A stretch of 64,000 nt of DNA from a virus. The notes below the pieces were generated by a model. That model did not search any database, was not told where the DNA came from, and was given only the letters and a program-made list of their open reading frames with translations. Of the stretch, positions 1-64,000 are shown one piece after another. Location: positions 1-64,000 of the IMG/VR virus record IMGVR_UViG_3300043811_000021; one strand, 5' to 3'. The position numbers were made by a program, and so were the translations under genes. How positions within the stretch are numbered: position 1 is the first letter of the stretch; each line of letters starts with the position of its first letter.

Positions 1-155
1 GTTACCGTGACAGTGACATTCACACGACTCAACCCAAAGACTCCGAGCGCATGGGATGCCACGGCAGCAGCCTACGCACAGAGTACCGGCAAAGACTTTG
101 AGGCACTGCCGCTGTCCGAGCAAGTACGGCTCATTCGTGAACGGGTCGCGGCCTA

Positions 156-215
156 AAAATAATCCTTGCGCCGCTATATTTTCTACTTGACAAACGTTTC
201 TCACTATGGCAATAT
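156..215 (+). promoter_or_regulatory. Putative early sigma70-type promoter
   Basis: AAAATAATCC, then TTGACA (187-192) AACGTTT, 17 bp spacer, TGnCAATAT; same layout at 4034-4093. Confidence 0.6.
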
Positions 216-457
216 CGTAAGCATGGAAGCAAGCAACGCGGGTCTTGCAAGAACCTGAGATAAGCGATAGGGAGCCAATAGACTTAACAGGGGAACGGCA
301 ACTATCCGCCCGCAAGCAACAGAGATTCAGAGAAAGGGGATGCAAGTATCAATCATTCGGTGCCGGGAGTAAATCTTAAGCAAGCCGGAAGGTAAGGGGA
401 GTCTGGCGGGTTGCCTACCTAGAGTAGGGTACACGAGATCAATTCAGACCGGCACGA

Positions 458-757
458 ATGAGATACAGGCATCGGGGGAGTGCAAGCATGAGGACAGTTT
501 ACAAGTACTTTCTGAATCCAGACATAACCGTACTGGCGTTGCCCTATGGCGCAGAGGTTCTTTCCGTGCATGAGCAACACGAACAAGTATGCCTGTGGGC
601 CTTGGTCGATCCTGACCCAATTAACGGGACAGTCGATAGGAAGTTTAAGACTGTCGGCACAGGTCACGACATCACGGAGACTAATCTTCAGTTCATCGGC
701 TCCGTACATCTGATTGGTGGTGCTCTCGTATTCCACGTTTTCGAGGTTGCGGCGTGA
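458..757 (+). CDS. Conserved phage hypothetical protein
   Basis: ORF with LP.GAEVLSV..Q....CLWALVD and GTGH...FIGSV....G.LVFHVFE pattern typical of a phage family; probable start at the second ATG. Confidence 0.6.
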   Translation: MRYRHRGSASMRTVYKYFLNPDITVLALPYGAEVLSVHEQHEQVCLWALVDPDPINGTVDRKFKTVGTGHDITETNLQFIGSVHLIGGALVFHVFEVAA

Positions 758-924
758 GTTGGCTTAAGACATTGCGAATGACCGTTAACTGCCCCTACTG
801 CGGGACCGGCTACACTTTCCGCAAGATTGAACTCTGGCAAGCATGGATTGCCACCGGGAGAAAAGACCCGTTGCACCCCGCTTGCAAGCAAGCATCGAAG
901 GCGCAGAATACCGGAGCATAGGCC

Positions 925-1272
925 ATGACAGATCACCGCAGACCGTATTGCCTAAACGTCTTTGGGAATGGTTTCCGCCCCGGCAGACGTGTCAAGGCTG
1001 GGAAAAATCACGGCGCATACACCGAGATCATTCCTTGCGGCTGGGGGATTCAAGGCTGGAATCCAGATAACAGGCACGAACCTGGACGGCTCCCAAACAG
1101 CGGCTGCTTCACTTGGCTAGGCATCGTAGCTGTACGGAAAGCCGCAATGGAGTGCCTTGCACGTCCGAACGTCACGCAGGTTTCAGTGAGAACGAACCAG
1201 TCTAAACAGCTTTACAGATGGTTCAAACAACCCGATGGACGGATCACCGGCTATGGTGGGAATGGAGACTGA
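925..1272 (+). CDS. Hypothetical protein
   Basis: 115 aa ORF in rightward gene train. Confidence 0.5.
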   Translation: MTDHRRPYCLNVFGNGFRPGRRVKAGKNHGAYTEIIPCGWGIQGWNPDNRHEPGRLPNSGCFTWLGIVAVRKAAMECLARPNVTQVSVRTNQSKQLYRWFKQPDGRITGYGGNGD

Positions 1273-1729
1273 GACGATGGCACAGTTCAACGTAAGGCAG
1301 CGCATGGTCTACTACGAGGATTTTGTCGTAGAGGCCGAGTCCGCAGAGCAGGCCGTCCAGCTTGTCAATGATTGCGAAGTCGTAGGCAAAGGACCGGAGT
1401 ACCTGGAAACCACCGCTATCTTCCTCACTGACGGGGTTTTCGCTCTCAAAGATCAACCAGAAAATGCAACCGTTTGATGAGGCCAGCAATGAGACAGACT
1501 ATCGAGTTAACATCCTTCGAGTGTGACCTGATTCGTGTTGATATTCTCCACGCGATTGAAGGATTCAAGCGGGATCGCGAATTAGCTCTCTGCCGACCGA
1601 ACAAGCGCGGGGCCGATGTACTACAGGCTGCAATCGATGTACGGGAAGATTTTCTTGAACGTCTGAACGTGATTTTCCCATTAACCGTTTGATACGAAAC
1701 CAATTCATTCCGAAAGGAGTTTTACCGTC

Positions 1730-2182
1730 GTGGCAACCCAAGTAGTCAATTTCCCAAAAACCCGCCAGATCACCCGCAAGGCCAAACCCGCAACCCTCAC
1801 AGCAGCCCAGTACACCCGGCTGACCGTCATCGAACAAGTCCGCCGTGCCTTTCTCCCCGGCGCTCGTCTAGCCGGATTCACCGGCTTAGTCATTGGTGGT
1901 TTTGTTCCTATGGCTACCTGGACTCTGGTCCACTACGAGGTCGAATCTATCCCGGCTCTCTGGCTCCTAGTCGCTGGAGGACTCCTGTACAGTGCTCTCA
2001 CGGTGTTTCAGTGGGGTCTAGCGGCTTTCGGTAACAGGTACAAGGCCGCAGGATTCTGTCTCTTGCTTGAGGGAATTCTGTCTTTCGGTCACGTCCTGGC
2101 GCTCTCTCTTTCGGCTCTGGCCGTGCTCGTATTCATCAACGCTGTATCAGCAGCCTGTGCGTTACAGGTGCGTAAGGGGTAG
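1730..2182 (+). CDS. Hypothetical membrane protein
   Basis: AAGGAG RBS; about 4 hydrophobic segments. Confidence 0.6.
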   Translation: MATQVVNFPKTRQITRKAKPATLTAAQYTRLTVIEQVRRAFLPGARLAGFTGLVIGGFVPMATWTLVHYEVESIPALWLLVAGGLLYSALTVFQWGLAAFGNRYKAAGFCLLLEGILSFGHVLALSLSALAVLVFINAVSAACALQVRKG

Positions 2183-4033
2183 AGCAATGCTCCATCATCC
2201 CGGTAACGATCACTGGCACGAATGGCGAGAGGCGGTCAAGAGCACAGGATATACACCGCAACTTGCCCACGCGGCGCGTGTCTTACTGGAACTCGAAACT
2301 TGGACAGTCAGTGAGTTTGATAGGCTCTCGATTGCGATGATGGAAGGGCGAGTACCTTGCATGTGCCTTGCCACAACTAACATTGCAGACGAGATAAATT
2401 TTGGCATGGGAAAACTAGATGAGTTTGGTTTCTGGGAATTCCCATGCACTCACCGCAAAAAAACAGCGTGACGGGCGCTATATCCCGTCAGTGAGAATTC
2501 AATGCCTGAAGTCCTGAGAAAGTTCCTTGAGTCCCTTGTTTATCCTGAAAGAGATCAGGTTTGGGATTATCTCGATGGAGACCCAGACGCCATTCACGAG
2601 ATGATAGAACTCGTAGCAACTGATACACCATCAACCTTTACGAAAACTGAGGCATAACCGGCAGCGGAGATGCTGCACATGGAGACAGCAATGTCCACAA
2701 CACTTGCACGGAAGATCAGGCGCATCGGACTTGACAGAACCACTTACCGAGAAACTGAAGAGCGCGTCCTGGCAAAGAACGACGAAGGGAAGATGGTCGA
2801 AGAGATCAGGGTCAAGCGCACCCCCCAGCACAACCGGCTCCCGCTCACCATCGAAGAGTTAACCGCAAAGCGTGAGCAAACCATTGCCGAGTGGCGGGCA
2901 AAGCGCAAGAGGCGCAAGTAGACCCAGGCAGGGCTTGCTCTGCCGCCTGCCTGACTCGCTAGCAAAGAGAAGCGTATTCGTTCACTTAGGTATACCGGCG
3001 ATACGGAGGAGTGGGCAGGCGGGAGCGCATCGCTCTAATCACTTGATAGGAGATCAACGAAATGGCATTAGGATATACAAGTCCAAGCATGATGCTGATA
3101 GGACTAATCTTTACAGCATTCATCGGCATATTCGCTGCCGCAGCCCTTTTTGTTATCGGCTGGGAGTATGACAACAGACGTAAGGTAACGGTATTGGCAG
3201 TCTACACTCTTGTCAATATCTCCATGATCACAACTCTGGCAGTAGTGGCATGGAGATTATCTCAACACTTCTTTAGCAACTGACAAGAGAGCCACGGAAA
3301 AACCTGTTTACGGGAAACAACCGGAGTAGCCATGAACCGTTATCAGCTCATGCACCAATTCGGCAAGAATCCTGATATTGTCGCCGTGCTCGTCTGGGCA
3401 ACCCAACAGGCACTCAAGGCATATGGAAAGACTCACCCTGATTACAAACGTCAACGCTGCAATAGACAGCGCGACCTCATGCTCTGGGGCGCGAGAAAGA
3501 TCAAGAGGGCCGTCCATGATGAGCGTAGCTACTACTGAGGCTGAACAGATCGCAGCCGAGTTTGAACGGACCCTAAACGGTCTATTCGATCAAATCGACA
3601 AACTACCACCCGAACACAGAGAGAAGGCCTTTCAGGTCATGGCCAATACTCCCTGGTTCCGAGAAACGGAGCATACGCTATGAAATGCTTTGCTTGCGAA
3701 GATGGCTGGCTACGGCGCTCAGTCCCTCACCCATGCCTCCCTGGTAAACGAGTAATCGTTACACGCGTCTGCCCGACATGCGAGGGTAAAGGGAAAGTAG
3801 AGGCAATACCAAACCTGTTTGCCGCTGTAAAAGAGGAAACCTATGCGCCTAATCACGCGTGACTACCGACGCACCGAGGAAGATGACTTCAAATTGAATG
3901 TCCAGCCTTATCTGGATTCCTCTAACGAAGCTGTGCCGCTGTACCATGCTTTTCGAGATACCCTCACAGGGGAATTGACTGGAGAACATAACGCAACATG
4001 TTTTGGATGGAAAATAGTTCCGAGAGGCGAGTG

Positions 4034-4093
4034 AAAATAATCCACCGCAATCGTTACTTTCTCATTGACAAACGTTTTGAAACATGAAAGTAT
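4034..4093 (+). promoter_or_regulatory. Putative early promoter, second copy
   Basis: AAAATAATCC starting 31 nt before TTGACA (4065-4070) AACGTTT, as at 156-215. Confidence 0.6.
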
Positions 4094-4122
4094 TAACTCA
4101 TCCTTGGGAGAGGAGAAAAACA

Positions 4123-5142
4123 ATGTCAGCACAAACAGTTTCTTTTGAATCGGCAGAGTCCATGCCCGTAACATTGGTTGACGGGGTTAATGAGACTCTT
4201 GAAGCAACCCCGGCAGACGATACCGTTACCGTCCAAGCCAAAGCAAAGCGCATGAAAGATTTAGGCAAGGCGCGTGATGCCGTCTGGATTGACCCTCGTA
4301 AGATCGTCATTGAAAATGGGCACAATCCCCGCAATTACGAACTTCCCGAAAATCACGCTCATCTTGACGCGCTCAAGCGGTCCATCAAAGAAAATGGCAC
4401 TCTGGTTCCTTTGCTTGTCCGCTTCGATACCGCTACCGGCTCCGCCGTGCTGGTTGACGGGGAATGCAGACTACGGGCTAATCTAGAATTGATTGCTGAA
4501 GGCGTAGAGATCGATTTAGTCCCGACTACGCAGGTTTCTGGCAACAATGAAGCGTCCCGGCTCCTGATAGCTATTACAGCCAACACTGGTAAACCTCTTT
4601 CCAAGTGGGAATTGGGAGCGGCTTTCCAACGTCTCTATAACTTCGGCTGGGATGAAGCCAAGATCGCGCTGAAGACTGGATATGATGAGCGGTTTATCCA
4701 TGAGGCAATGGAACTGGCAGACGCGCCCGATGAAGTCAAGCAGCTTCTTTCTTCGCAAGCCGTAACCCCGGCGCTAGCGTTGTCGCAGTTGCGTACCAAT
4801 GGCTCTGCTGCCGTCCAGACACTACAGAGCATCGCCAACGATCACAAGGCCAGCGGCAAAGCAGGACCGGCAAAGCGGGCAAAGGCTAACCCCGCCCCGG
4901 CGCAATCCAGCGCACCGGCACAGCCTACCGTACAGCCCGCAACCAATCAGGCTCCTGTAGCGGCCAAAGGCAAGCGCAGCACATCGGCTCCCGACATGGA
5001 AGACGTGTACAAATCTCTCTGTGACTTGCTGGTAGATGTGAACGTTGCAGACCTTACCAATTCAGAGGTTGAATCAGTATCCGTCTCCGCAATAAAGCTC
5101 TTGACGCTCTCCAATCTGGTTAACCGGGCAATCAGCAACTAG
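4123..5142 (+). CDS. ParB/Srx-like N-terminal domain protein
   Basis: NPR...LKRSIKENG.LVPLLV...LVDGECRLRA ParB-type motif, HTH-like region, low-complexity tail; AGGAG RBS. Confidence 0.8.
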   Translation: MSAQTVSFESAESMPVTLVDGVNETLEATPADDTVTVQAKAKRMKDLGKARDAVWIDPRKIVIENGHNPRNYELPENHAHLDALKRSIKENGTLVPLLVRFDTATGSAVLVDGECRLRANLELIAEGVEIDLVPTTQVSGNNEASRLLIAITANTGKPLSKWELGAAFQRLYNFGWDEAKIALKTGYDERFIHEAMELADAPDEVKQLLSSQAVTPALALSQLRTNGSAAVQTLQSIANDHKASGKAGPAKRAKANPAPAQSSAPAQPTVQPATNQAPVAAKGKRSTSAPDMEDVYKSLCDLLVDVNVADLTNSEVESVSVSAIKLLTLSNLVNRAISN

Positions 5143-5151
5143 GAGACGGGC

Positions 5152-5385
5152 GTGGATAAGGAACTGTTTTATCTGAGGATCAAACTCGCCGCTGAAGCAT
5201 TGGGAGTAATCGTCCACTGGGGAAAAGATGTACACGCGGGCGATTACTACCTAGCTATGCGCAATGGTCCTGTTAAGTTCCTTCAGTGTAAGTCTGTTAA
5301 CTACGAGAGTGGGCTTGTTGTCCCTACTACCCCAGATTACTCGTATGACATAGAGGAATGCGTTCCTGTATCCGTATTGAGTTAG
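5152..5385 (+). CDS. Hypothetical protein
   Basis: AGGAG RBS before GTG. Confidence 0.5.
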   Translation: MDKELFYLRIKLAAEALGVIVHWGKDVHAGDYYLAMRNGPVKFLQCKSVNYESGLVVPTTPDYSYDIEECVPVSVLS

Positions 5386-5397
5386 GGAGACATATCG

Positions 5398-6387
5398 ATG
5401 GATCACATTCAGTCTGTACGGGCGGCGCTCAAAGCAGCGTCAGTCAAAGGCTCTCCGCCGCCCGTTGTAGCTATTCCAGTAGAGGGTCACGCTCCTGTAT
5501 GCATCAAGGCAAAGCTCCTGAAGGGCGCTCTCAAGGGCGTGACAATTGATTCTGTGGAGTTGCTGGATAACGGTTGGCTCAAGGTCATAGGTCACGCTCA
5601 AGGGGTGAGCCGTACCTGCTCTAAATTCGCTCCGATGAACCGTATCCTGGCACTCAGACAGATCAGCGATTGGGCCGAACGTGAGCGCAAGAAGCGTGTC
5701 CTGATAATCAATCAGGGCGTGTTATCGGCTGAGGCGCAGAGAGAACTGAAACTCAAAGAAGCCGAGAAAGCTGGCATTGCCGAACTACTCAAGGCCCAAC
5801 GGGAAGAGAAAGAAATCCTGGAGTCTGTCAAAGAGCGCATTAACCCCGTGCTGACTCCTGTAGACCCTGAGACACGGCAAGAGATCATTCAGTCCTATGC
5901 GGCCTACCGAGCACAGCACCGTAAGCGCGGCGCGGTCATCCGCTGGCAACTCGCCAAGCTCCGCAAAGAGAAAGCCGAGATGGTCACGGTAAAACGTGAG
6001 TACGAAGAGCGGCCCCGGATCAGTCCTTTCGCCCGACGCAAGAGGGTCATGGTTGGCGAGAAAACGGTCCTGCGGCGCAAGAAAGACGCTGTAAGATATG
6101 CAGCGGTGATTTACCAGATCGGCGAACTAGAGAAGCAATACAAGGCTCTCTATGCCGATGTGTGGGTTCCGCGTGAGTATTGGAGCGGTGGAGGCTACTA
6201 CCGCGACCCCTGGATTGATAAGCGGCCAAAAGACTTGCCGTATACACCACCATACGGGTACTGGAGCGTCAAGAACGAAACAGCGCATCGAAAGCATAAG
6301 GCAGAACACTTGAAAAACGTTCGCGGTGACATTCGGGCCTTAACTCCACCGCAAGACAAAACCGAAGAATTTCAGATCGCAGCTTGA
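5398..6387 (+). CDS. Hypothetical basic coiled-coil protein
   Basis: 329 aa ORF, GGGAG RBS. Confidence 0.65.
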   Translation: MDHIQSVRAALKAASVKGSPPPVVAIPVEGHAPVCIKAKLLKGALKGVTIDSVELLDNGWLKVIGHAQGVSRTCSKFAPMNRILALRQISDWAERERKKRVLIINQGVLSAEAQRELKLKEAEKAGIAELLKAQREEKEILESVKERINPVLTPVDPETRQEIIQSYAAYRAQHRKRGAVIRWQLAKLRKEKAEMVTVKREYEERPRISPFARRKRVMVGEKTVLRRKKDAVRYAAVIYQIGELEKQYKALYADVWVPREYWSGGGYYRDPWIDKRPKDLPYTPPYGYWSVKNETAHRKHKAEHLKNVRGDIRALTPPQDKTEEFQIAA

Positions 6388-7070
6388 TAGGGAGACAAAA
6401 CATGCCGGGAATGACACTAAAACAGTTTGCACGACATAGGTTCTTTCAGTTATGTGATTCTATGAAAGAAGCCAAAAAGCACCTCGACACTCAAGATGGA
6501 CGGGAGTCTTTCATAGTTCTCTCTGTGCAACTTCACATATCTAAGGGTAACGTACCAAAATATCTTTGGAGGTACGCACAGTGAATCCACGCTATCTAGC
6601 CTATTGCAAAGCGCACAGCAAAACACCGGAGGAAATGGCTGAGTATGACTCAGACAAATTTGCTGGAGGATGTATGACTGGATTCTTAATCTGGAGCGGT
6701 CAGATGCTCTACAAAGCGCGAGAGGAGCATCCTGGCTGGTTCCGCAATAAGACACTGTACGATCACGTTGCATACGATGATTGGTTACAGAAAGAGGTGC
6801 AAGCATGATTCACAATGGGTGGACCTATGACGGTCATATCGAATGGAACCGTAAGGTATTCCAGATATGGCACAAGGATTTTGAGGTCGGCTCAAATCTT
6901 GCCTATCGTGGATACATCGAGACGCATCAACCATCCGACGGCTCAGCTAATCCTCCCCCAAAAAACAGCGGACACTCCACCAGCTTAAAAGCATTTTCTC
7001 GAATGTCAAGATTCCCATTAGAGTTGCTCGAATCGGTAGTAGAAGAAACAACACAACGAGAGGCTTAATC

Positions 7071-7838
7071 ATGAACATCGACAGCGCAGTACTTGACGTA
7101 TTAAGCAATTCCATAATGGATGGTAACTCTCTAAAGCTGACTGGTCAGCTTGACCGGGCGCTCTACGTCGCAACCAACAAAGTCTTGGAGGCCGCAGGAG
7201 GTAAGTGGAATCGCAAAGCACAAGCCCACATCTTCGACGGCGTAGCGTCTGAGATCATGGATAACATCATTCTGACGGGGAAAGTAACGGATAAGAAACA
7301 GGAGTTAGGATACTTTCCGACTCCACTGGCTGTAGTTAAAAGGCTACTGGAACTAGCAGAGATCGAGCCTGGAATGCTTGTCTTAGAGCCGAGCGCAGGG
7401 CAAGGCGCGATAGCGGTTGAGATCGCAAAACTACACGCTATAGTTCATTGCTACGAGATTGACGGGGAGAACTCCGAAAAACTATCTTCTAGGTTGTTTA
7501 GCGCCTCTCCAGAGTACAGAGTAGAGACGACAGACTTTCTTACAATACCGCCAGAGAAAGCAAACTTCAGGGGAGACCTATACGACCGCGTAGTTATGAA
7601 TCCTCCATTTGCTAAGAACTCCGCGCCAGCACACGTTTTACACGCGCTGAAGTTACTTGCGCCTAATGGCCGTCTAGTCTCTGTCATGCCGTCCAGCGTC
7701 ACATTCCGTACCGACAGACTCAACAAGGCGGTACGGGACGCTGTAGAGGCCAGTGGGAGCATAGAGCCATTACCGGAAAATTCCTTTGCGGAGTCTGGCA
7801 CAAACGTCAATACCGTTATCGTCACAATCAACGCCTAA
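7071..7838 (+). CDS. SAM-dependent N6-adenine/N4-cytosine DNA methyltransferase-like protein
   Basis: YFPTP, VLEPSAGQG (motif I), VMNPPF (motif IV), F.ESGT.V.T. Confidence 0.85.
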   Translation: MNIDSAVLDVLSNSIMDGNSLKLTGQLDRALYVATNKVLEAAGGKWNRKAQAHIFDGVASEIMDNIILTGKVTDKKQELGYFPTPLAVVKRLLELAEIEPGMLVLEPSAGQGAIAVEIAKLHAIVHCYEIDGENSEKLSSRLFSASPEYRVETTDFLTIPPEKANFRGDLYDRVVMNPPFAKNSAPAHVLHALKLLAPNGRLVSVMPSSVTFRTDRLNKAVRDAVEASGSIEPLPENSFAESGTNVNTVIVTINA

Positions 7839-8794
7839 TTGATAGGCAACCAAATCAACCGGAGAGGAAAAGGGAAAATGCCAAAGACAGTAGAAGAAGT
7901 TGAGAAGTTCATCGAAGTTCTGGAGGATGCTGGATATGAACCTGAGTCCTATAGCGGACGCGGGATGTACGGAAAAAATTGCGTATCTCTTAAGGGAGAT
8001 GTTTCAGTCTGGGATGTTGCATACTCTCTGTGGTTTAATAACTTCGACGATGAAGACCTAGATGTTCCTGAGCCGAAGACTGATTCCTTGGGACTTGGAA
8101 TTGTCATTTACTGGCCTAGTTATGAGTGGCCGAAAGATCGTGACTGATGACAGTCCTACAGGGTTTCATCCTTGGATTTATAGCGGGCGCTTCACTGATT
8201 GCTGTTGCGGTCGGGTGGAGATTGAGTAAGTTAACTCTGCTTTGATAGCAGACCAAAATGGAGGCTAGTATGTACACACATGGGATTTTACCGGACGAAG
8301 TACAGTTCCAAGCGCAGGCAAGACTATCTGGCCTATCGGCCCAACAAATGGCCGATCAGATCGTACTCCTATTTCATCCTGCTCACGACTCATTTGGTGA
8401 ATTTGAAGAATATCCAATGACTGTCACCAAAGGACTAGCTCTCATGGAAGAACTCGATAGACAAGCAAAAGTCGAGATAGCCGAACTACAGAAAGGGAAG
8501 AATTGATCTGGAACGTTCAGAACTATTGGATCGCTGTGCAACAGTGGATAAACGGAAACTTACTTCTCACATTCACCTTCCTATTGGCGCTGATCTGGGG
8601 GAAGATAGCCTACGAAAGCATCAACAAGTATTACCGAAGTGAAAAATTGATTCGTTTCCTAAGTAAGCGAATCAGACATAAATATCAGGAAATTGCTAAC
8701 GGGATGAGGTTGGAGAGGAAAGTGAAAGAGTTTTACTTCAACCAAGACAAAGAACTTTTTGAATCGTGTTTAATCAAAGAAAAGGAGGTAGATC

Positions 8795-9532
8795 ATGGCA
8801 TTGACACAGGAACAGATCGAAGAGTTTAGGGACAAGGCTATTAAGTGGGCGGGTTCGCCCCCATCGCGCTACGATCTCGAAGCCTTCGCGCAAGATGCGC
8901 TGCGCATCCTCGCACCCTCGCAGCCGAGCGCGGAGCTAGCCGCATGTGAAGAGTGCGCCGGGACGGGATTTAACGACAGAGGCAGAGTTTGTCAATGCTC
9001 TCGCTCTAAGCCGCCCCACCAGCCAACAGAACGGCGCGAAAACGCCCACTTCGCCCAGCAGGAGCGCCAAGCCGTAGCAGCGGTAGAACGCGATCTTAAA
9101 GTCGCCAGTGCCGCCAACCAAGAATTAATACGTGAAATATCCAATGTAGATGCAAATATGCGCGAGGCCGTAGAGCAGGCCGTGCGGAAGTGCTGCGAGT
9201 ATAGGGATGAGGACATCAATACATTTACGGCGGGGTGGAACGATTGCAAGTGGAGCGATGATAAGGCATGTATTGAAGGTATCAAAGCCGTGCTCGACGC
9301 TCATCTCGCCGCAGCCCTGCCAGCAGAGAAGAAGACACCAGAGGAGCGGGTGACGATTGACCATCTTAGCCTTGGAGAGTTTCCCGGCGATGCCTACATC
9401 GTAAAGGTTGACGGAATGCCCGGATTCGATGGCCACACTTTTTTCGGGAACATAACAGGGAAAAAACACGCCGAAATCTATCGCCTCGGCCTAATAGCGC
9501 AGATCGCAGCACAAGGGGGAGACCATGCCTGA
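8795..9532 (+). CDS. Hypothetical protein
   Basis: AGGAGG RBS; CxxCxGxG zinc-knuckle-like segment. Confidence 0.55.
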   Translation: MALTQEQIEEFRDKAIKWAGSPPSRYDLEAFAQDALRILAPSQPSAELAACEECAGTGFNDRGRVCQCSRSKPPHQPTERRENAHFAQQERQAVAAVERDLKVASAANQELIREISNVDANMREAVEQAVRKCCEYRDEDINTFTAGWNDCKWSDDKACIEGIKAVLDAHLAAALPAEKKTPEERVTIDHLSLGEFPGDAYIVKVDGMPGFDGHTFFGNITGKKHAEIYRLGLIAQIAAQGGDHA

Positions 9533-10145
9533 ACATACACCGTGGAAGAGAAAAAAAATGACCAGCGACCTGATTATTTTCAACGATATGGGACGTATAG
9601 TGGCAAGTTTTGAGCGCAGCATAGAGCTTGATTTTGCTCTTCTCTCTGCCAACTTCCACGACTGGCTAGTAGAAGCGCTTTCTGAGATGGTTCGAGACTG
9701 CGAATACCATAACGGGCGCGTAGATCGTTCCACTCTATGCAAGGCAAAAACACTCCTCGACAAGATCGAGAAAGAGGCATCCAAATGAGCGGATGGAATC
9801 TTGAAGAAGAAATTGAGGAAGATTGGGGAGGTACAAATCCAACCGCTCTCTCACGTTTCTTCAAAAAACTTGGGCAATTTATCCAATCTATTTTTGATAG
9901 GCGGTCAAAATGAAACACGTCACAATAGGTCTCCGCATGGACACAGAGTTTATCTCTCTCCTGTGGGCTGATGTTGAACTTTCTAACCTGCGTCTTAAAG
10001 ATGAGTTGACTCCTAGCCAACAGTTGGCTCTGCTGGTTCTATATGAAGCACGAGGCGGAACTGAAGTCCAAGTGCATGACTCAATACTCCATTCATGGAG
10101 ACCGCATATTGAGGCTGTATCGGAAATGAGAAAAGTGGAGGAATC

Positions 10146-10979
10146 GTGATGGCAACCAAAAAACAGACGAAACAAAAAGAGCCTGCAACCTACGAAGAGT
10201 TTTTAGCTAAAGAATGGACTAGTTTCGAGACTCTTAACGCAGAATGGGATGCTAACGTCCCTCCATCTAACTACCCGTTTCAGGTAGGAGAGTCAGTGCG
10301 CTATGGAGCAATGCATGATCCTCGCGTCGAAGAAGTTTTGAAAGACGGTCGTCTCCTGCATATCAGTTACCACGACAAAGGATCATCCTACGGTGTTCCA
10401 TTCGATCACAACCGCCGTCTCCCAAGGCTTGTCTGGTGGGTACAAGTCGATCCTCTGTCCAGAGAAGAATACACATCCTTTGCGCGTCCGATAATATCAA
10501 CTCAGTATATGCAAACATCACTCGATTCTCTCATGCATCAAACATACTCTAGGGGGATTATCGACTCACCAGATTACCAGAGAGACTATGTATGGACTCT
10601 CGAAGATAAGCAGAGACTTATCAGAAGCATACTGGATCAAATGGATATTGGTAAGTTTGTTTTCTTAACCCGCCCGTATCCTGAACATCGTTTAGAGGTG
10701 GTAGACGGAAAACAGAGACTCAATGCGATTATGGAGTTCATCCAGGGACGATTTGAGTACGAGGGGAAAACGTGGTTCCAGTTCAGTAGGGATGATAAGA
10801 ACTCGTTTAAGCAGTTGATGATCCAGCAGGCGACCTTAGACTCAACAAAGGTCTCAAAGTCTGACATCCTATGGCTGTTCCTTTCGATTAACACTGGCGG
10901 AGTCCCGCAGACCGAAGAGCATGTTGCCAAAGCCAAGAAGTTATATGCTGAGGCTTTGATAGCGGAACAAACGAAGTAA
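10146..10979 (+). CDS. DUF262 (ParB/Srx-fold) domain protein
   Basis: PDYQRDYVW, VVDGKQRL, F..IN.GG signatures. Confidence 0.85.
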   Translation: MMATKKQTKQKEPATYEEFLAKEWTSFETLNAEWDANVPPSNYPFQVGESVRYGAMHDPRVEEVLKDGRLLHISYHDKGSSYGVPFDHNRRLPRLVWWVQVDPLSREEYTSFARPIISTQYMQTSLDSLMHQTYSRGIIDSPDYQRDYVWTLEDKQRLIRSILDQMDIGKFVFLTRPYPEHRLEVVDGKQRLNAIMEFIQGRFEYEGKTWFQFSRDDKNSFKQLMIQQATLDSTKVSKSDILWLFLSINTGGVPQTEEHVAKAKKLYAEALIAEQTK

Positions 10980-10989
10980 TAGGAGATCA

Positions 10990-11298
10990 ATGATAGAAAA
11001 ACTAACAAAAACAGTCTATAAATGCACATGCGAACTTCCAGACTGCGGTAAGAGTTGGGAGTCAGAAAGCGATCATCCTACTGTATGCCGATGGTGCCAC
11101 TCAAGAAACTGGGATGGATCAGGACCAAAACAGAAATACCATCTCCTAACTGCAAAAGGAAAAACTCAACACCTATCTGCGTGGGCAAAAGAAACAGGAA
11201 TAAGCCGACAAACAATACGCCACCGCCTAGACACATTAGGATGGTCCGAGGAAAAGGCAGTTACTACACCAGCAAGGAAAAGGAGAAAAACGAAGTGA
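10990..11298 (+). CDS. Zinc-ribbon/HTH hypothetical protein
   Basis: Cys pairs, then LSAWAKETGISRQTIRHRL...GWS..KA HTH-like tail. Confidence 0.55.
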   Translation: MIEKLTKTVYKCTCELPDCGKSWESESDHPTVCRWCHSRNWDGSGPKQKYHLLTAKGKTQHLSAWAKETGISRQTIRHRLDTLGWSEEKAVTTPARKRRKTK

Positions 11299-11990
11299 GC
11301 TACAGCGTATTTTTTGGATTCTCCTCTGGATTAGCGAAACCACTAAAGGTTCCCGTTGGCACCAAGAAAGCAATTCTTGAACACGTCGAGAAAGTTGAAA
11401 GAGTGCTTGGATTGAAACGTACTCAGTACGAAGATAATCCTGTCCATTGGGATCATTTCGATCATGAGTATCGCAATGGTTTTCCTAGCGTTGATGACAA
11501 AACATTATGTAATACAGTAGAGGACCATAACGCTTGGGTGCGAGGTCTTTATCGTGAATTTGGCGAATGGTTTGAGAAGCCATTTAAGAGCAGTAAGGGA
11601 CGTCGTGGAGAATGGATCACTCCAAAGGATGCGAAGATGTTCTGGCATAGTTTAGTAGAGTTAAATGTGGAAGTGTCTCGATGGACACCTGAATATTATA
11701 TCAATCGGATGGAACACTTATATGAAGTTATGCGCGGTAGAGAGTCAGAAGGTGTAACCTTTGGCGCAAAGGCACTAACAACAGAACAGGCCGCTGCGGT
11801 TGTCAATATTTTTTCTCCTTTCTTGGATAAAGATGATAGGAGATTAGATGTTCCAAACGGTTACGACTATCTAGCATCCTCCTACGATGGTGGATATACA
11901 TGGTGTGAAAAATGTGGTGCTGTTACACCAGAAGACGCAGATGCTTGCCGTAAGAGAAAATGCCCTATACGAGCGGAGCGTGGCGAATGA
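11295..11990 (+). CDS. Hypothetical protein
   Basis: GTG start after AGGAG; C-terminal Cys cluster. Confidence 0.6.
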   Translation: MSYSVFFGFSSGLAKPLKVPVGTKKAILEHVEKVERVLGLKRTQYEDNPVHWDHFDHEYRNGFPSVDDKTLCNTVEDHNAWVRGLYREFGEWFEKPFKSSKGRRGEWITPKDAKMFWHSLVELNVEVSRWTPEYYINRMEHLYEVMRGRESEGVTFGAKALTTEQAAAVVNIFSPFLDKDDRRLDVPNGYDYLASSYDGGYTWCEKCGAVTPEDADACRKRKCPIRAERGE

Positions 11991-12433
11991 TCCTCGGCGA
12001 CGTAATGGTTCCCGGAAAGTCTTTACAGTGCGATGTCTGCAAAATAGAATGGGTAAGCATCGCAAGCAGACTTCCAAATGCTTGCCCAAACCGTGACTGC
12101 CGATCAAGAGAGTGGAACGGCAAGAAACAGAAACGTAAGCCAGAGCCTAAACCGCGAATCGAATTACCCAAACCGAAACGGATCAAAGAGGAGATCGATG
12201 ATGAGTTCTGATGAAATAAAACGCGAAGCAGCACAAATAGTGAAGTCTGGTATTGAAAGAGGTTGCTCCTCTGACGTGATAGCACAGGCTGTTTACGATC
12301 ATATTAGACTGGGCGATCCTATGCTCACGGTTTTATCTGAAATCGCGGTGCAATTGACGAATCTAAACGGAACCATAAAAAGTTTCGATTACAACGAAGG
12401 AAGTCGCATCTTTGATGTTCAGGTGAGACAGCA

Positions 12434-12781
12434 ATGATCGCTAAACAAATCACATTTTTCGGTAAACAGTGCATCCTTGCCTGTGATGCTAACTGCGGTA
12501 AAGCGTGGGGAATTTCCAATAGGCCAAAACTCCAATTGTCTAACGATGAGGATGATATTGTTTGGCTGGCCGATGGGGAATTAGGGGAGGCTCCACAGTT
12601 CCCTGGAACTTGGGAAGGCGGTCAAGGGAAGCCTCTCAACCCAGAGGGTAGGCTAAATAAGTGGTGCGCAAGAGAATGTGAGAGAAGTGTAATTGTAGAT
12701 GTAGGAGAGGATTTCTCTCTGAAAGATTTTAGTAAACGCCGGTACAACCAACCTTTTAAGCATAAGGGAGAGGAATCATGA
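12434..12781 (+). CDS. Conserved phage hypothetical protein
   Basis: ACDANCGKAWG...NKWCARECER Cys motif. Confidence 0.55.
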   Translation: MIAKQITFFGKQCILACDANCGKAWGISNRPKLQLSNDEDDIVWLADGELGEAPQFPGTWEGGQGKPLNPEGRLNKWCARECERSVIVDVGEDFSLKDFSKRRYNQPFKHKGEES

Positions 12782-12956
12782 CAGATTTGCAAAAAATCAC
12801 ATTGGCTTCTATTCGTGCTTGCTGCGATAGTATCAAAGCCTCTAATTCGGCTCTAACTGAGTATCAGGACGAGTGGTTGAATGATGTTTGTAGCAGCCTA
12901 TTGCAACTTCAGAAAGAGATTGTATTCGACATCCATCCCGAAAGTAAGGAGACGAA

Positions 12957-13700
12957 ATGAGTGAGAACACTGCCGTCAGCTATCTCCGATGCTCCGGCGA
13001 CGGTCAGACCTACGGAGACACTTGGGACAGGCAAATGGACAAAATCAAGTCCTACGCCAATCCAAAAGGTGTTTCCCTAATCGCCGAATACCGCGACGAA
13101 GCAATTCCGGGGAAATTAGGGGAAGAGTCTCGTCCTGGCTTTCAGAAGATGGTCTCCGATCTTTTAGATAACGGTTGCCGTACCGTCATTGTGGCGGGGA
13201 TGGACAGATTCGCAAGGCAATACGACATTCAGCAGCAATTGATTACCTACCTTGCCTGCAAAGAAATCACCCTCATTTCAGCCGACACTGGAGAAGATAT
13301 TACCGCCGCTCTCATGGGCGATCCTATGCGCAGGGCAATGGTTCAAATTCAAGGCGTTTTGAGCGAACTCGATAAAAACATGATTGTTGCCAAATTGAAA
13401 GCAGCGAGAGATCGAATTCGTAAAGAAGGACGCAGGCCGGGAGCAAAAAACTATTCTCCAGATAAAAATGCAAATTGTCGCGCAGAAGGGAGAAAACCTT
13501 TCGGAGAGCACCCAAAATACCCAGAAGAAAAGGTCATCGTAGACCGTATGGTTTCCCTAAGCGCGGCAGGAAATAAACCAGATCAGATCGCGGAAATCCT
13601 TAACAATGAAGGAGTTCCTACCCGTGGGACAAAGCACGGAAGAAAGCCTTGGCACCCGTCTACAGTGGCCAAAATACTGGCGCGATGGAGAAAACAGTAA
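12957..13700 (+). CDS. Serine recombinase (resolvase/invertase family)
   Basis: YLRCS catalytic Ser motif, RPGF, DRFAR; C-terminal IAEILNNEGVPT...W HTH-like segment. Confidence 0.85.
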   Translation: MSENTAVSYLRCSGDGQTYGDTWDRQMDKIKSYANPKGVSLIAEYRDEAIPGKLGEESRPGFQKMVSDLLDNGCRTVIVAGMDRFARQYDIQQQLITYLACKEITLISADTGEDITAALMGDPMRRAMVQIQGVLSELDKNMIVAKLKAARDRIRKEGRRPGAKNYSPDKNANCRAEGRKPFGEHPKYPEEKVIVDRMVSLSAAGNKPDQIAEILNNEGVPTRGTKHGRKPWHPSTVAKILARWRKQ

Positions 13701-13776
13701 ATTTCTCCGCAGAAAAAAGTCATATCTCTGCGCCTCGCGGCTTGTTTTTCTATCTAAAATATCTACAGACAAGAGA

Positions 13777-13806
13777 AGCGGGGATCGAAATACATCGGTC
13801 CCCGCT
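13777..13806. terminator. Hairpin between convergent transcription units
   Basis: AGCGGGGATCGA-AATACA-TCGGTCCCCGCT followed by a T-rich run. Confidence 0.65.
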
Positions 13807-13944
13807 CTATTTTTCAAATAAATTAGTCTTGAGCCTCTGGGCAGTCGAATGAATGACATTCCGGGTATACCGCCCCGCATTCAGTACACACTGGCATAGG
13901 TTCACCGTCTGAGTTTGTTGGTTGATCTTCGATTTCATTTTCCA

Positions 13945-14649
13945 TTAGAAGTCCTCGCCCCCATGAAGAGGCTTAGTAAATCCTCTCGGTCCCTTGGCTT
14001 CTTCTTTTGCAACTTCGTTCGCGTGGAATGCAGCCAAATCCTTCGGCCCTGACTTCTTTCCTTTTGGCTCTTCATACTCGATTTCAATCGGAGCGTCAAG
14101 AACCGGATCATCCCCCTCAGTTTCATTGTCTGGGTCTAGGTCGTTTTCCCCGTCGTCCAGCAGAGTTCCGTCGTCCTCTTTCTCTGGCAAACCTACTACT
14201 CCGGGAGTAAAGCGCATCCATACTTCGTCTCCCTGAAATTCTCCTAGCCACTCCCATCTTTTCTTGGTGTAGGGGACTCTGACGACGAAATTGAGCACAA
14301 CGTCTGGATGTTCCTCTTTCCCTACTTGGCAAATTTCAAATGCCCGCATGATCGCATCTGTAGCCTTAATGTCTTCTCCAAACAGATTTTCCGTAGAGAA
14401 TTCAATCGTATAACCCTTGAATTCCAAATCCGGGGTGACGGTATCTCCATGTTGTGAAACGTAGAGGAAGGCTGAATCTAGCCAAGGCGGAGCGCCCATG
14501 TTAACGGTGTCTGAAAGTTTCATCTGGCACCTGATACTGATTCGCTTTTCCCTTGTTGGCGGTTTGCTTACTAGACCCCCAACGCAGACGATTCGTACTA
14601 ACCTCTCGTTGTGTCTGTTGGTTGTTGAGTAAAATTCTGGTGTGTTCAA
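13945..14649 (-). CDS. Hypothetical protein with acidic tail
   Basis: 234 aa ORF, AGGAG RBS. Confidence 0.6.
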   Translation of the reverse strand: MNTPEFYSTTNRHNERLVRIVCVGGLVSKPPTREKRISIRCQMKLSDTVNMGAPPWLDSAFLYVSQHGDTVTPDLEFKGYTIEFSTENLFGEDIKATDAIMRAFEICQVGKEEHPDVVLNFVVRVPYTKKRWEWLGEFQGDEVWMRFTPGVVGLPEKEDDGTLLDDGENDLDPDNETEGDDPVLDAPIEIEYEEPKGKKSGPKDLAAFHANEVAKEEAKGPRGFTKPLHGGEDF

Positions 14650-14671
14650 TTGTTTCTCCTCTCCTGTGTGG

Positions 14672-14947
14672 TTATTCTGCTATTTCGTAGTCAATGGCAA
14701 GCAAGTCGCCTTGTGATGCGTTCCAAGGGAAAACGCTCCCGTCAACGGTCACAATATCTACATGTGGTCTGTAATTAACGATTTGTCCAATCTGGAAAAC
14801 CGAAGCTAGAGGTCTACCCTCAGAAACTATAATAGAACTTCCGGGAACAAAAATTAGATATTGTCCCTTTCCATTCCACCCAGAACGGCGCACCTTGCTC
14901 CCATTTTGTAACTGCTTTACAGCCCATCCGATTCCTTGTATTCCCAC
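14672..14947 (-). CDS. DUF2829 family protein (Tad2-like)
   Basis: AV..L.NG.KVRR.GWNGKGQY...W.ASQ.DLLA.DY signature; GTG start after GGAG. Confidence 0.8.
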   Translation of the reverse strand: MGIQGIGWAVKQLQNGSKVRRSGWNGKGQYLIFVPGSSIIVSEGRPLASVFQIGQIVNYRPHVDIVTVDGSVFPWNASQGDLLAIDYEIAE

Positions 14948-15166
14948 TTTTTTCTCCTTGTTATGCGTCTGGTACGGTTTTGATTTCCCACTCATGTCCT
15001 TGCGGACAAATTGCTCTCCACGGCTCCTGAGATGTATCAAAATCCGTCCCAAGGTCCAGTGTCTCGCAGATCGGGCATACTACCCTATCCGCAGGTATAG
15101 ATTTTCCTTTGATTTCAACCCAATCTACCCGGTATTCTGACATGAATCTCCTATATTTATTCTACA

Positions 15167-15766
15167 TCATTTGATCTTTTTGAAAGAAATCACCCAAACC
15201 CAAGGATTGCTTTCAAACGGATGTTTCTTCCCGTTGATCGAATCCCAAATTTTTTTGTAAACCATTTGAGGATAACGGTGAAAAAATTCAAAATCATCCC
15301 AGAACTTTTCTTCAAATGGTTTTCCCTCTAATTCATTTGGTGTCCAAAATTCTGTGTGCGCCACACCTTCCGCTAAGGCATCTGATGCGCTTATGTCCTG
15401 TAATCTCTCCACGCGAACTTCCGTAATCTCCAGCCAAGTCCTAGCCATCGATTTAGGCATAAACATTGCCGTCCTACGCGCCATCCACGATTCTGTGGCC
15501 CTGCAACCGTCCAAGTAATACCCGATTAGTTGCGGGATGGAGCAGTGGGTTATTACGCCCTCTTTTATATAGAGACGATCCTTATAGCCTCCAAAAGGAG
15601 ACATGTAAGGTAAACCGCTTTCCCACTTTGGACCTCCAATGTGGTGCATCAACTCTCCCTGAATTACGCATGGTTGTATTTTTACAACCCTTCGCGTTTG
15701 AGTTTTTTGCCCAGAAAGGATAAGGCGGTGATTCTCTGGGGTAAATAAAATTCCGGTTTCCTTCAT
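15167..15766 (-). CDS. ASCH/PUA-like phage protein
   Basis: ILSGQKTQTRR, FMP...AR..LEIT.VRVERLQDIS..DA.AEG, NPWVWVISF. Confidence 0.8.
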   Translation of the reverse strand: MKETGILFTPENHRLILSGQKTQTRRVVKIQPCVIQGELMHHIGGPKWESGLPYMSPFGGYKDRLYIKEGVITHCSIPQLIGYYLDGCRATESWMARRTAMFMPKSMARTWLEITEVRVERLQDISASDALAEGVAHTEFWTPNELEGKPFEEKFWDDFEFFHRYPQMVYKKIWDSINGKKHPFESNPWVWVISFKKIK

Positions 15767-16245
15767 ATTTTCCTCTCCCGTTTCCTCTTTAAAGCCTCAC
15801 TCGCCCAAGCCGCGCTAGACAGTTTAAGTAGACGAAACAACTGCTTCCGGTACTCAATCAGCAATTTTTCTCCTAAATCCCTCGCTTTTTTACTGCTTTC
15901 ATCAGTGCAACCCTTAATGCAATCGAGGAGACTAACTTGCCAATCTATTGCATCGCGCAGACAATGAATGCGAATCTGCTTTGCGCTTAGTTTCACTTTT
16001 CCTCCTACGATGCGTGGCTCTGGCCCGTAGACCGTGCGTCGTGCGTCTTTCCTGGTCTGCGCTTGCTAAGATCGACCCGGCTCACCTCTACATGCGTCCT
16101 GATTGCCGACCACCCGCAGCAGACCTCACAGCAGGGGTTTGTGATGTGGTAAAGCTCCCCATCGATCATCGCATCCCGGCAGCAGCAGGTGGGTGTGCGG
16201 ACCTCAAGATTGACTGGCAATGCTTTCATGGTTCCCTTTCTACCG

Positions 16246-16578
16246 CTAGATTTCTTCGATCCGAATTCCCTTGAGCCACAGCATGAGCTTCCTTTTTATG
16301 ATGTATTCCTTGGTGAGGAATTCCTTTGTGTCTTCGACGTGCAGCTTGCCGTCCTCGCCGATGTACTCGAAGTTACTAACATACTTGACGGCGCTTTCGG
16401 TAAACCCATTTACTTGTTGCGTCTCTATCAGAAGGTGCGGAACCTGGAGTGCCAACTTGGAAATCCTCCCCATGCACTGCAAGAGAAGCAATTCCTCGTA
16501 TCGGTTGCACTCGCGGATGCTGCCGAACACTCTGCCATCGGAGGCGGTTTTCTGCTTGTTGCTGTACTTACTTGGCAT
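16246..16578 (-). CDS. DUF1064 family PD-(D/E)XK nuclease
   Basis: KYSNK...DGRVF.S..E..RY..L, VEDTK, Y.IKRKLM. Confidence 0.75.
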   Translation of the reverse strand: MPSKYSNKQKTASDGRVFGSIRECNRYEELLLLQCMGRISKLALQVPHLLIETQQVNGFTESAVKYVSNFEYIGEDGKLHVEDTKEFLTKEYIIKRKLMLWLKGIRIEEI

Positions 16579-18975
16579 TGTCGGCCTCCGTAGACTTGCG
16601 CTTGCTCAGTACCCGTTTCACTATCCGCCTGCTTTTGCGTTCGTTGCAGGCTATGTCTTGCATCGGAAACCTAAGATCGTATTCAAACCACCAGCAATTA
16701 GTCTGGTCTAGTTCGCGGCATCGCTTGATAAACAGGCATAGCTCTTTGTCGTTGAGTTTGCATATCTCATTGGCAAAAGATGCCACGATGCGCTTGAGGA
16801 TTTTTCTCCCCGTAACTCTATTTGCCATCCCCTGATCCTTTCTCCGCGCTGGGCGGGGTGGGCTTGCTAGGAAAGCGAATGTCAAATTGACACGCTTGAC
16901 ACAGAGAATCAGAGCGGCAAGAAAGCTGCCCATTTTTACAACGCGGTCCCCACACCATCGTTCTCCTCCTGCGCCGCTGCGCGTGTGTCCCGGATTAAAT
17001 CAGCCAAAGATACGAATTCGTGAGCCTGATTTTCATCATGGCCGATCCATCTTTTCGCTCGAAAGCACAGCCGTCCGTTTTCCATCAAATGGAAACACGG
17101 CGGACCTCCGTTAGCCATTACCTGGCCCCAATCCGCTTGCTTGGCGGCCTTGATCAGTTTTTCGTGTTCGCTCGTCACTCCGCATCTCCATCCTTGCTTG
17201 CGCGTGTGGGCTGGGTTCGTACGCTTTCAACCGCTTCGCATCTGTTGAAGTTATCCCATCGGTCACGATATTTGACAATTACTATCTCGCCCTTCGCATC
17301 CAATGCGGGGACTGGGGAGCATAGTTGGAATTCGATACGCTCTCCGTTCTGATACTCGATTGTCTTGTGAAACAGGTAATCATCTTCTACGACCCTAACA
17401 GGGCCAGTGGTTTTGATAGGCTGGGGGAACCACCATGACACCCCTCCATCGTAATAAACAATCACGCACAGAAGAGACAACCAAAGGAATACCCACAAAG
17501 GAAAGAAATACTTGAATTTCACTCCGCACCTCCATCCGCCACAAGTATTGATCCATCACCAATGACCTCGACGAGCATCATCCCAGTTATCTTCACGGCA
17601 TCCCCAGGATTGTCCTCAAAGAATTTGCGCATGAATTTCTTTGTGGCCTCTACTTGATTGGCAACGAAATCAACATATTCAGTGCGAGGTTGCCTGTCGC
17701 TCCGCTTAACATAGTCAACCTTGTATAGCATCGTTACCTCCACCCGCCGCGCCCGCCGGGGCGTTGAGCCGTCTCTGAAGGATGCGATTACAACGCTCGC
17801 TCATCTTTTCTACCTTAGGAGCAGTCTCCATCGCCCACACTAGCTCTAGTTCAGAAATAGGTTGGCTCAATAGCTTGATCGTCTCCCGCGCAGCCTGTAG
17901 CTCGATAGCTATCTGTTGAGTTTCGTACTTGCAGGAAGTGGTTAGCTTCTGCAACCGCTCATCGCTGATTCGTTCCATCACCGCACCGCCTTTGGAGTCT
18001 TGAGTAGCTTCATTGGGAGGCTCCTTCAAGTAACCGCTCAAGTCTTTCCTCTCCTTCATCCAGAGAAGCCTTGCAAACACAAATCATGGCATCGCATTTA
18101 GCCACATGCCCGTACGCCCTCTCGCGTGCACTCTCCCAGTTAAGAAGAATCTCTCGAAGCGCCGAAATACCCGCCCTGCAATTGCCTATTCTTATGTGAA
18201 TATCATTCATACTCATTCTCCCTTCTTGGTTACTGAATTGTTTCCACACACGGTAAATCAATCAATTCCATAGGATCATATCCGGGACATTCGCATTCAT
18301 GCGGCGATCCATAATCTCGGTGCAGACAGTTTCCGAACTCCTCATCATGACTCAATCCGGTATGCCCACAGTGCTTACAGGGTGGGTGTGTTTCTTCATA
18401 CATGATCATTCTCCCTTCATGGTTACTTGCACGAGTATGTTTTAGATTCCGCTATCCTTCTGTCATACTCAGGACGCGTTTCTAGTTGCTCAATATCAGG
18501 ATCAGCGCATCTATGAATTGAGCGGGCTTGCCTTACCTGCCCAGCTAAACTGTCGTCCTTAGCCTCCATCCATCCCGCCGCGCCGCACTGACACACCCAT
18601 CTAACTTGCATATATACTTCCCTTCCTGGTTACTTGCACCGTGTTCAACCGCCTGCCGGTACGATGCCTAATGCCTTCCACTTTCGGAATCAAGCATCTT
18701 CCAGAATTCCTCGTTGGTATAAGGGGTGTTGTCCGCGCCCCCGAAATTTCCCGCCCTATCCACCGTTTCACTGATTCGCAAATACATCTTTTCATACAGC
18801 AACGTTACATTCGTACAGTGAAAATTCAACGTCGTTCGAGAAGGTTTGGTTGCTTTCATCGCATCTTCAACATCCATAGCCAATACTCGATAAGTTGCAC
18901 AATTTCCGTGCACTTCTCTCCATGTGACGGAGTACAGGTTGGCTATGACGTGCTTCATGCTGGCAGTATCAAACA

Positions 18976-19497
18976 TTACTTCCCTCCCTGTGCATCGGCG
19001 CTCTGCCACTTCTTATCAATGCGTATCGATTCAATGCGCTTTGCCGCTGCCGATTCGCTGTCAATCCGCTCAGAGGATTCAAGTCGCTCCTTCAAGCTAT
19101 TAATCGACCCACACCGCTTACAGGAAGGATCGTACTGACTGTGGTCGGGGCACGGAATTTCCTCACTTTCGGTGCTCTGCTGTGGTGCTGGCGGGGAGAG
19201 GAGGGCGTGAAGTTCGCGGTTGAGGCGGGCGAGGGTGCGGCGCTTGGAGTCCATATCGTAGCCATCAACAGAGCCGACAATTCGCGCATCCGTTGCCCAC
19301 TTGATGTCAGCTTCAATCTCCGCGATCTCCTGCTCACGCTGCTTGGTGAAGGCGTAGGCAGCGGCCCATCCCACAAAGGAAAGATTTTCATCAATCGAAA
19401 GATACACGGACGGGATAGTGCCAAATGTTTGAACTGTTTTACACCGCGCCCGCACATACGCTTCCATGTGCTCTGCTGTCATCGGCTCATTATGCAT
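18976..19497 (-). CDS. Hypothetical protein
   Basis: 173 aa ORF in leftward train. Confidence 0.5.
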   Translation of the reverse strand: MHNEPMTAEHMEAYVRARCKTVQTFGTIPSVYLSIDENLSFVGWAAAYAFTKQREQEIAEIEADIKWATDARIVGSVDGYDMDSKRRTLARLNRELHALLSPPAPQQSTESEEIPCPDHSQYDPSCKRCGSINSLKERLESSERIDSESAAAKRIESIRIDKKWQSADAQGGK

Positions 19498-19509
19498 GTG
19501 ATTCCCCCC

Positions 19510-20058
19510 CTACCTCCCCTGCTTTGCCCTTTTCTTCGCACTACGTTCTTTCTGAGCCTTACCCCAAATTCCAGACTTTCTCAGATCATTAATTATACCA
19601 TGATTTGCGAATGCTCCAGCAGCTAATTTAACTGATTTTTCTAACCTAGATAATATATCCTGTCTCGCTAAAGGTAGCTCTTTTTCAAGGAATACAAGTA
19701 ACTTAGTAAACTCATCTAATGTAAGTGACCCTTTTTTGTCATTGCATGGTTTGCATGGGTAGTCAATATTATTGAGTCCCGTCGATCCTCCACGGCTCAA
19801 TGGGTTTGCGTGATCTACTGCTATGCCGTCAAGAGAGAATCTTCCTTTGCAGTATCTACATTCTACGGCTCCATCCTCGCGACCTCCCATTACTGACAAA
19901 ATATCGTCACGAAATTCGTCAAGTGTAAAAGGCAAAGGTGGTAATCCTTTTCGCTTCATCCTTTCCCGCATAGAATAATATCTAGCCCCCGTAATCTCCA
20001 TAAATCGAGAGTGAGAACTAGATGGGAATAACGATCCAGTGCCGATTGGTTTTGACAT
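19510..20058 (-). CDS. HNH endonuclease
   Basis: CRYC...VDHANPLSRGG...N....CKPCNDKKG. Confidence 0.85.
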   Translation of the reverse strand: MSKPIGTGSLFPSSSHSRFMEITGARYYSMRERMKRKGLPPLPFTLDEFRDDILSVMGGREDGAVECRYCKGRFSLDGIAVDHANPLSRGGSTGLNNIDYPCKPCNDKKGSLTLDEFTKLLVFLEKELPLARQDILSRLEKSVKLAAGAFANHGIINDLRKSGIWGKAQKERSAKKRAKQGR

Positions 20059-20414
20059 GCTACACGTCTACAACTTCCACATAGTCAGCGGTTCCATATT
20101 TCCATCGTGGATTGAACTGTGCAACATAGAAAGTGTCCAAGTATCTTTCGTCTAATTCCTCTCCTTCATCAAATGATGGACGAACATATATTTGTGGTCT
20201 CATGTAACTATCGTCCATTTCTACACCAATTATTACTAAACACTCAGCGCATCCAAATTCTTCATCTTTGCATATTGTCTTCAATTCCGCCGCAGTCGGG
20301 TAATGACCAGTCTTCTTGATTCGATCTACTACTTTGGAAGCATTATATCCATTATCCCCACGACAATTTTGTAAATCACAATTCCATCTTTTCGGATTGA
20401 TATTACTCCTTGTG

Positions 20415-22331
20415 TCATCCCAATTTCTCCACAGTTCCATCCTCCACAAAGAAGTAAGCAGAGTTAGGTACTCGTCTCTCTGGTAAAGTCTTATCCAAGC
20501 TGAAACCGATCATAATAGCCTGATCCAACAACCCGCCATTCACTAGCTCAAAAACCTTTTTGAAAAGCATCGGTCTCAGATTTTCGCCAAGTTCTTCCAT
20601 CTCGTCTATCACCACCAGTTTTACACCAGAAGCAATAGCCACAGCACACTGGAAAGCCCTCTTGAATATCTCAACCTGAGCGCCGCATAGTTCCTTGATT
20701 GGCCCCTTATATCCCCTCGCAGTCGTCACATCGAATCCTATAGACGGATCAAATGAGAGTGATGCTTTATACCCAAACACTTCCATTACAGGGTTTATCT
20801 TTGCCTCAAATCCTCCAATGTGCTGAGAAATCAACTCAGCTTTAATTCCGTCCTTGTCGAAGTATTTCACCAGAGAATCAAGCGTAGATGCCTTCTTTTG
20901 CAAATTTGTTAACTGCTCCGTTAGTCTCTTAATCTCCTTGTTTCTTTCCTCTGCCGCAATCACTGGCCTCAGTTGCTCGTTGATCTTATCTTCCTTTAAC
21001 TGTAGTTCGGCGACTGGATCATTGAACGATAAAGTAGCATTTACTGGCTCCCCCAGTGAGTCTAGTTCTGCCCTGGTTTTCTTCCCTTCTTCTACCGTTT
21101 CGCGCAGAGACTTTTCTATTTCCTCCTTTTCTTTTACCGCCGCTTCGTGATTCTTGAGTTTCTCCTTTGCGGCATCCACATCGCCGATAGCTTCGATCTG
21201 CTTGTCTATTCTCTTAATCCATTGGTCTGCCTTATCAAGTTCACTCTGTAACTCGATAATGAGAGCATCTACTTTTTCTTTGTCAATTACCTGTTCGCAT
21301 GTCGGGCAAGCTGATTCTTCTCCTACCAGCCCTTTGAATTTGTCTATCTGTGAATTGATAATACTAATACTTGAAACACACCCTGCATGGTCTGAATTGA
21401 GTTTTGCAAGTTCATCTGCTTTAGATACAGTCTCCTTTAGTTTGGCTACCACTTCTTCAGAAATAATATGAAACTCGACAATCTCCAGTTTCTTTTTATC
21501 GTCATCCCTTTTCTTCAAAAGGTTCTCGCGGGTCGTATTGAGAGTAGCTCTCCTTACCTCTATCGCATTAGCCTTCTCTACGGCCTCATCGCGCTCCTTT
21601 TGTATTTTCTCTCGCTGCTCACGAATTGAAACAAGTTCAGAGTTAAGAGAGTCTGAGTCTACCGGCTTACCATCTTTTCCTTTAACTGGAGGCATAGGAT
21701 CAGGAACCTTGAATTCCTTCACCTGTCTATTGACTGTCTCTCTTTCCTTGTAAAGAGCTTTGTAGGCACTGGTTATCACCGTGAACGGATCATCATCAAA
21801 ATTTATAGGCTTATCCAGTAGATCGTTCGTTGCCTTCGTTTTGTCTGCCGGGAATTCATACCGCGATGGAAGCACTAACTTAGCCAACAGGTTGGTCTGT
21901 TTTGCCTCTTCCATCTTCATGAAATAATCCGTGTTCAGGCTGATAAGAAGCGCGTCGCGACGGTCAGTGAGGATATTTTTAAATGCGTTCACTACCTTGG
22001 TATTATCTGGTTCGTCTACGCACTCTGTAAACGGTGTCCTGCCGCTCGTGTTGACATTCAGAGTCACCGTGTTACGCAAATGGTGCTGCCCCTGAATGTC
22101 AGCAGTAATTACAGACTTCCCCTCACCTTGCGTAATCTTCTTTACAAATCCCTTCCCGTCTCCCGGAAGAGATACTGCGGTAGATGCCAAATTCATGCTC
22201 AAGGCATCCGCAAAGGATGTCTTCCCGCTGTCGTTCCCCCCACGGATAACAACATAGGTTGCATCTCCTATGTCGAGTGTTGAGTCTGTGTGGACGCGGT
22301 AGTTCTGGAGTCGTAATTTTGTCAAGCGCAT
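20415..22331 (-). CDS. SbcC/Rad50/SMC-like ATPase
   Basis: Walker A GGNDSGKT, long coiled coil with central CPTC zinc hook, signature-like LCGAQ, Walker B VVIDE. Confidence 0.85.
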   Translation of the reverse strand: MRLTKLRLQNYRVHTDSTLDIGDATYVVIRGGNDSGKTSFADALSMNLASTAVSLPGDGKGFVKKITQGEGKSVITADIQGQHHLRNTVTLNVNTSGRTPFTECVDEPDNTKVVNAFKNILTDRRDALLISLNTDYFMKMEEAKQTNLLAKLVLPSRYEFPADKTKATNDLLDKPINFDDDPFTVITSAYKALYKERETVNRQVKEFKVPDPMPPVKGKDGKPVDSDSLNSELVSIREQREKIQKERDEAVEKANAIEVRRATLNTTRENLLKKRDDDKKKLEIVEFHIISEEVVAKLKETVSKADELAKLNSDHAGCVSSISIINSQIDKFKGLVGEESACPTCEQVIDKEKVDALIIELQSELDKADQWIKRIDKQIEAIGDVDAAKEKLKNHEAAVKEKEEIEKSLRETVEEGKKTRAELDSLGEPVNATLSFNDPVAELQLKEDKINEQLRPVIAAEERNKEIKRLTEQLTNLQKKASTLDSLVKYFDKDGIKAELISQHIGGFEAKINPVMEVFGYKASLSFDPSIGFDVTTARGYKGPIKELCGAQVEIFKRAFQCAVAIASGVKLVVIDEMEELGENLRPMLFKKVFELVNGGLLDQAIMIGFSLDKTLPERRVPNSAYFFVEDGTVEKLG

Positions 22332-22572
22332 TTAGTTCCCTTTCAGTCTTCTGGTTTGTACCGCTTTGGTCTGTATTCGAGTGTCTCATGATTTACGCTG
22401 TCTGGGGGTAATTCTTTCTTTATAAAATCAATAACACTCTGTCTCGATGTAAACCAATCACTTCCGGTGCATGACCAAAACTGTTTCGTTCCTTTTGGTC
22501 TGCACTGAAGCATCCAAATGTCTTCACGGTCTCTCTGGTAGCGGCTGCGTGTCATCCTAATCGTTTGTGCCA

Positions 22573-23883
22573 TTAGAATTCATCCTCTCCCCACTCTGAA
22601 TCTTCGTAGTCGTCCTCTGGTTCTTCATCTGGAGCCATATCCAAAGGTTTAGATACTTTCATCTTAACCTTTGTCACCTTATCTGCCTTGTCTGTTATTG
22701 CGTGGTGGGCAAGCACTCTTTTCTTTGCTTTCAAGGCACTATCCATCTTCGTAGATGATATTACCAGTTTATTCAACCATTCTCTATCGTCTAGTGGAAC
22801 TAAATCTGTGTCAAGAAGAAGAGAAACAACTGGCATTATCGGGTTTCCGTGCAGGTCAGTTAGTATCCCATCCGCAGTTGCTTGGAATAAAGGATATACA
22901 TCAGACGTAGTTTCCTCTGGCCCAAAACTATACGCCTTACCGTTGTAGTCTTTTACCACAATGTTCTTACCTGTAGCCTGCACCTTTGCACTCAGTACCT
23001 TTGTATTCAGCCTCGCAAACGCAGAATCGAAAATCTTAAATCTCAACCTGTCTTCATCGCTCAACTGCATGTTTTCGTTGAATTGTCCAATAGGGCAGCT
23101 ACGGTCGGAGAGTTTTGGACAGTACATACAGTGATCTCCAGGTGTAGCCTCCATCTCTATCCCGTTGTCGTAGTTCAAATGAATCATCTTCTGCCGCTCA
23201 CGCGCAGCCTTCACCGTTTCAATCAGCGATGGAATGTCCTCTCGCGTGTAAGTCACTTCCTTGTATAAATTCTTAAACCTCACAAACACGAGCCGGAATT
23301 TTACCTCATTCACCCAAGGAAAATGCTTGAATATAAACAGAGAGTACATCTTCCCTTGCAATGCCTTTTCAGGATCGCTCGGATCATAAGGTCTGGGATG
23401 AGTTTTCATGTCATCCGATTGAGCCTTTAGTTCCTCTCGAAACAAGAAAAGAGTATCAAGAATTCCCTGAAAGTGCGGCTCCTTCCCGCTATCTCCTGAT
23501 ATTCCTTCAATCTCTGCGGAAACATCTGTTGGCTCAAAGTTCTCATCCAGAGACATCGTTATCTCTGTCGCCAATAGATGCTCGTAGTCCACCGAATAAG
23601 ATTCTCGCATCCCCACCAAAATCTTAGTCGCTGTCGGTCCTGCGCCCTTAGAGAATCTGTCAAACGCATCTAAGTCCATCGCTACGCCGTTTTGAGCGCA
23701 CCATGAGGCATAGTCAGACCCTACCTTATGCACCTGCCGCCCACGCGCAGATTCCATCCCTCCAGGCTTCTTGTTCCCCTTAATTACCGATTCAATGTAA
23801 AAAATCGGACAAGCGGTCATGGTCTCTGTGCTTTGATGCAGAGGTGGTATCGGTCTACTGGTGATCTGGACTAAATCAGACAT
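22573..23883 (-). CDS. PD-(D/E)XK (RecB/Cas4-like) exonuclease
   Basis: N-terminal CP, G..VH, GILD...DDMKT, Q..MY, C-terminal CxxC...CP. Confidence 0.75.
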   Translation of the reverse strand: MSDLVQITSRPIPPLHQSTETMTACPIFYIESVIKGNKKPGGMESARGRQVHKVGSDYASWCAQNGVAMDLDAFDRFSKGAGPTATKILVGMRESYSVDYEHLLATEITMSLDENFEPTDVSAEIEGISGDSGKEPHFQGILDTLFLFREELKAQSDDMKTHPRPYDPSDPEKALQGKMYSLFIFKHFPWVNEVKFRLVFVRFKNLYKEVTYTREDIPSLIETVKAARERQKMIHLNYDNGIEMEATPGDHCMYCPKLSDRSCPIGQFNENMQLSDEDRLRFKIFDSAFARLNTKVLSAKVQATGKNIVVKDYNGKAYSFGPEETTSDVYPLFQATADGILTDLHGNPIMPVVSLLLDTDLVPLDDREWLNKLVISSTKMDSALKAKKRVLAHHAITDKADKVTKVKMKVSKPLDMAPDEEPEDDYEDSEWGEDEF

Positions 23884-24279
23884 TTATACCTTCCAATCGA
23901 GTACTACATCTTCCTTTTCAAAAGGCAGGGTAATTTTCCAAGAGTTAGTATTCGTAATTACCTTATCCCAACCATTGCACTCTATGTTGGAAATTAAGGT
24001 ACTCTCTTTGTCTTTTGATCTCGCCTTTACTTGCTCAAGAGTTTCTACTATTCCCCCGAGAAAATACATGCCGCTAGTTTTAGTTAGTTTTGAGTCTAAT
24101 TCATCTTCTTTGCGCTCACGAGTAGAAAATCTGAACCCATAAGGAGTAGATCCATGTCTCTCCATTATCCCGGAAACCATATCTTTGGCTTTTTCTACAT
24201 CCCATTCTTCAATAGGCTTTTCACTAGATTCAGAGAAAAATGTTCCTGGACTGTAAAATGTTACGAAATTCTTTTTCAT
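23884..24279 (-). CDS. Conserved phage hypothetical protein
   Basis: FVTFYSPGTFFSE...PYGFRF. Confidence 0.6.
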   Translation of the reverse strand: MKKNFVTFYSPGTFFSESSEKPIEEWDVEKAKDMVSGIMERHGSTPYGFRFSTRERKEDELDSKLTKTSGMYFLGGIVETLEQVKARSKDKESTLISNIECNGWDKVITNTNSWKITLPFEKEDVVLDWKV

Positions 24280-24484
24280 GCAGTTCTCCTGATCTTCTTT
24301 ATCGGTCCATAAGGGATGACAACTATACGCCTATCCTTGTGCGATTCCTTAAACGCCTCTACACGCTCCCGGATGTTATTCCATGTTCTCTCTGTGCAGA
24401 TCAATGTCTCTCCCTGCCATAGGTTCTTCAAAGCTAGTCCTAGTACATCCTTTGGCCTCTTTGTTACTCTCTTGCGTGTGTGGG

Positions 24485-25510
24485 TCATGCCAGTACCTCC
24501 GTTGGAGTCTGTAACCAAACCAATTGCTGAGGTTGAATAACTGTTTTCGGAGAAAACAAAACTCTTTCTCTCTTGTCCCATGATGCAGATACCGTACCGT
24601 CTGGGTGAACCACTGCGAAATATAGTTCCCCGTCTCGTAACTCCGGGTCATTATCCCTTGAATACATCGCTGGGATAGGACTCCCGTCCATATCCCATCC
24701 CGATAATGTCTTTATGGAGAATTGTCCTCCTCTTTCTGTATTCCAGAACCGTCTATGACCTCCAATTTCAAAAGAACTTATCCAGTTATTCGGCGCTCCC
24801 CATGCAGACATTAAAACAATAGGAGATTCGTGTACAGGTACGAAATCTTTGTCTAGCTGAGTAACTATAGAACTAAGTTCAACGGCCATCCTCTCCGCGT
24901 ATCCAACTTCGATTGGAACATTGTGATCGAATACTCCAAGAGGGAAGGTTTCAGAAAAAGAAACACTATACACACCAAATGACTCACACCATTTGATGAA
25001 CTTCTTCATCTCATCTACCGAGTCCACGTAACTAAAAAGAATATTGCAGTTGATCCGAACGAGTATTCCTGCCGCTTGGATCATCTTTACCGATTGTATA
25101 AATCGTTCGTTTGTCGCCCATTTCTCAGGATTTATTCGCATGACTTCTTGATTATTTCTCTCATCGTAATGGTGACGACTCAGGTTGACGTGAGTAATCC
25201 CAGCATCAACCAATTTTTCGACTAATTCTCCAGATATTCCACATCCGTTGCTATTCACAACCTTGCGGTGAAACGCTCTCTTTCCAACTTCTTCCAGAAC
25301 AAAAGAGATTCGCCTACTTAGTGTAGGCTCTCCCCCCGTCACTTGTATCGAACCATTGTGTTTCTGAGTGAAGTCTAGCCCGTATTCTAATCCTTCCGAG
25401 AATCCAGGACCATCGCCCCTCCCAATTGTGGGAGCAATGCAGAACGGGCAGGATGCGTTGCAAGCTGCGGTTATATCCACATATAGATTGAATCCATTAT
25501 CTACTCTCAT
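24485..25510 (-). CDS. Radical SAM enzyme
   Basis: CNASCPFC (CxxxCxxC), TGGEPT, NLSRHH, V.PDG. Confidence 0.85.
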   Translation of the reverse strand: MRVDNGFNLYVDITAACNASCPFCIAPTIGRGDGPGFSEGLEYGLDFTQKHNGSIQVTGGEPTLSRRISFVLEEVGKRAFHRKVVNSNGCGISGELVEKLVDAGITHVNLSRHHYDERNNQEVMRINPEKWATNERFIQSVKMIQAAGILVRINCNILFSYVDSVDEMKKFIKWCESFGVYSVSFSETFPLGVFDHNVPIEVGYAERMAVELSSIVTQLDKDFVPVHESPIVLMSAWGAPNNWISSFEIGGHRRFWNTERGGQFSIKTLSGWDMDGSPIPAMYSRDNDPELRDGELYFAVVHPDGTVSASWDKRERVLFSPKTVIQPQQLVWLQTPTEVLA

Positions 25511-25825
25511 GGTTTTTCCTCCTCTACCTTTGGCTCTTCAATCAGAGGGTCAACCATATCCAAACCGATGAGCATCATATTGAGCGTTTGCCGTATGGTT
25601 TCAATCTGGCTCTTACGTTGATTATTGCGGTGAATCTGCTCGAATGCTTCCACTATGTTGAATGTTGTTCCAGACTTTATTGTTCTGTCGTAGGAGTAGT
25701 ACCCGCTTTTATTTCCTACAGTTTTCCCTGCCAGAAAGTCTATCTCTCGGTAGTCGAGTTCTGCCAGAAAATTCCCGTCTCCAATTGTTGCTATGATCTT
25801 CATCGTTTCCTCTCCCAAGGTGTTA

Positions 25826-26026
25826 ATGCGCGGGCCGGATTGGATACCGGCATGTGATCCCCTTCCCGAACAGGTTAGCGATGCTTTGCCTCTTTATACA
25901 GACCTGCCGAATATCCGTTAACTGGACCGGCTACCGTGTAGGCATTTGACAGTACTTAGGCCGTATCCGTCGGATCACTATAACGGTTTGCTTTCAAATT
26001 AGCGTGTTCTCCACGCCGCCGCGCAT
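25826..26026 (-). ncRNA. tRNA-like structured RNA with a large central insert
   Basis: ATGCGCGG/CCGCGCAT terminal stem, GCGTG-GAGAA-CACGC arm, GCCGG-TATCCAAT-CCGGC T-arm-like hairpin; intergenic. Confidence 0.5.
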
Positions 26027-26057
26027 CTCCCCGTGACTCCCCAAGCCACGGAAACTG

Positions 26058-27242
26058 TTAGAAATCGCTACTCCCGCCACCGAAGTCACTTCCACCGCCT
26101 CCAAAATCAGACGATGAAGATGAGTCACTATAACTACTGCTCCCACCGAAATCGCTCGAAGATGAGCTATCACTCCAACTACTCGACGGAGGCGTGTAAC
26201 TCGGCTCAGGTGAACGATATGTGTCGTGGTACACAACCGGCTCCTCAATAATAATCGGAGTCGAGATATACGAAGGCTGGTAACTTGGCTGGTAGTTTTC
26301 GTGTATCACTGTTGTAGTGTGGTGATGCTCTACAACTTCTGTCGGTGGGGTAGACTCAGGCGAAGTCTCTGGAGTCGTGTCTACCTTTGGCGCGTGATGG
26401 TTGCTCTTTGTCTTCACCTTAGTACCTGCCGTACTAGCCATTCTGGTCAGATTGTCGTATCTCACGGCGATAGAGTTGTACTGTCCCACCGATAGTCCAT
26501 TTGTGTCTGGGTTGAATGTCTCGCTGTTAGATAATTTAGCGAATTGCTCTGCTACGTAGTCGTTAGAACTAGAATTAACAGCCTCTGCCGCCTGATTCCT
26601 AGCCTGTACAGCCCTTTGCTGCGCGTCAATGGACTCTCTACGCCTATTTCGGTAGTAGACAACCAATCCCCACACTCCGATAAGGAAAATAGTAACTACT
26701 CCCCAGCCAAGCACTTTCCATAATCCAGAAAAGTCAGTAGGCTGCTGAGTGACTACCGTGGTTCCCGGATGTAAGGCCGAAGTTTGAAACGCTTCAATTT
26801 GTACGCCTGCCTCATTGATCCCTGAAATCAAGCCTCTGGCCCAATCTCCATCCTTGAACGCAGGAGCCATGAACTGACTCCTAATAGCAGATGTATTCAA
26901 TGCCTTTCCAAACTCATTTCCGACAAACACCCCCATCTTGTGATGCTTCGGAAATACAAGGAAAACTACCAGATTGTTCTTCACTCCTCCGCTTGCGGAT
27001 TGCCATGAAGAGCATGAACGCCGAGCAGACTCTACATATTGCTCTGGAGTGATGCTCGGATCGTCAACAATCACCTTGGGGTCCGCTCCCTTAGATGCAA
27101 GCGAAATGATCGCCGCATTAACGTCAAACTTCTTACTTCCAAGAACGTTGGTGTTGTCAGTAATTGGCGCATTGCAGTCAGGCGTTTGCGCATAGGCGCA
27201 ATATCCTACAAAAAACAGAATCGTAAGTAATACTTCCCTCAC
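26058..27242 (-). CDS. TPM domain (YgcG-like) membrane protein
   Basis: Signal peptide, ITDNTNVL, MAPAFKDGDWARGL..G, one TM helix, Ser/Gly tail DFGGGGSDFGGGSSDF. Confidence 0.8.
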   Translation of the reverse strand: MREVLLTILFFVGYCAYAQTPDCNAPITDNTNVLGSKKFDVNAAIISLASKGADPKVIVDDPSITPEQYVESARRSCSSWQSASGGVKNNLVVFLVFPKHHKMGVFVGNEFGKALNTSAIRSQFMAPAFKDGDWARGLISGINEAGVQIEAFQTSALHPGTTVVTQQPTDFSGLWKVLGWGVVTIFLIGVWGLVVYYRNRRRESIDAQQRAVQARNQAAEAVNSSSNDYVAEQFAKLSNSETFNPDTNGLSVGQYNSIAVRYDNLTRMASTAGTKVKTKSNHHAPKVDTTPETSPESTPPTEVVEHHHTTTVIHENYQPSYQPSYISTPIIIEEPVVYHDTYRSPEPSYTPPSSSWSDSSSSSDFGGSSSYSDSSSSSDFGGGGSDFGGGSSDF

Positions 27243-27901
27243 TTTGAATCTCCCTTCAAAGAGGCTAGAAGCGCATCCACTTCATCGCTATTGCTATCGT
27301 CTGCCGGTACAGACGCTATCGACTGATCAAATTTCGCGTTGGCTACGTCGTTACGTCTACGCATCCTGCTTTCCAAGTCATCAACAGATTCAGACCCAAC
27401 ACTACCAACCAACGATCCAGCAGCACTCAAAGCCGATGCCGCAGATTCCTTCGCCTTGCTATCGCGGTCAATGCGCTCAAGTTCTCTTACGCGAGAAACC
27501 ATCAAGTCATGCTTGGTCTGGAGATTAGACACAGCCAAAGCTAGTTCGTCCGCTACCTTTTGCTGCGCAACAATATCTACTCCCATCTGCTCAAAGTGTT
27601 TCTGGTTTTGAACAATCAGAGCAGCCTTACTCTTTGCTAGTTCTGGGTTGGTTGCCAGAATCTTCTTGACTGCCTCTTTATCAGCAGCAATCTTCGCTCC
27701 CAAGTCTCCGTACTCCCTGGTTAGAGTTCTCACTCCACCAAACTGAACAGCGGCCTCGGAGTTCATCTTGCCTATTGCATCCTCAAGGTCTCTGACGTAC
27801 TGCCTTAAAAGAGAAGGCGAGTTCATATTTATTTCTTTGTCCAAAAGATCGTGCGCTGCTCCCAATGTTACAGCGCGTAGTTTTTGAAAAAATCCGCTCA
27901 T
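27239..27901 (-). CDS. PspA/IM30 family protein
   Basis: About 220 aa all-helical; GFFQKL amphipathic N-terminus, P..LL.QY.RDLE, C-terminal VDALLASLK. Confidence 0.75.
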   Translation of the reverse strand: MSGFFQKLRAVTLGAAHDLLDKEINMNSPSLLRQYVRDLEDAIGKMNSEAAVQFGGVRTLTREYGDLGAKIAADKEAVKKILATNPELAKSKAALIVQNQKHFEQMGVDIVAQQKVADELALAVSNLQTKHDLMVSRVRELERIDRDSKAKESAASALSAAGSLVGSVGSESVDDLESRMRRRNDVANAKFDQSIASVPADDSNSDEVDALLASLKGDSK

Positions 27902-28202
27902 TTTTCTCTCCCGGTTATTCGTGAATTGTTTCGTCGATTGTTTTTGCCCATTCAATTAGCTGCAAGTTAGTTGCTCCGCAACTTCCTGCGCACCCGCGCA
28001 TTTCGCTGATCACATCCTCTAGGTCACTTACAATGCTATCTGGAATAACTTCAACTTCTACCGTAGCCTTTCCTCGGTTGAATAGGTTCTCGAAGAAATT
28101 TGTGAAAGCGGCAAGGACGATTATTGCAACAAGAAGTCCTTCCCCGCCTTCCGTGATGATCTTGTAGATCGCTTCTGGCCACTGCATTTTTATCTCTCCC
28201 GG

Positions 28203-29336
28203 TTAGAACTCGAATCCTGGCTGAGTCTGTCCTGTTTGTGATGGTTGTTCCTCTGTTACCTGCGGTTCCTGTTGCGTCTCAGTTTCTGTCTCAGTATCTA
28301 TCTTCTTTGGCCGTCCCGGTCCACGCTTCCCTTCTGGTTTTACCTCATCCTTTGCAGGTTCTGGTTTTTCCTCTGCTTGCGTAGATGCTTGCTCCGTAAC
28401 TTTGGATTCAGTCTTTTGTTCTGTCTTTACATTAACTCCACTTATAGGTTCTGTTTGCTTGCGTAGATATGCGAGTAATTCGACAGAGCGTCCAACGTAC
28501 CCTTCTCTTTGAGCCTTTCGTCTCGCCGCATTGTAGCCTAGCTTATCAAACAGTTCCGTCAATTCCTTTTCGTAAGGATCGCCAAATGCCTCTTCGAGCG
28601 TACTCTCGCCATCCTTCAAAGAGTTAAACAATCCTCGCAGAGCAATTAACTCCTCTACTCCAAGGTCATTGATTCCTTGCACTCCAAGAGTGTTGTATAT
28701 CTGATCCTCAGATACTCCAATCTTTGCTCCATACTCGATTGCTAGTCTGCGCTTTTCGGCAATGCTTTGCGTTCCGCCAATAGCAGTCATCTTTGCTTTT
28801 TCAAGAATATCTTTCCATAAAGCCTGCGGGATTGAGCCAGTGACAGCATTACGGTAGGCTAGTGATGCAGATGCGTTTCCAGTAGTTTGGATCATATCGG
28901 CGTTATAGCGCCTTCCGTTACTGTCTGTAATACGGCGCTTCGTCTTGACTTTACCAACAATGTTCCTTTGCAAGTCCATAAACACGCCTTCGCCGGTTAC
29001 AAACTCGCTATCAACGTCTGAGATTTGCTTACCCCAGCGTACATGGCCCCAGCAATAGCACAGGACTTCGGCAAAGCGAATAGATGGACCTTGAATTAGC
29101 TTTACGTTTCCAGACTTATCCTTGCGCTTCAGAGTATAAAACGATTCCTCGGCAATGCTCTGGTTAAGAGTGATTAAGCTCTCAAGTTCCTTACGAACTT
29201 TTTCAATTGAGCGCGGATGCTGCATTGCGAATTCAACTTGCATGTTAATCTCTGATTTTGTCAGAGCATCCATGCTTCCTATTGTCGTTATCGATACTTC
29301 ATCGCTTGGGGTTAGAATCTCTGGTTCGCTTGCCAT
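28203..29336 (-). CDS. Putative recombination / ssDNA-annealing protein
   Basis: EI.MQV..A..HPR, GPSIRFAE motifs; acidic C-terminus; in the same unit as the exonuclease and SbcC-like ATPase. Confidence 0.5.
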   Translation of the reverse strand: MASEPEILTPSDEVSITTIGSMDALTKSEINMQVEFAMQHPRSIEKVRKELESLITLNQSIAEESFYTLKRKDKSGNVKLIQGPSIRFAEVLCYCWGHVRWGKQISDVDSEFVTGEGVFMDLQRNIVGKVKTKRRITDSNGRRYNADMIQTTGNASASLAYRNAVTGSIPQALWKDILEKAKMTAIGGTQSIAEKRRLAIEYGAKIGVSEDQIYNTLGVQGINDLGVEELIALRGLFNSLKDGESTLEEAFGDPYEKELTELFDKLGYNAARRKAQREGYVGRSVELLAYLRKQTEPISGVNVKTEQKTESKVTEQASTQAEEKPEPAKDEVKPEGKRGPGRPKKIDTETETETQQEPQVTEEQPSQTGQTQPGFEF

Positions 29337-29359
29337 TTATTTCCTCTTTTCTTCTGGTG

Positions 29360-29956
29360 TTAGCAACTACATGAAAAAAACGTTGGTCTGTTCTTAATTT
29401 TCTTCCCTGTCACAACCTCAAAGTGATCCCAAAACTCAGATGGAATTTCGCCGTGTGCGTCTTGTCCTCCGAAGTGTAAATACTCATCACCTTCACAATT
29501 CATCGCCGCCGCCATCACAGCTTCATATCCGGGGCAATCAGCATTAGCGCAGAATTCTCGTAACCACTTCTCAGACTTACCAGTAAGCCTCTCCGCAACC
29601 CTACGAGCGTTCTCCCTGTCGGCTTCGGTAATTGGCGGAAGTTCTGAGTCAGGAAAAGCAGGGTGTGTCCACACATGCCGTAGAGAAGTGATCTGACGGG
29701 GATAGACTACAAGCCAAAAATGCTCACCCTTCTTTACATAGCCTTTGATGAAAGGGTCGACAATCCCTACTGGGTTTTCACACTTTCCAACTCCACCATC
29801 TACAAATCCAACATCCTCTCCCGGACTCAACCTTTGCGCGGCCACAGCAGGCTCTACTGCAAGATGAATTGCATCCCGTCCCTGTCCGGGTCCGATGATC
29901 GTCCCTAATGTCTCAAGAGCGTCGGTAGATACGCTCCGCTTGTCTGCGTGTCCCAT
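29360..29956 (-). CDS. Conserved phage hypothetical protein
   Basis: RDAIHLAV, GIVDPF, ITSLRHVWTHPAF, terminal FSCSC. Confidence 0.65.
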   Translation of the reverse strand: MGHADKRSVSTDALETLGTIIGPGQGRDAIHLAVEPAVAAQRLSPGEDVGFVDGGVGKCENPVGIVDPFIKGYVKKGEHFWLVVYPRQITSLRHVWTHPAFPDSELPPITEADRENARRVAERLTGKSEKWLREFCANADCPGYEAVMAAAMNCEGDEYLHFGGQDAHGEIPSEFWDHFEVVTGKKIKNRPTFFSCSC

Positions 29957-30271
29957 CTATCCCTCTCCCTTTTCTTGCTCTGGCTCATCAACCGTAACAA
30001 TAGCCGCATCCTTAAACGGAGGCTTCAACTCCAATGTCGATTCCCTATTCGCATCCGTTATATCTATCGTTGTAAGTCGGCTTACCGTCCTAATCATGTG
30101 GTCGTTCCCGCACAAATGAAGCCCCTCTTTCATAGCTTTTACAGGGCACTCATCCCACTCGTATATGTGCGTTCCGACTGTATCCTTGTGGACTACGAAC
30201 CAGTGATTCGTCTCTGTTCGCGGAATTCCACAATCGCGAAAATCACACGTTGGCGCTGATCCTAATGCCAT
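29957..30271 (-). CDS. Small Cys/His zinc-binding protein
   Basis: CD...CG....TNHWFV...HLCG. Confidence 0.55.
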   Translation of the reverse strand: MALGSAPTCDFRDCGIPRTETNHWFVVHKDTVGTHIYEWDECPVKAMKEGLHLCGNDHMIRTVSRLTTIDITDANRESTLELKPPFKDAAIVTVDEPEQEKGEG

Positions 30272-30279
30272 AGTATTTA

Positions 30280-30543
30280 TTATACTCCTTTCTCTGCGAT
30301 TTTACTCACAGAATTTACCACATCCCCAAACGTCTTCCACTCGTCTGAGATTTCATCGTCTACCTCTGCGTCGTCAAGGATCATGTCCTCAATGTCCATC
30401 GTTAGTTCAACTATATCCAGTGAGTCAAGTCCTAAGTCTTCCCGCAGATCAGCGTTATCGGTTATCTCATCTTTCGGTACAGAGACTCCGATTTCTTCGA
30501 TCAATATGTGTTTGATGCGATCTTCCAGTGTCTGGGTTGTCAT
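30280..30543 (-). CDS. acpP: Acyl carrier protein
   Basis: 87 aa acidic protein with DLGLDSLDIVEL phosphopantetheine attachment motif. Confidence 0.85.
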   Translation of the reverse strand: MTTQTLEDRIKHILIEEIGVSVPKDEITDNADLREDLGLDSLDIVELTMDIEDMILDDAEVDDEISDEWKTFGDVVNSVSKIAEKGV

Positions 30544-31083
30544 CTGTACCTATCTCCCCTAATTTCTCCGCAAATATGGCATATTGTGTGATTGGTATAC
30601 GCGCTCTCTCCCCACGGGTACTGGTGATCGCAGGCTTTCAGAAGAGGGTCCAAGTTTTCTTTCTCCCAGAGCATTCTCTCTTCGTCGTGTTTTCTTCTCA
30701 AAGCCTCTCTGTCGGCTCTCGCATCTCTGATTGCTTTGATCTGTTCGTTAGTCACGTCTACCTCCCGGTTTCTGATTAGAGAAAGGATCAATCACCTTAC
30801 CGCATCGGGTGCAAACCAAAATTTCTTTTGAGAACGACAAGACACGCCCATCTACAGGTTCCCTATCTTGCCACTCTCTCTTTAATGACAAGAAGTTATG
30901 ATCTTCCGCTGGCGATATATTACATTTTGTCTGATCTTTCATGTTTACTATCCCCCGGTTTGGTAATAAGTTTGTTTTCATGGATACGCGCAAAAAGTGC
31001 CGCGTATTCATTCTCATGTGGACGGACGTAATTGTAATACGTCCCGTTTTCTCGCGTTGTGACCCAATGCTCTGGCTTCATTC

Positions 31084-31533
31084 CTACCTCTTACTCGCAA
31101 GAAGTTCCTTCAGTTGCGGAAGTTTCGTATGCACCTTCTTAGGATCAGGATCGATTGACCCGTCTTCACGCATACGCTGCAAAGCCTTCAGTGCTACGAT
31201 TACACGTCCGCGAGGACCGTTTTCTCTGTATTCCTCTCCAAGATCGCTCGGCCAAGAATCAACATAGTCAAATAAGTCGGCATTGCGAGGTATTCCGAGT
31301 TGCTTTGCTCCATCTCCTCTAGGGTCAATAACTGGATCGCTTTCGTCATCTATCCATTTATTAAATTTCCTCAGTCCTACACTACGGATAGAACAGAACC
31401 CTGCCAAACAGCATACCGTTCCGCAATCTTCTTTGTCTCCAAAAGTCTGTTGATTATAACGCTTCTTATTGGCCACCAAATCATCAGCCAACTGCCGAAT
31501 ACCAGCCTTATTCAATGTGCTTCGTTTTCCCAT
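31084..31533 (-). CDS. Hypothetical protein
   Basis: CGTVCCLAG motif; AGGAG RBS. Confidence 0.55.
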   Translation of the reverse strand: MGKRSTLNKAGIRQLADDLVANKKRYNQQTFGDKEDCGTVCCLAGFCSIRSVGLRKFNKWIDDESDPVIDPRGDGAKQLGIPRNADLFDYVDSWPSDLGEEYRENGPRGRVIVALKALQRMREDGSIDPDPKKVHTKLPQLKELLASKR

Positions 31534-31544
31534 ATTTCTCTCCT

Positions 31545-32687
31545 TTAGAATGCCAGTACATCTTGGAAATTAAATTCCCTTGTCCGCTTCAACTTCAACG
31601 TTGCAGTGTACCCATCTTCGTTTGTAAAAACAGATACTCCCTTTTCCGCATCCAGTTTAACCAGATGCCCCGGCTCAAACAAGACTGTTGTGTAGTCTCC
31701 CTCGTCTTTGTCTTCATGTTTCTTGAAATAATCCAGCCTGAATTGCTTTTGCAGCGGATTCCCAAACCACTGTCCACTACCATCAAGGTCTTCATCTGGT
31801 ATTTGAGTTCCGTTAAGACTCAAAGAGAATGAGTAGTTATTCTCCCCTTGCGTATCCGGTTTCGCGTTTAGCATCCTAAGCGCATCTTTTGGTGACTCCC
31901 CATAACGATTCATTTCCTCCACAAGAGCCTGTAAAAGATCAAATGTAAATATATTAAACATCAGAGACACTTTGCACACCTGCTCAGTGTACTCTTGTGC
32001 ATTCAAATTATCTGCACAGTACGAACGAATAAACTCTACATCAACCCCATTGTATTCCAAAAAATAAAATAATCTCCCTGGACGATTCTTCATGTGAATA
32101 TCTACACGCCACTTATCATTACAGGTAAGAATATACAGTTTCTTTCCGCCATATATCCCATCAAGCAATGTGAGAATCTTCTCCTGGTCGTCTTTATCAA
32201 ATACCTTTTCAAACTCATCAAACAGAACAATGCACGGCTGAGTTATCATGTTAAGCAGAGTATTAAACCCATCTCCGTTAAAAGGGGAATTGACGATTAT
32301 TGTAGGTATTCCTTGATTAGTCCCTTCCTTGCTAATCATCTTTGCAAGCATAGTCTTTCCCGATCCCTTATCTCCGCAAAGCAAAACTCCTGTACCCCCC
32401 GGACGCAGATTAAAGGTATTCAACACACGGATCGCATCTTTACCGTGATTCCCGTACACCTTACTTGGCAGAGAAAATTCATCCATCTGGTCAAGGTAAA
32501 AGTTCCCGGATGAATCTACCTTGACTACATAATTCCCTGCCGGGAGTTTGTCGTGCATATCCATCGCGCTCTCAGAACTCACGCGGAACTGCGTTCCCTG
32601 CTTCAAAAAGATACTATTCATCCCTCTCCCTTTCACATCCATCCGTGAATTTTGACGTAATGCCATACTATCCAAATTAGAAGACAA
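31545..32687 (-). CDS. AAA+ ATPase
   Basis: Walker A GDKGSGKT, Walker B VLFDEFEK, LLDG, NRPGR. Confidence 0.9.
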   Translation of the reverse strand: MSSNLDSMALRQNSRMDVKGRGMNSIFLKQGTQFRVSSESAMDMHDKLPAGNYVVKVDSSGNFYLDQMDEFSLPSKVYGNHGKDAIRVLNTFNLRPGGTGVLLCGDKGSGKTMLAKMISKEGTNQGIPTIIVNSPFNGDGFNTLLNMITQPCIVLFDEFEKVFDKDDQEKILTLLDGIYGGKKLYILTCNDKWRVDIHMKNRPGRLFYFLEYNGVDVEFIRSYCADNLNAQEYTEQVCKVSLMFNIFTFDLLQALVEEMNRYGESPKDALRMLNAKPDTQGENNYSFSLSLNGTQIPDEDLDGSGQWFGNPLQKQFRLDYFKKHEDKDEGDYTTVLFEPGHLVKLDAEKGVSVFTNEDGYTATLKLKRTREFNFQDVLAF

Positions 32688-33794
32688 TCAACAGCTAGTA
32701 AAATTAGTAATCCAATCACTGATTGTACACCAGAAAATTCCTCGCATTCCCCTTCTTTGTCGTGGAAAATTTTCCGTGGCATCTTACTCCCCTCGCGCCT
32801 TATCTAAAGCCTTTATCGCCATTGTTGCTCGCATGTCTCCAGATTGTAGGGTTTCGTAGGCTGTACCCTGTAATCTCTTGTGAAATTCTGATTGTTGTTT
32901 CCTTGGTCCATGATGCTTTGATCCTGGCATTTTCTCTCCTTACCAACTGTTATAAAACCTGATAATCTTCACATCTGGAGGCAGTATAGTTATATCTACC
33001 TCGTATCCTTCGCGCCCATCTTTTTGGTACTCAGAGACACACGGATGACCAAGAATCCCAACCTCAACTCCCAAGGGATCAGGTTCCACTCCATCGAAGA
33101 AATCTGTAATACTACTCGGAATCAACACTCCCGCCACTTGGCAAGCATAGTACGCTCGTTTCATCTTCTGCCACTTCTCATCCGGTGGCCTGAACCCTAC
33201 TACATGTGTTGACATACTCATGGCTTAAGCTCCTTTTTTGTCTTCCCGATGTCTGCTAAGTATGCATACTCAACTAGAGTTGCGGCGATCAAGAAACTCG
33301 CGAGGCGCAGAGCATATACCCACCATCCAAAAGTTATAGGAATATCAAATGCAACCTCAAGAACAAGGTAAGCTCCTACATACAGAAAAACGCTCTTTGT
33401 TCGATTCCTGCGCATCATTACTCCCTCAAAGAATATTGTTGATCTTCGCGTACAAGTCTGCCCACGCCGCCGTTTTGCATTGGTTAAGATAATTTGACAT
33501 CGGGTTAGTAGAGTGTTCTGGCCACCGAGCGCCTCGGATAACTTCACTCAAAGCAAAATCTGAGAAATACTCTACCGTTTCTTCGCCTGAGGCCGGACGC
33601 CGCCCTTGAAGCCGTAGGACTTGTGTATACACTTCCAGCTTCGCTGCCTGCTCGTAAAGACTTCCAGACCACTCAAGCGCGTGAGCCGAGTTTTCGTCTA
33701 GTTTTTCCCGAAACTCTTTGATGTACTTTTCGGCATACTTCTTCCCTAGCTCGGCTTCACATTCCAGTTCTTCTAAAGTGATCAAGTGTCCCCC

Positions 33795-34166
33795 TCACCC
33801 TTCAATATTTTTGAACATCTCGACTTCCTGTAAAGCCAGTTTTCTGCCGATTTTGATTCCCCAATACAAGAATTCAAACTGCGGCTTAAACGCTTCCAAG
33901 TTGGCCAAGATTGCCTCTGAAATAGAGTCAGACGTACTATCCCCTTTTAGAGAATTACGCGCCATAAATTCCCCTACACTCTTCGCGCTCATAGCTGTCA
34001 TTAGGAAACCGCACAGGATACTTGCGTTAATTTTCTTATCTCTGACAATCTCCTCCACGATCTCCCGGAAGTCGCCCCCAACCGCTAAACCAAAGTTTTT
34101 GCGGGTGAATTCCTTGCTGGTCTCCATTTCCTCAACTAGCATCGCTCTGATTTTATTTCCCACCAT
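33795..34166 (-). CDS. Hypothetical protein, first gene of leftward unit
   Basis: ATG after GGAGGAGAGG; directly behind leftward promoter. Confidence 0.55.
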   Translation of the reverse strand: MVGNKIRAMLVEEMETSKEFTRKNFGLAVGGDFREIVEEIVRDKKINASILCGFLMTAMSAKSVGEFMARNSLKGDSTSDSISEAILANLEAFKPQFEFLYWGIKIGRKLALQEVEMFKNIEG

Positions 34167-34196
34167 CTTTTCCTCTCCTCCGACTTCAATGAACTC

Positions 34197-34225
34197 ACCA
34201 TAAACCAATATCCTGCGCATGTCAA
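34197..34225 (-). promoter_or_regulatory. Leftward sigma70-type promoter containing a GCGCAGGATAT box
   Basis: TTGACA-17 bp-TATGGT. Confidence 0.65.
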
Positions 34226-34381
34226 GAATAAAAAGTGTGGAATTTGAATTATTTTTTCTCGTTGATTCTATTATATTTACGTATATATATTCCACTTGTT
34301 ATTTTTATGATAATAACACATCTAGCGGCCAAAAGTAGGCGCAGGATAATGAAAGTAAAGGGCTTAACCAAAATTTAGGGC

Positions 34382-34410
34382 TTGACAACATTTTTTCGGT
34401 TTGGTAGGGT
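34382..34410 (+). promoter_or_regulatory. Rightward sigma70-type promoter of the replication unit
   Basis: TTGACA-17 bp-TAGGGT. Confidence 0.6.
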
Positions 34411-34577
34411 TGATTTGTCTAGCGACGGTTAGACACCTCCAGCCGGTGAAAAGTTCCAGGGGTCGTTCCAGCAGCGGCCCCTGAGCAACTTTAGGCTGAA
34501 GGGAATTCACCGGCAAACTTTTCTCTCCGCAATCATAATTTTTGCGCTGCGAGGAAATCCTTGCCCTTTGGGGCTTA

Positions 34578-35441
34578 ATGGCTAACGCTTGGTTTCGCTT
34601 GTACTCGGAATTTGCTCACGACCCTAAAGTGCAGACCATGCCGGTCGCTATGCAGAGGCATCTCATAATGCTGTTCTGTCTGCGCTGCGAGGGTAAGCCA
34701 CTCCGAAAATATTCTGACGAAGAGATCGCCTATTTTCTCCAAATCACACCACTAGAATTGCCTCCAGTGAAGTCGATTTTAGAAAAAAAGGGATTTATAG
34801 ATAATACATGGGAAATACTAAATTGGGATAAAAGACAATATGTTTCAGATTCATCGACAGACCGTGTTCGTCAATATCGAGAGCGGATGAAACAGGATGA
34901 AACGTTACTGAAACGTGGTGAAACGGAAAATGTAACGGTCCCAGAACAGATACAGAACAGAACAGATACAGAGCAGAAACAGAAAAAGCCTGCCGCAAAG
35001 GCAAAGCCTTTGCAGTTTATTTTGCCGGATTGGATAGACAAAAATGCTTGGGCTGGATTTGAGGAAATGCGGAAGAAAAAAAGAGCGCCGATGACCGACA
35101 GAGCGAGAGCCGGAATAGTGCAGGATTTAGAAAAACTTTGTCCTGTCGGGGATAACGGCGCAGCGATTTTAGATCAAAGCACAAAGAAATGCTGGTCTGG
35201 AGTATTTCCACTTTCAAGAGTTAATGGGGGATTTAATGCCAATTTACCTACAGGAAAGACAGATTCCAATATGGCAATTCTCGAAGAGCTTATCGCTGAG
35301 GACCAACATCGAAGCCGCGCTGCTGAAAATGGCTTCATGCAGGCAGGCGAAGACGAGCAAGATGGACCTCCAACTTTACTCGTCGATTCTGGAGCCGCTA
35401 GACATGAGAGCTTTTCAGGTGGCGATGGCTATGATTTCTGA
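34578..35441 (+). CDS. Phage replication initiator-like protein
   Basis: WFRLY.EF..DPKVQ N-terminus, NW.KRQY.SD.ST.RV..YR, C-terminal W..F.EMRK.K..P.T..A...W.GVF; upstream of helicase. Confidence 0.75.
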   Translation: MANAWFRLYSEFAHDPKVQTMPVAMQRHLIMLFCLRCEGKPLRKYSDEEIAYFLQITPLELPPVKSILEKKGFIDNTWEILNWDKRQYVSDSSTDRVRQYRERMKQDETLLKRGETENVTVPEQIQNRTDTEQKQKKPAAKAKPLQFILPDWIDKNAWAGFEEMRKKKRAPMTDRARAGIVQDLEKLCPVGDNGAAILDQSTKKCWSGVFPLSRVNGGFNANLPTGKTDSNMAILEELIAEDQHRSRAAENGFMQAGEDEQDGPPTLLVDSGAARHESFSGGDGYDF

Positions 35442-35601
35442 ATCTGAGCGCCAAGAGGGAGAAACAGCCTTCCCGTCGTTAGGAACGATCCTGGCGGCAA
35501 TGGAAGAGGCTAGAGAGCGGTTCCCTGTGTTCTCGCAGGGGGCTACAGAAGTGAATACTACTCCGGTGTTTGCGGAGAATAAGCAGAAGAGGTTGGCATG
35601 A
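35224..35601 (+). CDS. Putative helicase loader-like protein (start uncertain)
   Basis: Overlaps initiator 3' end; FPSLGTI motif. Confidence 0.4.
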   Translation: MGDLMPIYLQERQIPIWQFSKSLSLRTNIEAALLKMASCRQAKTSKMDLQLYSSILEPLDMRAFQVAMAMISESERQEGETAFPSLGTILAAMEEARERFPVFSQGATEVNTTPVFAENKQKRLA

Positions 35602-36218
35602 GGATAGGAACTAAAAGCGTCTTATTCGGCGCACACTGCTTTTTTCTACATCCTTGGTTCGTTGCGCTGGGATGGTGGAAGCTCTACGGATTTCCGTTTG
35701 ACCCGCGCCTATGGGTTGCGTTCTTTGTTCACGATCTGGGCTACATCGGTAAACCGAACATGGACGGACCTGAAGGCGAGAGGCATGTGGAGTTTGGAGC
35801 GAAGATTATGTCACGGATTTTCGACCCTCTTGAAAACTACTACAACATATATCTTGAAGACGGAACGCCTATCGGAAAATGGGGACAGTTTTCACTTTAC
35901 CACTCCCGTTACTATGCCAAAGCGAACGGAGTACAACCATCACGTCTATGCTTCGCAGACAAACTCTCATTCCCGCTTACACCTCGCTGGTTATATCTTC
36001 CTGCGGTCACTGCTACTGGAGAGATAAATGAATATCTAAAGAACGCCCAGAAAGCCGATAGTGGACATTGGAAACCTACAGGGTATGACAAGAAACTCTG
36101 GCATAAACAACTTTGCGAGTACATGATCAAGTGGGTCAATGAGCATAAAGATGGAGCACAGGATACATGGACTGATGCGAAACGTCATGCAAAAACTGAC
36201 AGTGGAGTGTGGCAATGA
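35598..36218 (+). CDS. HD-like hypothetical protein
   Basis: H...H, HD.GY, HSR, ADK residues. Confidence 0.55.
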   Translation: MRIGTKSVLFGAHCFFLHPWFVALGWWKLYGFPFDPRLWVAFFVHDLGYIGKPNMDGPEGERHVEFGAKIMSRIFDPLENYYNIYLEDGTPIGKWGQFSLYHSRYYAKANGVQPSRLCFADKLSFPLTPRWLYLPAVTATGEINEYLKNAQKADSGHWKPTGYDKKLWHKQLCEYMIKWVNEHKDGAQDTWTDAKRHAKTDSGVWQ

Positions 36219-37678
36219 GTTTTGACGATCTTGACGATTTCTTCGCATCCGACGAAGTTCCTGAGCCGCCGCCAGAGATTGCAGCGCCCGTACAAGAGCC
36301 GCCGAAGAAGAACGGATACAAGTCTACGCCTAATGCTGTATTTGATGCTGGATTACCGTCCAATGTAGATGCAGAAAAGACGGTACTTGGAGCCGCGCTG
36401 CTTGACAATGCTTGCATTAAAGAAATTCTTCAAGAACTTGAGCCGGATGATTTTTCTCTTGATTCGAATCGCAGAATATGCCATAGAATGGCTGACCTAT
36501 ATAACTCCGGCCACGCGGTCGATATCGTCACACTCGTAGCAGAATTGGAAAAGCATAAAGAACGTGATTCTGTCGGCGGAGTGGCTTACTTAGCCAGTCT
36601 CACCGAAGGATTACCACGCCGTCCAGTCATTGATGAATACCTTCGTATTCTCGTAGATAAAAGCATACTTCGTAAGATCATGCTCATCAACTCTGCGTCT
36701 ATCGCCAGAGCCGCAGACCAAAGTGAGACTGCCTTAGAGGTATTCGGCGCACTCGAATTACAGTTACAAGTAATCAAAGATAGAACTAAGGCTCTGCTAC
36801 GCCGGAGAAATCCAGAACCTTTCTTTGTTGGATACAGAACATTCGCCAGCACTCATCCTGATGAAATTGAGTGGACAGTGGAAGGAATAATTCAGAAAGA
36901 CGGCAATGGATTAATTCTTGGCGATTCAGGAACGTCAAAATCTTTGTTGATTTTTGATCTTGCATTACACCTTGTAGGCGGTGTACAGTGGTTCCATCAT
37001 AAAGTCCCAAGCAGGGTAAAAGTAGGACTTGTAGCGAGGGAAGATTCACCTGGGTTATCTCATAGCAGACTTACGAGAATGAGAGCAGGAGCCTCTGAGT
37101 CCTTAGCGACGTTTCTTGAATATGTTGATCTTGAAGACTGGTTATACGTCCACACACGCGCACAAAGAGAAACATGGAGTTTACAAAAAGAGGCAGATAT
37201 TCAGGAGATCATCGAAGCTACAAAAGAAAGAGGAATTCAGTTTTTATTCTTCGATGTTTTCAGAACTCTATGGGAAGGGAATGAAAACGACAATCAAGAG
37301 ACTGCGAGAGTCCTTGAATCTGCAAAACGAATCGGGAGAGAGGCTAACTGCCAAGTCTGCATCGTCCATCATCTTTCCAAAAGTGATCGTGGGACAATTT
37401 TCGATAGAGCGAGAGGCGGAGGAATCAACGGATGGAAAGAATGGGGTATAGGTCTAACGGTTGAGAATCCAGATGCAAGTCCTAAAGATCAGATCAGAAA
37501 GATGGTTTTTCATACTAAAGCATCTGTATCATCTGATCCTATTCACTACCGGATCGACGGATACGACTCTAAGCTATGCTTAGAAGAAGTCGATCCTCCA
37601 ACACAGCAATACAGTTACAAAAAAGGAAAGAAAAAAGAAGAACCAGTCCAGGACCATATTTCTTGGAACAAGGACTAG
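36209..37678 (+). CDS. Replicative helicase: DnaB N-terminal domain plus RecA-fold (AAA_25/RepA-like) ATPase
   Basis: P.NVDAE.TVLGA.LLD, VDIVTL, GG.AYLA.L; Walker A-like GDSGTSKS; FFDV; ENDN; VHH..K; ARG. Confidence 0.85.
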   Translation: MAMSFDDLDDFFASDEVPEPPPEIAAPVQEPPKKNGYKSTPNAVFDAGLPSNVDAEKTVLGAALLDNACIKEILQELEPDDFSLDSNRRICHRMADLYNSGHAVDIVTLVAELEKHKERDSVGGVAYLASLTEGLPRRPVIDEYLRILVDKSILRKIMLINSASIARAADQSETALEVFGALELQLQVIKDRTKALLRRRNPEPFFVGYRTFASTHPDEIEWTVEGIIQKDGNGLILGDSGTSKSLLIFDLALHLVGGVQWFHHKVPSRVKVGLVAREDSPGLSHSRLTRMRAGASESLATFLEYVDLEDWLYVHTRAQRETWSLQKEADIQEIIEATKERGIQFLFFDVFRTLWEGNENDNQETARVLESAKRIGREANCQVCIVHHLSKSDRGTIFDRARGGGINGWKEWGIGLTVENPDASPKDQIRKMVFHTKASVSSDPIHYRIDGYDSKLCLEEVDPPTQQYSYKKGKKKEEPVQDHISWNKD

Positions 37679-38082
37679 GAGCATCATGGCACAATCGGCG
37701 ACATGGGCACCAGAGAAAGAAACACTAACAGAATTCAATGCGCGGCTCGATAGAGAGGATATAGAGGCCATGACAGTGAAGTGTCCTCTCGAATCATGCG
37801 GCGCTGAGGTAGGCCAACCGTGCGTTACGGATTCTGGTATAAAGAGAATTCGACATGCACGGCGTATATGGGTAGCTAGGAGGGGAAATGACAATAAGAT
37901 GTGATGATGAGATAGAATGTCCTTATTGCGGTCACATGAACGAACCTGATCCGCCGCGCATCACTGATACTGCGATGGATTGCGAAAAGTGCGAGAAGCA
38001 CTTCAGATTCTACTCGGAGGCGACAATAACTTACTACAGCAGTAAGATTGATGGGGAAGAATAATGACTACTAGGAGGCGGA

Positions 38083-38865
38083 ATGGGTAAGACATCGATT
38101 TCGTGGACATCGACTATATTACCTAACGGAGATATATCTCCAGGATTTTCATTTAATCCGTGGTGGGGATGTACTGAAATCTCTTCTGGCTGCGACAACT
38201 GCTATGCGCGTGTCTTAGATGGTCGTTGGGGCGGTGAATCGCATTGGGGAAAGGGCGTACCTCGTAAAACCATGAGCGATAGCTACTGGAGACAGCCTTT
38301 GCGGTGGGATGCAATTGCTGCGAAGGATGGTATCAAGCATAAAGTCTTCTGTGCATCAATGGCAGATATAATGGACGATGAGGCTCCAGAAGGACAGCGT
38401 GATAGGTTATGGGAACTGATTCATAACACTCCTAACCTAATCTGGCTACTTCTTACCAAGCGTCCACAGAGATATGCTAAATATCTTCCGCTATTCAACT
38501 GCCCGAAAAATATATGGTTAGGTACAAGTGCGGAAGATCAATCCAACTATAATTTGCGCTGGCCATATCTTAAGTTCGCAGCAGAGGCTAGAGAACTAAT
38601 TAGTTTTATTAGTTACGAACCAGCATTAGGCCCTTTGGAATTAAGGCAAAAGGACGGCAGACCAAACTGGGTAATATGCGGGGCAGAAAGCGGGAATAAC
38701 CGTCGCGACATGGAACAAGACTGGGCGAATAATCTACGATTTGAGTGCGAGAACGACGGAGTTTCGTTTTGGATGAAACAGATGGGCGCTAGGACTCCAG
38801 AGGAAGGTAGTAAGTTAATTCCTGCTCACTTGCTTATACGTCAATTTCCGGGAGAGACTAAATGA
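38083..38865 (+). CDS. DUF5131 (phage Gp37/Gp68) family protein
   Basis: FNPWWGCTEISSGCDNCYA, VFCASMAD, LLTKRP, SYEP.LG, WVI.G.ESG, FWMKQ.G. Confidence 0.9.
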   Translation: MGKTSISWTSTILPNGDISPGFSFNPWWGCTEISSGCDNCYARVLDGRWGGESHWGKGVPRKTMSDSYWRQPLRWDAIAAKDGIKHKVFCASMADIMDDEAPEGQRDRLWELIHNTPNLIWLLLTKRPQRYAKYLPLFNCPKNIWLGTSAEDQSNYNLRWPYLKFAAEARELISFISYEPALGPLELRQKDGRPNWVICGAESGNNRRDMEQDWANNLRFECENDGVSFWMKQMGARTPEEGSKLIPAHLLIRQFPGETK

Positions 38866-39293
38866 TTCTTTCAGGCGCAGATATAAATCAGTATATCAAG
38901 TACGGAGGTCTGTCTTTTTCTCCAGAGTTACGCGAAGATCAGTTTCAACAGAATGGAATAGACCTGATCCTTAACGAAGTTGAGTTAGTGCGTAAAGGAG
39001 TAGACATTTCTTTCTATCTCGGTAGTACGAGAGAGTACGTGCAGATGCCGAATGATCTTATGGGAGACGTAGCGTTAAGATCGACTATGGCTCGTGGGAT
39101 AATGCTCATGCCGAACACAAAGGTAGACGCAGGATTTCACGGAAACATTACTCTGGAAATATGGGCATGGAACGATGTAGAATTACCTATCGGGGAGAGA
39201 TTTGTACATTTTGTTCTTCATAAGTTAGCTAGTCCATCAGAACCATATTCCGGTAAGTACCAAGGGCAGACAGGGATTACTCATGCAAAATAG
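38862..39293 (+). CDS. dcd: dCTP deaminase / dUTPase superfamily protein
   Basis: Q.NG.DL, RST.AR.G, VDAGF.G.ITLE, Y.GKYQGQ. Confidence 0.8.
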   Translation: MILSGADINQYIKYGGLSFSPELREDQFQQNGIDLILNEVELVRKGVDISFYLGSTREYVQMPNDLMGDVALRSTMARGIMLMPNTKVDAGFHGNITLEIWAWNDVELPIGERFVHFVLHKLASPSEPYSGKYQGQTGITHAK

Positions 39294-39302
39294 GGAGGGA
39301 AA

Positions 39303-39932
39303 ATGTTCAAAGAAGAAACAGTAGTTATGTACGACAGTCCCGAAGCGGCGACACTGGTTGAGATGAAAGGGTGGAAATCTCGATTAGGTCACTTTTATCC
39401 AGGAGACAACCCAAGCAGTGAACACGGAGCTAGGTGGTCGGGGTGTACGCATCAAACATGCGTCTGCGGGAACATTTATGAACATGGAAGAGTGAGGTGT
39501 AATTCCTGTCAAGCAAAGATCGACTGCGAAAAATACTACGCTCTTCCTATTGCGAACTGGGATGGAATCACTCCTACTTGCGACGATGAGCGAGATAAAT
39601 ATTTCTGGACAAAAGAAGAGTTGATGGATGAGATGTATTGGCAACTCGAAGAAGCCAAGAAGCGCGGTGAAGAGCCAGAGATGCATGTTGTTATCGCCGA
39701 ACCTCATTACCTTCATCAACTCGATGGCTCCGAATGGTCTGATGATCTTCCTGATGAGGGAGACGGAGAACTGCCCGACGAAGTGGGAGCCGCAATAGAC
39801 GCTCTGAACGCCGTACTGAAAGAGCAAGGACCATCCTGCTGGTATCCAGGTAAAGAGCGTATTGACATGGATAAACTATGGAAGGAATTAAAGGAAGGAT
39901 TATCTAAGGAGTCAGATAACAATGCCAATTAA
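39303..39932 (+). CDS. Conserved phage hypothetical protein
   Basis: DS.EAA....GW.SR.G.F...E..AR..GCTH..C. Confidence 0.65.
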   Translation: MFKEETVVMYDSPEAATLVEMKGWKSRLGHFYPGDNPSSEHGARWSGCTHQTCVCGNIYEHGRVRCNSCQAKIDCEKYYALPIANWDGITPTCDDERDKYFWTKEELMDEMYWQLEEAKKRGEEPEMHVVIAEPHYLHQLDGSEWSDDLPDEGDGELPDEVGAAIDALNAVLKEQGPSCWYPGKERIDMDKLWKELKEGLSKESDNNAN

Positions 39933-41014
39933 ACGCAGAAAGAAGACTGGAGGACGAAAGGTAAATCCAATCCTTCAGGCGTACACTGAGAAATACAAAT
40001 TGACTCCTAAACAAAGAGAGTTAACTGCAAAGTGCCTTGTTCAGTTGGCTCTTTGCCAAAGCGAAGAAGCGAGAAGACTAATACTGGGGGTGGCGGCATG
40101 AGTGCAATAGCAGTTAACGATCAAGGTGTTATGAAGAGGCCGAGAGCCAACGATGAATGTGTCCTTCGCAGAGCAGCAGAATTAGCCCTACCAGAAGTAA
40201 AAGTATGGCTTGGTAATGATGGCTCTCCTGATTCTGAAGTTATTGAAGATTTGATGGAAACATTAGGAGAGATAGACGGATTTGCAATCGCTGATAGATT
40301 GCAGCATAGAAAACATTGGGATTGTGACTCTAGACTCGTTGACATATTAAACGGTAATTTTGTCAGTGATGCGCAAGATGAACTTGAGAAACAATGGGTT
40401 AAATGTTTAGGGATCACATTAGATATTCCTGTCGGCGCTCAGGTAAAAATCAAGCGTCTTCCGAGAGGGCTAACCGATGTTACGGGAGAAGTGGTAAAGC
40501 ACTATCCTGAATCTGCTAAGTACGGAGTTCGGACTCCAGAGCAGCCGAAAACTTCAAACTGGATTCTTCTGCCAGAAGATATTGAGTCTATATGACAACA
40601 ACATATCACCTTTGTATCAGTCTGACGGGCGCTCTTAGAAGCTGGAGAGACAGCGATTATATTGGTTGCTGCACGGATGCTGACGGCAGGACAATGGAGC
40701 CTTGGGAAGTGAAGGCATATTTTCTTGCTTGTGTGTCTGAGGGTAAAAAAGTAATTCCGATGGACTCCAGTTGCGATAACTTTGACTTTCAGGAAGGATG
40801 CTTGGGACATGAGGAGGTAGTAAATGAGTAGGCGTATTGGAAATGTTACGGTTATAGAAGTTGAAGAAGATCGTCGCTGTGAATTATGTGGAGCAATAGA
40901 AGAATGTCGCCCGTATGGTCCAAAAGGTGAGCAAGTATGTTTCCAGTGTGGAATGAAGAATGAGAAAGCCGCTGAACGTCAATGCAATAAGCACCTTTTT
41001 GGAGAAGGTAATGC

Positions 41015-41416
41015 ATGATTAAACGTACTCCCATAAAACGCAAAACTCCCCTGCGCTCCAAGAAGCCTGAGCCGCGCACAGAAAGGATTCCTTTGACTAT
41101 ACTGAGACCCGGTGAAGTGAAGAAAGAAGTAGAAGTCGAACACATATTCCGCGACGGTAGAACAAAGATAAATCAGAACTGTAAAGAGGGTCGTGATCTT
41201 TACCAATCTCGCAAGAGAATAGCATGGGAGGCGCAAGGGAAACTATGTGCTATCTGCCATAAGACTCTAGCATTTAGTGATTCACAGGTGGACCATAAGG
41301 AACCCCGAGGCATGGGCGCAGGAAAGATCGATGATCGCCAAGAGAATATTCAGGCTGTACACCCCATTTGCAATAGTCGTAAGGGGTCTATAAGAGACTT
41401 TGAGGATGTAGACTAA
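41015..41416 (+). CDS. HNH endonuclease
   Basis: CAIC...VDH...N...H..CN..KG. Confidence 0.8.
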   Translation: MIKRTPIKRKTPLRSKKPEPRTERIPLTILRPGEVKKEVEVEHIFRDGRTKINQNCKEGRDLYQSRKRIAWEAQGKLCAICHKTLAFSDSQVDHKEPRGMGAGKIDDRQENIQAVHPICNSRKGSIRDFEDVD

Positions 41417-42463
41417 ATGGATTACCTTTCAATATGCTCTGGATTTGGCGGTGCTGAGTTAGCTTTTGAGCCGCTAGGATGGAATTGTGTGGCAGTTAGT
41501 GAGATAGAACCTGCTGCTTGTTCTGTTCTAAAGTCGCGCTGGCCAAATACGCTGAGCATTGGAGACTTTACAAGAATAGGAGCTACAGATGTCGGACCAA
41601 TCGACCTTTTGGTCGGAGGAACACCTTGCCAATCTTTCTCAATCGCAGGTCTCCGAGGAGGATTGGGCGACGACCGTGGCAACTTGGCGCTCGAATTTCT
41701 TAGACTTGCTGATCGCACACGGCCCAGATGGATACTCTGGGAAAACGTGCCCGGCGTATACTCTGCAACTTCCCACGTCGCTCCCGATCCATGTCCACCG
41801 GAAATCGACTTGGACAGTCCAGACGGACCCAAAGACGGGGAAGAAATCGTGGTTGAGGACGAATACGACGCAGACGAAGACCATGCGTTCTCATGCTTCT
41901 TGGCCGGACTTTCAGAACTCGGGTACGGATATGCCTACAGGACTCTTGACGCTAGATACTTTGGAGTCCCCCAAAGACGCCGTAGAGTTTTTGTTGTCGC
42001 ATATCTTGGAAACGGGAATCGTGCCAGAGCAGTATTATTTGAGCGCAACTGCTTGTCTTGGAATTCTCCGAAGAGCAAAGAAAAGGGGCAAAGCGTTGCC
42101 GGATGCCTTAAGGGTGGCTCTGGAAAACGTGGCTATCCAGACCCATCAGACGGAAACGGAGGAGGACTTGTTGATGTTACAGGAACCCTCGCTGGAGGAT
42201 CAGGAGAACGACTAGCTAACACTTTAGGAACTAGAAATAGCGATGGACGTAATGAACGAGGTGATGGAAGTGGCAATCAGATTGCCACTTGGCCAGCAGA
42301 AGTAACTCAAACTCTCGATTCTCACTATGGCGATAAACAAGGCTTAGAAGACCAACATATTCGGGGGGGGGCAACATTATTTGTCCCATGCAGTAACTTG
42401 CCATCAAGCGAAGGGCGGCGACCCAACGACGGACAATTATGTGGTGACAGGGGGTTTCTTTGA
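41417..42463 (+). CDS. DNA cytosine-5 methyltransferase, N-terminal part (motifs I-VIII)
   Basis: SICSGFGG, GGTPCQSFS.AG, WENVPG, PQRRRRVF. Confidence 0.9.
   Translation: MDYLSICSGFGGAELAFEPLGWNCVAVSEIEPAACSVLKSRWPNTLSIGDFTRIGATDVGPIDLLVGGTPCQSFSIAGLRGGLGDDRGNLALEFLRLADRTRPRWILWENVPGVYSATSHVAPDPCPPEIDLDSPDGPKDGEEIVVEDEYDADEDHAFSCFLAGLSELGYGYAYRTLDARYFGVPQRRRRVFVVAYLGNGNRARAVLFERNCLSWNSPKSKEKGQSVAGCLKGGSGKRGYPDPSDGNGGGLVDVTGTLAGGSGERLANTLGTRNSDGRNERGDGSGNQIATWPAEVTQTLDSHYGDKQGLEDQHIRGGATLFVPCSNLPSSEGRRPNDGQLCGDRGFL
41589..42215 (+). CDS. Nested alternative-frame ORF, possible MTase beta-subunit-like polypeptide
   Basis: 208 aa open +1 frame inside the MTase; LSHILETG.VP..YYLS..AC.GILRRA..RGK.LP motif. 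Confidence 0.55.
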   Translation: MSDQSTFWSEEHLANLSQSQVSEEDWATTVATWRSNFLDLLIAHGPDGYSGKTCPAYTLQLPTSLPIHVHRKSTWTVQTDPKTGKKSWLRTNTTQTKTMRSHASWPDFQNSGTDMPTGLLTLDTLESPKDAVEFLLSHILETGIVPEQYYLSATACLGILRRAKKRGKALPDALRVALENVAIQTHQTETEEDLLMLQEPSLEDQEND

Positions 42464-42959
42464 CAACCTTAAAGGTTTTCATAATACAGGAAAAGGATGG
42501 TGGAACGAAGGAGACATAGCAGGTACAGTAAGAACTCCAAAGGGAACCGATTCTATAAACCATACTGTTATTTCTTTTTCTAATGTCAGTGATGGTTCTA
42601 GCGCACGTAATGCTAGCGATATTTCCAATCCTCTCACTTGCAGACATGGTGATCCTGGGATGATAGCTTTCAGAACCAATCAAACATCTGCTAATGGACC
42701 GATTCACTCCGTGGATGTTACAGATAGTTTAGCGTCAGACCATCCTCCAGCAGCGGTACAAGGTATGCAAGTACGCAGACTAACCCCTGTAGAGTGCTCC
42801 AGATTGCAAGGTGTACCAGATGACCATTTAGACATACTTCACAACGGTAAACCTCTTGCAGATGGGAACAAATATAGGTTGCTAGGGAACGGGTTTGCTG
42901 TACCAGTCGTGGCATGGATTGGAAGGCGCATACAGATGGTGGAGGATATGACAAAGTGA
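42381..42959 (+). CDS. DNA cytosine-5 methyltransferase, C-terminal part (motifs IX-X)
   Basis: RRLTPVECSRLQG.PD, Y..LGNG.AVPVV.WIG; +1 frame after a G9 tract. Confidence 0.8.
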   Translation: MSHAVTCHQAKGGDPTTDNYVVTGGFFDNLKGFHNTGKGWWNEGDIAGTVRTPKGTDSINHTVISFSNVSDGSSARNASDISNPLTCRHGDPGMIAFRTNQTSANGPIHSVDVTDSLASDHPPAAVQGMQVRRLTPVECSRLQGVPDDHLDILHNGKPLADGNKYRLLGNGFAVPVVAWIGRRIQMVEDMTK

Positions 42960-43155
42960 CCCCCGATCTATGCCCCACCTGTGGCCGTCCCTACCGTACT
43001 CCATCGCGTCAGGCGGGTAGAAGAATCTGTGCTTTGTGTGGGCATAAAATAGGGCGCTACGATAAGTGGGAATTTGGTCCTGATTCTCGCCCTCAGCACA
43101 AGAACTGCAAGCATCCCCGTGGTACACTAGATAGTAAAGAGGTTAAAGGATTATT

Positions 43156-43530
43156 TTGAAGAATACTAACTTTCAGCGATGGTCAGATGCAGAACTAGCT
43201 ACACTCAAAGAGTTGGCAGGTAAATATCCAGCTTCATACATAGGAGCACAGATCGGACGTGGAACCGAAGGCGCAAGGAAGATGATCCGTAAACTCGGTC
43301 TGACTCCGTACAAGGTTCCAATCACCAAACCAGTTTCTCATCTAAGGCCGAATAGGAAATCACCAGTTCAAAATATTACTCCTATCGCGAAACCGGAAAA
43401 GAAGAAGTTTGTAACCAAAGAAGTTTCAATGCTTGAGAAGTGCCCAGTACATCACTGCTGGGTATCAATTACAGACTGGGCAGGGCATGTAGAGAGATTG
43501 GGCGGGACTTGTAAGAGGCCAGCGGCATGA
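43156..43530 (+). CDS. Putative HTH/SANT-like DNA-binding protein
   Basis: WS.AE...L.......IGAQIGR......KLGL. Confidence 0.5.
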   Translation: MKNTNFQRWSDAELATLKELAGKYPASYIGAQIGRGTEGARKMIRKLGLTPYKVPITKPVSHLRPNRKSPVQNITPIAKPEKKKFVTKEVSMLEKCPVHHCWVSITDWAGHVERLGGTCKRPAA

Positions 43531-43674
43531 CAATTTGCTTACACTACCATCCCAGTGATCCGCGCTACGAAAATTGCCTACTTTGCGCAAAGAATAAACT
43601 TCGGGAAATTTGGATGCGTCATTGGGATCATAAAAAAAATGGGAATTACATACTTGACTCCCTCGGAGGGGAAA

Positions 43675-44112
43675 ATGAAGTTGTTTGATCGCATTTTCAA
43701 AATCGAAGAAATCAACGGTGCCAATCGTTGCCCCACGTACCTCTATCGTTGGACACTGCTGAAGCTGTGGGCCGGGCGCGGCGTCTACCTCCATCATTTC
43801 ATCGGTGATGACTGGTCGCTCGACCTGCACGACCACCCAAAGCGATTCATCTCCATCGGGCTGTGGGGGAAATATCTGGAGACAACGCCAAGCGGCGCAA
43901 AGGTCTATCGTGCGCCGTGGATACGGACGTTCCCTGCCGATCACATCCACCGGCTGAGCATGATCGACGGCGGACACTGCTGGACGCTGGTGATCGTCCT
44001 GAAGGCCGTGCGCGATTGGGGATTCTGGCATGATGGGCTATTTATCCAATGGCGTAGGTACGTCAAGGGTGACAAGAAAGAACTCGCCGACAAGATGAAG
44101 GCGTGCCCATGA
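43675..44112 (+). CDS. Cupin-like phage protein
   Basis: YL.RW, HH...DD...LHDHP, HRL, WTL, WGFW. Confidence 0.65.
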   Translation: MKLFDRIFKIEEINGANRCPTYLYRWTLLKLWAGRGVYLHHFIGDDWSLDLHDHPKRFISIGLWGKYLETTPSGAKVYRAPWIRTFPADHIHRLSMIDGGHCWTLVIVLKAVRDWGFWHDGLFIQWRRYVKGDKKELADKMKACP

Positions 44113-45276
44113 AAGGGAATCATGTATATAAGTCCCAAAAAAATAGGCTTACGCCTCTCCCGGAGCCTCCAGATGGCTTGTAACCTAGAGAAGTACCTAG
44201 AAGGTGAAGAACTCTCCTGCCGCCGTATAGCCCGCAGCGCCAACGATGGTACTCAGGCTCAAAAGGAATGGCTTAAGACGGCTGAGGTTCTTCTAGAGCG
44301 CCGTAGGGAGCATGTTCAGGTGTGTAAGAAGTGTGGAGGAGAAAAGTGAAAGCAGAATCCGAAGTAAAGATGGTCCATCCCGATGCTTACGTCTGCCGTG
44401 ATACCTTTGGAATGGTCGTAATGGCCGGTCCAGATGGCCCTAAACTAGGCGAAGGGAGATGCTATTACGAGGAAGAAGCATGGCTTGAGGCCGCTCAAAA
44501 TCTCCCTGATGAATAAATTAACTTGACTTTTACGCATCATCCTTACATACTGCTTGCATGGCGGCAAGCATACAACTCGGTTCTCGCGTGTATCTAAGGC
44601 TATGCATAGCCGGTGATCCTGGTTGCGTGATCGGCTTTGACCGCAAAGGAAAGGCAGTTGTGGAGTGGTACGACCTTGATCTTGGTCACACTACAAGTCA
44701 TGATGTTGACAATCTAGTGGTCGATGAGGCGTTCTCAGTCCGTCAGCTAGACCTGTTTGAAGAACTAGCGGCCTAGTTCGATCCTTTTGCACCCTTTGCC
44801 CACAAAAGCCACTTCATCAACGAAATAGATTGGCTTATACTCCTCTGCGGCCTTCCCGTCTGCGGTCATATAGCCGTTGTCTATGAGGTGCTGGTAGTTC
44901 TTGCGGTATGTCTCTAGTCTTTCTTTTGTCATGCTTGCAGAATACCACAAATACTTGCGTTTTTCTAGTTGACTTTTCTGTACGGAAGGCGCAGAATAAT
45001 AGACATGGAGAAAACAAATATGACGATCAAAGAATTTATTTTCAGTCCGTTTTACTATATACATGCCTGTGTAGAATATCTAAAGGCATCGAATCGCCTA
45101 TCTGCTGTAGAAAAACTGAGCGCAGAAGGAAAGATACCTTTCAGTAAACATAAGAAGGCATTTGATGAATACATGCCATACTACGAGGCAACGTGGAAAT
45201 ATTTTACGCCCACATTCTATCTCCTGTTTACGGTAATGGCAGGCGTGTTCATCGCAATAGCTATAAGGTAGATGAC

Positions 45277-45627
45277 ATGGATACCCTCTACGACATCCTC
45301 GGAATCGTACCTGCCTCCAGTCATAATGAAGTGGTGGAGGCGTACCAATCTGGAGTTCGAGCATTATTGGACGGCGGGGATTTCAAGTCTTCGATGTGGT
45401 GGTGGCCGAACCTCGAAAAGATTGATGAGATGACGCAAGCTATGAAGACTCTAGTTCACGGTGATCGCAGGCACGACTACAACCGCAAGCTAATGGCCCA
45501 AGGAATCATCTGCTCTCTCTGTGAAGGAAGAGGATGGAATCGAATGGACGGTTGTCTTACAGAGCGTACATGTATAGCCTGTGATGGGTCTGGTAAATCT
45601 CTATTGAGATATGCAGAGAAGGGATAA
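45277..45627 (+). CDS. Degenerate DnaJ-like protein
   Basis: LYDILG....S..E...AY, RR..Y; two CxxCxGxG motifs; lacks HPD. Confidence 0.55.
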   Translation: MDTLYDILGIVPASSHNEVVEAYQSGVRALLDGGDFKSSMWWWPNLEKIDEMTQAMKTLVHGDRRHDYNRKLMAQGIICSLCEGRGWNRMDGCLTERTCIACDGSGKSLLRYAEKG

Positions 45628-45628
45628 A

Positions 45629-47086
45629 ATGGGAAAGATTGAAAAACTCACGCTTGAGCAACAAATAGCGCATGATCAATGGTTTGAAGAATGTATGCGC
45701 ATCGGTACATGTACTGATCCTGCTGATCGAATAAAAGCGGAATCAGCTATCACGAAGATGTACCAGTTTATCGGCAAACCTCAACCTATATTTGTATGGT
45801 GCGATTCTCCTGCGACATGCATATTAGCGCGGTTCGTATTGCAGGAATGGTTGAAGACTAATAAAGACAATTCTTCCTTGGAGAGTTCCTTGAGGAGTTC
45901 CTTGAGGGGTTCCTTGGGGAATTCCTTGAGGAGTTCCTTGTGGAGTTCCTTGGAGAGTTCCTTGAGGAGTTCCTTGGAGAATTCCTTGGGGAGTTCCTTG
46001 AGGAGTTCCTTGTGGAGTTCCTTGGAGAGTTCCTTGGGGAGTTCCTTGGAGAGTTCCTTGGGGAGTTCCTTGTGGAGTTCCTTGAGGAGTTCCTTGGGGA
46101 GTTCCTTGGAGAGTTCCTTGGGGAGTTCCTTGTGGAGTTCCTTGGGGAGTTCCTTGGGGAGTTCCTTGAGGAGTTCCTTGGGGAATTCCTTGTGGAGTTC
46201 CTTGAGGAGTTCCTTGTGGAGTTCCTTGGGGAGTTCCTTGGGGAGTTCCTTGGGGAGTTCCTTGAGGAGTTCCTTGGGGAGTTCCTTGGAGAGTTCCTTG
46301 AGGAGTTCCTTGTGGGGTCAGCAAGAACAGTATTGGATTGGGTTTTATCGATTTATGGAACTCCACCTAAAGATCGCATACGATCCAGAAAAATCGGCTC
46401 ACCTTGGATGGTGGCAGGATATTGCAGAATCGGCTAATTGGTGGTTTCCGTATGAGGGATTCTGTTTTGTCAGTGAACGACCAATCAGATGCGCAATTGA
46501 CGAACAAAGGAGATTACATCACGATTCATTAGCTGCAATGGAATTCAAAGACGGATGGAAGATTTACTCTTATCATGGAACTACTGTTTCTGCACAACTG
46601 ATTGAGTATCCAGAAACTATCACTATCGACCAGATAAAGAACGAGGGCAATGCCGAAGTGCGGCGCTGTATGATTGAGAGGATGGGGTGGCAGAAATTTG
46701 TAGATTTGTCAGAACTGAAGGTCATCCACTCAGATACTCTTAAATCAAATTTCCCGTCACTATCTCCGTCTGCACTGGTTGACAATTCAGACCCAGCGGC
46801 GTTTCATTACGAAAGTGGAGAAGAGAAGGCAGAATTGCTTGAATCTTCTTTTCTGAAAGACTTCGAGGATCGTCCAATCCGCTTTGTTCGACTCACTTGC
46901 CCTAGTACGGGAAAGATTTATATTCAGCGTGTTGCGCACGATGAGACTAGGGCATATGAGGCTGTTGGAAGGGCGTTCGGAATGTCTGAGAAGGAGTATA
47001 AAAGCGGACGCTATTACCGGCAAGGAGATGTTTTGCTATGGGCGCTCGATCAGAATGATGAGAGAATCGTCCAGCAGCACAGCTAA
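45629..47086 (+). CDS. DUF6745-like protein with SSLx repeats
   Basis: DR..AE.AI...Y..G...P...W.DSP, WW.P.E......ERP, LH....A..F.DGW..Y..HG, N.EVRR. Confidence 0.75.
   Translation: MGKIEKLTLEQQIAHDQWFEECMRIGTCTDPADRIKAESAITKMYQFIGKPQPIFVWCDSPATCILARFVLQEWLKTNKDNSSLESSLRSSLRGSLGNSLRSSLWSSLESSLRSSLENSLGSSLRSSLWSSLESSLGSSLESSLGSSLWSSLRSSLGSSLESSLGSSLWSSLGSSLGSSLRSSLGNSLWSSLRSSLWSSLGSSLGSSLGSSLRSSLGSSLESSLRSSLWGQQEQYWIGFYRFMELHLKIAYDPEKSAHLGWWQDIAESANWWFPYEGFCFVSERPIRCAIDEQRRLHHDSLAAMEFKDGWKIYSYHGTTVSAQLIEYPETITIDQIKNEGNAEVRRCMIERMGWQKFVDLSELKVIHSDTLKSNFPSLSPSALVDNSDPAAFHYESGEEKAELLESSFLKDFEDRPIRFVRLTCPSTGKIYIQRVAHDETRAYEAVGRAFGMSEKEYKSGRYYRQGDVLLWALDQNDERIVQQHS
45872..46315 (+). repeat. 37 x 12 bp in-frame tandem repeat AGT-TCC-TTG-NNG
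   Basis: Directly visible; fourth codon varies among GAG, AGG, TGG, GGG. Confidence 0.95.
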
Positions 47087-47148
47087 TTTTATCCTGCGCT
47101 GTCGCGACGGCGTATAACGTAAACCAGTAACCCAAAAAAGGAGTACAT

Positions 47149-47421
47149 ATGAACGTCGGAATTCCGAAGGATGCGGTAAGAATCAAGAATCGACCACTCG
47201 CTCTAGGAGAAGCAACAGGCCATCACCATTCACTTGTAGCTGAAGAAGAGGAGTGGATCGAAATGTACGAACTCAACGGAGAAACATTTGTGAAAGCCAA
47301 AAATACCGTTCCAGTACAACATCAGGAGCATAAACCCCACACCTGCCCTGCTGGTGTTGAGTTTGGCATCCGTATTGCAACTGAAGTTAATGACTGGGGA
47401 CGCGCTCCTGTGCGTGACTGA
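47149..47421 (+). CDS. His-rich partner protein of the DUF6745-like gene
   Basis: LALGEATGHHH, HQEH, terminal VRD; AAGGAG RBS. Confidence 0.7.
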   Translation: MNVGIPKDAVRIKNRPLALGEATGHHHSLVAEEEEWIEMYELNGETFVKAKNTVPVQHQEHKPHTCPAGVEFGIRIATEVNDWGRAPVRD

Positions 47422-47433
47422 TTCACTTTTATT

Positions 47434-47469
47434 GGGTCCGTGACCTATTGGTTGCGGACCTAGTTTTTC
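47434..47469 (+). terminator. Intrinsic terminator
   Basis: GGGTCCGTGACC-TATT-GGTTGCGGACCT then AGTTTTT. Confidence 0.65.
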
Positions 47470-48176
47470 TGGAGGAGATATGACAATCGAACAAGGGCTA
47501 AAGGAGTTCTTTGATAGCCTTCATATACGAGTTCCTGTTTCGCGAGAAGATCGCTTAGGAGTAGCTCTTATGTTCGGGTATGTAGACGTAAAGAATATGG
47601 TTTTCTTTAAGGAAACCTACGGTCTTCCTCTGGATATGATGCTCATGCAGATGCGCAAGAAATTCCCTAAAGTTAAGGTGGATTATAGTGGACTTGAGCA
47701 TGAACTGTTAATGATCGGAACTAATGAGGGTTCCGTCAAGTCACAACTAGAAGAGTTGCGCATCGCTGATCGGGAAATGGAAGACGCATGAATTCAAAGA
47801 AGGCATCTCTCTACTGCCGTCGCGGCCACAAGAAAGTAGGAAAGAACGTCATCTGGCGTAGGCGTATGAACCAGAAGACTAAGATAGTTCACGAAGTAAA
47901 AGAGTGCCGTAAGTGCAGGAACTTAGCTAATGCGGCTAGGAAAGAGGCTAGGAAAAGGAATGAAGAGATTATGAGAGGAACTAAGTAAATGCATGGTTGG
48001 GAAGAACTAGCAACTCCAGAGGAAAAAGTAATTCTTGATGGTCCGTGCAGCGGACCTGATGCGTCAGATTGGAGATGTTGGTACAACCCAGACACTGGGT
48101 ATATGGAATACTGTCCTGTCCATGAATCCGTGATAGCTGACATTTGTTTTCGTAAGAAGAATGGAGATATATAAAT

Positions 48177-48608
48177 ATGGCCGATCTTGGATATATAGAA
48201 GGGGAGATATGCAATCGCCACGGTTGCAATGGAATAATGGCGGAGCGCCCTATAGAAAACTGCTCTTGCCACATTTCTCCTCCATGTGGTTCATGCACAG
48301 AAGAGCGCGGGTACTGCACTAAATGCGGAGCCGATGTCCGAGACGAGCGAGAGCAATCAATCAATGATTACGTCTGCAATGTGGATTCAAGGTCGGGTAA
48401 GATATGGGAATATAAGCTTCGCGTTCTGGACAAGACAAAGATCGACTGGTATACGAAATCTCACACTCACTTTACTCAGATATGTGAAGGAGTTTACCCA
48501 GAAGGGACATCCTCCGAAGAAGTAAGAAAGTTGGTAGATGGTACATTTGGAGGAAGATTTGAATCTTTTGGAGGGGGAAAGTTCAAGTTTATAGCTTATA
48601 CCGACTAG
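48177..48608 (+). CDS. Cys-rich hypothetical protein
   Basis: CNR.GC, CSCHI.PPC..C, GTFGGRF, terminal AYTD. Confidence 0.65.
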   Translation: MADLGYIEGEICNRHGCNGIMAERPIENCSCHISPPCGSCTEERGYCTKCGADVRDEREQSINDYVCNVDSRSGKIWEYKLRVLDKTKIDWYTKSHTHFTQICEGVYPEGTSSEEVRKLVDGTFGGRFESFGGGKFKFIAYTD

Positions 48609-48942
48609 ATAAATTAGAAATCCAGCGGCGCGTTTACCGGGAAGGTTAGGACGCGCCGCTTTAGGAGAGAGGGCCGCTGGGAGACGGCCACTATAGGCGC
48701 ATAGGAAAGGGGTCTATGCGCTAGGAGTATTAAATCCTATCTCCTGTATCCTGTCAAGGTCTTCTGTTTACTTTCATATTCTTCCACTGGCATTACATCT
48801 TCCGGTCTAAACCACCCCCGATATTCCCTGTCTTTATACCACCATGTACACAAAAGATCATAGTCTTCGTCTGGGAATTCCTTGTATTTTGATGGGTCTA
48901 CATTTTTGTCTTCCATATCTTCTCCGCAATTGCATTGTACCA

Positions 48943-49584
48943 TCACGGCTTTATCCAGTCTGAAATCCTCTTACGAAGGATTTTCCACACAGTAATGGAC
49001 TTGAACTCTTTCAGTTCCTTTTCCTGATCCTCAACGATCTTTTGGAATAGCGTCACTTCCCCGGCGAGAGATTTTTCCTTCCCTTCAGAAATCTTCAAAT
49101 CTCTCTTAAGTGCTGCTATTTCCTTTAGTGCTTGGTCTCTCTGTTCGCGTAGGACAGTTTCTGCACTCTGCTTCCCTCCAAGAATTGCTCTCTTCTCATC
49201 TCCAGTAAGAGCGATATGCTTACTGCTCACCTTTTGCTTTGGCCTAATGCCAAACTGTCTTTTCTGTCCTGGAGTTAGAGGGTATTTACCGAGCAACGCA
49301 CCGTCCTGTAGACCGCACTGGTCCTCGTAGGCGCGTCTCTGATTGCACATATGACATGCAGAGCACAAGTTCTCAGGATCGTCTGTTCCTCCTTTAACGC
49401 GAGGAATAATATGCTCAATGGTTGCTTGGTCTGCATCGGGTTCATTGCATAGTCTGGTAGAACATCCGCACCAGTGACACACTTTTCCTTCTGCGATCCA
49501 CAGCGCCTCACGTTTTCGAGGTGTAGGCGTATCAGACCATACCTTTGTCGGCATAGGAACTAGATTGTTGGAGTTTGTACTCAT
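48943..49584 (-). CDS. HNH endonuclease with C-terminal coiled coil
   Basis: CHWC, TIEHIIPR.KGG.D...N...AC..CN. Confidence 0.85.
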   Translation of the reverse strand: MSTNSNNLVPMPTKVWSDTPTPRKREALWIAEGKVCHWCGCSTRLCNEPDADQATIEHIIPRVKGGTDDPENLCSACHMCNQRRAYEDQCGLQDGALLGKYPLTPGQKRQFGIRPKQKVSSKHIALTGDEKRAILGGKQSAETVLREQRDQALKEIAALKRDLKISEGKEKSLAGEVTLFQKIVEDQEKELKEFKSITVWKILRKRISDWIKP

Positions 49585-49626
49585 AGGGGAATTATATCAT
49601 GGAAGGCGCAGGATAATAGAAGAATA

Positions 49627-49701
49627 TGGAGCGAATGACCGGGCACGATCCGGTGACTTTTGGGTGGAAGCCAAATATGTTACCAACTACACCACATTCG
49701 C
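49627..49701 (-). tRNA. tRNA-Gly(TCC)
   Basis: Cloverleaf, CT-TCC-AC loop, U73, encoded CCA; atypical T-loop ATCGTGC. Confidence 0.85.
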
Positions 49702-49706
49702 TAAAC

Positions 49707-49781
49707 TGGTCCCGGTGATCCCTTACGAGGGGACGGCCTCCGTCTTATCAGGACGGCGTTCTTCATCTGAACTACACCGGG
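49707..49781 (-). tRNA. tRNA-Ile(GAT)
   Basis: CCGTC-CTGATAA-GACGG, CCA; T-loop CTCGTAA. Confidence 0.85.
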
Positions 49782-49787
49782 TTAAAA

Positions 49788-49861
49788 TGGAGCCTACGCG
49801 GAGAGTTTAACTCCGGTCTCTATCGTACCAGGATAGGGCACTGTCGCTATGCTACGTAGGC
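49788..49861 (-). tRNA. tRNA-Thr(GGT)
   Basis: CTATC-CTGGTAC-GATAG, GCCTACG/CGTAGGC, CCA. Confidence 0.85.
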
Positions 49862-49927
49862 ATTGAACATCCCAGAGTCACAGGTATTTCATCTGTGCGT
49901 TGTAACCTGCTTCCCCTACTTTCAATC

Positions 49928-50362
49928 TCACTCTGAAACAGAGAACGTTTTGTAATTAACCGCCATCCTCGCCTGTGAACGATAGTTCTTATTTTTTCTA
50001 TCCTCAATCCTAAGTGTTATAGCACTTTTCTTGGGCGGCATCTCTTCCCATGGTATGTAATAGCATTCCTTTGTTTCTGGACAATATACCGCTAATATAT
50101 CAAAATCACCATCAACATATTTCATTCTATGACTACCTTTGGAATTTGCCCAAGTTGATTCTATATCTATTTTCAAAGTACCGTCGCGCACCGAGCAATA
50201 TTTCACCTGAACAGTCCATAATTTATTTGAACGATATACTACAAGATCGAATGGAGCGTGTTCCGTTTGAGGTACACAGATTATGAAGCCTTGTTCGCAA
50301 AGATCAGCCTGAACTTTCAACACCGCTAGGTCACCCTTTTCTTTTGTGTGATGACTCTTCAT
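49928..50362 (-). CDS. Group I intron-associated-type PD-(D/E)XK endonuclease (I-Ssp6803I-like), free-standing
   Basis: TK.KGD.A...V...L...G..I..P..EH.PFDLV...VQVKY, D.D..AVYCP.T..CY.IP. Confidence 0.8.
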   Translation of the reverse strand: MKSHHTKEKGDLAVLKVQADLCEQGFIICVPQTEHAPFDLVVYRSNKLWTVQVKYCSVRDGTLKIDIESTWANSKGSHRMKYVDGDFDILAVYCPETKECYYIPWEEMPPKKSAITLRIEDRKNKNYRSQARMAVNYKTFSVSE

Positions 50363-50536
50363 TTATCTATTATAACACTAAAAGAAGCACTCCGAACTTG
50401 GTTGCTCAGGTTAACGCTTTTCCTGGCTGTTAGGCATTACGACCATTTGCAACTGGTAGCCTAAACACTCTCAACTCGCCTACCTGTATTTTCCTGTGGC
50501 CTACAGGTGTTTCGGTAGGTCTGTATCGAGCTAACT

Positions 50537-50614
50537 TGGTGCGCCGTGAGAGGCTCGAACTCCCGACCTAGTGCTTGTAAGGCACCCGCTCTGAACCAAC
50601 TGAGCTAACAGCGC
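50537..50614 (-). tRNA. tRNA-Val(TAC)
   Basis: Canonical cloverleaf, CCA. Confidence 0.92.
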
Positions 50615-50619
50615 AAAAA

Positions 50620-50695
50620 TGGACGGTCTATCGGAAGTTGAATCCGAATTTCTACCTTCGGAGGGTAGCGCCCTTATCCGTTGGACCATAGACCG
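50620..50695 (-). tRNA. tRNA-Arg(CCG)
   Basis: CTACC-CTCCGAA-GGTAG, CCA. Confidence 0.88.
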
Positions 50696-50701
50696 AAAAT
50701 A

Positions 50702-50780
50702 TGGTGCCGCTGGCCAGAATCGAACTGGCGTCAATCCGTCTACTCGAAGCCCGCTTAGGAGGCGGGTGAGGTACAGCGGC
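50702..50780 (-). tRNA. Non-canonical D-armless tRNA-like gene, anticodon CCT (Arg)
   Basis: Perfect acceptor, anticodon and T arms plus CCA; only 7 nt between acceptor and anticodon stems; 20 nt variable region. Confidence 0.7.
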
Positions 50781-50784
50781 AAGA

Positions 50785-50861
50785 TGGTGCTGACGGCTGG
50801 GATCGAACCAGCGGCATCTTGCTTAGAAGGCAAGCACTCTATCCGTCTGAGTTACGTCAGC
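50785..50861 (-). tRNA. tRNA-Arg(TCT)
   Basis: Canonical cloverleaf, CCA. Confidence 0.92.
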
Positions 50862-50865
50862 AATC

Positions 50866-50951
50866 TGGTGGAGCCGGTGGGACTTGAACCCACATTGGGT
50901 TTCCCCGCTCATTAAAAGTGAGGTCTCTGCATCCAATTCGAGTACGACTCC
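50866..50951 (-). tRNA. tRNA-Lys(TTT) with long variable arm
   Basis: CT-TTT-AA loop; variable hairpin GGG-GAAA-CCC; CCA. Confidence 0.8.
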
Positions 50952-50959
50952 ATTAAACT

Positions 50960-51036
50960 TGGTGAGCGCGGCTGGATTTGAACCAGCGTCAGCCTGCTTA
51001 AGAGGCAGGTATAATCAGCCGCTATACGACGCGCTC
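50960..51036 (-). tRNA. tRNA-Lys(CTT)
   Basis: CCTGC-CTCTTAA-GCAGG, CCA. Confidence 0.9.
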
Positions 51037-51037
51037 A

Positions 51038-51117
51038 TGGTAGACGTGACGGGTGTCGAACCCGCGTACTCCCGCTTATAAGGCAGGTGCTAAAACCAAT
51101 CCATCAGCTACACGTCT
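51038..51117 (-). tRNA. tRNA-Ile(TAT)
   Basis: CCTGC-CTTATAA-GCGGG, enlarged D-loop, CCA. Confidence 0.85.
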
Positions 51118-51126
51118 GTAAAACTA

Positions 51127-51202
51127 TGGTGCCAGTGGCTCAACTCGAATGAGCTACCTCCGACTTATGAGATCGGCGCATATCCACTTCTGCTTCACTG
51201 GC
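51127..51202 (-). tRNA. tRNA with CAT anticodon (elongator Met or Ile2)
   Basis: CCGAT-CTCATAA-GTCGG, G1:C72, CCA. Confidence 0.85.
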
Positions 51203-51207
51203 GAAAC

Positions 51208-51278
51208 TGGCAGGGGATAGGAGAATCGAACTCCTCACGGCGAGTTTTGGAGACTCGCCTAATCCCAGATCATCCCCT
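51208..51278 (-). tRNA. tRNA-Trp(CCA) with reduced D-arm
   Basis: CT-CCA-AA loop, G73, CCA; 71 nt. Confidence 0.82.
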
Positions 51279-51304
51279 GTATATCCTGCGAATTTTCAAT
51301 GATC

Positions 51305-51333
51305 AAAAAGAAGCCCTTCCACTGAGGAAGGGC
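51305..51333 (-). terminator. Attenuator terminator of tRNA block A
   Basis: GCCCTTCC-TCAGT-GGAAGGGC-TTCTTTTT. Confidence 0.85.
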
Positions 51334-51359
51334 CGGTGCTACAACACTTGCACAGACCC

Positions 51360-51431
51360 CTAAGACACGATCCCCCATCCCATCCGCTTGATGGTTATGG
51401 TTCTGACGTGTTTGCTAGTGGTCTGCATCAT
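51360..51431 (-). CDS. Leader peptide A (MMQTTSKHVRTITIKRMGWGIVS)
   Basis: AAAGGA RBS; codons match anticodons of the 12 downstream tRNAs; stop codon overlaps the antiterminator arm. Confidence 0.85.
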   Translation of the reverse strand: MMQTTSKHVRTITIKRMGWGIVS

Positions 51432-51526
51432 TTTTCCTTTGTCGAGGGGTTTCCCGCTCTAGCCCTATTATATCCCAGGCTGGGGTTTAGCTCTGCATAA
51501 TCCATCTACAGAGTACCGCAAGTCGA

Positions 51527-51856
51527 TTAGGAATGCAAGCCCAAAAATCGATAAGTCAACAATAAAGTTGTCAGATGGATCGCCTGATCGAACCCAATCA
51601 GCACAAAGAACCAGTGACGCTTCTCTTTCTTCCACAAATACGAAGTCCCCCTAGAGGTAATGTAATCGGTCGCGAAATGGAAGACAAACGTAATTATAGC
51701 GAACTTCCAGCCGAAAGCCAAGAATGGAAGAGAGTAAACAGAGACGTGAATTCCAAGCCATGTGTTTCTCGTTGACTTATTGAGAGCCATATTATCAGTT
51801 TGCAGAACAAAATCTGAGATGAAGTGAATCCAGATCAACGCTAAGATGTAGAGCAT
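51527..51856 (-). CDS. DUF3307 family membrane protein
   Basis: HF..DF.LQ...MA..K, H...Y, HF.TD, DQ..H. Confidence 0.85.
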
Positions 51857-52548
51857 GATTTCTCCTAGTGGTCACGAAATATACTGCAATCAGAATAATC
51901 CGTCCCCTCTATCTTGCCTTTCTCAAATTGATTTCTTCCGTACTTTCTACAAAAGTGAGCCAGCTCTATCCACTCTTTATCTTCAAGTGAAGTAGAAGGA
52001 AGAGAGATTTTGATATTTTTTAATAATTCCTTAAATTTTTCGTCTTCTTTTTCGAGAAGTTCTCTTTTATGCTGGCCAATCTGGTCGTACATGGTAACAT
52101 TTCCAATCCAATTCTGTGCCTCCTCTGCACTGAATCCAAAAGATTCAACACAAGTTCTTTCTGCCTCTCTTTTCCATTCGTACATAATAATCCTCAATCG
52201 TTTATCGTCTTCCGTTTTTCCAGTCTTTTAACCAATGAATCAACAACAGACTCTAGGCTGTGTCGATCTCCAAAGTGACCTACTCCATCTACTACATCAG
52301 AACATATCTCTATTACCTCTTGTAGTCGCAGGCTTTCCAAATCTTTTCCTAATCGATCCCCTTTCATTATTATCTCTAGTCTTTCAAGAACGGAAGTTAA
52401 AACTTCCTGTCCTTTTATTACGGCTGTTAGAAAGTCATCTGCGAACACCATGTTCTCAATAAGAATAGTTCCATCGGAAAACCATTCTGCATTGTTCTTA
52501 ATCTTTATTCTGTAGCATCTCATCGTTGTCTCCTATGCATATTATAGC

Positions 52549-52583
52549 AAAAAAATAGGGGAGAACAATATTCCGCTCTCCCC
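52549..52583 (-). terminator. Intrinsic terminator of the TROVE/VWA operon
   Basis: GGGGAGAGC...GTTCTCCCC followed by TATTTTTTT. Confidence 0.7.
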
Positions 52584-52603
52584 GCTCACAAAATGGTTAA
52601 AGG

Positions 52604-52906
52604 TTAAACCGCCAGTGCTTCCAAAGCAGCCAGTTCCTTTTCCAGTTCGCTCTTCTTCTGGGCAGGAGTCTTGAGAGAGTCAATCCGTGCTGTCAGTTCA
52701 CGCTTACGTGCAGCGATCTTGTCAGAGTTACGAGATGTGATCTCCCGGCGAATTGCTTTCAGTTGCGAATCAATGAACTCAGGCTCTTCGATCTGTAATG
52801 CCTCGTATTCGGCACGGAGAGACTTTCCGAAGGCCAGTCCAGCAACCAACTCGTCAATGTCAGTTACGCGGTCAGTGTTGAATGTCTTGAATGTTTGAAG
52901 ATTCAT
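52604..52906 (-). CDS. Small coiled-coil protein coupled to the TROVE/VWA gene
   Basis: ATGA overlap with upstream stop; helical heptad pattern. Confidence 0.75.
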   Translation of the reverse strand: MNLQTFKTFNTDRVTDIDELVAGLAFGKSLRAEYEALQIEEPEFIDSQLKAIRREITSRNSDKIAARKRELTARIDSLKTPAQKKSELEKELAALEALAV

Positions 52907-54411
52907 GCTGTTACCAGTTTACCTTTCTGTGCCCCCTTGAGCACTGAGTTGAGAGTTAAAAGCGGAGTGGCCAGGATTTCATCCACAAGTCCGTAGGTTT
53001 TCGTTCTCATAGTCTGCGCCAAATTTGGGATTGAGTAGTAATCCGTTCCGCCCCTTATGTCAAATGTCTGCATTTCCAGTCCAGCACTCTGCATCTTCGT
53101 TGTGAGGCTGTTAGGCTCACCTTCAACGTGGTACAGATATACTGGAACGTCACGGTCAGCGAACGCCACATATTTCTTGTAAACGTCCGTAAAGTACGGT
53201 GCGCTATGTTCCGCGCCGTCAGAAACAATTGCAATTCCATCAACCGAAATCTTCTCCTGAAGCATCCTGTTCAAACCGCAGCCGATGGATGTTCCACCGT
53301 TGGCTGTGATGTGCCTTGTTGCCTTTTGGATTGAGTCCAGAGGCAATCCTGTTACATCAATAGTCATCGGGTTAGTGTCAAAGAATACAAGGTAGACCTT
53401 TCCTCTGCAAATCTTAGCCAACGTAGCAGCAACGTGACGGGATGCCTCAATGGAACGAGACATACTACCCGACTTGTCTGCCAAAACGAGCCAATCGCCT
53501 TCTGGTCCTCCCATTGCCGCAATCTGCTTATCTTGTAGTCCCTGCAACTTCTCTTTCAGAACAGAGTCAGTCACAGACTCAGCAGCTTTGGTCGTCTTCA
53601 GCGTATTCTTCTTAGACGTTGCAGCCTTTGCTAATGCCTGATCAAATGCCCCGCGAAGTGCAGGATTCGTCTTCAGTCCCAACTTCTCCAACATCTTCAC
53701 GTTGGTAGTCAACTCAGTCGCAGACATTGCTCCAATCAACGCCAGAACCAAATCAGGTTCCTTCGCCTTTGCTCCCAATGCTCCCATCGCGATAAGGAAA
53801 GGAATCCGGTAACGCATGATCGATCCTGCCGCTTCCGTAGGAGTCATGTTCTTGAGGTTTGCTACTACCTCAAATACCGATCCCTTGGGAAGTGGTAATT
53901 TATTACCCTTTTCATCCTTACCGAAAAGAACCGCACGAACACGGTCTGCCTTTGTCTCAGGGCGAACATGGCCAAGAGCATACAACTCCCTCAGCGTCTT
54001 CCTATGCTGAATTGCCAGATGATCCCAGCCCTTATCCTGCTCCTTCTCATGCAGGTAATCGCCAATCAACCGGCGCAAAGGAAGCATCTTACCTGCTGGA
54101 CGAATCTCACGCGCAAAATGGAAAGCGCGAAGCAACTCACGCGGTCCAAGCAATGCTAAATGAGCATACGCATTATCCAATAACTCCGAGTCATTCTCAT
54201 ATGCCAAGCCGATAACTGGAAGAGCAACCTTGCTGTCCCTTATCTGCCCATGAGTTCTATCCCAGGAAATCAAATGCGCAAAGAATTCGCCTTCCTGTTT
54301 TACTGCCTGTTGTCCGATAGGAACGTATTCCTTCAGCGCACCGTGAGGACTTTTTGAAAGTTCACTCACAATTCTTTGTTTTGTCAATCCCTGTTCTGCC
54401 ATAGTATTCAT
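52903..54411 (-). CDS. Ro60/TROVE-like protein with C-terminal VWA (MIDAS) domain
   Basis: DKSGSMS (DxSxS), GGTSIG, IVSDG; basic helical N-terminal ~300 aa. VWA is certain; Ro60/TROVE is inferred from size, architecture and adjacent RNAs. Confidence 0.7.
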   Translation of the reverse strand: MNTMAEQGLTKQRIVSELSKSPHGALKEYVPIGQQAVKQEGEFFAHLISWDRTHGQIRDSKVALPVIGLAYENDSELLDNAYAHLALLGPRELLRAFHFAREIRPAGKMLPLRRLIGDYLHEKEQDKGWDHLAIQHRKTLRELYALGHVRPETKADRVRAVLFGKDEKGNKLPLPKGSVFEVVANLKNMTPTEAAGSIMRYRIPFLIAMGALGAKAKEPDLVLALIGAMSATELTTNVKMLEKLGLKTNPALRGAFDQALAKAATSKKNTLKTTKAAESVTDSVLKEKLQGLQDKQIAAMGGPEGDWLVLADKSGSMSRSIEASRHVAATLAKICRGKVYLVFFDTNPMTIDVTGLPLDSIQKATRHITANGGTSIGCGLNRMLQEKISVDGIAIVSDGAEHSAPYFTDVYKKYVAFADRDVPVYLYHVEGEPNSLTTKMQSAGLEMQTFDIRGGTDYYSIPNLAQTMRTKTYGLVDEILATPLLTLNSVLKGAQKGKLVTA

Positions 54412-54426
54412 CCTCCCGGAGATGTG

Positions 54427-54963
54427 TTATGGAAGTTTACGTTTTGCAAGGTAGTCAACAAAGAAGTTATAATCTAACTTCCGCTCCTTACACCAGTCAT
54501 GCGGGTCCATCGAACCTTTCCTCTTATTGCAATTTTTACAGGCAGAAAGGAAATTTGATGTGTCATTCGCCCCACCCGTTTCAAGTGGCTGGAAGTGATC
54601 GATTGACAGTGGAGATACACCCATTTTCACGCCGCAGTACATGCATTTGCATCCGTCAGCGACCCATACTTTCTGCTGCACCGCTCCAGAAATTTCATAG
54701 CGTACCTTGCGATGAAACGCTTTCGCTGGCATCACTAAAATCTCAGGATTATCTGTACGAGCTAAAAAGTCCGTCCACTCTTCGAGAGAAAGACGTTCAG
54801 TAGAGCATTCGCTAATATCTGGGCAATCTGGCAGCATGAGGATAGCCATTGCACCTTCTCCCCCCACTACCAACCCCTCAATTTTAAGGATATTACCCAA
54901 GTCGCCATAAACCGCTGGACGGTGGCGAAGCTCAAGCATATAAAAACGATCTCCGCTAGCCAT
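54427..54963 (-). CDS. HNH nuclease with N-terminal extension
   Basis: CMYCG...IDH..P...GG.N...N...AC..CN.RKG. Confidence 0.85.
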   Translation of the reverse strand: MASGDRFYMLELRHRPAVYGDLGNILKIEGLVVGGEGAMAILMLPDCPDISECSTERLSLEEWTDFLARTDNPEILVMPAKAFHRKVRYEISGAVQQKVWVADGCKCMYCGVKMGVSPLSIDHFQPLETGGANDTSNFLSACKNCNKRKGSMDPHDWCKERKLDYNFFVDYLAKRKLP

Positions 54964-54992
54964 ATTATCCTCTCCCAAGGCACAAAAAATAC

Positions 54993-55158
54993 TGGCTTCG
55001 TGTCGAGTGTGGTTTTGATGTTTTCAAGCAGCCTTGCGGCCCTCGAAACCCCCGCCTCATCATCCCTGCCTCTCGGCAGAATCCCTGACTCAGACGATCA
55101 GGCGGGGGGTTGCAGGTTGCCCTGCAAAACTATCATGTATCCACTCTCAGTGAAGCCA
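54993..55158 (-). ncRNA. Array RNA 1 (Y-RNA-like), multibranched insert
   Basis: TGGCTTC-ACT-GAGAGTGG-ATACAT ... CCACACTC-GACAC-GAAGCCA. Confidence 0.75.
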
Positions 55159-55178
55159 ATCTTGTACTACTTAACTTA

Positions 55179-55295
55179 TGGAGCCGGGTCCAAGAATTGA
55201 ACTTGGATTGTCGATTTATGGAATCGATGCATGTATCCAGAGTTAGTAAGGTTGCCCTTGTGTCAACTTTGGCATTACCGTTTTGCTAACCCGGC
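55179..55295 (-). ncRNA. Array RNA 2: tRNA(CAT)-like body with motif hairpin inserted after the D-arm
   Basis: GCCGGGT/ACCCGGC-T-CCA; TCGAT-TCCATAA-ATCGA; insert CCAAAGTT-GACAC-AAGG-GCAA-CCTT-ACT-AACTCTGG-ATACAT. Confidence 0.75.
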
Positions 55296-55308
55296 TCAAC
55301 TTGTACGG

Positions 55309-55773
55309 TCAACTATTCCTACCGCGAATCTTACGGCAATCAATACAGTAGTCCCTTAATCCGGTTTCCTTATTGCCGTCCTTGTGAAATCTTCCTTTTG
55401 GTATCCAATCCTGATGACGACTACACCAAGCCATTCCGTCAGGAGCTATTCCTATAGTTCGTATGGAATTGTACGTTGCCTTACCTAAATGACCGGCGGC
55501 AATGTTGCATCTTTTATGGGAAAATGCTATGTTCTCCAAATCCCAAAAGAGGTCGGCGCTTATTCCTTCCCAAGGTTTCTTGTGTTCTATAGAACACTCA
55601 GAAGATTTTTCAATCTTCTTCTTACAGCGATAACAAGTATCTGCTCCGCATCTTTTTACAAGATCAAACAAGATAAGTCTATAAAGTCTGCCATTCGCAG
55701 TACCAAAAGGCATATTTAGCGTCTCATCTTTTTTCCATGTAGAACTCTTCTTTTTTATTTCCATCATCTCCAT
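55309..55773 (-). CDS. HNH endonuclease-like protein inserted in the RNA array
   Basis: CYRC, SIEH.KPW, N...SH..CN, C-terminal zinc finger; start moved downstream of array RNA 3. Confidence 0.75.
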   Translation of the reverse strand: MEMMEIKKKSSTWKKDETLNMPFGTANGRLYRLILFDLVKRCGADTCYRCKKKIEKSSECSIEHKKPWEGISADLFWDLENIAFSHKRCNIAAGHLGKATYNSIRTIGIAPDGMAWCSRHQDWIPKGRFHKDGNKETGLRDYCIDCRKIRGRNS

Positions 55774-55781
55774 ATAATACA

Positions 55782-55880
55782 TGGAGGGAATAAATTTCAA
55801 CCCAATGCTGCTCTTTATCCATGTACCCAGGCAAAGTAACGTTTCCGTTGTGTCTTGTCCGGTTCCGTTTTTTGCCCCCC
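55782..55880 (-). ncRNA. Array RNA 3: degenerate tRNA-like body with motif hairpin
   Basis: CCGG-ACAA-GACAC-AACG-GAAA-CGTT-ACT-TTGCCTGG-GTACAT; G-rich 5' end pairs with TTCCCT-CCA. Confidence 0.65.
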
Positions 55881-55887
55881 ACAACTT

Positions 55888-56017
55888 ATTTGGTTAGTGT
55901 CTGTCAGCGAGTGTTGCTGGTTGAAAAAGTAGGGATCGAACCTACGACCTATTCATTTGAAGTGAATTGCTCTACCAGTGAGCTATTTTTCCGTGTACGC
56001 TGCCATGTTAACCAAAT
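55888..56017 (-). ncRNA. Array RNA 4: motif stem enclosing a complete tRNA(TCA)
   Basis: ATTTGGTTA-ACA-TGGCAGCG-TACAC-[tRNA]-...CGCTGACA-GACAC-TAACCAAAT. Confidence 0.75.
55918..55992 (-). tRNA. tRNA with TCA anticodon (would read UGA), nested in array RNA 4
   Basis: GCTC/GAGC D-arm, ATTCA-CTTCAAA-TGAAT, GTAGG-TTCGATC-CCTAC, A-U-rich acceptor with G1-A72 mismatch, ACCA. Confidence 0.75.
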
Positions 56018-56022
56018 CTTAA

Positions 56023-56084
56023 AGGGTTGGTATCGGACTGCGCTGTTCATGTTTACAAAGCATGTAAGCAGTCCCGTCAACCCT
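56023..56084 (-). ncRNA. Array RNA 5 (minimal unit)
   Basis: AGGGTTG-ACG-GGACTGC-TTACAT ... GCAGTCC-GATAC-CAACCCT. Confidence 0.75.
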
Positions 56085-56091
56085 ATCTTAA

Positions 56092-56207
56092 TCCGCTTGT
56101 GTCTTTTGGCTAACCCTTGCGGGCACAAGGCCGTTTTCGAGGCGGCTTCTTTTTCTCCAAATGAAAATGCTGGACTACCAGCACATGTACGCCAAAACGT
56201 AAGCGGA
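56092..56207 (-). ncRNA. Array RNA 6
   Basis: TCCGCTT-ACG-TTTTGGC-GTACAT ... GCCAAAA-GACAC-AAGCGGA. Confidence 0.75.
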
Positions 56208-56380
56208 ATCTTTCATCCCTAACATCAGGAAAACTCAAACTCAGTGATTAGGTAGCCTCACATCAGGTCGCTCACTTCCAGAATCCGGCACAGTTACAAA
56301 CGGGACGACACCCTCACCTAGCTACCATCTTTCCATGCCCTCATTGGTAAAGCTACCTAATCTCTGCATCAACAAAACCA

Positions 56381-56409
56381 ACTCTACTACAATGTCCTGC
56401 GCATTGCAA
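56381..56409 (-). promoter_or_regulatory. Putative promoter of the RNA array / TROVE operon
   Basis: TTGCAA-17 bp-TAGAGT with GCGCAGGACAT box in the spacer, same geometry as 34197-34225. Confidence 0.55.
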
Positions 56410-56455
56410 GCACTTTCTAAAACTATTTTCTACTATTTTTATGCTTGCTAAATTA

Positions 56456-56534
56456 TGGTGGGGCTGGCAGGACTTGAACCTGCTGCCTCCGGTTTCGTAG
56501 ACCGGCGCTCTGAATCCAGATGAGCTACAACCCC
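56456..56534 (-). tRNA. tRNA-Arg(ACG)
   Basis: CCGGT-CTACGAA-ACCGG, CCA. Confidence 0.92.
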
Positions 56535-56546
56535 ACTTACAAAAAA

Positions 56547-56621
56547 TGGTCGGGGAGGGGAATCCTGACATCCCAACCTTTCCGCCCCAAACGGAAAGCT
56601 CTTCCTTTGAGCTACTCCCCG
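56547..56621 (-). tRNA. tRNA-Pro(TGG)
   Basis: C1:G72, TT-TGG-GG loop, CCA; atypical T-loop. Confidence 0.82.
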
Positions 56622-56843
56622 ATAAACTTGGTTACTTCTCGTCCAATAAAACATAGTACTGATCAGGACCATGCTCTGCTGCTGAATTCAGAACATCCAC
56701 CAATTCATCCGCAGTAATGGCATAGTATTTTCTATTTCCATTCACCGGAAAAAACGGGAATAGCGCAGCCATTCGTCTTTCTGATTCAAGATACAGCTTT
56801 TCTGTTTGTACGAAAACCTGTGACATATTACCTCCGATAACAC

Positions 56844-57143
56844 TCACAAATCTCTAACAACAAACTTCCACGGATCGCTCATTACCCAGCCAACAGCTTT
56901 TCCGTTCTCTAACTCATACCAACGATCAACTGGAGATTCAGGTCCAGGCCACGGCTTAGGCCAAGTAGGTCCATCCTCGCCAAAATTAGTATGCGTCCTT
57001 AGCACAGGAATTTTAAGTAAAGAATCTACTTCGTCATTCCTGCCCATTCCATTTTCCGTGTACCCGCATGGCAGAGCGTCAGATAAACTATCAGACCCAT
57101 CATATCCAAAAATCTTTATGAGTAGTTCTTCTTCCTCTGTCAT
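56844..57143 (-). CDS. Hypothetical protein
   Basis: GGAG RBS; W.ELENGKAVGW. Confidence 0.55.
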   Translation of the reverse strand: MTEEEELLIKIFGYDGSDSLSDALPCGYTENGMGRNDEVDSLLKIPVLRTHTNFGEDGPTWPKPWPGPESPVDRWYELENGKAVGWVMSDPWKFVVRDL

Positions 57144-57156
57144 TGCTTCTCCGATA

Positions 57157-57234
57157 TGGTGGACTCGGCCAGATTTGAACTGGCAACACGATGATTTTCA
57201 GTCACCTGCTCTACGCGATTGGAGCTACGAGTCC
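57157..57234 (-). tRNA. tRNA-Phe(GAA)
   Basis: GGTGA-CTGAAAA-TCATC, CCA. Confidence 0.9.
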
Positions 57235-57861
57235 GATTAACGATCTCCAGTCGTTTCTTTCTTTAGATGTCTTCCGACGATGACAATTTGCACATCGCAC
57301 AACACATTTTTCAATCTCTTCCAAAATCCTTTTCATCGAGCATGTTGAGCGTAGGAGCTTAGATATATTGCACTTTTTAACCCCTTTAATATGGTCAAAA
57401 TCCAAGACCATAATGTCCGATTCTCCGCAATCCACACAATGATGTTCCGCCAGATAAGAAACGATGAAAGCCCTTTGTTCCTGTCGTTTAATATCCCTGT
57501 TACGATAAAGGCGCTTCCGTTCTCTTTCCGAGTTATCCCTATAGTGCTGTGCCTTATAAGAACTTTCGCAAATCATGCACCATGCTTGTAGCCCATCTCT
57601 CCGTGCAGCATTTTCTCTAAAATCGCAGCGTGTTTTAACCGTGGTGCATTTGCTGCAATATTTCTCCTTTTCAGGATCGAACTTTGGAAGAAGACTTCTA
57701 CCGTCTTCCGCGATGCACTTCTTGGAGCAAAACCTACGTTTAGCATATTGAGTTTTCCAAAACTCTTTGCCACACCAAGCACATGAATAAGCAAATAGAC
57801 GCCTATTCTTGCCATGAAAAAATTCGATCCTACAATCAACCATGCAATAAGTGTAATACAA
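57211..57861 (-). CDS. HNH homing-endonuclease-like protein
   Basis: Zinc fingers, CVDCG...LDFDH, EI.KC.V.CANCHR. Confidence 0.8.
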   Translation of the reverse strand: MYYTYCMVDCRIEFFHGKNRRLFAYSCAWCGKEFWKTQYAKRRFCSKKCIAEDGRSLLPKFDPEKEKYCSKCTTVKTRCDFRENAARRDGLQAWCMICESSYKAQHYRDNSERERKRLYRNRDIKRQEQRAFIVSYLAEHHCVDCGESDIMVLDFDHIKGVKKCNISKLLRSTCSMKRILEEIEKCVVRCANCHRRKTSKERNDWRSLIGLVAPIA

Positions 57862-57884
57862 ATGACTGAAAACATCAAAACTTT

Positions 57885-57960
57885 TGGTGGACCGGGAGGG
57901 GCTTGAGTCCTCGCGCAGACGCTTGCAGGGCGTCCCATCTCCATCTGAAAGTACCGGCCC
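57885..57960 (-). tRNA. tRNA-Ala(TGC)
   Basis: G3:U70, CC-TGC-AA loop (C33), CCA; atypical D and T loops. Confidence 0.8.
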
Positions 57961-58005
57961 ATTTATTCAACTTCAAACTGTGCCGGGGAATTTCACCCCG
58001 GCGAT

Positions 58006-58093
58006 TGGGGAGATCGGCGGAACTCGAATCCGCGTTGAGGAATTACCCTCCCGGAGCCACAATCCGGTGCCTATCCATCTCGGCCACGACCTC
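58006..58093 (-). tRNA. tRNA-His(GTG) with long variable arm
   Basis: TT-GTG-GC loop, C73, variable hairpin GAGG-GTAATT-CCTC; no encoded G-1. Confidence 0.82.
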
Positions 58094-58096
58094 ACT

Positions 58097-58170
58097 TGGA
58101 GCACTCAGTAGGAATCAAACCCACGTTTTGGCCATACAAAGGGCACGTTCTGTCACTGAACTATGAGTGC
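58097..58170 (-). tRNA. tRNA-Thr(TGT)
   Basis: GCACTCA/TGAGTGC, TT-TGT-AT loop, CCA. Confidence 0.82.
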
Positions 58171-58174
58171 AAAC

Positions 58175-58720
58175 TTACACAAACTGCAAACTCTTCTCAC
58201 CTTCGGAATCAGAGTACAAATACTTACTCCACGCTTCGACTTCCAATCCCATCGAACGAAGGATAATCCTTCCTGTGTGAACCGTGGCTGGGAGAGGCTT
58301 GCGAAGTAGTTTCATTCCAGCCTCTTCCGGCGTACGATCTGCCTTGCGGTGGTTATCTTTGCGGCAGCAAGTTACAAGGTTACTCCAGTCGTTCTTTCCT
58401 CCACGCGACTTAGGAATTACGTGGTCAAGTGTCAAAGAATCACCCTTGAATTCCTCTCCACAATAGCAGCACTTATGCCCATCGCGCAAGTAAATATTTT
58501 TCCTACTCACAACCTGCATCCGAACGGGAATATGTCTATACGTTCTCAACTTGATTACCGATGGTAAAGTTATGCCAGGATAAACTTCAATATCCGTTGG
58601 CATCTCTACCATAGCAGCACCCTTACAAAGTAACGTCAAAGCTCTACGGGCAGCAACTATTCTGATCGGCTCATACGATGCGTTTAATACCAACACCGGC
58701 TTTTTCATCAGGTTGCTCAT
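58175..58720 (-). CDS. HNH endonuclease
   Basis: VLVLNASYEP, PSVI.L, RD...CCYCG, TLDHVIP.SRGG...W.NLV. Confidence 0.9.
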   Translation of the reverse strand: MSNLMKKPVLVLNASYEPIRIVAARRALTLLCKGAAMVEMPTDIEVYPGITLPSVIKLRTYRHIPVRMQVVSRKNIYLRDGHKCCYCGEEFKGDSLTLDHVIPKSRGGKNDWSNLVTCCRKDNHRKADRTPEEAGMKLLRKPLPATVHTGRIILRSMGLEVEAWSKYLYSDSEGEKSLQFV

Positions 58721-58764
58721 ATTCCCTCAATCAATCTCCGCTAGTCTCTCTGAATAATCTTCTG

Positions 58765-58840
58765 TGGAGCCGGTGGAGGCAATCGAAGCCCCGACCTCAT
58801 CTGTACGAAAGATGCGCTCTTCCACCTGAGCTACACCGGC
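58765..58840 (-). tRNA. tRNA-Thr(CGT)
   Basis: CATCT-TTCGTAC-AGATG, CCA. Confidence 0.9.
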
Positions 58841-58935
58841 TTGTCTACGTCTTGCCACTACTATACTATGCACTTTCGTGAAGTCGTGGCTCACTAACAT
58901 CATTCTGTGGGTCATCGGCTTTCCTTTCTTTCAAT

Positions 58936-59010
58936 TGGAGCGGAGTACGGGGTATGATCCCGTGCGCAAAGTGTGGCACACTTCGATGCTTCCAATTACA
59001 TCAACTCCGC
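58936..59010 (-). tRNA. tRNA-Gly(GCC)
   Basis: GCG 5' end, GT-GCC-AC loop, U73, CCA; T-loop ATCATAC. Confidence 0.82.
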
Positions 59011-59018
59011 AAATCTTT

Positions 59019-59093
59019 TGGTTCCAGCGCGAGGTTACGATCCCCGATCCTCGCCTTCAAAGGGCGGTATCCTACCAGTTAGATGACGCTGGA
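59019..59093 (-). tRNA. tRNA-Gln(TTG)
   Basis: U1:A72, CT-TTG-AA loop, CCA; T-loop ATCGTAA. Confidence 0.85.
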
Positions 59094-59102
59094 TCAAAAC
59101 CT

Positions 59103-59177
59103 TGGTTGCCCATCGAGGCGACGATCCCCGAACTACTGGTCCAGAGCCAGCCGTGATACCAATTTCACCAATGGGCA
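59103..59177 (-). tRNA. tRNA-Gln(CTG)
   Basis: U1:A72, CT-CTG-GA loop, CCA; T-loop ATCGTCG. Confidence 0.85.
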
Positions 59178-59293
59178 ACAACTAAACAGTGAGGGCGCGA
59201 CTCTTTCGCTCCGAACGTCTTACTCAAACCCCAAAGGGGTCACTGCGTTACTCGACAGGACTTACTAGACGGCCTGTGTCCCTCTCCAAACTT

Positions 59294-59384
59294 TGGCTCA
59301 CGGAGCAGGACTCGAACCTGCGATGGGAGATGAACTCCTCTGTATTAACAGTACAGCGCCTGCTACCAACTCGGCTATCCGTGA
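59294..59384 (-). tRNA. tRNA-Asn(GTT) with long variable arm
   Basis: U1:A72, G73, CT-GTT-AA loop, variable hairpin GGAG-TTCAT-CTCC. Confidence 0.85.
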
Positions 59385-59401
59385 ACATCCCTAAACAGTT
59401 C

Positions 59402-59429
59402 GAGACCCAAACCTTTCGATCTGGGCCTC
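59402..59429 (-). terminator. Attenuator hairpin of tRNA block B (weak U-tract)
   Basis: GAGGCCCAGATC-GAAA-GGTTTGGGTCTC then GAACTGTTT. Confidence 0.6.
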
Positions 59430-59476
59430 TGCGTTTTACCATTTTTAGTTAGGTAAAAATCTCTCTGAGACCCCGA

Positions 59477-59542
59477 TTATGACCCCCCACCCTGCGGCGT
59501 TTGTGTCGCGGTTGGATTGGCGTTATGGAATCGTGTCTGCAT
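59477..59542 (-). CDS. Leader peptide B (MQTRFHNANPTATQTPQGGGS), probably leaderless
   Basis: ATG 6 nt after the -10 box; codons match the 11 downstream tRNAs. Confidence 0.85.
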   Translation of the reverse strand: MQTRFHNANPTATQTPQGGGS

Positions 59543-59548
59543 GAATTC

Positions 59549-59577
59549 AATGTACCTCAGTCCTAAAAACTTGTCAA
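59549..59577 (-). promoter_or_regulatory. Promoter of tRNA block B
   Basis: TTGACA-17 bp-TACATT. Confidence 0.8.
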
Positions 59578-59585
59578 GAACTTTT

Positions 59586-59861
59586 TTAAGGTAATCCCGC
59601 CAACTGCGTTTCTTGCCTCTGGGCCGGTGGCCAGTTGTCTATTTTTCGCATTAGAGTCCGTATCGCTGCTTCCCGCTTCACGTCCACAATTCCTCTCCCC
59701 TGATCTTTCAGAGAATCAATCAATAAAGAAACCAGCTTTGCCTTTGCCTCAGCTAACGGATACTCTCGTTTAGAAACGTGAATCACTACTTCATGCTTTT
59801 GTGTGTCCTGCGCGAAACAGGTAATCGAGAAAAGAAGAATTGCGATAAGGAATGGTTTCAT
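59586..59861 (-). CDS. Hypothetical secreted protein
   Basis: N-terminal signal peptide. Confidence 0.5.
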   Translation of the reverse strand: MKPFLIAILLFSITCFAQDTQKHEVVIHVSKREYPLAEAKAKLVSLLIDSLKDQGRGIVDVKREAAIRTLMRKIDNWPPAQRQETQLAGLP

Positions 59862-60025
59862 GCGTCATCATGGCATAGTTCATATAAAGACAATATAAGA
59901 AAAGAGAAGGGACATGCTCTTCAGCTTGCCCCTTCGAGCCTCAGCCTACGCAGCTGAGGGAATACGATTTTGGTTAAATCAATTGTAACGCAGTTCCGCA
60001 ATCTGTGCAGAATTTATTTGCAGCC

Positions 60026-60481
60026 TTATTCACTTTTCCGCAAGTCACACACTCCGGTTTCCTGTCCACCGTTCCCGCCGCCCAGCTTGCTCCAATTGCA
60101 ATCCTTGAGGGCTAGGCGAATACGATGCAGCATGAACCATGCCGTCTTCTGTGTGACCTCAATCGCCCGCATGATCTCGTAGGAACTAACGCCGTTCTTG
60201 CAATTCACTACCAGCCAAACGGCGGTCAGCCATTTATCGAGCGGCACAGGAGAATCCTCGAACACACTCTGAGTCTTCACACTGAATTGCTTGTGGCACT
60301 CTTTCGCCATGCACTTCCATATCCGGCGAGAGGACAGATAGGAAACTCTCTTGCTCTCACAGTGCGGGCAGGTGACACCGTTAGGCCAGCGCATCGACGC
60401 AACGAAATCGACACACACGTTCGGGTCTTGGAAATACCGCGTTGCGGCAAGTAAGCTCTTGGGTAGTCTTTCTTTACTCAT
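60026..60481 (-). pseudogene. Truncated IS1595-family transposase
   Basis: RWPNG..CPHC zinc ribbon, FSVK...FEDS..PL.KW, KTAWFMLHRIR; the catalytic domain is missing. Confidence 0.8.
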
Positions 60482-60726
60482 TCTTCACCTCACAGAATCA
60501 AAGAAAACGTTGCGGCTGTCTCCGTAGAGGTGTATTATTTCTACAGAGAGAAGCCCTTATGACTCCCCGCGCAACCATGCGCAGGGAGCCTGAAAGGCCA
60601 TAGACTCCGGTGTTAGAGCACCATTGCCTGTGGGTACTACCGTGTGAAAGTACATTTTGCTTCTCCTCGGTCCTTAAATTAGCTTGCTAGGCTGTGGACC
60701 GAATCCGTTGTACCGAAGCCCCGGCC

Positions 60727-61158
60727 TTAAGCTGGGGTTTCGTTTTTATCCTCCCTTTTATTGGCAATGTAGCGATGCGGATCACGGCCCCGGCCTTGGT
60801 GCGTCCGCGTGATCCGTCCAGCCTGCATGAGAGCGATGAGCGACCACCCTACTGCGTTCATAGCGGCATCAGGTTTTTCTGGGAGACGAACCAGTGCACC
60901 GAGTTGAATTGCCGAAAGGACACTCCGCGAGGTCCACTCGGTTTCCGGCGAAGAATTCACCAATTGCAGAACGACAGACTCCATTTCACTCAGTTCGCCC
61001 CGGACAGTTTTTGCTTGGACAGTGACTAGATTTCCATCTTTGCCAACAAAGACAAAATCGTATCCGGGATAACGCTGCTTGAGGCGTGTCAGATCATCGC
61101 TATCCCTGCGGATTTCCCGCTCAGCGGCTTCGATTGGATTTATGGGAGCTGCGTTCAT
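60727..61158 (-). CDS. Hypothetical protein, possible IS passenger
   Basis: AAGGA RBS; winged-helix-like C-terminus. Confidence 0.5.
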   Translation of the reverse strand: MNAAPINPIEAAEREIRRDSDDLTRLKQRYPGYDFVFVGKDGNLVTVQAKTVRGELSEMESVVLQLVNSSPETEWTSRSVLSAIQLGALVRLPEKPDAAMNAVGWSLIALMQAGRITRTHQGRGRDPHRYIANKREDKNETPA

Positions 61159-61346
61159 TCCTTAATCGTAAACATGGATTCATGGAATGTCAAGCCTTAC
61201 GGTGGAAAGTTTTCATGGAAATCATGGATTATCCTGCGCTTTCCTACGCAACGGCATAGTCCTAAATCACGCCGCTACGAGGGTTGTATCCGCTCGGCTG
61301 TAAACCGAAGTCAACAGATTTTATTTGTATGGTGCGTCAACGATAT

Positions 61347-62009
61347 TTATGCCGATTTAACCTCTTTCAGATGAGCAACCTCTATGTATCGCGAATATCT
61401 ACATACCGCACAGAATTTCGGTCGTCCGCTTTTATCATATATCGTTTCAGCATCTCTACGAATAGATGAACGCGCTGACTGCCAATTAGACCGCCTCGCG
61501 AATAGTTCATCCTTCGTTAATTGTCCGATACTGATTGGTCGCTTCACTCTCTCTGCGCACGATGGGCAGTATTTATGAGATTTATAATCTTCCGTCCTGT
61601 AAAATACGTCCCCACATATTTTGCAGTGGCATCCAGTTCTTAGTTTTTTGCCGACAAATACAGAAGAGCACTTTCGGTCACAGAAGTTTCTTTTATTTAT
61701 CTGAGAGATTTTCTCCCTCGGCTTGAGAATTAGAATCCTTCCACACTCCTTGCATATTTTTGGGTTAGAGTAATAGAGATCAATTGCTTCTTGTCTAGCT
61801 AAAATATTTCCATTTGGTATGTAGTTTGGGTGCTCTTTTTTATATCTCTCTTTATCTCTTTCAGTCAGATATTCCCTGTGATCTTCTCGATACTTCTTCT
61901 GGTATGCGCGGCGGCATTCCATGCATCTTTCTGTCGATATTGGGATTTCATGAAGGCGCTTTTGGCAAAACTTCGTTAATCCTGAAAACATTTCTTGACC
62001 ATGCTTCAT
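61347..62009 (-). pseudogene. C-terminally truncated HNH-like protein
   Basis: Several zinc fingers, then CAVC.Y...IEVAH and a stop before the HNH motif is complete. Confidence 0.6.
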
Positions 62010-62145
62010 ATTCTCTCCTCAGATTGGCGTGGCAGTAGCCTACGCTGATTAAATTCAGTGTTTTCATACCTATTCCTCTTTTTTTTGGTTTTCCTGCTGC
62101 TTAACGTGTTGCAGGAGCCACGGAATAATTTAGTGTAGCACGGAA

Positions 62146-62490
62146 CTACGGAAACCGAGCAATACCAGGAACTTGATCGAATCCAGTCACTCCTTCTCGC
62201 TTCAAAAGCCTCCAACCTCCATCACCTATCCGCATCACTTCTCCACTGTCTATTTCCTCAATCGGATTCGTAACCTTTCTCCAATTCTCGCAAGTGCATT
62301 TGAATTGCATTGAAACAGGAAGAGGACATGGCTCTCCTAGATGCGATTCTTCATTATCACCACAACATCTACGCATATTACATGGAGGGATACATCCACC
62401 AACTAAAACAGCGCCCTGTTTGACAAGACGCTGCGCTTCGGCTCCAGAACGGGCCATTCCAGTTTCCGTTAGTGCCTTAGATAATTTCAT
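62146..62490 (-). CDS. Stand-alone S4 RNA-binding domain protein with Cys-rich insert
   Basis: L.ETG.A.S..EA.RLV.QGAV.V.G motif resembling the TyrRS C-terminal S4 domain; later RKV...E.......RIG. Confidence 0.7.
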   Translation of the reverse strand: MKLSKALTETGMARSGAEAQRLVKQGAVLVGGCIPPCNMRRCCGDNEESHLGEPCPLPVSMQFKCTCENWRKVTNPIEEIDSGEVMRIGDGGWRLLKREGVTGFDQVPGIARFP

Positions 62491-62507
62491 TTCCTCTCCC
62501 TAAAGTA

Positions 62508-62594
62508 TGGTGCAGGCGGTGTGAATCGAACACACTATGCCCCGGAGGACGCTTGATTTACAGTCAAGGAGGCTACCATTAGCCCAACGCCTGC
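62508..62594 (-). tRNA. tRNA-Tyr(GTA)
   Basis: CTTGA-CTGTAAA-TCAAG, long variable arm, CCA. Confidence 0.9.
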
Positions 62595-62600
62595 ACATCA

Positions 62601-62687
62601 TGGAGGAGAGGACGCGAGTCGAACGCGCAGTACCTTTCAGTACGTCTGATTTCAAATCAGGTCGGCTTGCCCATGCCGAACCTCTCC
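62601..62687 (-). tRNA. tRNA-Ser(TGA)
   Basis: TT-TGA-AA loop, long variable arm, CCA. Confidence 0.88.
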
Positions 62688-62692
62688 AAATT

Positions 62693-62780
62693 TGGCGGTA
62701 GCAGGATGAGTTGAACATCCAATAGCTTTCACTATGTCTCGCTTCGAACGAGGTGGGCTTGCCACATGCCCAATGCTACC
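62693..62780 (-). tRNA. tRNA-Ser(CGA)
   Basis: TT-CGA-AG loop, long variable arm, G73, CCA. Confidence 0.88.
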
Positions 62781-62784
62781 AAAA

Positions 62785-62870
62785 TGGCGGAAAGTTAGGT
62801 ACTCGAAACCTACACCTCGCGGTGCTCACCGATTTCCAATCGGGTCCCATCCCTGACGGGTTAACTTTCC
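62785..62870 (-). tRNA. tRNA-Ser(GGA)
   Basis: TT-GGA-AA loop, long variable arm, G73, CCA. Confidence 0.88.
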
Positions 62871-62874
62871 AAAC

Positions 62875-62960
62875 TGGCGGAGCGTACTGAAGTCGAATCA
62901 GTTCAGGCTTTCACCTGTACGGTTTAGCAAACCGCTGCATTTCCGTCCTGCCCACGCTCC
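62875..62960 (-). tRNA. tRNA-Ser(GCT)
   Basis: TT-GCT-AA loop, long variable arm, G73, CCA. Confidence 0.88.
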
Positions 62961-62961
62961 G

Positions 62962-63039
62962 TGGTCCTCGCACCCGGACTCGAACCGGGAATATGACACG
63001 CTTTTTGAGAGCGCCGCTCTTCCATTTCGCCATGCGAGG
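62962..63039 (-). tRNA. tRNA-Leu(CAA), short variable region
   Basis: GCGCT-CTCAAAA-AGCGT, A73, CCA. Confidence 0.85.
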
Positions 63040-63052
63040 TACTTCTAAACTA

Positions 63053-63135
63053 TGGTGCCCGCAGAGGGACTCGAACCCCCACCCCGAAAGACCTGTTCCT
63101 AAGACAGGCGCGGCTGCCAATTACGCCATGCGGGC
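63053..63135 (-). tRNA. tRNA-Leu(TAG)
   Basis: CCTGT-CTTAGGA-ACAGG, CCA. Confidence 0.9.
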
Positions 63136-63147
63136 ACATCTTAAACT

Positions 63148-63222
63148 TGGAGTACCGGGAGAGAGTCGAACTCTCCAAAACTTGCTTTGCAGGCAAGACC
63201 TTAGCCGATTAGGTTCCGGTAC
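63148..63222 (-). tRNA. tRNA-Cys(GCA)
   Basis: CTTGC-CTGCAAA-GCAAG, U73, CCA. Confidence 0.9.
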
Positions 63223-63223
63223 A

Positions 63224-63306
63224 TGGTGCGGGATAAGGGACTCGAACCCTTACGATTTCTCCACGGATTTTAAGTCCGTTATGGCTCCCAGTTTCATCAA
63301 TCCCGC
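63224..63306 (-). tRNA. tRNA-Leu(TAA)
   Basis: ACGGA-CTTAAAA-TCCGT, CCA. Confidence 0.9.
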
Positions 63307-63337
63307 AAAACTAAAAAGCCCCCATTTCTGGAGGCTT
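63307..63337 (-). terminator. Attenuator terminator of tRNA block C
   Basis: AAGCCTCCA-GAAA-TGGGGGCTT-TTTAGTTTT. Confidence 0.85.
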
Positions 63338-63362
63338 CTGGTAAAAATCCTGAACTTGGACT

Positions 63363-63434
63363 CTATCCCATAGCCTCTCTCGCACTCAGACTGAGTGAAT
63401 ACGATGATAAAGATAGGGAGCACAAGTTGTTCAT
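63363..63434 (-). CDS. Leader peptide C (MNNLCSLSLSSYSLSLSAREAMG)
   Basis: 14 consecutive Leu/Cys/Ser/Tyr codons matching the 9 downstream tRNAs. Confidence 0.88.
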   Translation of the reverse strand: MNNLCSLSLSSYSLSLSAREAMG

Positions 63435-63440
63435 GTATTG

Positions 63441-63469
63441 ATCCTCTCATAGATTCAGGATGTTGTCAA
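63441..63469 (-). promoter_or_regulatory. Promoter of tRNA block C
   Basis: TTGACA-17 bp-(TGn)GAGGAT, ATG 6 nt downstream as in block B; GAGG could instead act as an RBS. Confidence 0.6.
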
Positions 63470-63695
63470 GACTTCTTTTTTGTTATTTTCGTTATCCGCA
63501 CATTCTTTAGTTTTGAACGGACAATTCTCGCCAGACGTGCGATCTCCTTGAGTTTTTCTCCCTTCCATATTTCTTCGTCCGCCAAAAGAACTCTTCCGTG
63601 CTTATCTGTAGATAATTTTAATATCGCAGATGTGATGTCAGGTATTGAGTCTTTCTTTGTGTACTTCTTCTTCAGGATTATCGCCATATATCTCC

Positions 63696-63989
63696 TCAAT
63701 CCGGGTACTTAACTTTGTCTGGATTTTCCTTTTGCCAGTCCGAAAATTGCGCAGCAAAATGAGCCACTTCATCTGCCTGTTCATCTAAACTCGATGCAAG
63801 ATTTATGGCCTCTTCCTCAGTCAGGTTCTTGTCGCGTTCTACCCATTCTGACAATTGCTGCAATAGAACAGCGTATTGTCTCACAGCCTGTACTGAAAGG
63901 CGATCCTGAGCGCGAATGAAAAAGTACGGCTCCCCTTTATGTAGCCTTAGTAGTGGGTTTTCGTTTGCATATTTACCTGTCTTTGGCAT
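63696..63989 (-). CDS. Conserved phage hypothetical protein
   Basis: EP.F..RAQD......V..YA motif; AGGAG RBS. Confidence 0.6.
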   Translation of the reverse strand: MPKTGKYANENPLLRLHKGEPYFFIRAQDRLSVQAVRQYAVLLQQLSEWVERDKNLTEEEAINLASSLDEQADEVAHFAAQFSDWQKENPDKVKYPD

Positions 63990-64000
63990 TTACTCTCCTG

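Follow-up and report, generated by a model that had tools for sequence, protein, structure and literature searches.

Probable leader-peptide transcription attenuators ahead of three tRNA gene blocks in the genome of an uncultured phage

Introduction

Transcription attenuators that respond to more than one amino acid are known from enterobacteria, where the thr leader carries codons for Thr and Ile and the ilvGMEDA leader codons for Ile, Leu and Val. The trp operon attenuator trpL is the model of the 1:2 / 2:3 / 3:4 switch, and in the pheST (pheM) attenuator a leader peptide controls phenylalanyl-tRNA synthetase. T-box elements act without a ribosome; their specifier loop, together with the T-box motif, binds uncharged tRNA directly.

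Here we describe three tRNA gene blocks, A, B and C, in a 64,000-nt stretch (the window) of the 134-kb record of an uncultured phage. They are likely controlled by three ribosome-mediated leader-peptide transcription attenuators, which would exert negative feedback on decoding capacity with many inputs, and the phage probably makes a block only when the codons of its leader are read slowly. As in the thr and ilvGMEDA operons, a short ORF with codons for more than one amino acid lies between promoter and genes, an intrinsic terminator is opposed by a competing antiterminator, and sensing would depend on ribosome speed. Whereas those leaders address 2-3 amino acids with runs of codons, the phage leaders address 9-12 isoacceptors, usually with 1-2 codons each; they would regulate tRNAs rather than biosynthetic enzymes, and the loop would be self-referential, its product being the thing sensed. 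Unlike in trpL, where the stall codons are located in segment 1, the putative stall codons of the phage are spread over the whole ORF, and mRNAs B and C are probably leaderless. The phage regions would share with pheST an action on the supply side of decoding instead of on amino-acid synthesis, but pheST responds to one amino acid and yields a protein, while the phage leaders contain many codons and precede RNA products. As with the T-box, the tRNA status of specific codons or anticodons would be sensed by a terminator/antiterminator switch; the phage control regions have an ORF instead, and an Rfam search of positions 48000-64000 returned no T-box match at E <= 1 and no match to any leader family.

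The trn operon of Anabaena PCC 7120 is an inducible accessory tRNA array (PMC8421152). Like the model proposed here, it involves a supernumerary array that is normally silent and is induced by impaired translation (PMC8421152, PMC10272220). Unlike the phage arrays it is cellular and under the repressor TrcR, whose targets are direct repeats in the promoter region (PMC10272220). The terms 'attenuat', 'leader' and 'terminator' have 0 occurrences in PMC8421152. Literature searches returned no published account of codon-matched leader attenuators on phage tRNA arrays.

tRNA gene inventory

The window contains 33 tRNA genes detected with a CCA-anchored finder, plus one that carries an insertion (114 nt, 55182-55295; Rfam tRNA, 46.4 bits). 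ARAGORN reported 26 tRNAs in the window at the default and 29 at a relaxed threshold, and Rfam added those at 51130-51202, 51211-51279 and 56550-56621. The CCA-anchored finder and ARAGORN gave the same anticodon for every shared tRNA except one; the tRNA called 'Stop tta' by ARAGORN was assigned to Lys UUU because of its 7-nt loop.

All three blocks lie on the minus strand, as do the features of the control regions described below. Block A (49627..51279) consists of 12 genes, Trp, Met, Ile UAU, Lys CUU, Lys UUU, Arg UCU, Arg CCU, Arg CCG, Val UAC, Thr GGU, Ile GAU and Gly UCC, and encloses an ORF for a PD-(D/E)XK endonuclease (49928-50362). Block B (55922..59384) also has 12 genes, Asn, Gln CUG, Gln UUG, Gly GCC, Thr CGU, Thr UGU, His, Ala UGC, Phe, Pro UGG, Arg ACG and a tRNA with the anticodon UCA, with HNH endonuclease ORFs interspersed among them. 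Block C (62508..63306) has 9 genes, Leu UAA, Cys, Leu UAG, Leu CAA, Ser GCU, Ser GGA, Ser CGA, Ser UGA and Tyr. The first-pass annotation had the three minus-strand blocks and the cargo it listed right; its total of 32 genes was one or two too few, and the UCA tRNA was missing from its block B.

The cargo includes several tRNAs whose anticodon loops or arms are unusual: Lys UUU has a long variable arm, and Ala UGC, an atypical gene at 57885-57960, has C at loop position 2. The Arg CCU tRNA of block A is without a D arm.

Leader ORFs and their codon match

Each block shows the same layout, in which a promoter-like site is followed by an ORF of 21-23 codons, a hairpin and then the tRNA genes. 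Leader ORF A (51360-51431; MMQTTSKHVRTITIKRMGWGIVS) and leader ORF C (63363-63434; MNNLCSLSLSSYSLSLSAREAMG) have 23 codons and leader ORF B (59477-59542; MQTRFHNANPTATQTPQGGGS) has 21, as the first-pass annotation had stated for all three. Codon-tRNA matches were scored under strict wobble. Block A reads 17 of the 22 sense codons of its leader, which samples 11 of the 12 block A tRNAs; block B reads 15 of 20 codons, with 11 of 12 tRNAs sampled; and block C reads 13 of 22, with all nine tRNAs sampled. The remaining codons (5/22 in A, 5/20 in B and 9/22 in C) are non-cognate, and the cargo tRNAs passed over by their own leaders are Arg CCU (A) and tRNA-UCA (B). Compared with foreign blocks, each leader matches just 1-3 codons and 1-4 tRNAs.

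This own-block match is real and far above chance, and the enrichment over controls that had been predicted for it holds. In a Monte Carlo simulation with 2,000,000 draws per leader from the codon usage of the genome, the probability of at least as many decoded codons was 3.5e-6 for A, 9.5e-5 for B (block B entered as 11 tRNAs, 14/20) and 1.3e-5 for C. When the 1,700 short ORFs of the genome (15-40 codons) were paired with the three blocks, leaders A, B and C with their own blocks took ranks 1, 2 and 3, respectively, of the 5,100 pairings, and there are only 2-3 candidate ORFs upstream of each block. The match extends to isoacceptors for Arg, Thr and Gly, split between A and B as claimed: leader A has Arg AGA and CGG, Thr ACC and ACT, and Gly GGA and GGG, while leader B has Arg CGA, Thr ACA and ACG plus one ACC, and Gly GGT. 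Two non-cognate GGG codons are located close to the stop of leader B.

Leaders in related contigs

The first-pass annotation had proposed a search of related arrays, and contigs were compared in which a neighbouring protein is 61-88% identical. An open leader is retained in 18 of 19 (A), 9 of 9 (B) and 5 of 5 (C) distinct upstream regions, and the codon match recurs in diverged leaders (17 A, 9 B and 5 C), although this agreement is not independent evidence because the leaders are homologous. In contig L017 tRNA-Trp is present, with no recognisable leader within 300 nt. The relatives' leader peptides have a shuffled order and a conserved composition.

Among 27 distinct leaders with complete blocks, the fraction of cognate triplets in frame 0 was 0.67 (A), 0.73 (B) and 0.56 (C). 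In frames +1/+2 of the same leaders it was 0.27/0.20 (A), 0.51/0.36 (B) and 0.23/0.14 (C), and this frame specificity points to reading by a ribosome. The cross-block matrix has 0.68 (A), 0.73 (B) and 0.56 (C) on its diagonal and 0.04-0.17 elsewhere. Cognate codons make up 365 of 471 codons in the middle of the leaders and 58 of 162 in the first two plus last four, a distribution that would follow if the antiterminator were in any case covered by a ribosome close to the stop.

The isoacceptor split was tested for Thr, Gly and Arg, the amino acids shared by blocks A and B. The ratio of A-type to B-type codons was 138:21 in A leaders and 21:56 in B leaders (Fisher 1e-19, which is not a true probability because the sequences are related). 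Contig L010 has Asp and Glu tRNAs within block A and three Asp/Glu codons in the leader body; among the other A leader bodies L011 has one such codon and the remaining 15 have none. The relocation case of Thr GGU is noisy, with three ACC codons in the B leader of L011 and three ACY codons in that of L036, which is without that tRNA.

Control regions

Upstream of leader A, a putative promoter (TTGCAT, 17 nt, TACTCT; 51510..51538) has an arrangement that recurs ahead of the relatives' A leaders. Its -35 box is weak (3/6 consensus positions), and the site falls under the promoter-scan threshold and is unlisted there. The following 5' untranslated stretch (51432..51509) has a Shine-Dalgarno-like AAGGA directly before the ATG and gave no match in Rfam at E <= 10; it looks like an insertion, since in six relatives only 6 nt separate the -10 box from the start of the leader. 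The antiterminator 5' strand (GGGGTCTGTGC; 51350..51360) starts within the stop codon and pairs with 51330-51339, the 3' strand (GCACCGGCCC; 51330..51339), which overlaps the 5' arm of a canonical intrinsic terminator (GGCCCTTCC..GGAAGGGCT plus T-run; 51304..51334). This terminator covaries in relatives, and its hairpin was also detected independently by a terminator scan (51312-51334).

Promoter B (TTGACA, 17 nt, TACATT; 59549..59577) was found by the promoter scan with 10/12 matches. The ATG lies 6 nt past it, so mRNA B is probably leaderless, with a transcription start deduced from spacing. The antiterminator 5' strand (GGGGTCTC; 59467..59474), 3 nt past the stop, pairs with GAGGCCC at 59423-59429. 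Between them is a middle hairpin (TTTTTACC..GGTAAAA; 59434..59459), read by eye and with no statistic, the structure of which is, again by eye, preserved in relatives despite other sequences. The terminator-like hairpin B (59402..59429) has a 12-bp stem and a weak T-run in this genome and is not among the hits of the terminator scan; canonical T-runs occur at its position in relatives L005 and L011.

The promoter-like site C (TTGACA, 17 nt, TG-n-GAGGAT; 63441..63469) has a layout also present in L014, L028, L002 and L011, and mRNA C is probably leaderless, since the ATG is 6 nt past this site. A candidate antiterminator 5' strand (GAGAGGCT; 63372..63379), located inside the final six leader codons, pairs with AGCCTC at 63331-63336. 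The canonical intrinsic terminator C (AGAAGCCTCC..GGGGGCTTTT plus T-run; 63305..63339) ends at the first tRNA and, like that of A, covaries; its hairpin was detected independently by the terminator scan (63314-63339). The same scan placed a terminator-like hairpin about 70 nt past tRNA-Tyr (62408..62434), the probable end of operon C.

Terminator and antiterminator pairing

All 18 A rows and all 5 C rows compared have a terminator at +22 to +38 from the stop, with differing stem sequences, and RNAalifold on 17 A relatives gave 9 pairs, of which 6 show compensatory changes. The hairpin described before the first tRNA of each block has scan support for A and C, whereas that of B, with its weak T-run, is unlisted. 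For the competing segment near the leader stop, the outcome differed by class. The stop strand of A pairs with its own terminator arm at -15.7 kcal/mol and with the relatives' arms at -13.4 kcal/mol (permutation P = 1e-4); the own-versus-relatives comparison was marginal for B (P = 0.048) and not significant for C (permutation P = 0.13, n = 5).

Full-length minimum-free-energy folds form the terminator every time, so the switch must be kinetic. Truncated folds were also computed, with the transcript cut ahead of the 3' arm and the ribosome footprint masked. The arm was sequestered during a stall and free at the stop in 13 of 31 distinct leaders; within the window, leader A showed the expected switch pattern clearly, leader B partially and leader C not at all. 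As in trpL, the truncated folds of leader A show a 5' segment of the ORF paired with the post-stop strand in the ribosome-free state, a 2:3 antiterminator in the stall and a terminator arm left free once the ribosome is at the stop. The 1:2 pairing, own versus other, gave P = 0.03 for class A and was unsupported for class B.

Proposed mechanism and alternative readings

What the sequence itself shows are the ORFs, the agreement of their codons with the cargo, the terminators and the strands complementary to them. In the proposed mechanism a sigma-70-type promoter would fire, giving transcripts that probably start at the start codon itself in B and C and a transcript with a short 5' UTR and a Shine-Dalgarno sequence in A. 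A ribosome would translate the 20-22 sense codons, of which the central 14-17 would be read by the downstream tRNAs, with about one codon per isoacceptor. Under prompt decoding it would arrive at the stop and cover the strand at or just before or after it; the hairpin and T-run would then form, and RNA polymerase would terminate ahead of the first tRNA, 22-48 nt beyond the stop. If any codon were slow because its tRNA was scarce, uncharged or damaged, the ribosome would lag, the freed strand would pair with the terminator 5' arm and the polymerase would read into the whole block. Fresh tRNAs would restore fast decoding and turn the operon off again.

The first-pass annotation had proposed the core of this, a leader testing about ten tRNAs whose stall permits antitermination and transcription of the block. 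That reading gains support from the codon enrichment, its frame specificity, the isoacceptor partition, the position of the cognate codons, the conserved open leaders, the covarying terminators and the antiterminator strand, significant for A; leader translation, stalling, timing and readthrough are what we infer from them.

It is possible, if rather doubtful, that these same attenuators serve as an inducible counter-defence, in which a host anticodon nuclease or another tRNA-depleting defence system would deplete a tRNA and the resulting stall release the replacement set; this use is nested within the attenuation model and does not exclude it. The sensor would answer the loss of any single isoacceptor, as a nuclease would cause, and the Lys UUU, Ala UGC and Arg CCU cargo tRNAs have unusual loops or arms, features that from the phage T5 tRNA literature could aid escape from nucleases. 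However, no link of the arrays to a defence system was found in the window or the relatives, nor an RtcB-type ligase in the genome, and a homeostat matching tRNA supply to phage codon demand explains the features equally well. Moreover, a block D of the relatives (Met, Asp, Glu) has no leader at 3 of 3 distinct loci examined, which indicates that not all phage tRNAs are kept in reserve.

The distance from stop codon to hairpin 5' arm, 22-48 nt in all rows compared, fits the trp-type logic of the attenuation model and not that of pyrBI. It makes very unlikely a positive control of the pyrBI kind, in which a closely following ribosome would prevent termination, so that abundant tRNAs would raise tRNA synthesis and shortage stop it. 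The short ORF does adjoin the terminator, and tight coupling would be favoured by transcripts that probably begin at the start codon; but the stop lies so far upstream that the terminator is out of reach of a ribosome terminating there, the strand covered at the stop is complementary to the terminator 5' arm, which implies the opposite logic, and a benefit of positive feedback on tRNA supply is not apparent.

Short ORFs are common in this genome, but a reading in which the three leaders are untranslated, or encode small peptides that act in their own right, and resemble the cargo by coincidence or as a by-product of base composition is strongly disfavoured by their top three ranks, by an enrichment that is specific to frame and isoacceptor, by a codon composition that is conserved where peptide order is not, and by the promoter and terminator that flank the ORFs in all three blocks as well as in relatives.

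tRNA blocks and operon layout

The virus record from which the window is taken is 134,145 bp long and rated complete by CheckV, the window being its first 64 kb. A search for sequencing runs gave one of DNA and none of RNA. All 24 Rfam tRNA matches of this genome fall on the minus strand between 49.6 and 63.3 kb, and relaxed ARAGORN settings give two additional weak calls outside that interval. ARAGORN counted 26 tRNAs by default and 29 when relaxed, Rfam supplied Trp, Met and Pro tRNAs beyond these, and several structurally odd tRNAs were missed by both. Since lowered ARAGORN thresholds brought more noise and still missed the atypical tRNAs, a finder was written with four anchors, namely an encoded CCA end, acceptor stem, T arm and anticodon loop of 7 nt. 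It returned 33 tRNAs, 12 in block A, 12 in block B and 9 in block C. Its anticodons equal those of ARAGORN for all shared genes except tRNA-Lys UUU (50866-50951, minus strand), which has a long variable arm and an encoded CCA end and was labelled 'Stop tta' by ARAGORN.

Each block is preceded by a leader ORF of 21-23 codons with an ATG start and a promoter-like site directly upstream; the three ORFs exist as written in the first-pass annotation, which had read them as attenuators. Operon B has TTGACA-17-TACATT followed by 6 nt to the ATG, and operon C has TTGACA-17-(TGn)GAGGAT, again with 6 nt to the ATG. Related contigs, denoted by L numbers, likewise have 5-10 nt between the -10 box and the start codon, which in some is GTG. 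Because the start codon lies so close to the -10 box, the transcripts probably begin at or beside it as leaderless mRNAs, to judge from this spacing. At leader A the ATG is set apart from the promoter-like site by an extra stretch of about 75 nt (51432-51509, minus strand), which contributes a Shine-Dalgarno sequence. This stretch is common to L002, L012/L013, L022, L028 and L030, and is missing in six relatives (L016, L019, L021, L024, L032 and L036), which look leaderless. A three-codon ATG-CAG-AGC-TAA at 51487-51498 on the minus strand has the appearance of a remnant of the original start. The stretch was also considered as a riboswitch and rejected, with no Rfam match at E ≤ 10.

Between leader and tRNAs, a GC-rich hairpin with a T-run begins 22-38 nt past the stop codon in 18/18 leader regions of class A and 5/5 of class C, with stem sequences that vary between loci. 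The hairpins that the first-pass annotation had placed upstream of the first tRNA were recovered independently by a terminator scan for A and C of the window. For 17 A sequences the RNAalifold consensus is the terminator, with 9 pairs, 6 of which carry compensatory double changes. Block B of the window has a 12-bp hairpin with a weak T-run, and canonical T-runs stand at the same hairpin position in L005 and L011. Taken together, the predicted layout of the three operons fits trp/ilv-type attenuation. Coupling of the pyrBI type is unlikely, because the leader stop lies 22-48 nt before the hairpin. In relatives (e.g. L019, L028, L036 and L006) a conserved CTTTGACAA-like motif follows the T-run of the A terminator, before tRNA-Trp; any -10-like box stands too near to it for a sigma-70 promoter.

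Codon content of the leaders

Under strict wobble, tRNAs of the own block read 17/22 codons of leader A, 15/20 of leader B and 13/22 of leader C, by which 11/12, 11/12 and 9/9 of the own tRNAs are sampled. Against the other blocks, only 1-3 codons are read and 1-4 tRNAs sampled. In 2,000,000 Monte Carlo draws per leader from genome codon usage, the probability of decoding at least the observed number was 3.5e-6 (A), 9.5e-5 (B, scored with 11 tRNAs and 14/20 codons) and 1.3e-5 (C), an enrichment over random ORFs for all three. When every genome ORF of 15-40 codons (1,700) was scored against the three blocks, the own-block pairings of the three leaders ranked 1, 2 and 3 among the 5,100 scores, and in the 250 nt upstream of each block there are just two or three candidate ORFs. 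An ORF at 64176-64235, fifth against block A, was rejected as a fourth leader; a protein-coding region in a different frame encloses it, and it is a chance match.

Frame, cross-block, isoacceptor and position controls were made on 27 distinct leaders with complete blocks. The fraction of cognate triplets is 0.67 (A), 0.73 (B) and 0.56 (C) in frame 0, against 0.27/0.20, 0.51/0.36 and 0.23/0.14 in frames +1/+2. Within the same loci, the matrix of leaders against blocks has 0.68, 0.73 and 0.56 on its diagonal and 0.04-0.17 off it. Isoacceptors of Thr, Gly and Arg occur in both A and B blocks, and for these the match had been claimed to reach isoacceptor level; the ratio of A-type to B-type codons is indeed 138:21 in A leaders and 21:56 in B leaders (Fisher's test 1e-19, to be taken as a description and not a probability, as the sequences are related). 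Cognate codons make up 365/471 of the mid-ORF positions and 58/162 of the first two and last four sense codons. These controls speak for the putative reading of the leaders by the ribosome. The original observation that leader codons match their own tRNA cargo therefore stands, with ranks 1-3, frame specificity and recurrence in relatives, and the codon-match, rank and frame statistics exclude, for practical purposes, chance or a peptide with a function of its own as the explanation.

Leaders in related contigs

Relatives were retrieved with a conserved 502-aa protein encoded between blocks A and B (52903-54411, minus strand) as bait, which gave 11 viral and 37 metagenome contigs at 61-88% identity carrying the same tRNA blocks in the same order. 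The short ORFs that the attenuator proposal would place before the arrays of related phages were found: an open leader stands upstream of tRNA-Trp (block A) in 18/19 distinct regions, of tRNA-Asn (block B) in 9/9 and of tRNA-Leu UAA (block C) in 5/5. The one exception, L017, has no leader within 300 nt upstream of tRNA-Trp, and in two B loci insertions place the leader 259 and about 570 nt from tRNA-Asn. The leader peptides vary in order and length (19-30 sense codons) and keep their composition, and leaders with complete blocks leave 0-2 of their own tRNAs unsampled. A family of phage contigs from soil and peat shares the device. A megablast search with 49500-63600 found nothing among 50,697 phage records, and blastn of block C against phage records gave single-tRNA matches only, in 14 records. 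Streptomyces phage Gilson was rejected as a cultured relative; its tRNAs are scattered among small genes and not in blocks.

A fourth tRNA block (Met, Asp, Glu and others) occurs in relatives and is absent from this genome; in 3/3 distinct loci examined it has a directly adjoining promoter-like site and no leader. In the window it is replaced at 59600-62500 (minus strand) by ORFs, one of which (60026-60481) encodes a transposase zinc-ribbon protein of IS1595 type, and no Asp or Glu tRNA is therefore encoded here. L010 holds Asp and two Glu tRNAs within block A, and the body of its leader has three Asp/Glu codons; among the other distinct A leaders, such codons outside the tail number one in L011 and none in the remaining 15. 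This case is in line with the idea that leader codons covary with cargo, and a second one is noisy. In L011, tRNA-Thr GGU lies in block B, and ACC codons number three in the B leader and one in the A leader; as a leader change that follows its cargo this is only suggestive, because the B leader of L036 has three ACY codons although its block B is without that tRNA. L030 and L036 have a second CAU tRNA in place of Ile UAU and their leaders retain ATA, which fits a candidate lysidine-type tRNA-Ile.

Candidate antiterminator pairing and folding

In A, B and C a strand near the leader stop has its complement in the terminator's 5' arm or immediately ahead of that arm: GGGGTCTGTGC at the stop codon in A (51350-51360), GGGGTCTC 3 nt after the stop in B (59467-59474) and GAGAGGCT in the last codons of the leader in C (63372-63379). 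The duplex of each stop-site strand with its own terminator arm was compared with those formed with the arms of relatives. Own duplexes against others have -15.7 vs -13.4 kcal/mol in class A (permutation P 1e-4), -13.5 vs -11.8 kcal/mol in class B (P 0.048) and -13.4 vs -11.5 kcal/mol in class C (n=5, P 0.13). The competing segment claimed by the first-pass annotation thus has statistical support for A and marginal support for B, and falls short of significance for C. Pairing of the 5' end of the ORF with the post-stop strand, own against other, gave P 0.03 (A), 0.08 (C) and 0.17 (B). It is a second, weakly supported candidate pairing that, if real, would explain the conserved non-cognate first codons.

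The terminator forms every time in minimum-free-energy folds of full length, and the choice of the switch must therefore be kinetic; in classical attenuators the terminator likewise wins such folds. Transcripts were also ended before the 3' arm of the terminator and folded with the ribosome footprint masked. Leader A of the window behaves in these folds as the textbook attenuator model: the terminator arm is paired at 6-8/8 positions with the ribosome at codons 1-14, at 0/8 with the ribosome at the stop and at 2/8 with no ribosome. In the window, B shows this pattern in part and C shows no change with ribosome position; the expected pattern is counted in 13/31 distinct leaders. The support that such modelled folds may lend to a switch is the weakest part of the attenuator case.

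Proposed mechanism and comparison with known systems

Sequence, statistics and comparison together make the predicted attenuator well supported. Of the mechanism first proposed, the codon match and the terminators of A and C hold, and the antiterminator of C, the T-run of B and most masked folds fall short of it. A ribosome at the leader stop would cover the antiterminator strand, and transcription would end before the tRNAs; a ribosome slowed at any central codon would leave the strand free, and transcription would enter the tRNA genes. The loop would act as negative feedback on decoding capacity, since the sensor measures its own product, the tRNAs, and such a sensor cannot distinguish host tRNAs from phage tRNAs.

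Ribosome-mediated attenuators have a short translatable ORF between promoter and regulated genes, enriched in codons that report on the regulated product, and an intrinsic terminator between ORF and first gene; the ORF and its enrichment are present here in all operons and the terminator in A and C. Such attenuators also have an antiterminator that excludes the terminator and whose 5' strand lies under a ribosome at the stop codon, for which the strands at the stops of A, B and C are candidates, and their readthrough depends on leader translation and on the supply of cognate charged tRNA. To our knowledge, all described leader-peptide attenuators regulate genes of amino-acid biosynthesis or aminoacyl-tRNA synthetases; unlike there, the genes downstream here are tRNAs and putative homing endonucleases only. 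The Rfam Thr, His, Leu and Trp leader families are absent from the 32 matches at E ≤ 1 in 48000-64000, and no T-box riboswitch (specifier loop, T-box motif; Rfam model) is among the matches at E ≤ 1 in the same interval. We know of no tRNA genes whose transcription is controlled by decoding through the tRNAs that they encode. Among inducible tRNA arrays described so far, the trn operon of Anabaena comes nearest; there, according to PMC10272220, the RHH repressor TrcR acts at the promoter, on direct repeats that lie across the -10 box. In PMC8421152, on the Anabaena tRNA array, the words 'attenuat', 'leader' and 'terminator' are absent. A search of openly accessible full-text articles gave no account of leader-peptide attenuation of tRNA genes, phage or cellular.

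A known mechanism is here applied to a new class of genes, the tRNAs. If true, tRNA supply would be under direct feedback codon by codon, and with 9-12 inputs per leader no known attenuator would be as multivalent. The question why and when phages draw on their tRNA arrays would gain an answer that can be tested, namely on demand and not constitutively. A connection with host defences directed against tRNAs is possible, and the leaders offer compact natural parts for sensors of single-tRNA availability.

The inducible counter-defence that the first-pass annotation had proposed as the purpose is compatible with the attenuator layout, and we regard it as possible and rather unlikely. The leader would then be a roster of isoacceptors, such that loss of any host tRNA is sensed in one round of translation and the full replacement set is released; the trigger may be an anticodon nuclease or another tRNA-depleting defence. 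Against it, the genome has no RtcB and no link between the tRNA arrays and a defence system was found. If true, it would mean a previously undescribed class of many-input tRNA sensors, inducible counter-defence in phages and the first known case of tRNA genes under feedback from the decoding done by their own products.

Atypical tRNAs and neighbouring genes

Several tRNAs of the minus strand depart from the usual form. tRNA-Arg CCU (50702-50780) is without a normal D arm and has a 20-nt variable region and an encoded CCA end, and D-arm-less Arg tRNAs of a similar kind occur in L002 and L016. tRNA-Ile GAU (49707-49781) has an odd T arm and an encoded CCA end, and tRNA-Ala UGC (57885-57960), also with encoded CCA, has G3:U70 and a C in place of the U before the anticodon (loop position 2). 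Block B further holds a 71-nt tRNA with anticodon UCA (55922-55992; anticodon loop CTTCAAA), which would read UGA and is absent from the list of the first-pass annotation. ARAGORN labels it SeC, yet it has the short arm of an ordinary tRNA, and its G1 and A72 are mismatched; relatives have a small tRNA with different anticodons at its site; TGA, TAA and TAG all still serve as stops in leaders and ORFs of the region. A 114-nt tRNA with anticodon CAU (55182-55295; Rfam tRNA, 46.4 bits), also picked up by the CCA-anchored finder, carries about 40 inserted nt within the 5' half, is flanked by an HNH gene and a vWA-like gene, and has orthologues in many relatives.

The ORFs among the tRNA genes are HNH and PD-(D/E)XK endonucleases, four and one respectively (48943-49584, 49928-50362, 54427-54978, 55309-55884 and 58175-58720, all minus strand), in or beside the tRNA blocks, and are probably homing endonucleases. 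Their insertions vary among relatives; at two loci they stand between leader B and tRNA-Asn. For the 502-aa protein, a Ro60/TROVE identity was rejected as unsupported by sequence, with only VWA matches below cut-offs in Pfam, and 0 matches to PDB sequences in a profile search; it matches PHROG 850, 'RNA-binding protein', at E = 1.2e-7. The protein is also present in L003, L025 and L034, which are almost without tRNAs.

What the first reader, a model, noticed from the sequence alone, without database searches (positions are those of the whole stretch)
51305..51431. Attenuator A: ten consecutive codons exactly complementary to downstream anticodons, with full 1-2/2-3/3-4 pairing
The run AGA ACC ATA ACC ATC AAG CGG ATG GGA TGG pairs Watson-Crick with tRNAs TCT, GGT, TAT, GAT, CTT, CCG, CAT, TCC and CCA of block A; AAA matches TTT and GTG wobbles with TAC. 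Ten of 12 tRNAs have an exact codon, and 19 of 23 residues are block-A amino acids. Segment 2 AGGGGTCTGTGC (51350-51361, overlapping the TAG stop) pairs 11/12 with GCACCGGCCCTT (51328-51339), which overlaps the terminator 5' arm. Segment 1 GCAGACC at the leader start can sequester segment 2 when untranslated. This is trp-type logic: a ribosome at the stop codon gives termination, a stalled ribosome gives readthrough.
Basis: partly seen in the sequence, partly recalled or inferred. Interest (0 to 1): 0.9.

Follow-up and report, generated by a model that had tools for sequence, protein, structure and literature searches.

The report
Leader-peptide attenuator gating phage tRNA genes
A 23-codon mini-gene, written mostly in codons read by the tRNA genes just downstream and followed by a switchable transcription stop, probably lets this soil phage make that tRNA set only when ribosomes run short of it.

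Summary
On the minus strand, ORF 51431-51360 carries ten consecutive codons (51404-51375) exactly complementary to anticodons of the tRNA block downstream. This is the longest such run in the 134-kb genome in all six frames. A canonical terminator (51334-51312) follows.

It is not isolated. Two more leader ORFs (59542-59477 and 63434-63363) each list the amino acids of their own tRNA block and not the others'. All three families recur in related IMG/VR phages, in dozens of metagenome contigs, and in 16 Acidobacteriota MAG contigs.

In 16 of 16 chosen relatives, the transcript cut before the terminator's 3' arm folds into a hairpin. It starts 0-4 nt after the stop codon and sequesters the terminator's 5' arm. 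It is more stable than the terminator in 15 of those 16.

Best reading: trp-type ribosome-mediated attenuation applied to tRNA genes, confidence 0.72. No RNA data exist.

Notes from this scan report the same design on other phage DNA. I found no published account in 7 searches.

The parts
51468..51473 (-). TATAAT, possible -10 of the leader A transcript. No good -35 precedes it.
   Evidence: Read and not listed by the promoter scan. Relatives carry TTGCAA-N17-TAnnnT 7-11 nt before the start codon. Weak.
51435..51439 (-). AAGGA, Shine-Dalgarno-like, 3-4 nt before the ATG
   Evidence: Read.
51360..51431 (-). Leader ORF A, 23 codons plus TAG
   Evidence: Homologous ORFs occur in 6 IMG/VR lineages and about 40 distinct metagenome sequences.
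51375..51404 (-). Run of ten codons exactly complementary to block-A anticodons (the regulatory codons)
   Evidence: longest run in the genome in six frames.
51420..51426 (-). Segment 1 (GCAGACC), a candidate protector that pairs with segment 2
   Evidence: duplex -12.9 kcal/mol. Not conserved in relatives.
51350..51361 (-). Segment 2, the 5' strand of the antiterminator, overlapping the last two bases of the stop codon. It contains the conserved GGGTCTG.
51328..51339 (-). Segment 3, the 3' strand of the antiterminator, which shares 51334-51328 with the terminator 5' arm
51312..51334 (-). Intrinsic terminator hairpin, 9 bp stem with a 5-nt loop, -16.7 kcal/mol
51302..51311 (-). U-rich tail (TCTTTTTGAT)
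49627..51280 (-). tRNA block A: Trp-CCA, Met-CAT, Ile-TAT, Lys-CTT, Lys-TTT (type-II-like), Arg-TCT, D-armless CCT candidate, Arg-CCG, Val-TAC, then a PD-(D/E)XK ORF (50362-49928), then Thr-GGT, Ile-GAT, Gly-TCC
59477..59577 (-). Unit B: promoter TTGACA-17-TACATT (59577-59549), then leader ORF B (59542-59477), probably leaderless, MQTRFHNANPTATQTPQGGGS
59402..59474 (-). Unit B switch: GGGGTCTC directly after the stop, a nested hairpin, then a 12-bp hairpin at 59429-59402 (-18.7 kcal/mol). Its U-tract is displaced and weak.
63363..63469 (-). Unit C: TTGACA (63469-63464), then leader ORF C (63434-63363), MNNLCSLSLSSYSLSLSAREAMG
63314..63339 (-). Unit C intrinsic terminator. tRNA block C follows at 63306-62508.

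Best explanation
Leader A is a ribosome-mediated (trp-type) transcription attenuator placed in front of a block of phage tRNA genes. It is one of three such units in this genome.

Proposed steps:
1. RNA polymerase starts upstream of a 23-codon ORF, and a ribosome translates that ORF while the polymerase moves on.
2. If the codons read by the block's own tRNA species (Thr, Ile, Lys, Arg, Met, Gly, Trp, Val) are decoded quickly, the ribosome reaches the stop codon.
3. There it covers GGGTCTG, which begins at the stop. The terminator's 5' arm stays free, the terminator hairpin forms, and transcription ends 31 nt before the first tRNA.
4. If any of those codons is decoded slowly, the ribosome stalls upstream. 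GGGTCTG then pairs with the 5' arm of the terminator, and the polymerase reads through into the tRNA genes.

The outcome is negative feedback: each tRNA block is transcribed according to how well the cell currently decodes that block's codons. The leader works as an OR gate, since a shortage of any one species can open it.

Shown by computation: the ORFs, their codon match to their own block, the terminators, the alternative pairing, and conservation of all of these.

Inferred only: that the ORF is translated, that the hairpin terminates, and the direction of the switch.
For: 1. Codon match. Leader A has 17 of 22 codons decodable by block A, against 2 and 2 for the other two blocks. Leader B has 14 of 20 against 3 and 1. 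Leader C has 13 of 22 against 3 and 2. Binomial P values are 3.4e-6, 4.2e-5 and 1.5e-5. Among 1826 small ORFs, the leaders rank 1st for set A, 1st for set B and 4th for set C, and each lies directly upstream of its own block.

2. Conservation of the match. All 17 leaders examined (7 A, 5 B, 5 C) show the same diagonal amino-acid pattern. In 16 metagenome relatives with at least 2.5 kb downstream, the tRNAs that follow are the W-M-I-K-K-R-R-R-V-T-I-G set, and the uncovered leader residues lie in the N-terminal part or the last one or two positions.

3. Evidence for a real ORF. Among 43 short-type leader A sequences, the triplet directly before GGGTCTG is always a stop but varies in identity: TGA 31, TAG 9, TAA 3.

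4. Terminators. Canonical hairpin plus U-tract in 7 of 7 A leaders and 5 of 5 C leaders. The distance from the stop to the stem is held at 20-32 nt. Ten distinct stem sequences all pair perfectly.

5. Antiterminator. In 16 of 16 relatives (chosen for diversity from about 49), the transcript cut at the end of the terminator's 5' arm folds into a hairpin. It begins 0-4 nt after the stop and pairs GGGTCTG with that arm. Its energy is -13.3 to -22.1 kcal/mol against -13.1 to -18.3 for the terminator, and it is more stable in 15 of 16. In the window the values are -15.1 against -16.7. RNAalifold recovers the 7-bp helix in 17 sequences.

6. Ribosome-footprint folding for leader A gives the expected order of states. 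Over all 17 leaders, the 5' arm is more sequestered with a ribosome stalled 10 codons before the stop than with a ribosome on the stop in 14 of 17.

7. A natural control. In relatives a fourth block (Met-Asp-Glu-Glu) has a promoter abutting the first tRNA, with no leader and no terminator.
Against: - No RNA data. The single public run holding this DNA is DNA.
- At equilibrium on the full transcript, the terminator wins whatever the ribosome position: P is at least 0.86 in 70 of 71 states. Antitermination must therefore be kinetic, as it is in trp.
- Covariation in the antiterminator is thin. Only 1 of 7 pairs has a double change, and the MAFFT-based count was no better than shuffles.
- For the window's own leader A, sequestration of the 5' arm is not distinguishable from dinucleotide shuffles of the G-rich upstream part: 0.74 against a mean of 0.66, with 31% of shuffles as high. 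The duplex z-score is +0.84.
- The 1:2 protector is not conserved.
- Two C-family leaders (L003, L027) and A_L003 do not show the expected footprint effect.
- In family B, the hairpin lacks a proximal U-tract in 4 of 5 members.
- Each tRNA species has only 1-3 codons in the leader, so sensitivity to mild shortage may be low.
- In the window a terminator-like site (50409-50392) and an extended -10 (TGTTATAAT, 50377-50369, my reading) precede the endonuclease ORF. The last three tRNAs may therefore escape the gate.
Confidence: 0.72

Rival explanations
1. Reverse, pyrBI-like coupling. A ribosome that keeps pace with the polymerase and sits on the stop codon hinders the terminator hairpin sterically. 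Fast decoding would then give readthrough and slow decoding termination, making tRNA output track translation capacity (feed-forward).
For: The distance from stop to stem is 20-32 nt. Passages of PMC4824070 report that ribosome repression of the tR2 terminator fades only beyond about 27-30 nt. At 17-18 nt termination efficiency ranged from about 0.12 to about 0.8.
Against: The conserved element that begins at the stop codon is complementary to the terminator's 5' arm. A ribosome on the stop would therefore remove an antiterminator rather than the terminator. The ORF never runs into the terminator, as it does in pyrBI. Positive feedback on tRNA supply has no evident use.
Confidence: 0.1
2. The leader ORF and hairpin act after transcription. 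Translation or stalling in the leader would control processing, 5' protection or decay of the polycistronic pre-tRNA, and the hairpin would be a stability or processing element rather than a terminator.
For: B-family hairpins mostly lack a proximal U-tract. A conserved TTTGA(A/C)A follows the A-family terminator, and I cannot explain it.
Against: A and C hairpins are textbook intrinsic terminators, 12 of 12. The mutually exclusive pairing is what termination control predicts.
Confidence: 0.08
3. The small ORFs encode micropeptides that act in trans, and their composition is unrelated to the tRNAs.
For: The core TKRVIWG is conserved at peptide and nucleotide level.
Against: Three unrelated peptide families each mirror their own downstream tRNA set. 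C-family peptides are low-complexity Leu/Ser strings that vary freely.
Confidence: 0.03
4. Chance: a spurious ORF lying next to the terminator of the upstream gene.
For: Extrapolating the run-length counts, a 10-codon run somewhere in a 134-kb genome is not very unlikely.
Against: Its position, two further matched leaders, and conservation in dozens of relatives.
Confidence: 0.02

Closest known systems
Leader-peptide transcription attenuators of amino-acid operons (trpL, hisL, leuL, pheL; multivalent thrL and ilvL). Names and details recalled; the general principle is in the abstract of PMC1183508 as listed.
   Same: A short ORF with regulatory codons, an intrinsic terminator, an antiterminator that shares a strand with it, and a stop codon placed so that a terminating ribosome masks the antiterminator.
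   Different: The regulated genes are tRNAs, not enzymes. The regulatory codons form a mixed list of 8-10 amino acids, one to three codons each, matching the tRNA species encoded downstream. The protector helix is not conserved. Two of the three leaders here appear leaderless. No Rfam leader family matches the region.
pheST (Phe-tRNA synthetase) attenuator with its Phe-rich leader in E. coli
   Same: Leader-peptide attenuation applied to a gene of the translation apparatus that serves the very codons being sensed.
   Different: It senses one amino acid and regulates a protein. Here many are sensed and the product is the decoding RNA itself.
T-box riboswitches (recalled)
   Same: A terminator/antiterminator switch that reports tRNA status and uses a codon-anticodon match.
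   Different: T-boxes bind uncharged tRNA directly, with no ORF or ribosome. No T-box hit was found here.
Anabaena trn tRNA array, induced under translational stress (PMC8421152, passages read; PMC10272220, abstract read)
   Same: A spare tRNA array switched on when translation is impaired, with rtcB beside it. The Acidobacteriaceae island that carries this same leader system also has RtcB inside the array, with Hen1 and Pnkp next to it.
   Different: Control there is by the repressor TrcR acting on direct repeats at the promoter. The words 'leader peptide', 'attenuat' and 'terminator' occur 0 times in PMC8421152.
Phage T5 tRNA region (AY543070)
   Same: Annotated promoters followed by small ORFs and then tRNA genes.
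   Different: The 12 small T5 ORFs I translated do not mirror the downstream tRNAs. The Cys-rich T5.070 before tRNA-Cys looks like a zinc ribbon. My memory of 1980s papers describing 'promoter, short ORF, tRNA genes, terminator' units in T5 could not be checked.

Membership tests
Ribosome-mediated (leader-peptide) transcription attenuator | Short translatable ORF between the promoter and the regulated genes | tested here: met
   ORF 51431-51360 has AAGGA upstream. The frame is open in all relatives, and the stop position is kept with all three stop codons.
Ribosome-mediated (leader-peptide) transcription attenuator | Regulatory codons in the leader cognate to what the operon supplies | tested here: met
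   Own-block match is 17 of 22 against 2 of 22 for each other block.
Ribosome-mediated (leader-peptide) transcription attenuator | Intrinsic terminator between the leader and the regulated genes | tested here: met
   9-bp GC-rich stem plus U-tract. 7 of 7 A and 5 of 5 C leaders have one; B is weaker.
Ribosome-mediated (leader-peptide) transcription attenuator | Antiterminator mutually exclusive with the terminator and of comparable stability | tested here: met
   Covariation is thin (1 double change), and the shuffle controls for the window's own copy are not significant.
Ribosome-mediated (leader-peptide) transcription attenuator | A ribosome at the stop codon masks the antiterminator's 5' strand, while a ribosome stalled at the regulatory codons leaves it free | tested here: met
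   The stop overlaps or lies 0-4 nt before GGGTCTG in 43 short-type sequences. Footprint folding.
Ribosome-mediated (leader-peptide) transcription attenuator | Protector or pause helix 1:2 | tested here: inconclusive
   Present in the window but only 51% paired and without covariation in 7 relatives.
Ribosome-mediated (leader-peptide) transcription attenuator | Readthrough rises when the cognate charged tRNA is limiting | not testable with these tools
   No RNA run holds this DNA.
pyrBI-type attenuator | The leader ORF extends through or abuts the terminator so that the ribosome blocks the hairpin directly | tested here: not met
   The stop lies 20-32 nt before the stem.
T-box riboswitch or any Rfam cis-regulatory leader family | Match to a curated covariance model | tested here: not met
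   The E-value scan of 49400-51700 lists only tRNA-like and chance hits, and none in 51281-51470.

The most novel reading that the evidence does not exclude
Codon-matched leader attenuators may be a general sensor of the tRNA pool that travels with spare-tRNA arrays between phages and integrative elements of bacteria. Each block would open when any one of its tRNA species becomes limiting. That would include the case where host tRNAs are cut by anticodon nucleases or ribotoxins, making the array an inducible repair-by-replacement arm of a tRNA-damage response. In the bacterial island it would work beside RtcB and Pnkp-Hen1.
Probability: 0.35. Interest if true: 0.9.

Novelty: new variant of a known kind. 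Interest (0 to 1): 0.8.

Why it matters
Little is known about how phages control the expression of the tRNAs they carry. If this reading is right, the decision is made by a ribosome testing the very codons those tRNAs read. The textbook amino-acid attenuator would then be re-used as a gauge of decoding capacity.

That would explain three things:
- why tRNA genes are grouped into blocks by amino acid;
- how a phage could adjust its tRNA output to different hosts or to tRNA-cleaving defences;
- why the same arrays sit beside RNA-repair genes on a bacterial mobile element.

The switch is small, about 130 nt, and self-contained. It can be tested directly with reporters or a reconstituted translation system.

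Tried and rejected
- Close relatives among isolated phages: none. blastn against INPHARED found only tRNA-level hits. tblastn with the VWA protein found one uncultured 595-kb phage at 30% identity.
- Rfam: no known leader or riboswitch family.
- Equilibrium folding with ribosome footprints on the full transcript is uninformative, because the terminator always wins.
- MAFFT-based pair counts. The terminator register is off by one column: 63.5% paired as given, 92.1% when slid by +1. The antiterminator is no better than shuffles. The 1:2 helix is not supported. I made a second terminator alignment (A3) but did not count it, because 4-nt and 5-nt loops put the pairs in two registers.
- Duplex complementarity between the footprint-at-stop region and the 5' arm, against dinucleotide shuffles, is weak: mean z -1.29 (A), -1.72 (B), -0.47 (C).
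- T5 as a precedent: rejected.
- Literature. Searches found no description of leader-peptide control of tRNA genes. About 1.7 million PMC articles, including old scans, and all subscription journals are not searched. Supplements are closed. My recollection of old T5 papers stays unverified.
- RNA evidence: no RNA holder is listed.
- RtcB family in the window's genome and 3 related phage records plus one MAG: 0 of 5. The link to RNA-repair genes therefore holds only for the bacterial island.
- PDB sequence search with the 502-aa VWA protein, to test a Ro60-like idea: 0 hits. The idea was dropped as untested.
- Codon-level own-versus-other matrix for the relatives: not done (see below).

Full report
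SETTING. The window is the first 64 kb of a single 134,145-bp virus record with 46% GC, which CheckV rates as complete. The only public run that holds it is a soil-metagenome DNA run. All tRNA genes lie on the minus strand between 49.6 and 63.3 kb. ARAGORN finds 26. Rfam adds Met-CAT (51202-51130), Ile-GAT (49781-49710), Pro-TGG (56621-56550) and a weak Trp-CCA (51279-51211). Relaxed ARAGORN settings add Gly-GCC. Homing-endonuclease-like ORFs (HNH, PD-(D/E)XK) are scattered among the tRNAs.

THE OBSERVATION. It is correct in every particular I could check; coordinates and counts are under the observation check. The ten-codon run at 51404-51375 is the longest run of block-A exact-complement codons anywhere in the genome in six frames. 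The next longest are four runs of 8. Extrapolating the run-length counts, one such run somewhere in the genome would not be astonishing. What chance cannot explain is that it lies in a start-to-stop ORF with a Shine-Dalgarno-like AAGGA, 25 nt before a canonical terminator and about 80 nt before the first tRNA of that same block. With standard wobble, 17 of 22 codons after the start are decodable by block A. The background is 0.288, taken from 27,907 codons of 93 long ORFs, which gives P 3.4e-6. The ORF ranks first of 1826 small ORFs for this codon set.

THE SAME DESIGN OCCURS THREE TIMES. Reading upstream of the other two tRNA groups showed two further units.
- Unit B: a TTGACA-17-TACATT promoter, an ATG six bases later, a 21-codon ORF rich in Gln, Thr, Arg, Phe, His, Asn, Ala and Pro, then a hairpin. 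The tRNAs that follow are Asn, Gln, Gln, Gly, Thr, Thr, His, Phe, Pro and Arg.
- Unit C: TTGACA, an ATG again six bases after the presumed -10, a 23-codon ORF whose codons 4-17 are only Leu, Cys, Ser and Tyr, then a canonical terminator. The tRNAs that follow are Leu, Cys, Leu, Leu, Ser x4 and Tyr.

The own-versus-other matrix is sharply diagonal: A 17/2/2 of 22, B 3/14/1 of 20, C 3/2/13 of 22. Leader B is the best of 1826 ORFs for set B. Leader C is fourth for set C, behind out-of-frame Leu/Ser-rich ORFs.

The match is mainly at the level of amino acid or codon family. Given the amino acids, exact-complement codons are in excess only in leader A: 14 of 18 against 9.6 expected, P 0.009. Leader B has 9 of 17 against 8.1, and leader C 8 of 14 against 7.5.

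RELATIVES.
- The neighbouring 502-aa VWA-domain protein retrieved nine IMG/VR loci at 64-79% identity, with syntenic tRNA blocks. They carry homologous leaders A, B and C.
- A 19-base pattern from the conserved core of leader A found 16 IMG/VR stretches, of which 9 are true leaders and 7 are chance hits in coding DNA.
- The same pattern found at least 120 metagenome stretches. Of the 80 loci delivered, 74 had enough flank, 58 gave an ORF, and 46 of those were distinct. About 41 are leaders with the core TKRVIWG.
- It also found 41 genome-contig stretches. By my reading, 16 are true leaders followed by the array; the script's stricter flag counts 12. All 16 are in MAGs labelled Terracidiphilus, Acidobacteriaceae or Acidiferrales.

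All 17 leaders examined in detail keep the diagonal amino-acid pattern. In 16 metagenome relatives the downstream tRNAs are the same W-M-I-K-K-R-R-R-V-T-I-G set. The leader residues they do not cover are the N-terminal Q, F and H and the final S or C.

A useful negative control: relatives have a fourth block (Met-Asp-Glu-Glu) whose promoter abuts the first tRNA, with no ORF and no terminator.

IS THE ORF REAL? The frame is open in every homologue. More tellingly, the triplet directly in front of the conserved GGGTCTG is always a stop, but its identity varies: TGA 31, TAG 9, TAA 3 among 43 short-type sequences, a few of which duplicate between collections. In four 'long-type' lineages that triplet has become GAG. 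There the ORF runs six or seven codons further to a TAA, so GGGT lies inside the last codons.

THE SWITCH. Terminators are canonical in 7 of 7 A and 5 of 5 C leaders, and the distance from stop to stem is held at 20-32 nt. The distal half of the stem varies freely with compensation: ten different stems all pair perfectly. The proximal GACC(C) is conserved. That pattern is expected if this half must pair with two partners.

When the transcript is cut at the end of the terminator's 5' arm, which is the moment of decision, 16 of 16 diverse relatives fold into a hairpin. It begins 0-4 nt after the stop and pairs GGGTCTG with that arm. It is more stable than the terminator in 15 of the 16. The window's copy is -15.1 against -16.7 kcal/mol, and units B and C are -18.4 against -18.7 and -20.4 against -15.8. 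RNAalifold finds the 7-bp helix in 17 sequences. L033 shows a compensatory change, and many U-G to U-A switches occur.

With ribosome footprints imposed on leader A, the 5' arm is sequestered at 0.25 (no ribosome), 0.39 (ribosome on the stop) and 0.73-0.96 (ribosome stalled upstream). That is the order the trp model requires.

WEAKNESSES. These are set out in full in the Against line. In brief:
- At equilibrium the terminator always wins.
- Covariation in the antiterminator is scarce because the helix is conserved.
- Shuffle controls are only moderately favourable, and not significant for the window's own copy.
- The 1:2 protector is not conserved.
- Three leaders (C_L003, C_L027, A_L003) do not behave as predicted.
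- B-family hairpins mostly lack a proximal U-tract.
- There are no RNA data.

THE MAIN RIVAL. It reverses the logic, so that a ribosome on the stop hinders the terminator. The spacing of 20-32 nt falls in the range where Li and co-workers saw partial ribosome repression of a terminator (passages of PMC4824070). I rate this at 0.1, because the conserved element under the terminating ribosome is an antiterminator strand.

A WIDER CONTEXT, SEEN IN PASSING. In one Acidobacteriaceae MAG the same three leaders and a compact 35-tRNA array lie about 50 kb into a 1.147-Mb contig. They sit inside a lower-GC island that carries a TrwC relaxase, a transposase and an integrase. RtcB lies between blocks B and A, and Hen1 and Pnkp lie directly after block A. 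This ties the leader-gated array to RNA repair, as rtcB is tied to the Anabaena tRNA array (PMC8421152). It also points to Acidobacteriota as the likely host phylum. The phage records themselves have no RtcB (0 of 5), so the damage-response reading remains a hypothesis.

COMPARISON AND NOVELTY. The mechanism class is the classical leader-peptide attenuator. What is new is the target (tRNA genes), the mixed codon list that mirrors the encoded tRNA species, and the modular use of one unit per tRNA block. Seven literature searches found nothing comparable. The nearest printed case, the Anabaena array, is controlled by a repressor. T5 has small ORFs among its tRNA genes, but they do not match. Unchecked notes from this scan report the same design in several unrelated phages and in this genome. 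I reached the three-unit picture from the sequence before reading them.

VERDICT. It is a new variant of a known kind. Interest 0.8.

Noticed in passing
G006:C1:32679-61417 (loci L193-L195): An Acidobacteriaceae MAG contig of 1.147 Mb carries the same A, B and C leaders and a compact 35-tRNA array (52.7-58.2 kb) in a lower-GC island. The island has a TrwC relaxase, a DDE transposase and an integrase. RtcB lies inside the array, and Hen1 and Pnkp lie directly downstream.
   Followed up: partly
window 55922-55992 (-): A well-scoring tRNA (Rfam 65 bits) with anticodon TCA, which would read TGA. ARAGORN calls it SeC, but it has a short variable arm. Relatives have one too (L003 8714). Whether it suppresses stops or decodes Trp was not examined.
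   Followed up: no
window 50866-50951, 58006-58093, 59294-59384 (-): tRNAs for Lys (86 nt), His (88 nt) and Asn (91 nt) carry long extra arms, which is unusual outside Leu, Ser and Tyr. ARAGORN misreads the Lys anticodon as TTA. The canonical 7-nt loop gives TTT.
   Followed up: partly
window 50700-50785 (-): A tRNA-like sequence with acceptor, anticodon (CCT) and T arms but no D-arm. Neither ARAGORN nor Rfam detects it. Relatives have a normal Arg-CCT at this position, and AGG is absent from the window's leader A.
   Followed up: partly
window 50369-50409 (-): A terminator-like hairpin (50409-50392) and an extended -10 (TGTTATAAT, 50377-50369) precede the PD-(D/E)XK endonuclease ORF inserted in block A. 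The last three tRNAs may therefore be transcribed independently of attenuator A. Relatives lack this insertion.
   Followed up: no
L007 1190-1231, L003 2650-2699, L194 (57177 region): Relatives have a fourth tRNA block (Met-Asp-Glu-Glu) between C and B, with a promoter abutting the first tRNA and no leader or terminator. No tRNA gene was called in the corresponding stretch of the window, so the window genome seems to lack this block.
   Followed up: partly
window 51285-51302 (-) and the same place in relatives: A conserved TTTGA(A/C)A motif follows the A-family terminator and precedes tRNA-Trp. Its spacing does not fit a sigma-70 promoter, and its function is unknown.
   Followed up: no
window 52903-54411 (-): A 502-aa protein with only a weak VWA match (Pfam E 3.5e-5) is conserved next to the tRNA region in this phage group. 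It has no PDB sequence match. Structured non-tRNA RNAs lie nearby (about 56000-56450 and 59180-59290), so a Ro60/Y-RNA-like pairing is conceivable but untested.
   Followed up: partly
window 62146-62490 (-): A 114-aa protein with an N-terminal S4 RNA-binding domain (weakly TyrRS C-terminal-like) is encoded directly after tRNA-Tyr, at the end of block C.
   Followed up: no

What the first reader, a model, noticed from the sequence alone, without database searches (positions are those of the whole stretch)
59402..59577. Attenuator B: probably leaderless leader ORF covering all 11 tRNAs of block B
TTGACA-17-TACATT puts the likely transcription start at the ATG. Codons CAG ACA CGA TTC CAT AAC GCC AAT CCA ACC GCG ACA CAA ACG CCG CAG GGT give every block-B tRNA a decodable codon: seven exact, the rest by G:U, U:G or inosine wobble. 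Nineteen of 21 residues are block-B amino acids. GGGTCTC just after the stop (59467-59473) is identical to the end of the hairpin 3' arm and can capture the 5' arm GAGGCCC. It shares ATGCAGAC at the start and GGGGTCT after the stop with leader A, suggesting one ancestral cassette whose sensing codons diverged with the cargo. Caveat: the hairpin lacks a clean U-tract, so termination may be weak or factor-dependent.
Basis: partly seen in the sequence, partly recalled or inferred. Interest (0 to 1): 0.85.

Follow-up and report, generated by a model that had tools for sequence, protein, structure and literature searches.

The report
Codon-matched attenuator before phage tRNAs
In front of eleven phage tRNA genes sits a tiny test gene spelled in the codons those tRNAs read, wired to a switchable RNA hairpin, so the phage probably makes these tRNAs mainly when ribosomes decode those codons slowly.

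Summary
At 59577-59402 (minus strand) a TTGACA-17-TACATT promoter puts the likely start at the ATG of a 21-codon ORF. Of the 20 residues after Met, 19 are block-B amino acids, and all 11 block-B tRNAs find a codon. No other locus among 122,944 20-codon windows of the 134-kb contig matches both measures. Only 5 of 50,000 dinucleotide shuffles of the ORF do.

Eight distinct homologues from other phage contigs keep the same layout:
- the same promoter geometry, with the start codon 5-10 nt after the -10;
- the same amino-acid set in a different order (142 of 146 mid-ORF codons);
- a stop-proximal segment that can sequester the hairpin's 5' arm, and that a terminating ribosome would cover;
- compensatory changes in both alternative helices.

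Best reading (about 0.65): a ribosome-mediated transcription attenuator that senses decoding of the codons its own tRNA cargo serves.

Weak points: this copy's hairpin has no U-tract, the switch must be kinetic, and no RNA data exist.

Nine literature searches found no description of such control of tRNA genes. Leaders A and C in this genome behave alike. Earlier notes of this scan report the same design on other phage DNA.

The parts
59572..59577 (-). -35 hexamer TTGACA of the block-B promoter
   Evidence: TTGACA is identical in 9 of 9 distinct homologues.
59549..59554 (-). -10 hexamer TACATT, 17-nt spacer; the ATG begins 7 nt after it
   Evidence: Homologues have TAnnnT with the start codon 5-10 nt downstream. 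On this contig, 6 of 9 TTGACA-N16-18-TAnnnT sites have ATG or GTG 6-7 nt after the -10.
59477..59542 (-). Leader ORF: 21 codons plus TAA, MQTRFHNANPTATQTPQGGGS. Codons 2-18 are the sensing codons.
59467..59477 (-). Segment 2, AUCGGGGUCUC (core GGGTCTC at 59473-59467). It is the upstream strand of the antiterminator and starts at the last base of the stop codon, so a terminating ribosome would cover it.
59434..59458 (-). Middle hairpin (UUUUACC ... GGUAAAA), enclosed by the antiterminator. It may be a pause or spacer element. It is preceded by GAUUUUUAC, which is shared with leader C.
   Evidence: The stems differ in sequence but are kept in the homologues. The GATTTTTACC match to leader C is reached by 10 of 500 shuffles.
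59418..59429 (-). Segment 3, GAGGCCCAGAUC: the 5' arm of the terminator-like hairpin. It pairs with either segment 2 or segment 4.
59402..59413 (-). Segment 4, GGUUUGGGUCUC: the 3' arm of the hairpin (hairpin -18.7 kcal/mol).
59391..59401 (-). Tail GAACUGUUUAG after the hairpin. It has no clean U-tract (3 U in the first 8 nt).
   Evidence: The terminator scan does not list this hairpin.
56456..59384 (-). Block B cargo, 11 tRNA genes:
- Asn gtt 59384-59294
- Gln ctg 59177-59103
- Gln ttg 59093-59019
- Gly gcc 59010-58936
- Thr cgt 58840-58765
- Thr tgt 58170-58097
- His gtg 58093-58006
- Ala tgc 57960-57885
- Phe gaa 57234-57157
- Pro tgg 56621-56550
- Arg acg 56534-56456

HNH-type endonuclease genes are interspersed among them.

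Best explanation
This is a ribosome-mediated (leader-peptide) transcription attenuator that gates an operon of 11 tRNA genes.

Host RNA polymerase starts at or within a few bases of the ATG, giving a leaderless mRNA. A ribosome translates the 21-codon ORF. Codons 2-18 include at least one codon for each tRNA species encoded downstream.

- Smooth decoding: the ribosome reaches the TAA and covers segment 2 (59477-59467). Segment 3 then pairs with segment 4, the hairpin forms just upstream of tRNA-Asn, and transcription stops or is reduced.
- Slow decoding of any sampled codon: the ribosome stalls upstream and segment 2 stays free. It pairs with segment 3 as soon as segment 3 is made, around the middle hairpin. 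The terminator cannot form, and polymerase reads into the tRNA genes.

The result would be a multi-input OR gate with negative feedback: the tRNAs are made when they are short and shut off when supply is restored.

Shown by computation:
- the ORF, its codon match and its conservation;
- the two mutually exclusive pairings and their compensatory changes;
- the position of the stop codon relative to segment 2.

Inferred:
- the transcription start and translation of the ORF;
- that the hairpin terminates;
- the direction of the switch;
- the physiological trigger (host tRNA shortage, for example through shut-off or tRNA-cleaving defences).
For: 1. Codon match in the window.
- 19 of 20 post-Met residues are in the block-B set.
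- 15 of 20 codons are decodable by strict wobble.
- 11 of 11 tRNAs are covered.
- Leader B against blocks A and C gives 8 and 1 residues, and 2 and 1 tRNAs.

2. Genome-wide, only this locus combines 11 of 11 coverage with 18 or more of 20 in-set residues, among 122,944 windows.

3. Composition control: 5 of 50,000 dinucleotide shuffles of the ORF body reach both values. Leaders A and C against their own blocks give 1 and 3 of 50,000.

4. Conservation.
- Of 51 related loci fetched, 18 carry tRNA-Asn(gtt). They collapse to 9 distinct upstream sequences.
- One of these (L036) is cut 73 nt upstream and was dropped.
- All 8 remaining have TTGACA, a 17-18 nt spacer, TAnnnT, a start codon 5-10 nt later and a 23-27 codon ORF.

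5. Composition, not order, is kept.
- 186 of 209 residues over the nine leaders are in the set.
- 142 of 146 are in the set between codon 3 and the sixth-last codon. Out-of-set residues sit at codon 2 (5 of 9) or in the last six codons (14 of 54).
- Each of the nine amino acids is present in 8 of 9 leaders.
- His and Asn swap positions between L002 and L031.
- tRNA coverage is 10-12 of 10-12 in every homologue.

6. Structure, from folds of the nascent transcript cut before the 3' arm.
- With a ribosome stalled at codon 5, 10 or 15, a stop-proximal segment sequesters the terminator's 5' arm in 9 of 9 (7-17 of its bases paired).
- With the ribosome at the stop, the arm is free (0-6 bases paired).
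- The core of segment 2 lies -9 to +12 nt from the first base of the stop codon in all nine.

7. Compensatory changes. At three positions of segment 3, the partners in both segment 2 and segment 4 change with it, for example G/C/C to A/U/U in L005 and L039. L039 has an unrelated terminator sequence, yet its segment 2 still mimics its segment 4 and overlaps the stop codon.

8. Terminator quality elsewhere.
- The scan lists the L002 hairpin as terminator-like.
- L005 and L039 have U-runs after the stem.
- Leader C in the window has a listed terminator. Leader A has a stem followed by a run of T.

9. Leaderless geometry is normal on this contig.

10. The leader RNA folds better than its shuffles: z = -3.15, and 0 of 200 shuffles fold as well.
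Against: - The window's hairpin has no U-tract (tail GAACUGUU), and the terminator scan does not list it. Seven of the 9 homologues have only 2-4 U in the 8 nt after the stem.
- L005 and L039 are not listed by the scan either, because their loops exceed its limit.
- At equilibrium the full-length RNA keeps the terminator even with a stalled ribosome in 8 of 9. The window's antiterminator gain (-12.9 kcal/mol) is smaller than the hairpin's energy (-18.7). The switch would therefore have to be kinetic.
- Shuffling the segment-2 region gives only modest support per sequence. The counts reaching the observed value are 21, 0, 72, 54, 4, 1, 29, 0 and 26 of 300.
- The nine homologues are relatives, so their counts are not independent.
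- The cargo is almost invariant among the relatives, so codon-cargo co-variation cannot be tested within block B.
- Coverage is incomplete in L031, L016 and L005 (10/11, 11/12, 10/11).
- Five of the 20 window codons (GCC, ACC, GGG twice, TCA) are not read by block-B tRNAs under strict wobble.
- The +1 frame is also free of stops in 6 of 9, so an open frame alone proves nothing.
- The relatives' Met-Asp-Glu-Glu block has a promoter but no leader ORF, so gating is not universal.
- A 'protector' pairing of the trp type is not clearly present. In the no-ribosome nascent fold the 5' arm escapes capture clearly only in L004 (4 of 13 arm bases paired). It is only about half-paired in L031 (6/13) and the window (7/12).
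Confidence: 0.65

Rival explanations
1. The ORF is translated and the alternative pairings are real, but the output is not intrinsic termination. One option is factor-dependent (Rho) termination on the C-rich, G-poor leader. Another is that the hairpin acts as a processing or stability element for the pre-tRNA transcript. In either case translation status changes tRNA yield by another route, and possibly in the opposite direction.
For: The window's hairpin has no U-tract and the terminator scan does not list it. Seven of the 9 homologues have weak tails. By reading the sequence, the ORF body is rich in C and A.
Against: L005 and L039 have stems followed by U-runs at the same place, and L002 is listed as terminator-like. 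Leader C of the same genome has a scan-listed terminator, and leader A has a stem followed by a run of T. Segment 2 mimics segment 4 in 9 of 9 and co-varies with segment 3, which is what a terminator-antiterminator choice predicts.
Confidence: 0.15
2. This copy is a decayed attenuator. The design works in relatives, but in this phage the loss of the U-tract makes block B read through constitutively, and the ORF and pairings are leftovers.
For: The tail is GAACUGUU, against UUUUACU in L039 and UGUUUUGG in L005. The terminator scan does not list the hairpin.
Against: In the window itself the ORF is intact with 11 of 11 coverage, and segments 2, 3 and 4 pair without a mismatch. Five other homologues have tails as weak as this one yet keep every other part, which argues that weak tails are tolerated by design.
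Confidence: 0.1
3. The ORF is not translated. The region is a non-coding leader (a structured 5' part of the pre-tRNA), and the codon match is a by-product of base composition and common descent.
For: There are no expression data. The +1 frame is open in 6 of 9 homologues and also scores 13-18 in-set residues out of 20-26.
Against: Only 5 of 50,000 composition-preserving shuffles reach the match. Three leaders with very different composition each match their own block and not the others. Frame 0 scores 186 of 209, and the other frames score lower in every homologue. The stop codon keeps its place next to segment 2, and the start codon keeps its distance from the -10, in 9 of 9.
Confidence: 0.05
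4. The ORF encodes a small peptide with a function of its own.
For: The ORF is conserved in 9 of 9 homologues.
Against: The order of residues is not conserved while the composition is. Neither Pfam nor NCBIfam gives a match, even at E-values up to 10.
Confidence: 0.03

Closest known systems
Multivalent leader-peptide attenuators of enterobacterial amino-acid operons (thrL sensing Thr and Ile; ilvL sensing Ile, Val and Leu; also trpL, hisL, pheL). Textbook knowledge recalled; for pheL I saw the listing and the start of the abstract of PMC3082878.
   Same: A short ORF lies between the promoter and the regulated genes. The ORF is enriched in the codons whose decoding is to be sensed. The terminator and antiterminator pairings are mutually exclusive, and the position of the ribosome chooses between them.
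   Different: - The regulated genes here are tRNA genes, not biosynthetic enzymes.
- The ORF is a checklist of nine amino acids and 11 isoacceptors, mostly one to four codons each, rather than runs of one to three amino acids.
- No Shine-Dalgarno sequence is present, and the ORF probably starts at the 5' end of the transcript.
- There is no clear protector (1:2) helix, so the state predicted without translation is read-through.
- The U-tract is weak in this copy.
Polycysteine-encoding leaderless short ORFs acting as cysteine-responsive attenuators in mycobacteria (bioRxiv 10.1101/834739; I saw the listing and the start of the abstract).
   Same: A leaderless short ORF as the first cistron of an operon works as a translation-dependent attenuator.
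   Different: That system senses one amino acid (Cys) and controls protein-coding genes of a cell. This one is in a phage, samples many codons and controls tRNA genes. Whether the output step is the same I could not judge from what I saw.
The silent long tRNA array (trn operon) of Anabaena sp. PCC 7120, induced under translational stress (PMC8421152 and PMC10272220; I read passages).
   Same: An accessory set of tRNA genes that is expressed when translation is impaired.
   Different: Control there is at the promoter, by the repressor TrcR binding direct repeats. The words 'leader peptide' and 'attenuat' occur 0 times in both papers. There is no codon-matched ORF.
T-box riboswitches (recalled knowledge)
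   Same: A leader RNA with a terminator-antiterminator choice that responds to the state of a specific tRNA.
   Different: A T-box binds uncharged tRNA directly, without a ribosome, and has a conserved T-box sequence. Rfam gives no match of any family in 59391-59577 at E-values up to 1. Here the sensor would be a translating ribosome.

Membership tests
Leader-peptide (ribosome-mediated) transcription attenuators | A short ORF in the transcribed leader between the promoter and the first regulated gene | tested here: met
   A 21-codon ORF at 59542-59477 lies between the promoter (59577-59549) and tRNA-Asn (59384). It is present in 8 of 8 usable homologous loci.
Leader-peptide (ribosome-mediated) transcription attenuators | ORF enriched in the codons whose decoding reports on the regulated function | tested here: met
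   19 of 20 residues and 11 of 11 tRNAs match. The locus is unique among 122,944 windows. 5 of 50,000 shuffles reach the match. 142 of 146 mid-ORF codons over nine homologues are in the set.
Leader-peptide (ribosome-mediated) transcription attenuators | Antiterminator pairing that excludes the terminator, with its upstream strand masked by a ribosome at the stop codon and free when the ribosome stalls earlier | tested here: met
   This holds in nascent-transcript folds of 9 of 9 homologues. Segment 2 lies within -21 to +12 nt of the stop codon. Compensatory changes occur in both helices. The pairings are predicted, not measured.
Leader-peptide (ribosome-mediated) transcription attenuators | Intrinsic terminator: a G+C-rich hairpin followed directly by a U-tract | tested here: not met
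   The hairpin is present (-18.7 kcal/mol), but the tail GAACUGUU has no U-run and the scan does not list the site. Among relatives, the scan lists L002, and L005 and L039 have 5 U in the tail.
Leader-peptide (ribosome-mediated) transcription attenuators | Protector (1:2) pairing that gives termination when the leader is not translated | tested here: inconclusive
   Full-length folds pair the 5' end of the ORF with the stop-proximal region in most homologues. In nascent folds without a ribosome the antiterminator wins in most of them. The 5' arm escapes capture clearly only in L004 (4 of 13 bases paired), and is only about half-paired in L031 (6/13) and the window (7/12).
Leader-peptide (ribosome-mediated) transcription attenuators | Translation of the ORF and regulated termination shown in vivo or in vitro | not testable with these tools
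   The only sequencing run listed as holding this DNA is on record as DNA. No RNA holder was listed.
T-box riboswitch | Match to the T-box leader model (specifier loop, T-box sequence) | tested here: not met
   The Rfam scan of 48000-64000 at E-values up to 1 gives no match of any family within 59391-59577.
Curated leader-peptide families (Rfam leader RNAs; NCBIfam and Pfam leader peptides) | Sequence match to a described leader | tested here: not met
   Rfam gives none. NCBIfam and Pfam give 0 families for leader peptides A, B and C at E-values up to 10.
Leaderless short-ORF attenuators (mycobacterial polycysteine type) | The ORF begins at the transcription start (no 5' UTR, no Shine-Dalgarno sequence) | tested here: inconclusive
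   The geometry fits. The start codon lies 5-10 nt after the -10 in 9 of 9 homologues, and 6 of 9 like promoters on the contig have ATG or GTG at 6-7 nt. The transcription start itself is not mapped.

The most novel reading that the evidence does not exclude
Phages gate accessory tRNA operons with 'codon checklist' leader ORFs. A translating ribosome tests, isoacceptor by isoacceptor, whether the cell can still decode the codons the downstream tRNAs serve. A stall at any of them lets transcription run into the tRNA genes.

This would be a self-limiting tRNA supply circuit. It could detect host tRNA depletion, from shut-off or from anticodon-cleaving defences, and answer it with replacement tRNAs. 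It would also be the first leader-peptide attenuator known to control non-coding RNA genes.
Probability: 0.5. Interest if true: 0.85.

Novelty: new variant of a known kind. Interest (0 to 1): 0.8.

Why it matters
Phage tRNA genes are usually treated as passively co-expressed cargo. A sensor that reads tRNA availability codon by codon, and feeds back on the tRNA genes themselves, would have three consequences.

- It would explain how large phages avoid the cost of over-making tRNAs yet respond quickly when host tRNAs fall short or are destroyed.
- It would extend leader-peptide attenuation from amino-acid metabolism to the translation machinery's own RNA parts.
- It would give a sequence signature: leader ORF composition predicts operon cargo. 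That signature can annotate transcription units and odd tRNAs in uncultured phages.

The idea is directly testable in a reconstituted transcription-translation system with defined tRNA pools.

Tried and rejected
- Expression data. The look-up of sequencing runs listed one holder, on record as DNA and possibly the source sample, and no RNA holder. I did not lay reads.
- Cultured relatives. A DNA search of the phage collection found only a 71-nt tRNA-Asn match in a Pseudomonas phage. A protein search with the neighbouring TROVE protein found one uncultured 595-kb phage at 30% identity. The host is therefore unknown.
- Common ancestry of leaders A and B. The local alignment is no better than shuffles (204 of 500), so I rejected it as a claim. 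B and C share GATTTTTACC (10 of 500).
- Equilibrium folding as a test of the switch. The terminator persists in 8 of 9 whatever the mask. I therefore used nascent-transcript folds. That is a modelling choice.
- MAFFT alignments A2 and A3. They put the helices out of register between sequences, so I did not run the count of structure pairs on them. Instead I tabulated the pairs from per-sequence folds, anchored on the invariant CCC. Those pairs are energy predictions.
- Codon-cargo co-variation within block B. The cargo differs too little among relatives. Extra Pro cgg, Ala cgc, or Arg gcg/tcg in place of acg are not mirrored by distinctive codons.
- A test of generality on the relatives' Met-Asp-Glu-Glu block. 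It has no leader ORF there.
- Literature. Nine searches found no paper on leader-peptide control of tRNA genes. Supplements are closed and subscription journals are not covered, so this is not proof of absence.
- Dropped rows. L036 was dropped because the contig ends 73 nt upstream of tRNA-Asn. Duplicate loci (L007-L009, L011-L014, L017, L042) were counted once.
Full report
**What is there.**

The window is the first 64 kb of a single 134,145-bp phage-like contig. All 26 tRNA genes that ARAGORN finds at default settings lie in the window, on the minus strand.

Rfam adds three more tRNAs. Lowered thresholds or alignment add Gly gcc and Ala tgc.

The genes form three blocks separated by small genes, many of them HNH or PD-(D/E)XK endonucleases. 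The finding lies directly upstream of the middle block ('B', 59384-56456).

On the minus strand:
- TTGACA (59577-59572), a 17-nt spacer and TACATT (59554-59549) are followed after 6 nt by ATG at 59542.
- The ORF runs to TAA at 59479-59477 and encodes MQTRFHNANPTATQTPQGGGS.
- No Shine-Dalgarno-like sequence precedes the ATG.
- GGGTCTC at 59473-59467 repeats the end of the 3' arm of a hairpin. The arms are 59429-59418 and 59413-59402, and the hairpin energy is -18.7 kcal/mol.
- The tail, GAACUGUU, has no U-run, and the terminator scan does not list the hairpin.
- Promoter-like sites as a class are not enriched in 55000-64000: 10 found against 11.5 ± 3.1 in shuffles. The promoter call therefore rests on its quality (10 of 12) and its conservation, not on enrichment.

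**The codon match is not chance.**

- Nineteen of the 20 residues after Met belong to the nine amino acids carried by block-B tRNAs.
- Fifteen of the 20 codons are read by those tRNAs under strict wobble.
- All 11 tRNAs find a codon.
- Against blocks A and C, the same ORF scores 8 and 1 residues, and 2 and 1 tRNAs.

Two controls bear on this:
- Of 122,944 stop-free 20-codon windows in six frames of the contig, 11 cover all 11 tRNAs. Four of them are this ORF, and only those four also reach 18 or more of 20 in-set residues.
- Base composition does not explain the match: 5 of 50,000 dinucleotide-preserving shuffles of the ORF body reach both observed values.

The two other blocks have leaders of their own: MMQTTSKHVRTITIKRMGWGIVS before the Trp/Met/Ile/Lys/Arg/Val block, and MNNLCSLSLSSYSLSLSAREAMG before the Leu/Cys/Ser/Tyr block. 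Each matches its own block and not the others. Their shuffle counts are 1 and 3 of 50,000.

**Relatives.**

I used the neighbouring TROVE (Ro60-like) protein as an anchor that is independent of the leader.

- I fetched 9 viral loci and 37 metagenome loci, and 5 more with a DNA pattern.
- Of these 51 loci, 18 carry tRNA-Asn(gtt).
- Their upstream regions collapse to nine distinct sequences.
- One of them (L036) is cut 73 nt upstream and was dropped.

All eight usable ones, and the window, share the following:
- TTGACA, a 17-18 nt spacer and TAnnnT;
- a start codon (ATG, or GTG in L006 and L004) 5-10 nt after the -10;
- an ORF of 21-27 codons;
- a stop codon next to a G-rich segment;
- a small middle hairpin;
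- a strong hairpin.

In L010, L016 and L039, an extra gene has been inserted between this unit and tRNA-Asn.

**Composition is conserved, order is not.**

- Over the nine leaders, 186 of 209 residues are in the block-B set. Frames +1 and +2 of the same DNA score lower in every case.
- Between codon 3 and the sixth-last codon, 142 of 146 residues are in the set.
- The exceptions pile up at codon 2 (5 of 9) and in the last six codons (14 of 54). A ribosome stalled in those last codons would already cover segment 2.
- Each of the nine amino acids occurs in 8 of 9 leaders. His and Phe usually occur once or twice.
- L002 and L031 differ by a swap of the His and Asn codons between two positions.
- tRNA coverage is 10-12 of 10-12 in each homologue.
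- In L002, which holds all three blocks, the leader-by-block matrix is again diagonal: 9/9, 11/11 and 8/8 tRNAs covered, counting only the tRNAs ARAGORN found.

**The RNA switch.**

The full leader folds better than its shuffles (z = -3.15).

At equilibrium the terminator hairpin persists in 8 of 9 homologues even when a stalled ribosome is modelled. Any switch must therefore be kinetic. From recalled knowledge, this is also true of the classical trp leader.

I then folded each transcript as it exists before the 3' arm is made:
- With a ribosome stalled at codon 5, 10 or 15, the stop-proximal segment pairs with the hairpin's 5' arm around the middle hairpin, in 9 of 9.
- With the ribosome at the stop codon, that segment is masked and the 5' arm is free.
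- Without any ribosome, the 5' arm is substantially captured in most. The clear exception is L004 (4 of 13 bases paired), and capture is only about half in L031 (6/13) and the window (7/12). The predicted default without translation is therefore read-through, unlike trp.

I anchored the nine sequences on an invariant CCC. This shows that positions -4 to +2 of the 5' arm pair in both structures in 8-9 of 9. At positions -1, -2 and -3, both partners change together with the arm.

L039 has a completely different terminator, which ends in a run of U. Even so, a copy of its 3' arm overlaps its stop codon.

A shuffle control of the segment-2 region is only moderately convincing for each sequence taken alone: 21, 0, 72, 54, 4, 1, 29, 0 and 26 of 300 shuffles reach the observed value.

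**Leaderless start.**

The contig has nine TTGACA-N16-18-TAnnnT sites. Six of them have ATG or GTG 6-7 nt after the -10. Three of those open ORFs of 91, 116 and 143 aa.

Leaderless expression from this promoter type therefore looks normal for this phage.

**What speaks against the reading.**

- This copy lacks a U-tract, and so do most homologues.
- The antiterminator is weaker than the terminator.
- There are no RNA data.
- The homologues are related, and their cargo hardly varies, so co-variation between cargo and codons is seen only between blocks, not within block B.
- A fourth block in the relatives (Met-Asp-Glu-Glu) has only a promoter.
- The suggested common origin of leaders A and B is not supported (204 of 500 shuffles).

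**Comparison with what is known.**

In logic this is a leader-peptide attenuator of the multivalent thrL/ilvL kind (recalled knowledge).

Its leaderless ORF resembles the mycobacterial polycysteine attenuators (bioRxiv 10.1101/834739; listing and start of the abstract).

It matches no Rfam family and no Pfam or NCBIfam leader peptide.

The only regulated accessory tRNA array I found in print is the Anabaena trn operon. A promoter-bound repressor, TrcR, controls it, not a leader ORF (passages of PMC8421152 and PMC10272220).

Nine full-text searches found no account of leader-peptide control of tRNA genes.

Earlier notes of this scan describe the same design before blocks A and C of this genome, and in several unrelated phage genomes. 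I did not check the notes on other genomes.

**Verdict.**

The most likely mechanism is a ribosome-mediated, kinetically controlled attenuator that senses decoding of the very codons its tRNA cargo serves (confidence about 0.65). The main doubt is whether this copy's hairpin, which has no U-tract, terminates efficiently and by what means.

It is a new variant of a known kind of control, applied to an unexpected class of genes.

Noticed in passing
window 58727-58915 (-): A small ORF with a Shine-Dalgarno-like sequence starts right after tRNA-Gly(gcc) and runs into tRNA-Thr(cgt). Similar peptides (for example M-x-H-x-M-x-L-x-S/D-A-D...) occur at the same place in L002, L004, L005, L006, L010 and L016. 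They do not occur in L031 or L039. It may be a second, internal regulatory ORF or a small protein.
   Followed up: partly
window 59294-59384 and 58006-58093 (-): tRNA-Asn(gtt) is 91 nt and tRNA-His(gtg) is 88 nt, which I read as long extra arms; that is unusual for these identities. Asn is 75-76 nt in L002, L005, L006 and L016, but 87-90 nt in L004, L010, L031 and L039.
   Followed up: no
window 50866-50951 and 55922-55992 (-): These are suppressor-type tRNAs with anticodons tta (reads TAA) and tca (reads TGA). Leader B ends in TAA, the codon the tta tRNA of block A would read. All eight homologous leaders end in TAG, and L005 and L009 carry cta tRNAs. Read-through of the leader's stop codon could couple the blocks; I did not test this.
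   Followed up: no
window 51291-51472 and 63307-63469 (-): Leaders A and C are codon-matched mini-ORFs followed by hairpins with runs of U or T, in front of the other two tRNA blocks. Homologous leaders are seen in L002, L006 and L009.
   Followed up: partly
L006 about 1000-1231; L009 about 1200-1416; L002 about 3400-3673: The Met-Asp-Glu-Glu tRNA block of the relatives has a promoter-like site but no leader ORF. The window's contig has no Asp or Glu tRNA at all.
   Followed up: partly
L004 about 3245-3318: An Ala-like tRNA sits at the syntenic Ala position. By eye it has G3:U70, but its anticodon reads TAC (Val codons). ARAGORN does not call it.
   Followed up: no
window 57885-57960 (-): The window's tRNA-Ala(tgc) is missed by ARAGORN and by Rfam, and by eye has unusual D and T arms. 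It aligns colinearly with the Ala tRNAs of four relatives.
   Followed up: partly
window 59452-59461 and 63340-63349 (-), approximate: Leaders B and C share the 10-mer GATTTTTACC at almost the same distance from their start codons (10 of 500 shuffles reach the score). Most B homologues also keep it. It may be a pause signal.
   Followed up: no
contig positions about 67819 (-) and 67844 (+), outside the window: Two divergent TTGACA-N17-TAGCGT promoters each have a start codon 6-7 nt after the -10. They open ORFs of 91 and 116 aa, which look like leaderless genes.
   Followed up: no
L010 4598-5030; L016 about 600-760; L039 1836-2330: In three relatives an HNH-type or small ORF has been inserted between the attenuator and tRNA-Asn. 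There the attenuator would also gate a protein-coding gene.
   Followed up: no

Follow-up and report, generated by a model that had tools for sequence, protein, structure and literature searches.

Multivalent leader-peptide attenuators are known from enterobacteria: the thr leader senses Thr and Ile, and the ilvGMEDA leader senses Ile, Leu and Val. These leaders consist of a short ORF in which regulatory codons for several amino acids stand in a cluster, one or two codons being repeated, followed by protector, antiterminator and terminator pairings. The position of the stop codon lets the terminating ribosome mask region 2, and an intrinsic terminator precedes the first gene. In E. coli, leader-peptide attenuation also acts on a component of the translation apparatus: the pheST attenuator has a Phe-rich leader in front of the phenylalanyl-tRNA synthetase genes. 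T-box riboswitches likewise use a leader RNA with a terminator/antiterminator switch to read the state of a specific tRNA, which they do by binding the uncharged tRNA directly via a specifier codon and with no ribosome. The pheL-pheA leader is a further described case (PMC3082878, available text).

Control of tRNA genes themselves is described for the trn array of Anabaena sp. PCC 7120, a horizontally spread set of extra tRNAs that is silent and is induced when translation is impaired (PMC8421152, PMC10272220; available portions). This silent array is the nearest published case that we found. Its regulator is the ribbon-helix-helix repressor TrcR, which acts on direct repeats in the promoter, and the array responds to general translational stress, not to specific codons; the available portion of PMC8421152 contains zero occurrences of attenuat-, leader, terminator or uORF. 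The reason why phages carry tRNA genes has been disputed for decades. Proposed roles include codon supplementation, replacement of degraded host tRNAs and escape from anticodon nucleases (PMC10264068, PMC11464382; available portions), and phage tRNAs have been described as an answer to tRNA-cleaving defences (PMC10264068, PMC13056530; available portions). In the available portions of both papers regulation is unaddressed, and in that of PMC10264068 the words promoter and transcription occur 0 times. Our full-text literature searches, supplementary files aside, turned up no description of tRNA genes under the control of a leader peptide or attenuator.

The locus described here lies in IMGVR_UViG_3300043811_000021, a virus record that is a single 134,145-bp contig (46% G+C) of a large soil phage; its first 64 kb (64,000 nucleotides) are hereafter called the window. 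On the minus strand, directly before a block of nine tRNA genes, is an element of ~165 nt that is real and selected, and that we consider to be, most probably, a ribosome-dependent leader-peptide transcription attenuator gating a phage tRNA operon. By analogy, its closest hardware would be the multivalent thr and ilv leaders. It shares with them a cluster of codons for several amino acids, here in a short candidate ORF and matching the tRNAs of the operon, and the intrinsic terminator before the first gene, here a tRNA gene; in silico, it also has their mutually exclusive pairings, where the 5′ strand of the protector holds the regulatory codons and the stop codon falls near region 2. Unlike them, it would regulate tRNA genes rather than biosynthetic enzymes, it belongs to a phage, and in place of one or two repeated codons it has 12 different codons that map onto nine isoacceptors. 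Where pheST concerns a synthetase and one amino acid, nine tRNAs and four amino acids are concerned here. In contrast to a T-box, the reader would be the translating ribosome, and Rfam searches at standard and permissive settings returned no T-box match. As in Anabaena, a reserve set of tRNAs would be under inducible control, here with an ORF and terminator layout in place of a repressor. What is new is thus the tRNA cargo, the many-codon sampler mapped onto isoacceptors and the phage setting, the leader-peptide attenuation hardware being known. Rfam leader families gave no match in 49000-64000 at E up to 1. Matches outside the tRNA clan in this region were four chance-level Plastid-ycf2 hits on the strand opposite the tRNA genes, and a ctRNA_p42d match over the terminator (63305-63339) scored 22.9 bits against a gathering score of 50.

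The tRNA genes of the window are all encoded by the minus strand and fall within 49.6-63.3 kb. ARAGORN detects 26, to which a permissive Rfam search combined with folding added Trp-CCA, Met-CAU and Pro-UGG. The nine-gene block behind the element (block C; 62508-63306, minus strand; ARAGORN) comprises Leu-UAA, Cys-GCA, Leu-UAG, Leu-CAA, Ser-GCU, Ser-GGA, Ser-CGA, Ser-UGA and Tyr-GUA. Six of the nine match RF00005 at the gathering score. Ser-GCU, Ser-GGA and Ser-CGA are absent from both Rfam result tables and are assigned on the basis of ARAGORN, and Ser-UGA (the seventh) and Tyr have RF01852 matches below the gathering score in the permissive search. The eight tRNA genes that follow tRNA-Leu(UAA) are spaced without room for terminators. 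A gene encoding an S4-domain protein with four cysteines (62146-62490, minus strand; Pfam S4, E=1.1e-5) starts 17 nt past tRNA-Tyr and is probably cotranscribed with the block. The protein has 18 homologues in a large protein set, and tRNA genes adjoin the gene in several relatives.

The putative leader ORF of block C (leader C; 63363-63434, minus strand) has 23 codons and a TAG stop (63365-63363); its start is placed, from the sequence, at the ATG at 63434. Read on the minus strand, it runs ATG AAC AAC, then 14 sampler codons, then GCG AGA GAG GCT ATG GGA TAG. The sampler (codons 4-17; 63384-63425, minus strand) encodes solely Leu, Ser, Cys and Tyr, with 12 distinct codons. Its listing in the preliminary description, TTG TGC TCC CTA TCT TTA TCA TCG TAT TCA CTC AGT CTG AGT, is exact, and the count given there is correct, with five different codons each for Ser and Leu and a single one each for Cys and Tyr. 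The assertion that these codons cover all nine tRNAs of the block also holds: each tRNA has a readable codon, seven of the nine by exact Watson-Crick pairing and two, Ser-GCU and Tyr-GUA, by G:U wobble (with AGT and TAT). CTG can be read by wobble by Leu-UAG, and CTC has no exact reader among the tRNAs of block C. We rejected a reading of TAG as an amino acid: 106 ORFs of at least 120 aa are found under table 11, and the suppressor-type tRNAs read UAA and UGA, not UAG.

Sequences that could start transcription and translation are crowded in front of the ORF. A candidate -35 hexamer, TTGACA (63464-63469, minus strand), overlaps the stop codon of an upstream 77-aa ORF, and the same hexamer precedes leader B of this genome and the leader of the related locus L025. 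Following it after 17 nt, and lying 6 nt before the ATG, is a weak extended -10 candidate, TG-n-GAGGAT (63441-63449, minus strand); in leader B and in the leader of another phage, L026, a -10-like hexamer stands at the same 6-nt distance from the ATG. This putative promoter is absent from the results of a consensus scan, its second hexamer matching at 3 of 6 positions, and the scan gives a 9-of-12 promoter-like site within the leader ORF (63433-63404). The -10 candidate overlaps a Shine-Dalgarno-like GAGAGGA (63448-63442), 7 nt upstream of the ATG. The leader mRNA could, on this reading, be either leaderless, with its start at or near the A of the ATG 7 nt past the weak -10, or translated from the Shine-Dalgarno-like site on a transcript that comes from upstream.

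Between the ORF and block C, an intrinsic terminator is predicted (3:4; 63307-63339, minus strand; -16.3 kcal/mol), with an 11-bp stem (63339-63314) that includes five G-C pairs, a GAAA loop and a U-tract. As had been claimed, the U-tract directly abuts tRNA-Leu(UAA), ending at 63307 where the tRNA starts at 63306. This leaves no room for a promoter after the hairpin, so the tRNAs would be produced by read-through only. The preliminary description further noted that GAGGCT in the distal leader is complementary to AGCCTC in the 5′ arm of the terminator. That complementarity is present (63377-63372 with 63336-63331), but the pairing as described was incomplete: UGG:CCA (63370-63368 with 63341-63339) and an inner 7-bp hairpin extend it to a predicted antiterminator (2:3; 63331-63377, minus strand; -20.6 kcal/mol). 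Missing altogether was a protector hairpin over the sampler codons, which was found by folding (1:2; 63353-63428, minus strand; -25.6 kcal/mol). In it the sampler is predicted to pair with the distal leader, including GAGGCT, around a core 9-bp hairpin (63404-63380). The three folds are mutually exclusive and would arise, in order of synthesis, as protector, antiterminator and terminator. The protector is the minimum-energy fold at all transcript lengths of 84-104 nt and is also part of the full-length fold, and the antiterminator is the minimum-energy fold at 108-120 nt.

We imitated the ribosome by masking 28 nt around its A site and folding the transcript that ends just before the 3′ arm of the terminator. 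With the A site on any of codons 6-16, the transcript adopts the antiterminator fold. With the A site anywhere from codon 17 through the stop codon, no antiterminator forms, and with the ribosome at the stop codon the 5′ arm of the terminator keeps five weak local pairs. A stall at codon 16 leaves five of the six GAGGCU:AGCCUC pairs, and a stall at codon 17 would not induce, given the assumed footprint. An antiterminator upon stalling and none with a ribosome at the stop codon is the geometry of trp-type attenuators, and it is the geometry of this predicted fold set. As a control, the stretch from the start codon to the terminator was shuffled 400 times: pairing of the terminator arm under stalling, prior protection of the partner bases and their coverage by a ribosome at the stop codon were all reproduced in 2 of the 400.

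From these folds, a sequence of events can be proposed. The leader ATG, or a point just upstream of it, would mark the start of transcription, and the 23 codons would be translated by a ribosome behind the moving RNA polymerase. If Leu, Ser, Cys and Tyr codons are decoded fast, the ribosome would reach the TAG and cover GAGGCU; the terminator would then form and transcription would end at the U-tract, one base before tRNA-Leu. If a tRNA that reads the sampler is scarce or uncharged, the ribosome would stall at codons ~6-16 and cover the 5′ strand of the protector, and the freed GAGGCU would pair with the 5′ arm of the terminator and allow read-through, by which the nine tRNA genes, and probably the S4-domain gene too, would be transcribed. 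In the case that no ribosome translates the leader, the protector would form first and termination would follow. The block C tRNAs would thus probably be made only when ribosomes read Leu, Ser, Cys and Tyr codons slowly. Since the products are the tRNAs that read the sampler, the circuit would be a negative-feedback control of supply, which could help when host tRNAs are depleted in infection or cut by host nucleases.

GenBank phages yielded no close relatives of this locus: tblastn with a neighbouring 502-aa protein gave one 30% match, and a blastn search with 62100-64000 produced nothing but short tRNA-Leu matches, spread over 14 records. A search of IMG/VR with a tRNA-Ser pattern had 0 matches. 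Relatives were instead drawn from 33 metagenome loci found by alignment of the S4 protein, 28 of which (L002-L029) were scanned for tRNAs; L030-L034, with matches of 26 residues, were left out. In only two of the scanned loci, L004 and L025, is the S4 gene immediately preceded by the same Leu-Cys-Leu...Ser...Tyr block. The S4 protein of L025 is 59% identical to that of the window over residues 1-85, and its tRNA block is preceded by TTGACA, 17 nt, AATGAT and a 20-codon ORF. Codons 4-15 of this ORF are 12 consecutive Leu, Ser, Cys and Tyr codons, 11 of them distinct, in an order unlike that of the window. A 9-bp terminator follows, whose U-tract again abuts tRNA-Leu(UAA), and behind it are eleven Leu, Cys, Ser and Tyr tRNAs. 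Among these are tRNA-Leu GAG and CAG, which are missing in the window; the exact codons for them, CTC and CTG, are in the L025 leader. Folding and masking of L025 repeat the switch logic seen in the window, and 1 of 400 shuffles does as well.

The pairing of the antiterminator and terminator shows changes on both sides in its two outer pairs, CU:AG in the window and GC:GC in L025. Around a common core GAGG:CCUC, the window has C-G and U-A as these outer pairs where L025 has G-C and C-G, and the 3′ arm of the terminator has changed to match. Because a MAFFT alignment of the two attenuators is not in structural register, this covariation was read by eye from two sequences and is anecdotal. A peat-metagenome contig (run X4) matches 63364-63395 of the window and diverges from it on both sides. 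Its ten in-frame codons before codon 14 encode L C L S L S S Y C S (30 letters, reverse-complemented by hand). Together with the part in common with the window they still serve all nine anticodons, and the stop is kept as TAA. This contig represents, as far as its letters can be read, a third, partly seen version of the sampler in which the make-up is kept and the order has changed. Runs X2 and X3 gave matches to tRNA-like fragments and short pieces, in small shares. The contigs of these runs are DNA, and a look for RNA runs with this part of the genome returned none.

In front of each of the other two tRNA blocks of the window, A and B, there is a small ORF with a hairpin, and folding of these two leaders gives a long hairpin with a terminator-like stem behind it. 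After the start codon, residues for the amino acids of the leader's own block make up 18 of 22 in leader A, 14 of 20 in leader B and 14 of 22 in leader C. Scored against the other blocks, leader A matches at 8/22 and 2/22, leader B at 8/20 and 1/20, and leader C at 3/22 and 3/22. All three leaders therefore match their own block best, with tRNA sets taken from ARAGORN, the permissive Rfam search and folding.

The preliminary description took the use of nearly every synonymous codon as evidence that individual isoacceptors are sensed rather than amino-acid supply. We wondered how unusual this variety is, and drew synonymous codons from phage usage (the 106 ORFs) while keeping the order of amino acids. 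At least 12 distinct codons arise with P=0.046, which favours the claim, and coverage of all nine tRNAs arises with P=0.054 if U34 reads A only; under ordinary wobble, however, coverage is unremarkable (P=0.26) and does not bear the claim out. For L025, judged by the codon usage of the window, the values are P=0.059 for codon variety and P=0.023 for tRNA coverage. The P values of the two leaders and the coverage in X4 give moderate support to selection on codon variety, and sensing at the level of isoacceptors over that of amino acids is, on these sequences, moderately supported. The alternative that best withstands the evidence, which we nevertheless regard as unlikely, keeps the same attenuator and changes its signal: amino-acid supply, tRNA charging or general translation stress, any slowdown in the leader opening the operon. 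Classical attenuators do sense charging, a stalled ribosome is blind to the difference between a missing and an uncharged tRNA, and nine-tRNA coverage is, as stated, not rare under ordinary wobble. On the other hand, extra tRNA gives no relief from amino-acid starvation, and a general stress sensor has no need of leaders matched to their own block, yet such matching is seen in three of three leaders and not against the other blocks. Codon variety above expectation in two leaders, and the coverage of every isoacceptor in three homologous leaders despite changed order, argue in the same direction.

A less probable possibility, to which we give little credence, is that the ORF is translated but acts by other means, through shielding from Rho, coupling to the polymerase, or stalling that leads to termination. 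Untranslated tRNA transcripts can be targets of Rho, and the two end states are close in folding energy: for the full transcript at equilibrium, protector plus terminator is at -41.9 kcal/mol and the antiterminator form at -40.2 kcal/mol, a gap of 1.7 kcal/mol. With the mask on codons 3-13, the minimum-energy fold of the full-length transcript still contains the terminator. Given this small gap and the persistence of the terminator in full-length folds under most masks, the proposed switch rests on the kinetic order of folding. Against these other actions, the masks give an antiterminator upon stalling and none at the stop codon in three independent leaders, and a shield against Rho has no need of codons matched to the downstream tRNAs.

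It is very improbable that the region has no regulatory role, with a hairpin that terminates the upstream 77-aa gene or acts in processing and an ORF that is a chance or low-complexity artefact. The ORF is short, with no database relatives, and Ser- and Leu-rich stretches do occur: read in all six frames, the genome (134,145 bp) contains 13 runs of at least eight Leu, Ser, Cys or Tyr codons. In addition, L004, one of three relatives with this tRNA block (the others being L025 and the partly seen X4 contig), has no such leader ORF and only a remnant of the 3′ arm of the terminator, so the element can be lost. However, the only run of at least ten such codons in the genome is the 14-codon sampler, which sits exactly before the matching tRNAs. 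Twenty shuffles of the genome in 500-nt blocks contained on average 0.55 runs of at least ten and zero runs of at least 14; the run is more than chance. The L025 leader shows the same uniqueness, being the only run of at least ten in the 34 fetched loci (183,159 nt). The absence of promoter room between the hairpin and the tRNAs, and the matched leaders of the other two blocks, also speak against a region devoid of function. That the 23-aa peptide is itself a product acting in trans, as some attenuator leader peptides do (PMC7298713, available text), is the least credible proposal of all, the relatives keeping the amino-acid set and not the order, the reverse of the pattern expected if a folded or binding peptide were under selection.

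If ribosome-dependent attenuation is indeed what the element does, the phage gauges decoding capacity and supplies tRNAs on demand, which would favour the replacement and counter-defence views of phage tRNAs. Textbook attenuation would be extended from amino-acid metabolism to the tRNA pool, and the sampler would be a natural codon-resolving sensor; at ~165 nt the element is a simple and portable test object. A tRNA-cleaving defence is a plausible trigger. We put forward only tentatively, and with more doubt than conviction, the broader idea that large phages carry a general, as yet undescribed class of such leader ORFs, each a checklist of single isoacceptors that induces the matching spare tRNAs via attenuation only when an isoacceptor fails, for example through a host anticodon nuclease. 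Each tRNA block would then have one homeostat, block C holding the spares for the long-arm Leu, Ser and Tyr tRNAs and for Cys, and phage tRNAs would be an inducible counter-defence, not a constitutive codon supplement.

A screen for matched leaders at 39 tRNA cluster starts in nine loci gave one high score (1/39), that of L025 (0.63). A 9-residue ORF in L014 scored 0.50 and was taken as chance. A possible independent analogue, judged by its modelled folds, is found in a 99.6-kb phage (L026, identical to L027 and L042), which has Trp-Ser-Ser-Cys tRNAs at this locus. Its candidate leader ORF, 25 codons long, includes a pair of adjacent Trp codons along with seven Ser codons and one Cys codon. 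The antiterminator strand lies just before the stop codon, a perfect 13-bp terminator abuts tRNA-Trp, and further downstream, interspersed with ORFs, come the tRNAs for Ser, Ser and Cys; the switch logic is equalled by 2 of 400 shuffles. This leader was picked post hoc: it scored 0.08 against Trp alone and was noticed after the downstream Ser, Ser and Cys tRNAs had been added. For its Leu and Phe codons no matching tRNA is in view, and none of the 11 further tRNA starts in this phage has a matched leader. Since equal richness in Ser, Trp and Cys is also seen in one stretch of L007 and in four stretches of the genome studied here, L026 is weaker support. As a faint hint of the host, one relative of the S4 protein, with no tRNAs nearby, is encoded on a contig binned as Acidobacteriaceae (L035).

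The gene directly after tRNA-Tyr in the window (62146-62490, - strand) encodes a small protein that carries an S4 domain at its N-terminus and has four invariant Cys residues; the 5' part of the gene contains a terminator-like hairpin of 12 pairs with a T-rich tail (62408-62434, - strand). The protein is conserved across at least 28 metagenome loci (L002-L029), and 11 of 28 have its gene beside tRNA genes (L004, L005, L006, L009, L011, L014, L015 and L025-L027, plus L042). Our guess is that it has an RNA- or tRNA-binding role. A full-length relative with 45% identity is encoded on L035, a 17-kb contig from an Acidobacteriaceae genome bin. This gives a faint hint of Acidobacteriaceae as the host group, or else the contig is that of a phage and was mis-binned.

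Three leaders share a -10-like hexamer ending exactly 6 nt upstream of the leader ATG: leader C, which precedes the Leu/Ser/Cys/Tyr tRNA genes (window 63441-63446), leader B, which precedes another tRNA block of the window (59545-59550), and the Trp/Ser/Cys-containing leader before tRNA-Trp in the phage locus L026 (L026 2002-2007). With the hexamers at this distance, the mRNAs of all three leaders would therefore be leaderless.

The metagenome locus L004 displays the same Leu-Cys-Leu-Ser-Tyr tRNA block as the window, and the Leu/Ser/Cys/Tyr leader is absent there (L004 600-704, + strand). Only a 3'-arm remnant is left of the terminator, and TTGACG is found near the first tRNA. L004 is possibly a natural loss of the attenuator.

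The window's genome, for which the standard code works well, carries two suppressor-type tRNAs. The first, with a long variable arm, has the anticodon UUA, which reads UAA (window 50866-50951, - strand); since leader B terminates with TAA, this tRNA could in principle read through the leader B stop codon. The other (55922-55992, - strand) is an ordinary cloverleaf with the anticodon UCA, which reads UGA, and was labelled SeC by ARAGORN.

Two further ORFs were noted. At the metagenome locus L001, a small ORF (L001 5354-5488, + strand) looks like a his-leader: its signal-peptide-like start leads into V5, H, G, nine consecutive His, R and H, and then a hairpin; neither tRNA-His nor his genes are in view around it. 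The other ORF lies between tRNA blocks B and C of the window (60026-60481, - strand) and encodes an IS1595-type transposase zinc-ribbon domain (Pfam E=5.9e-12).
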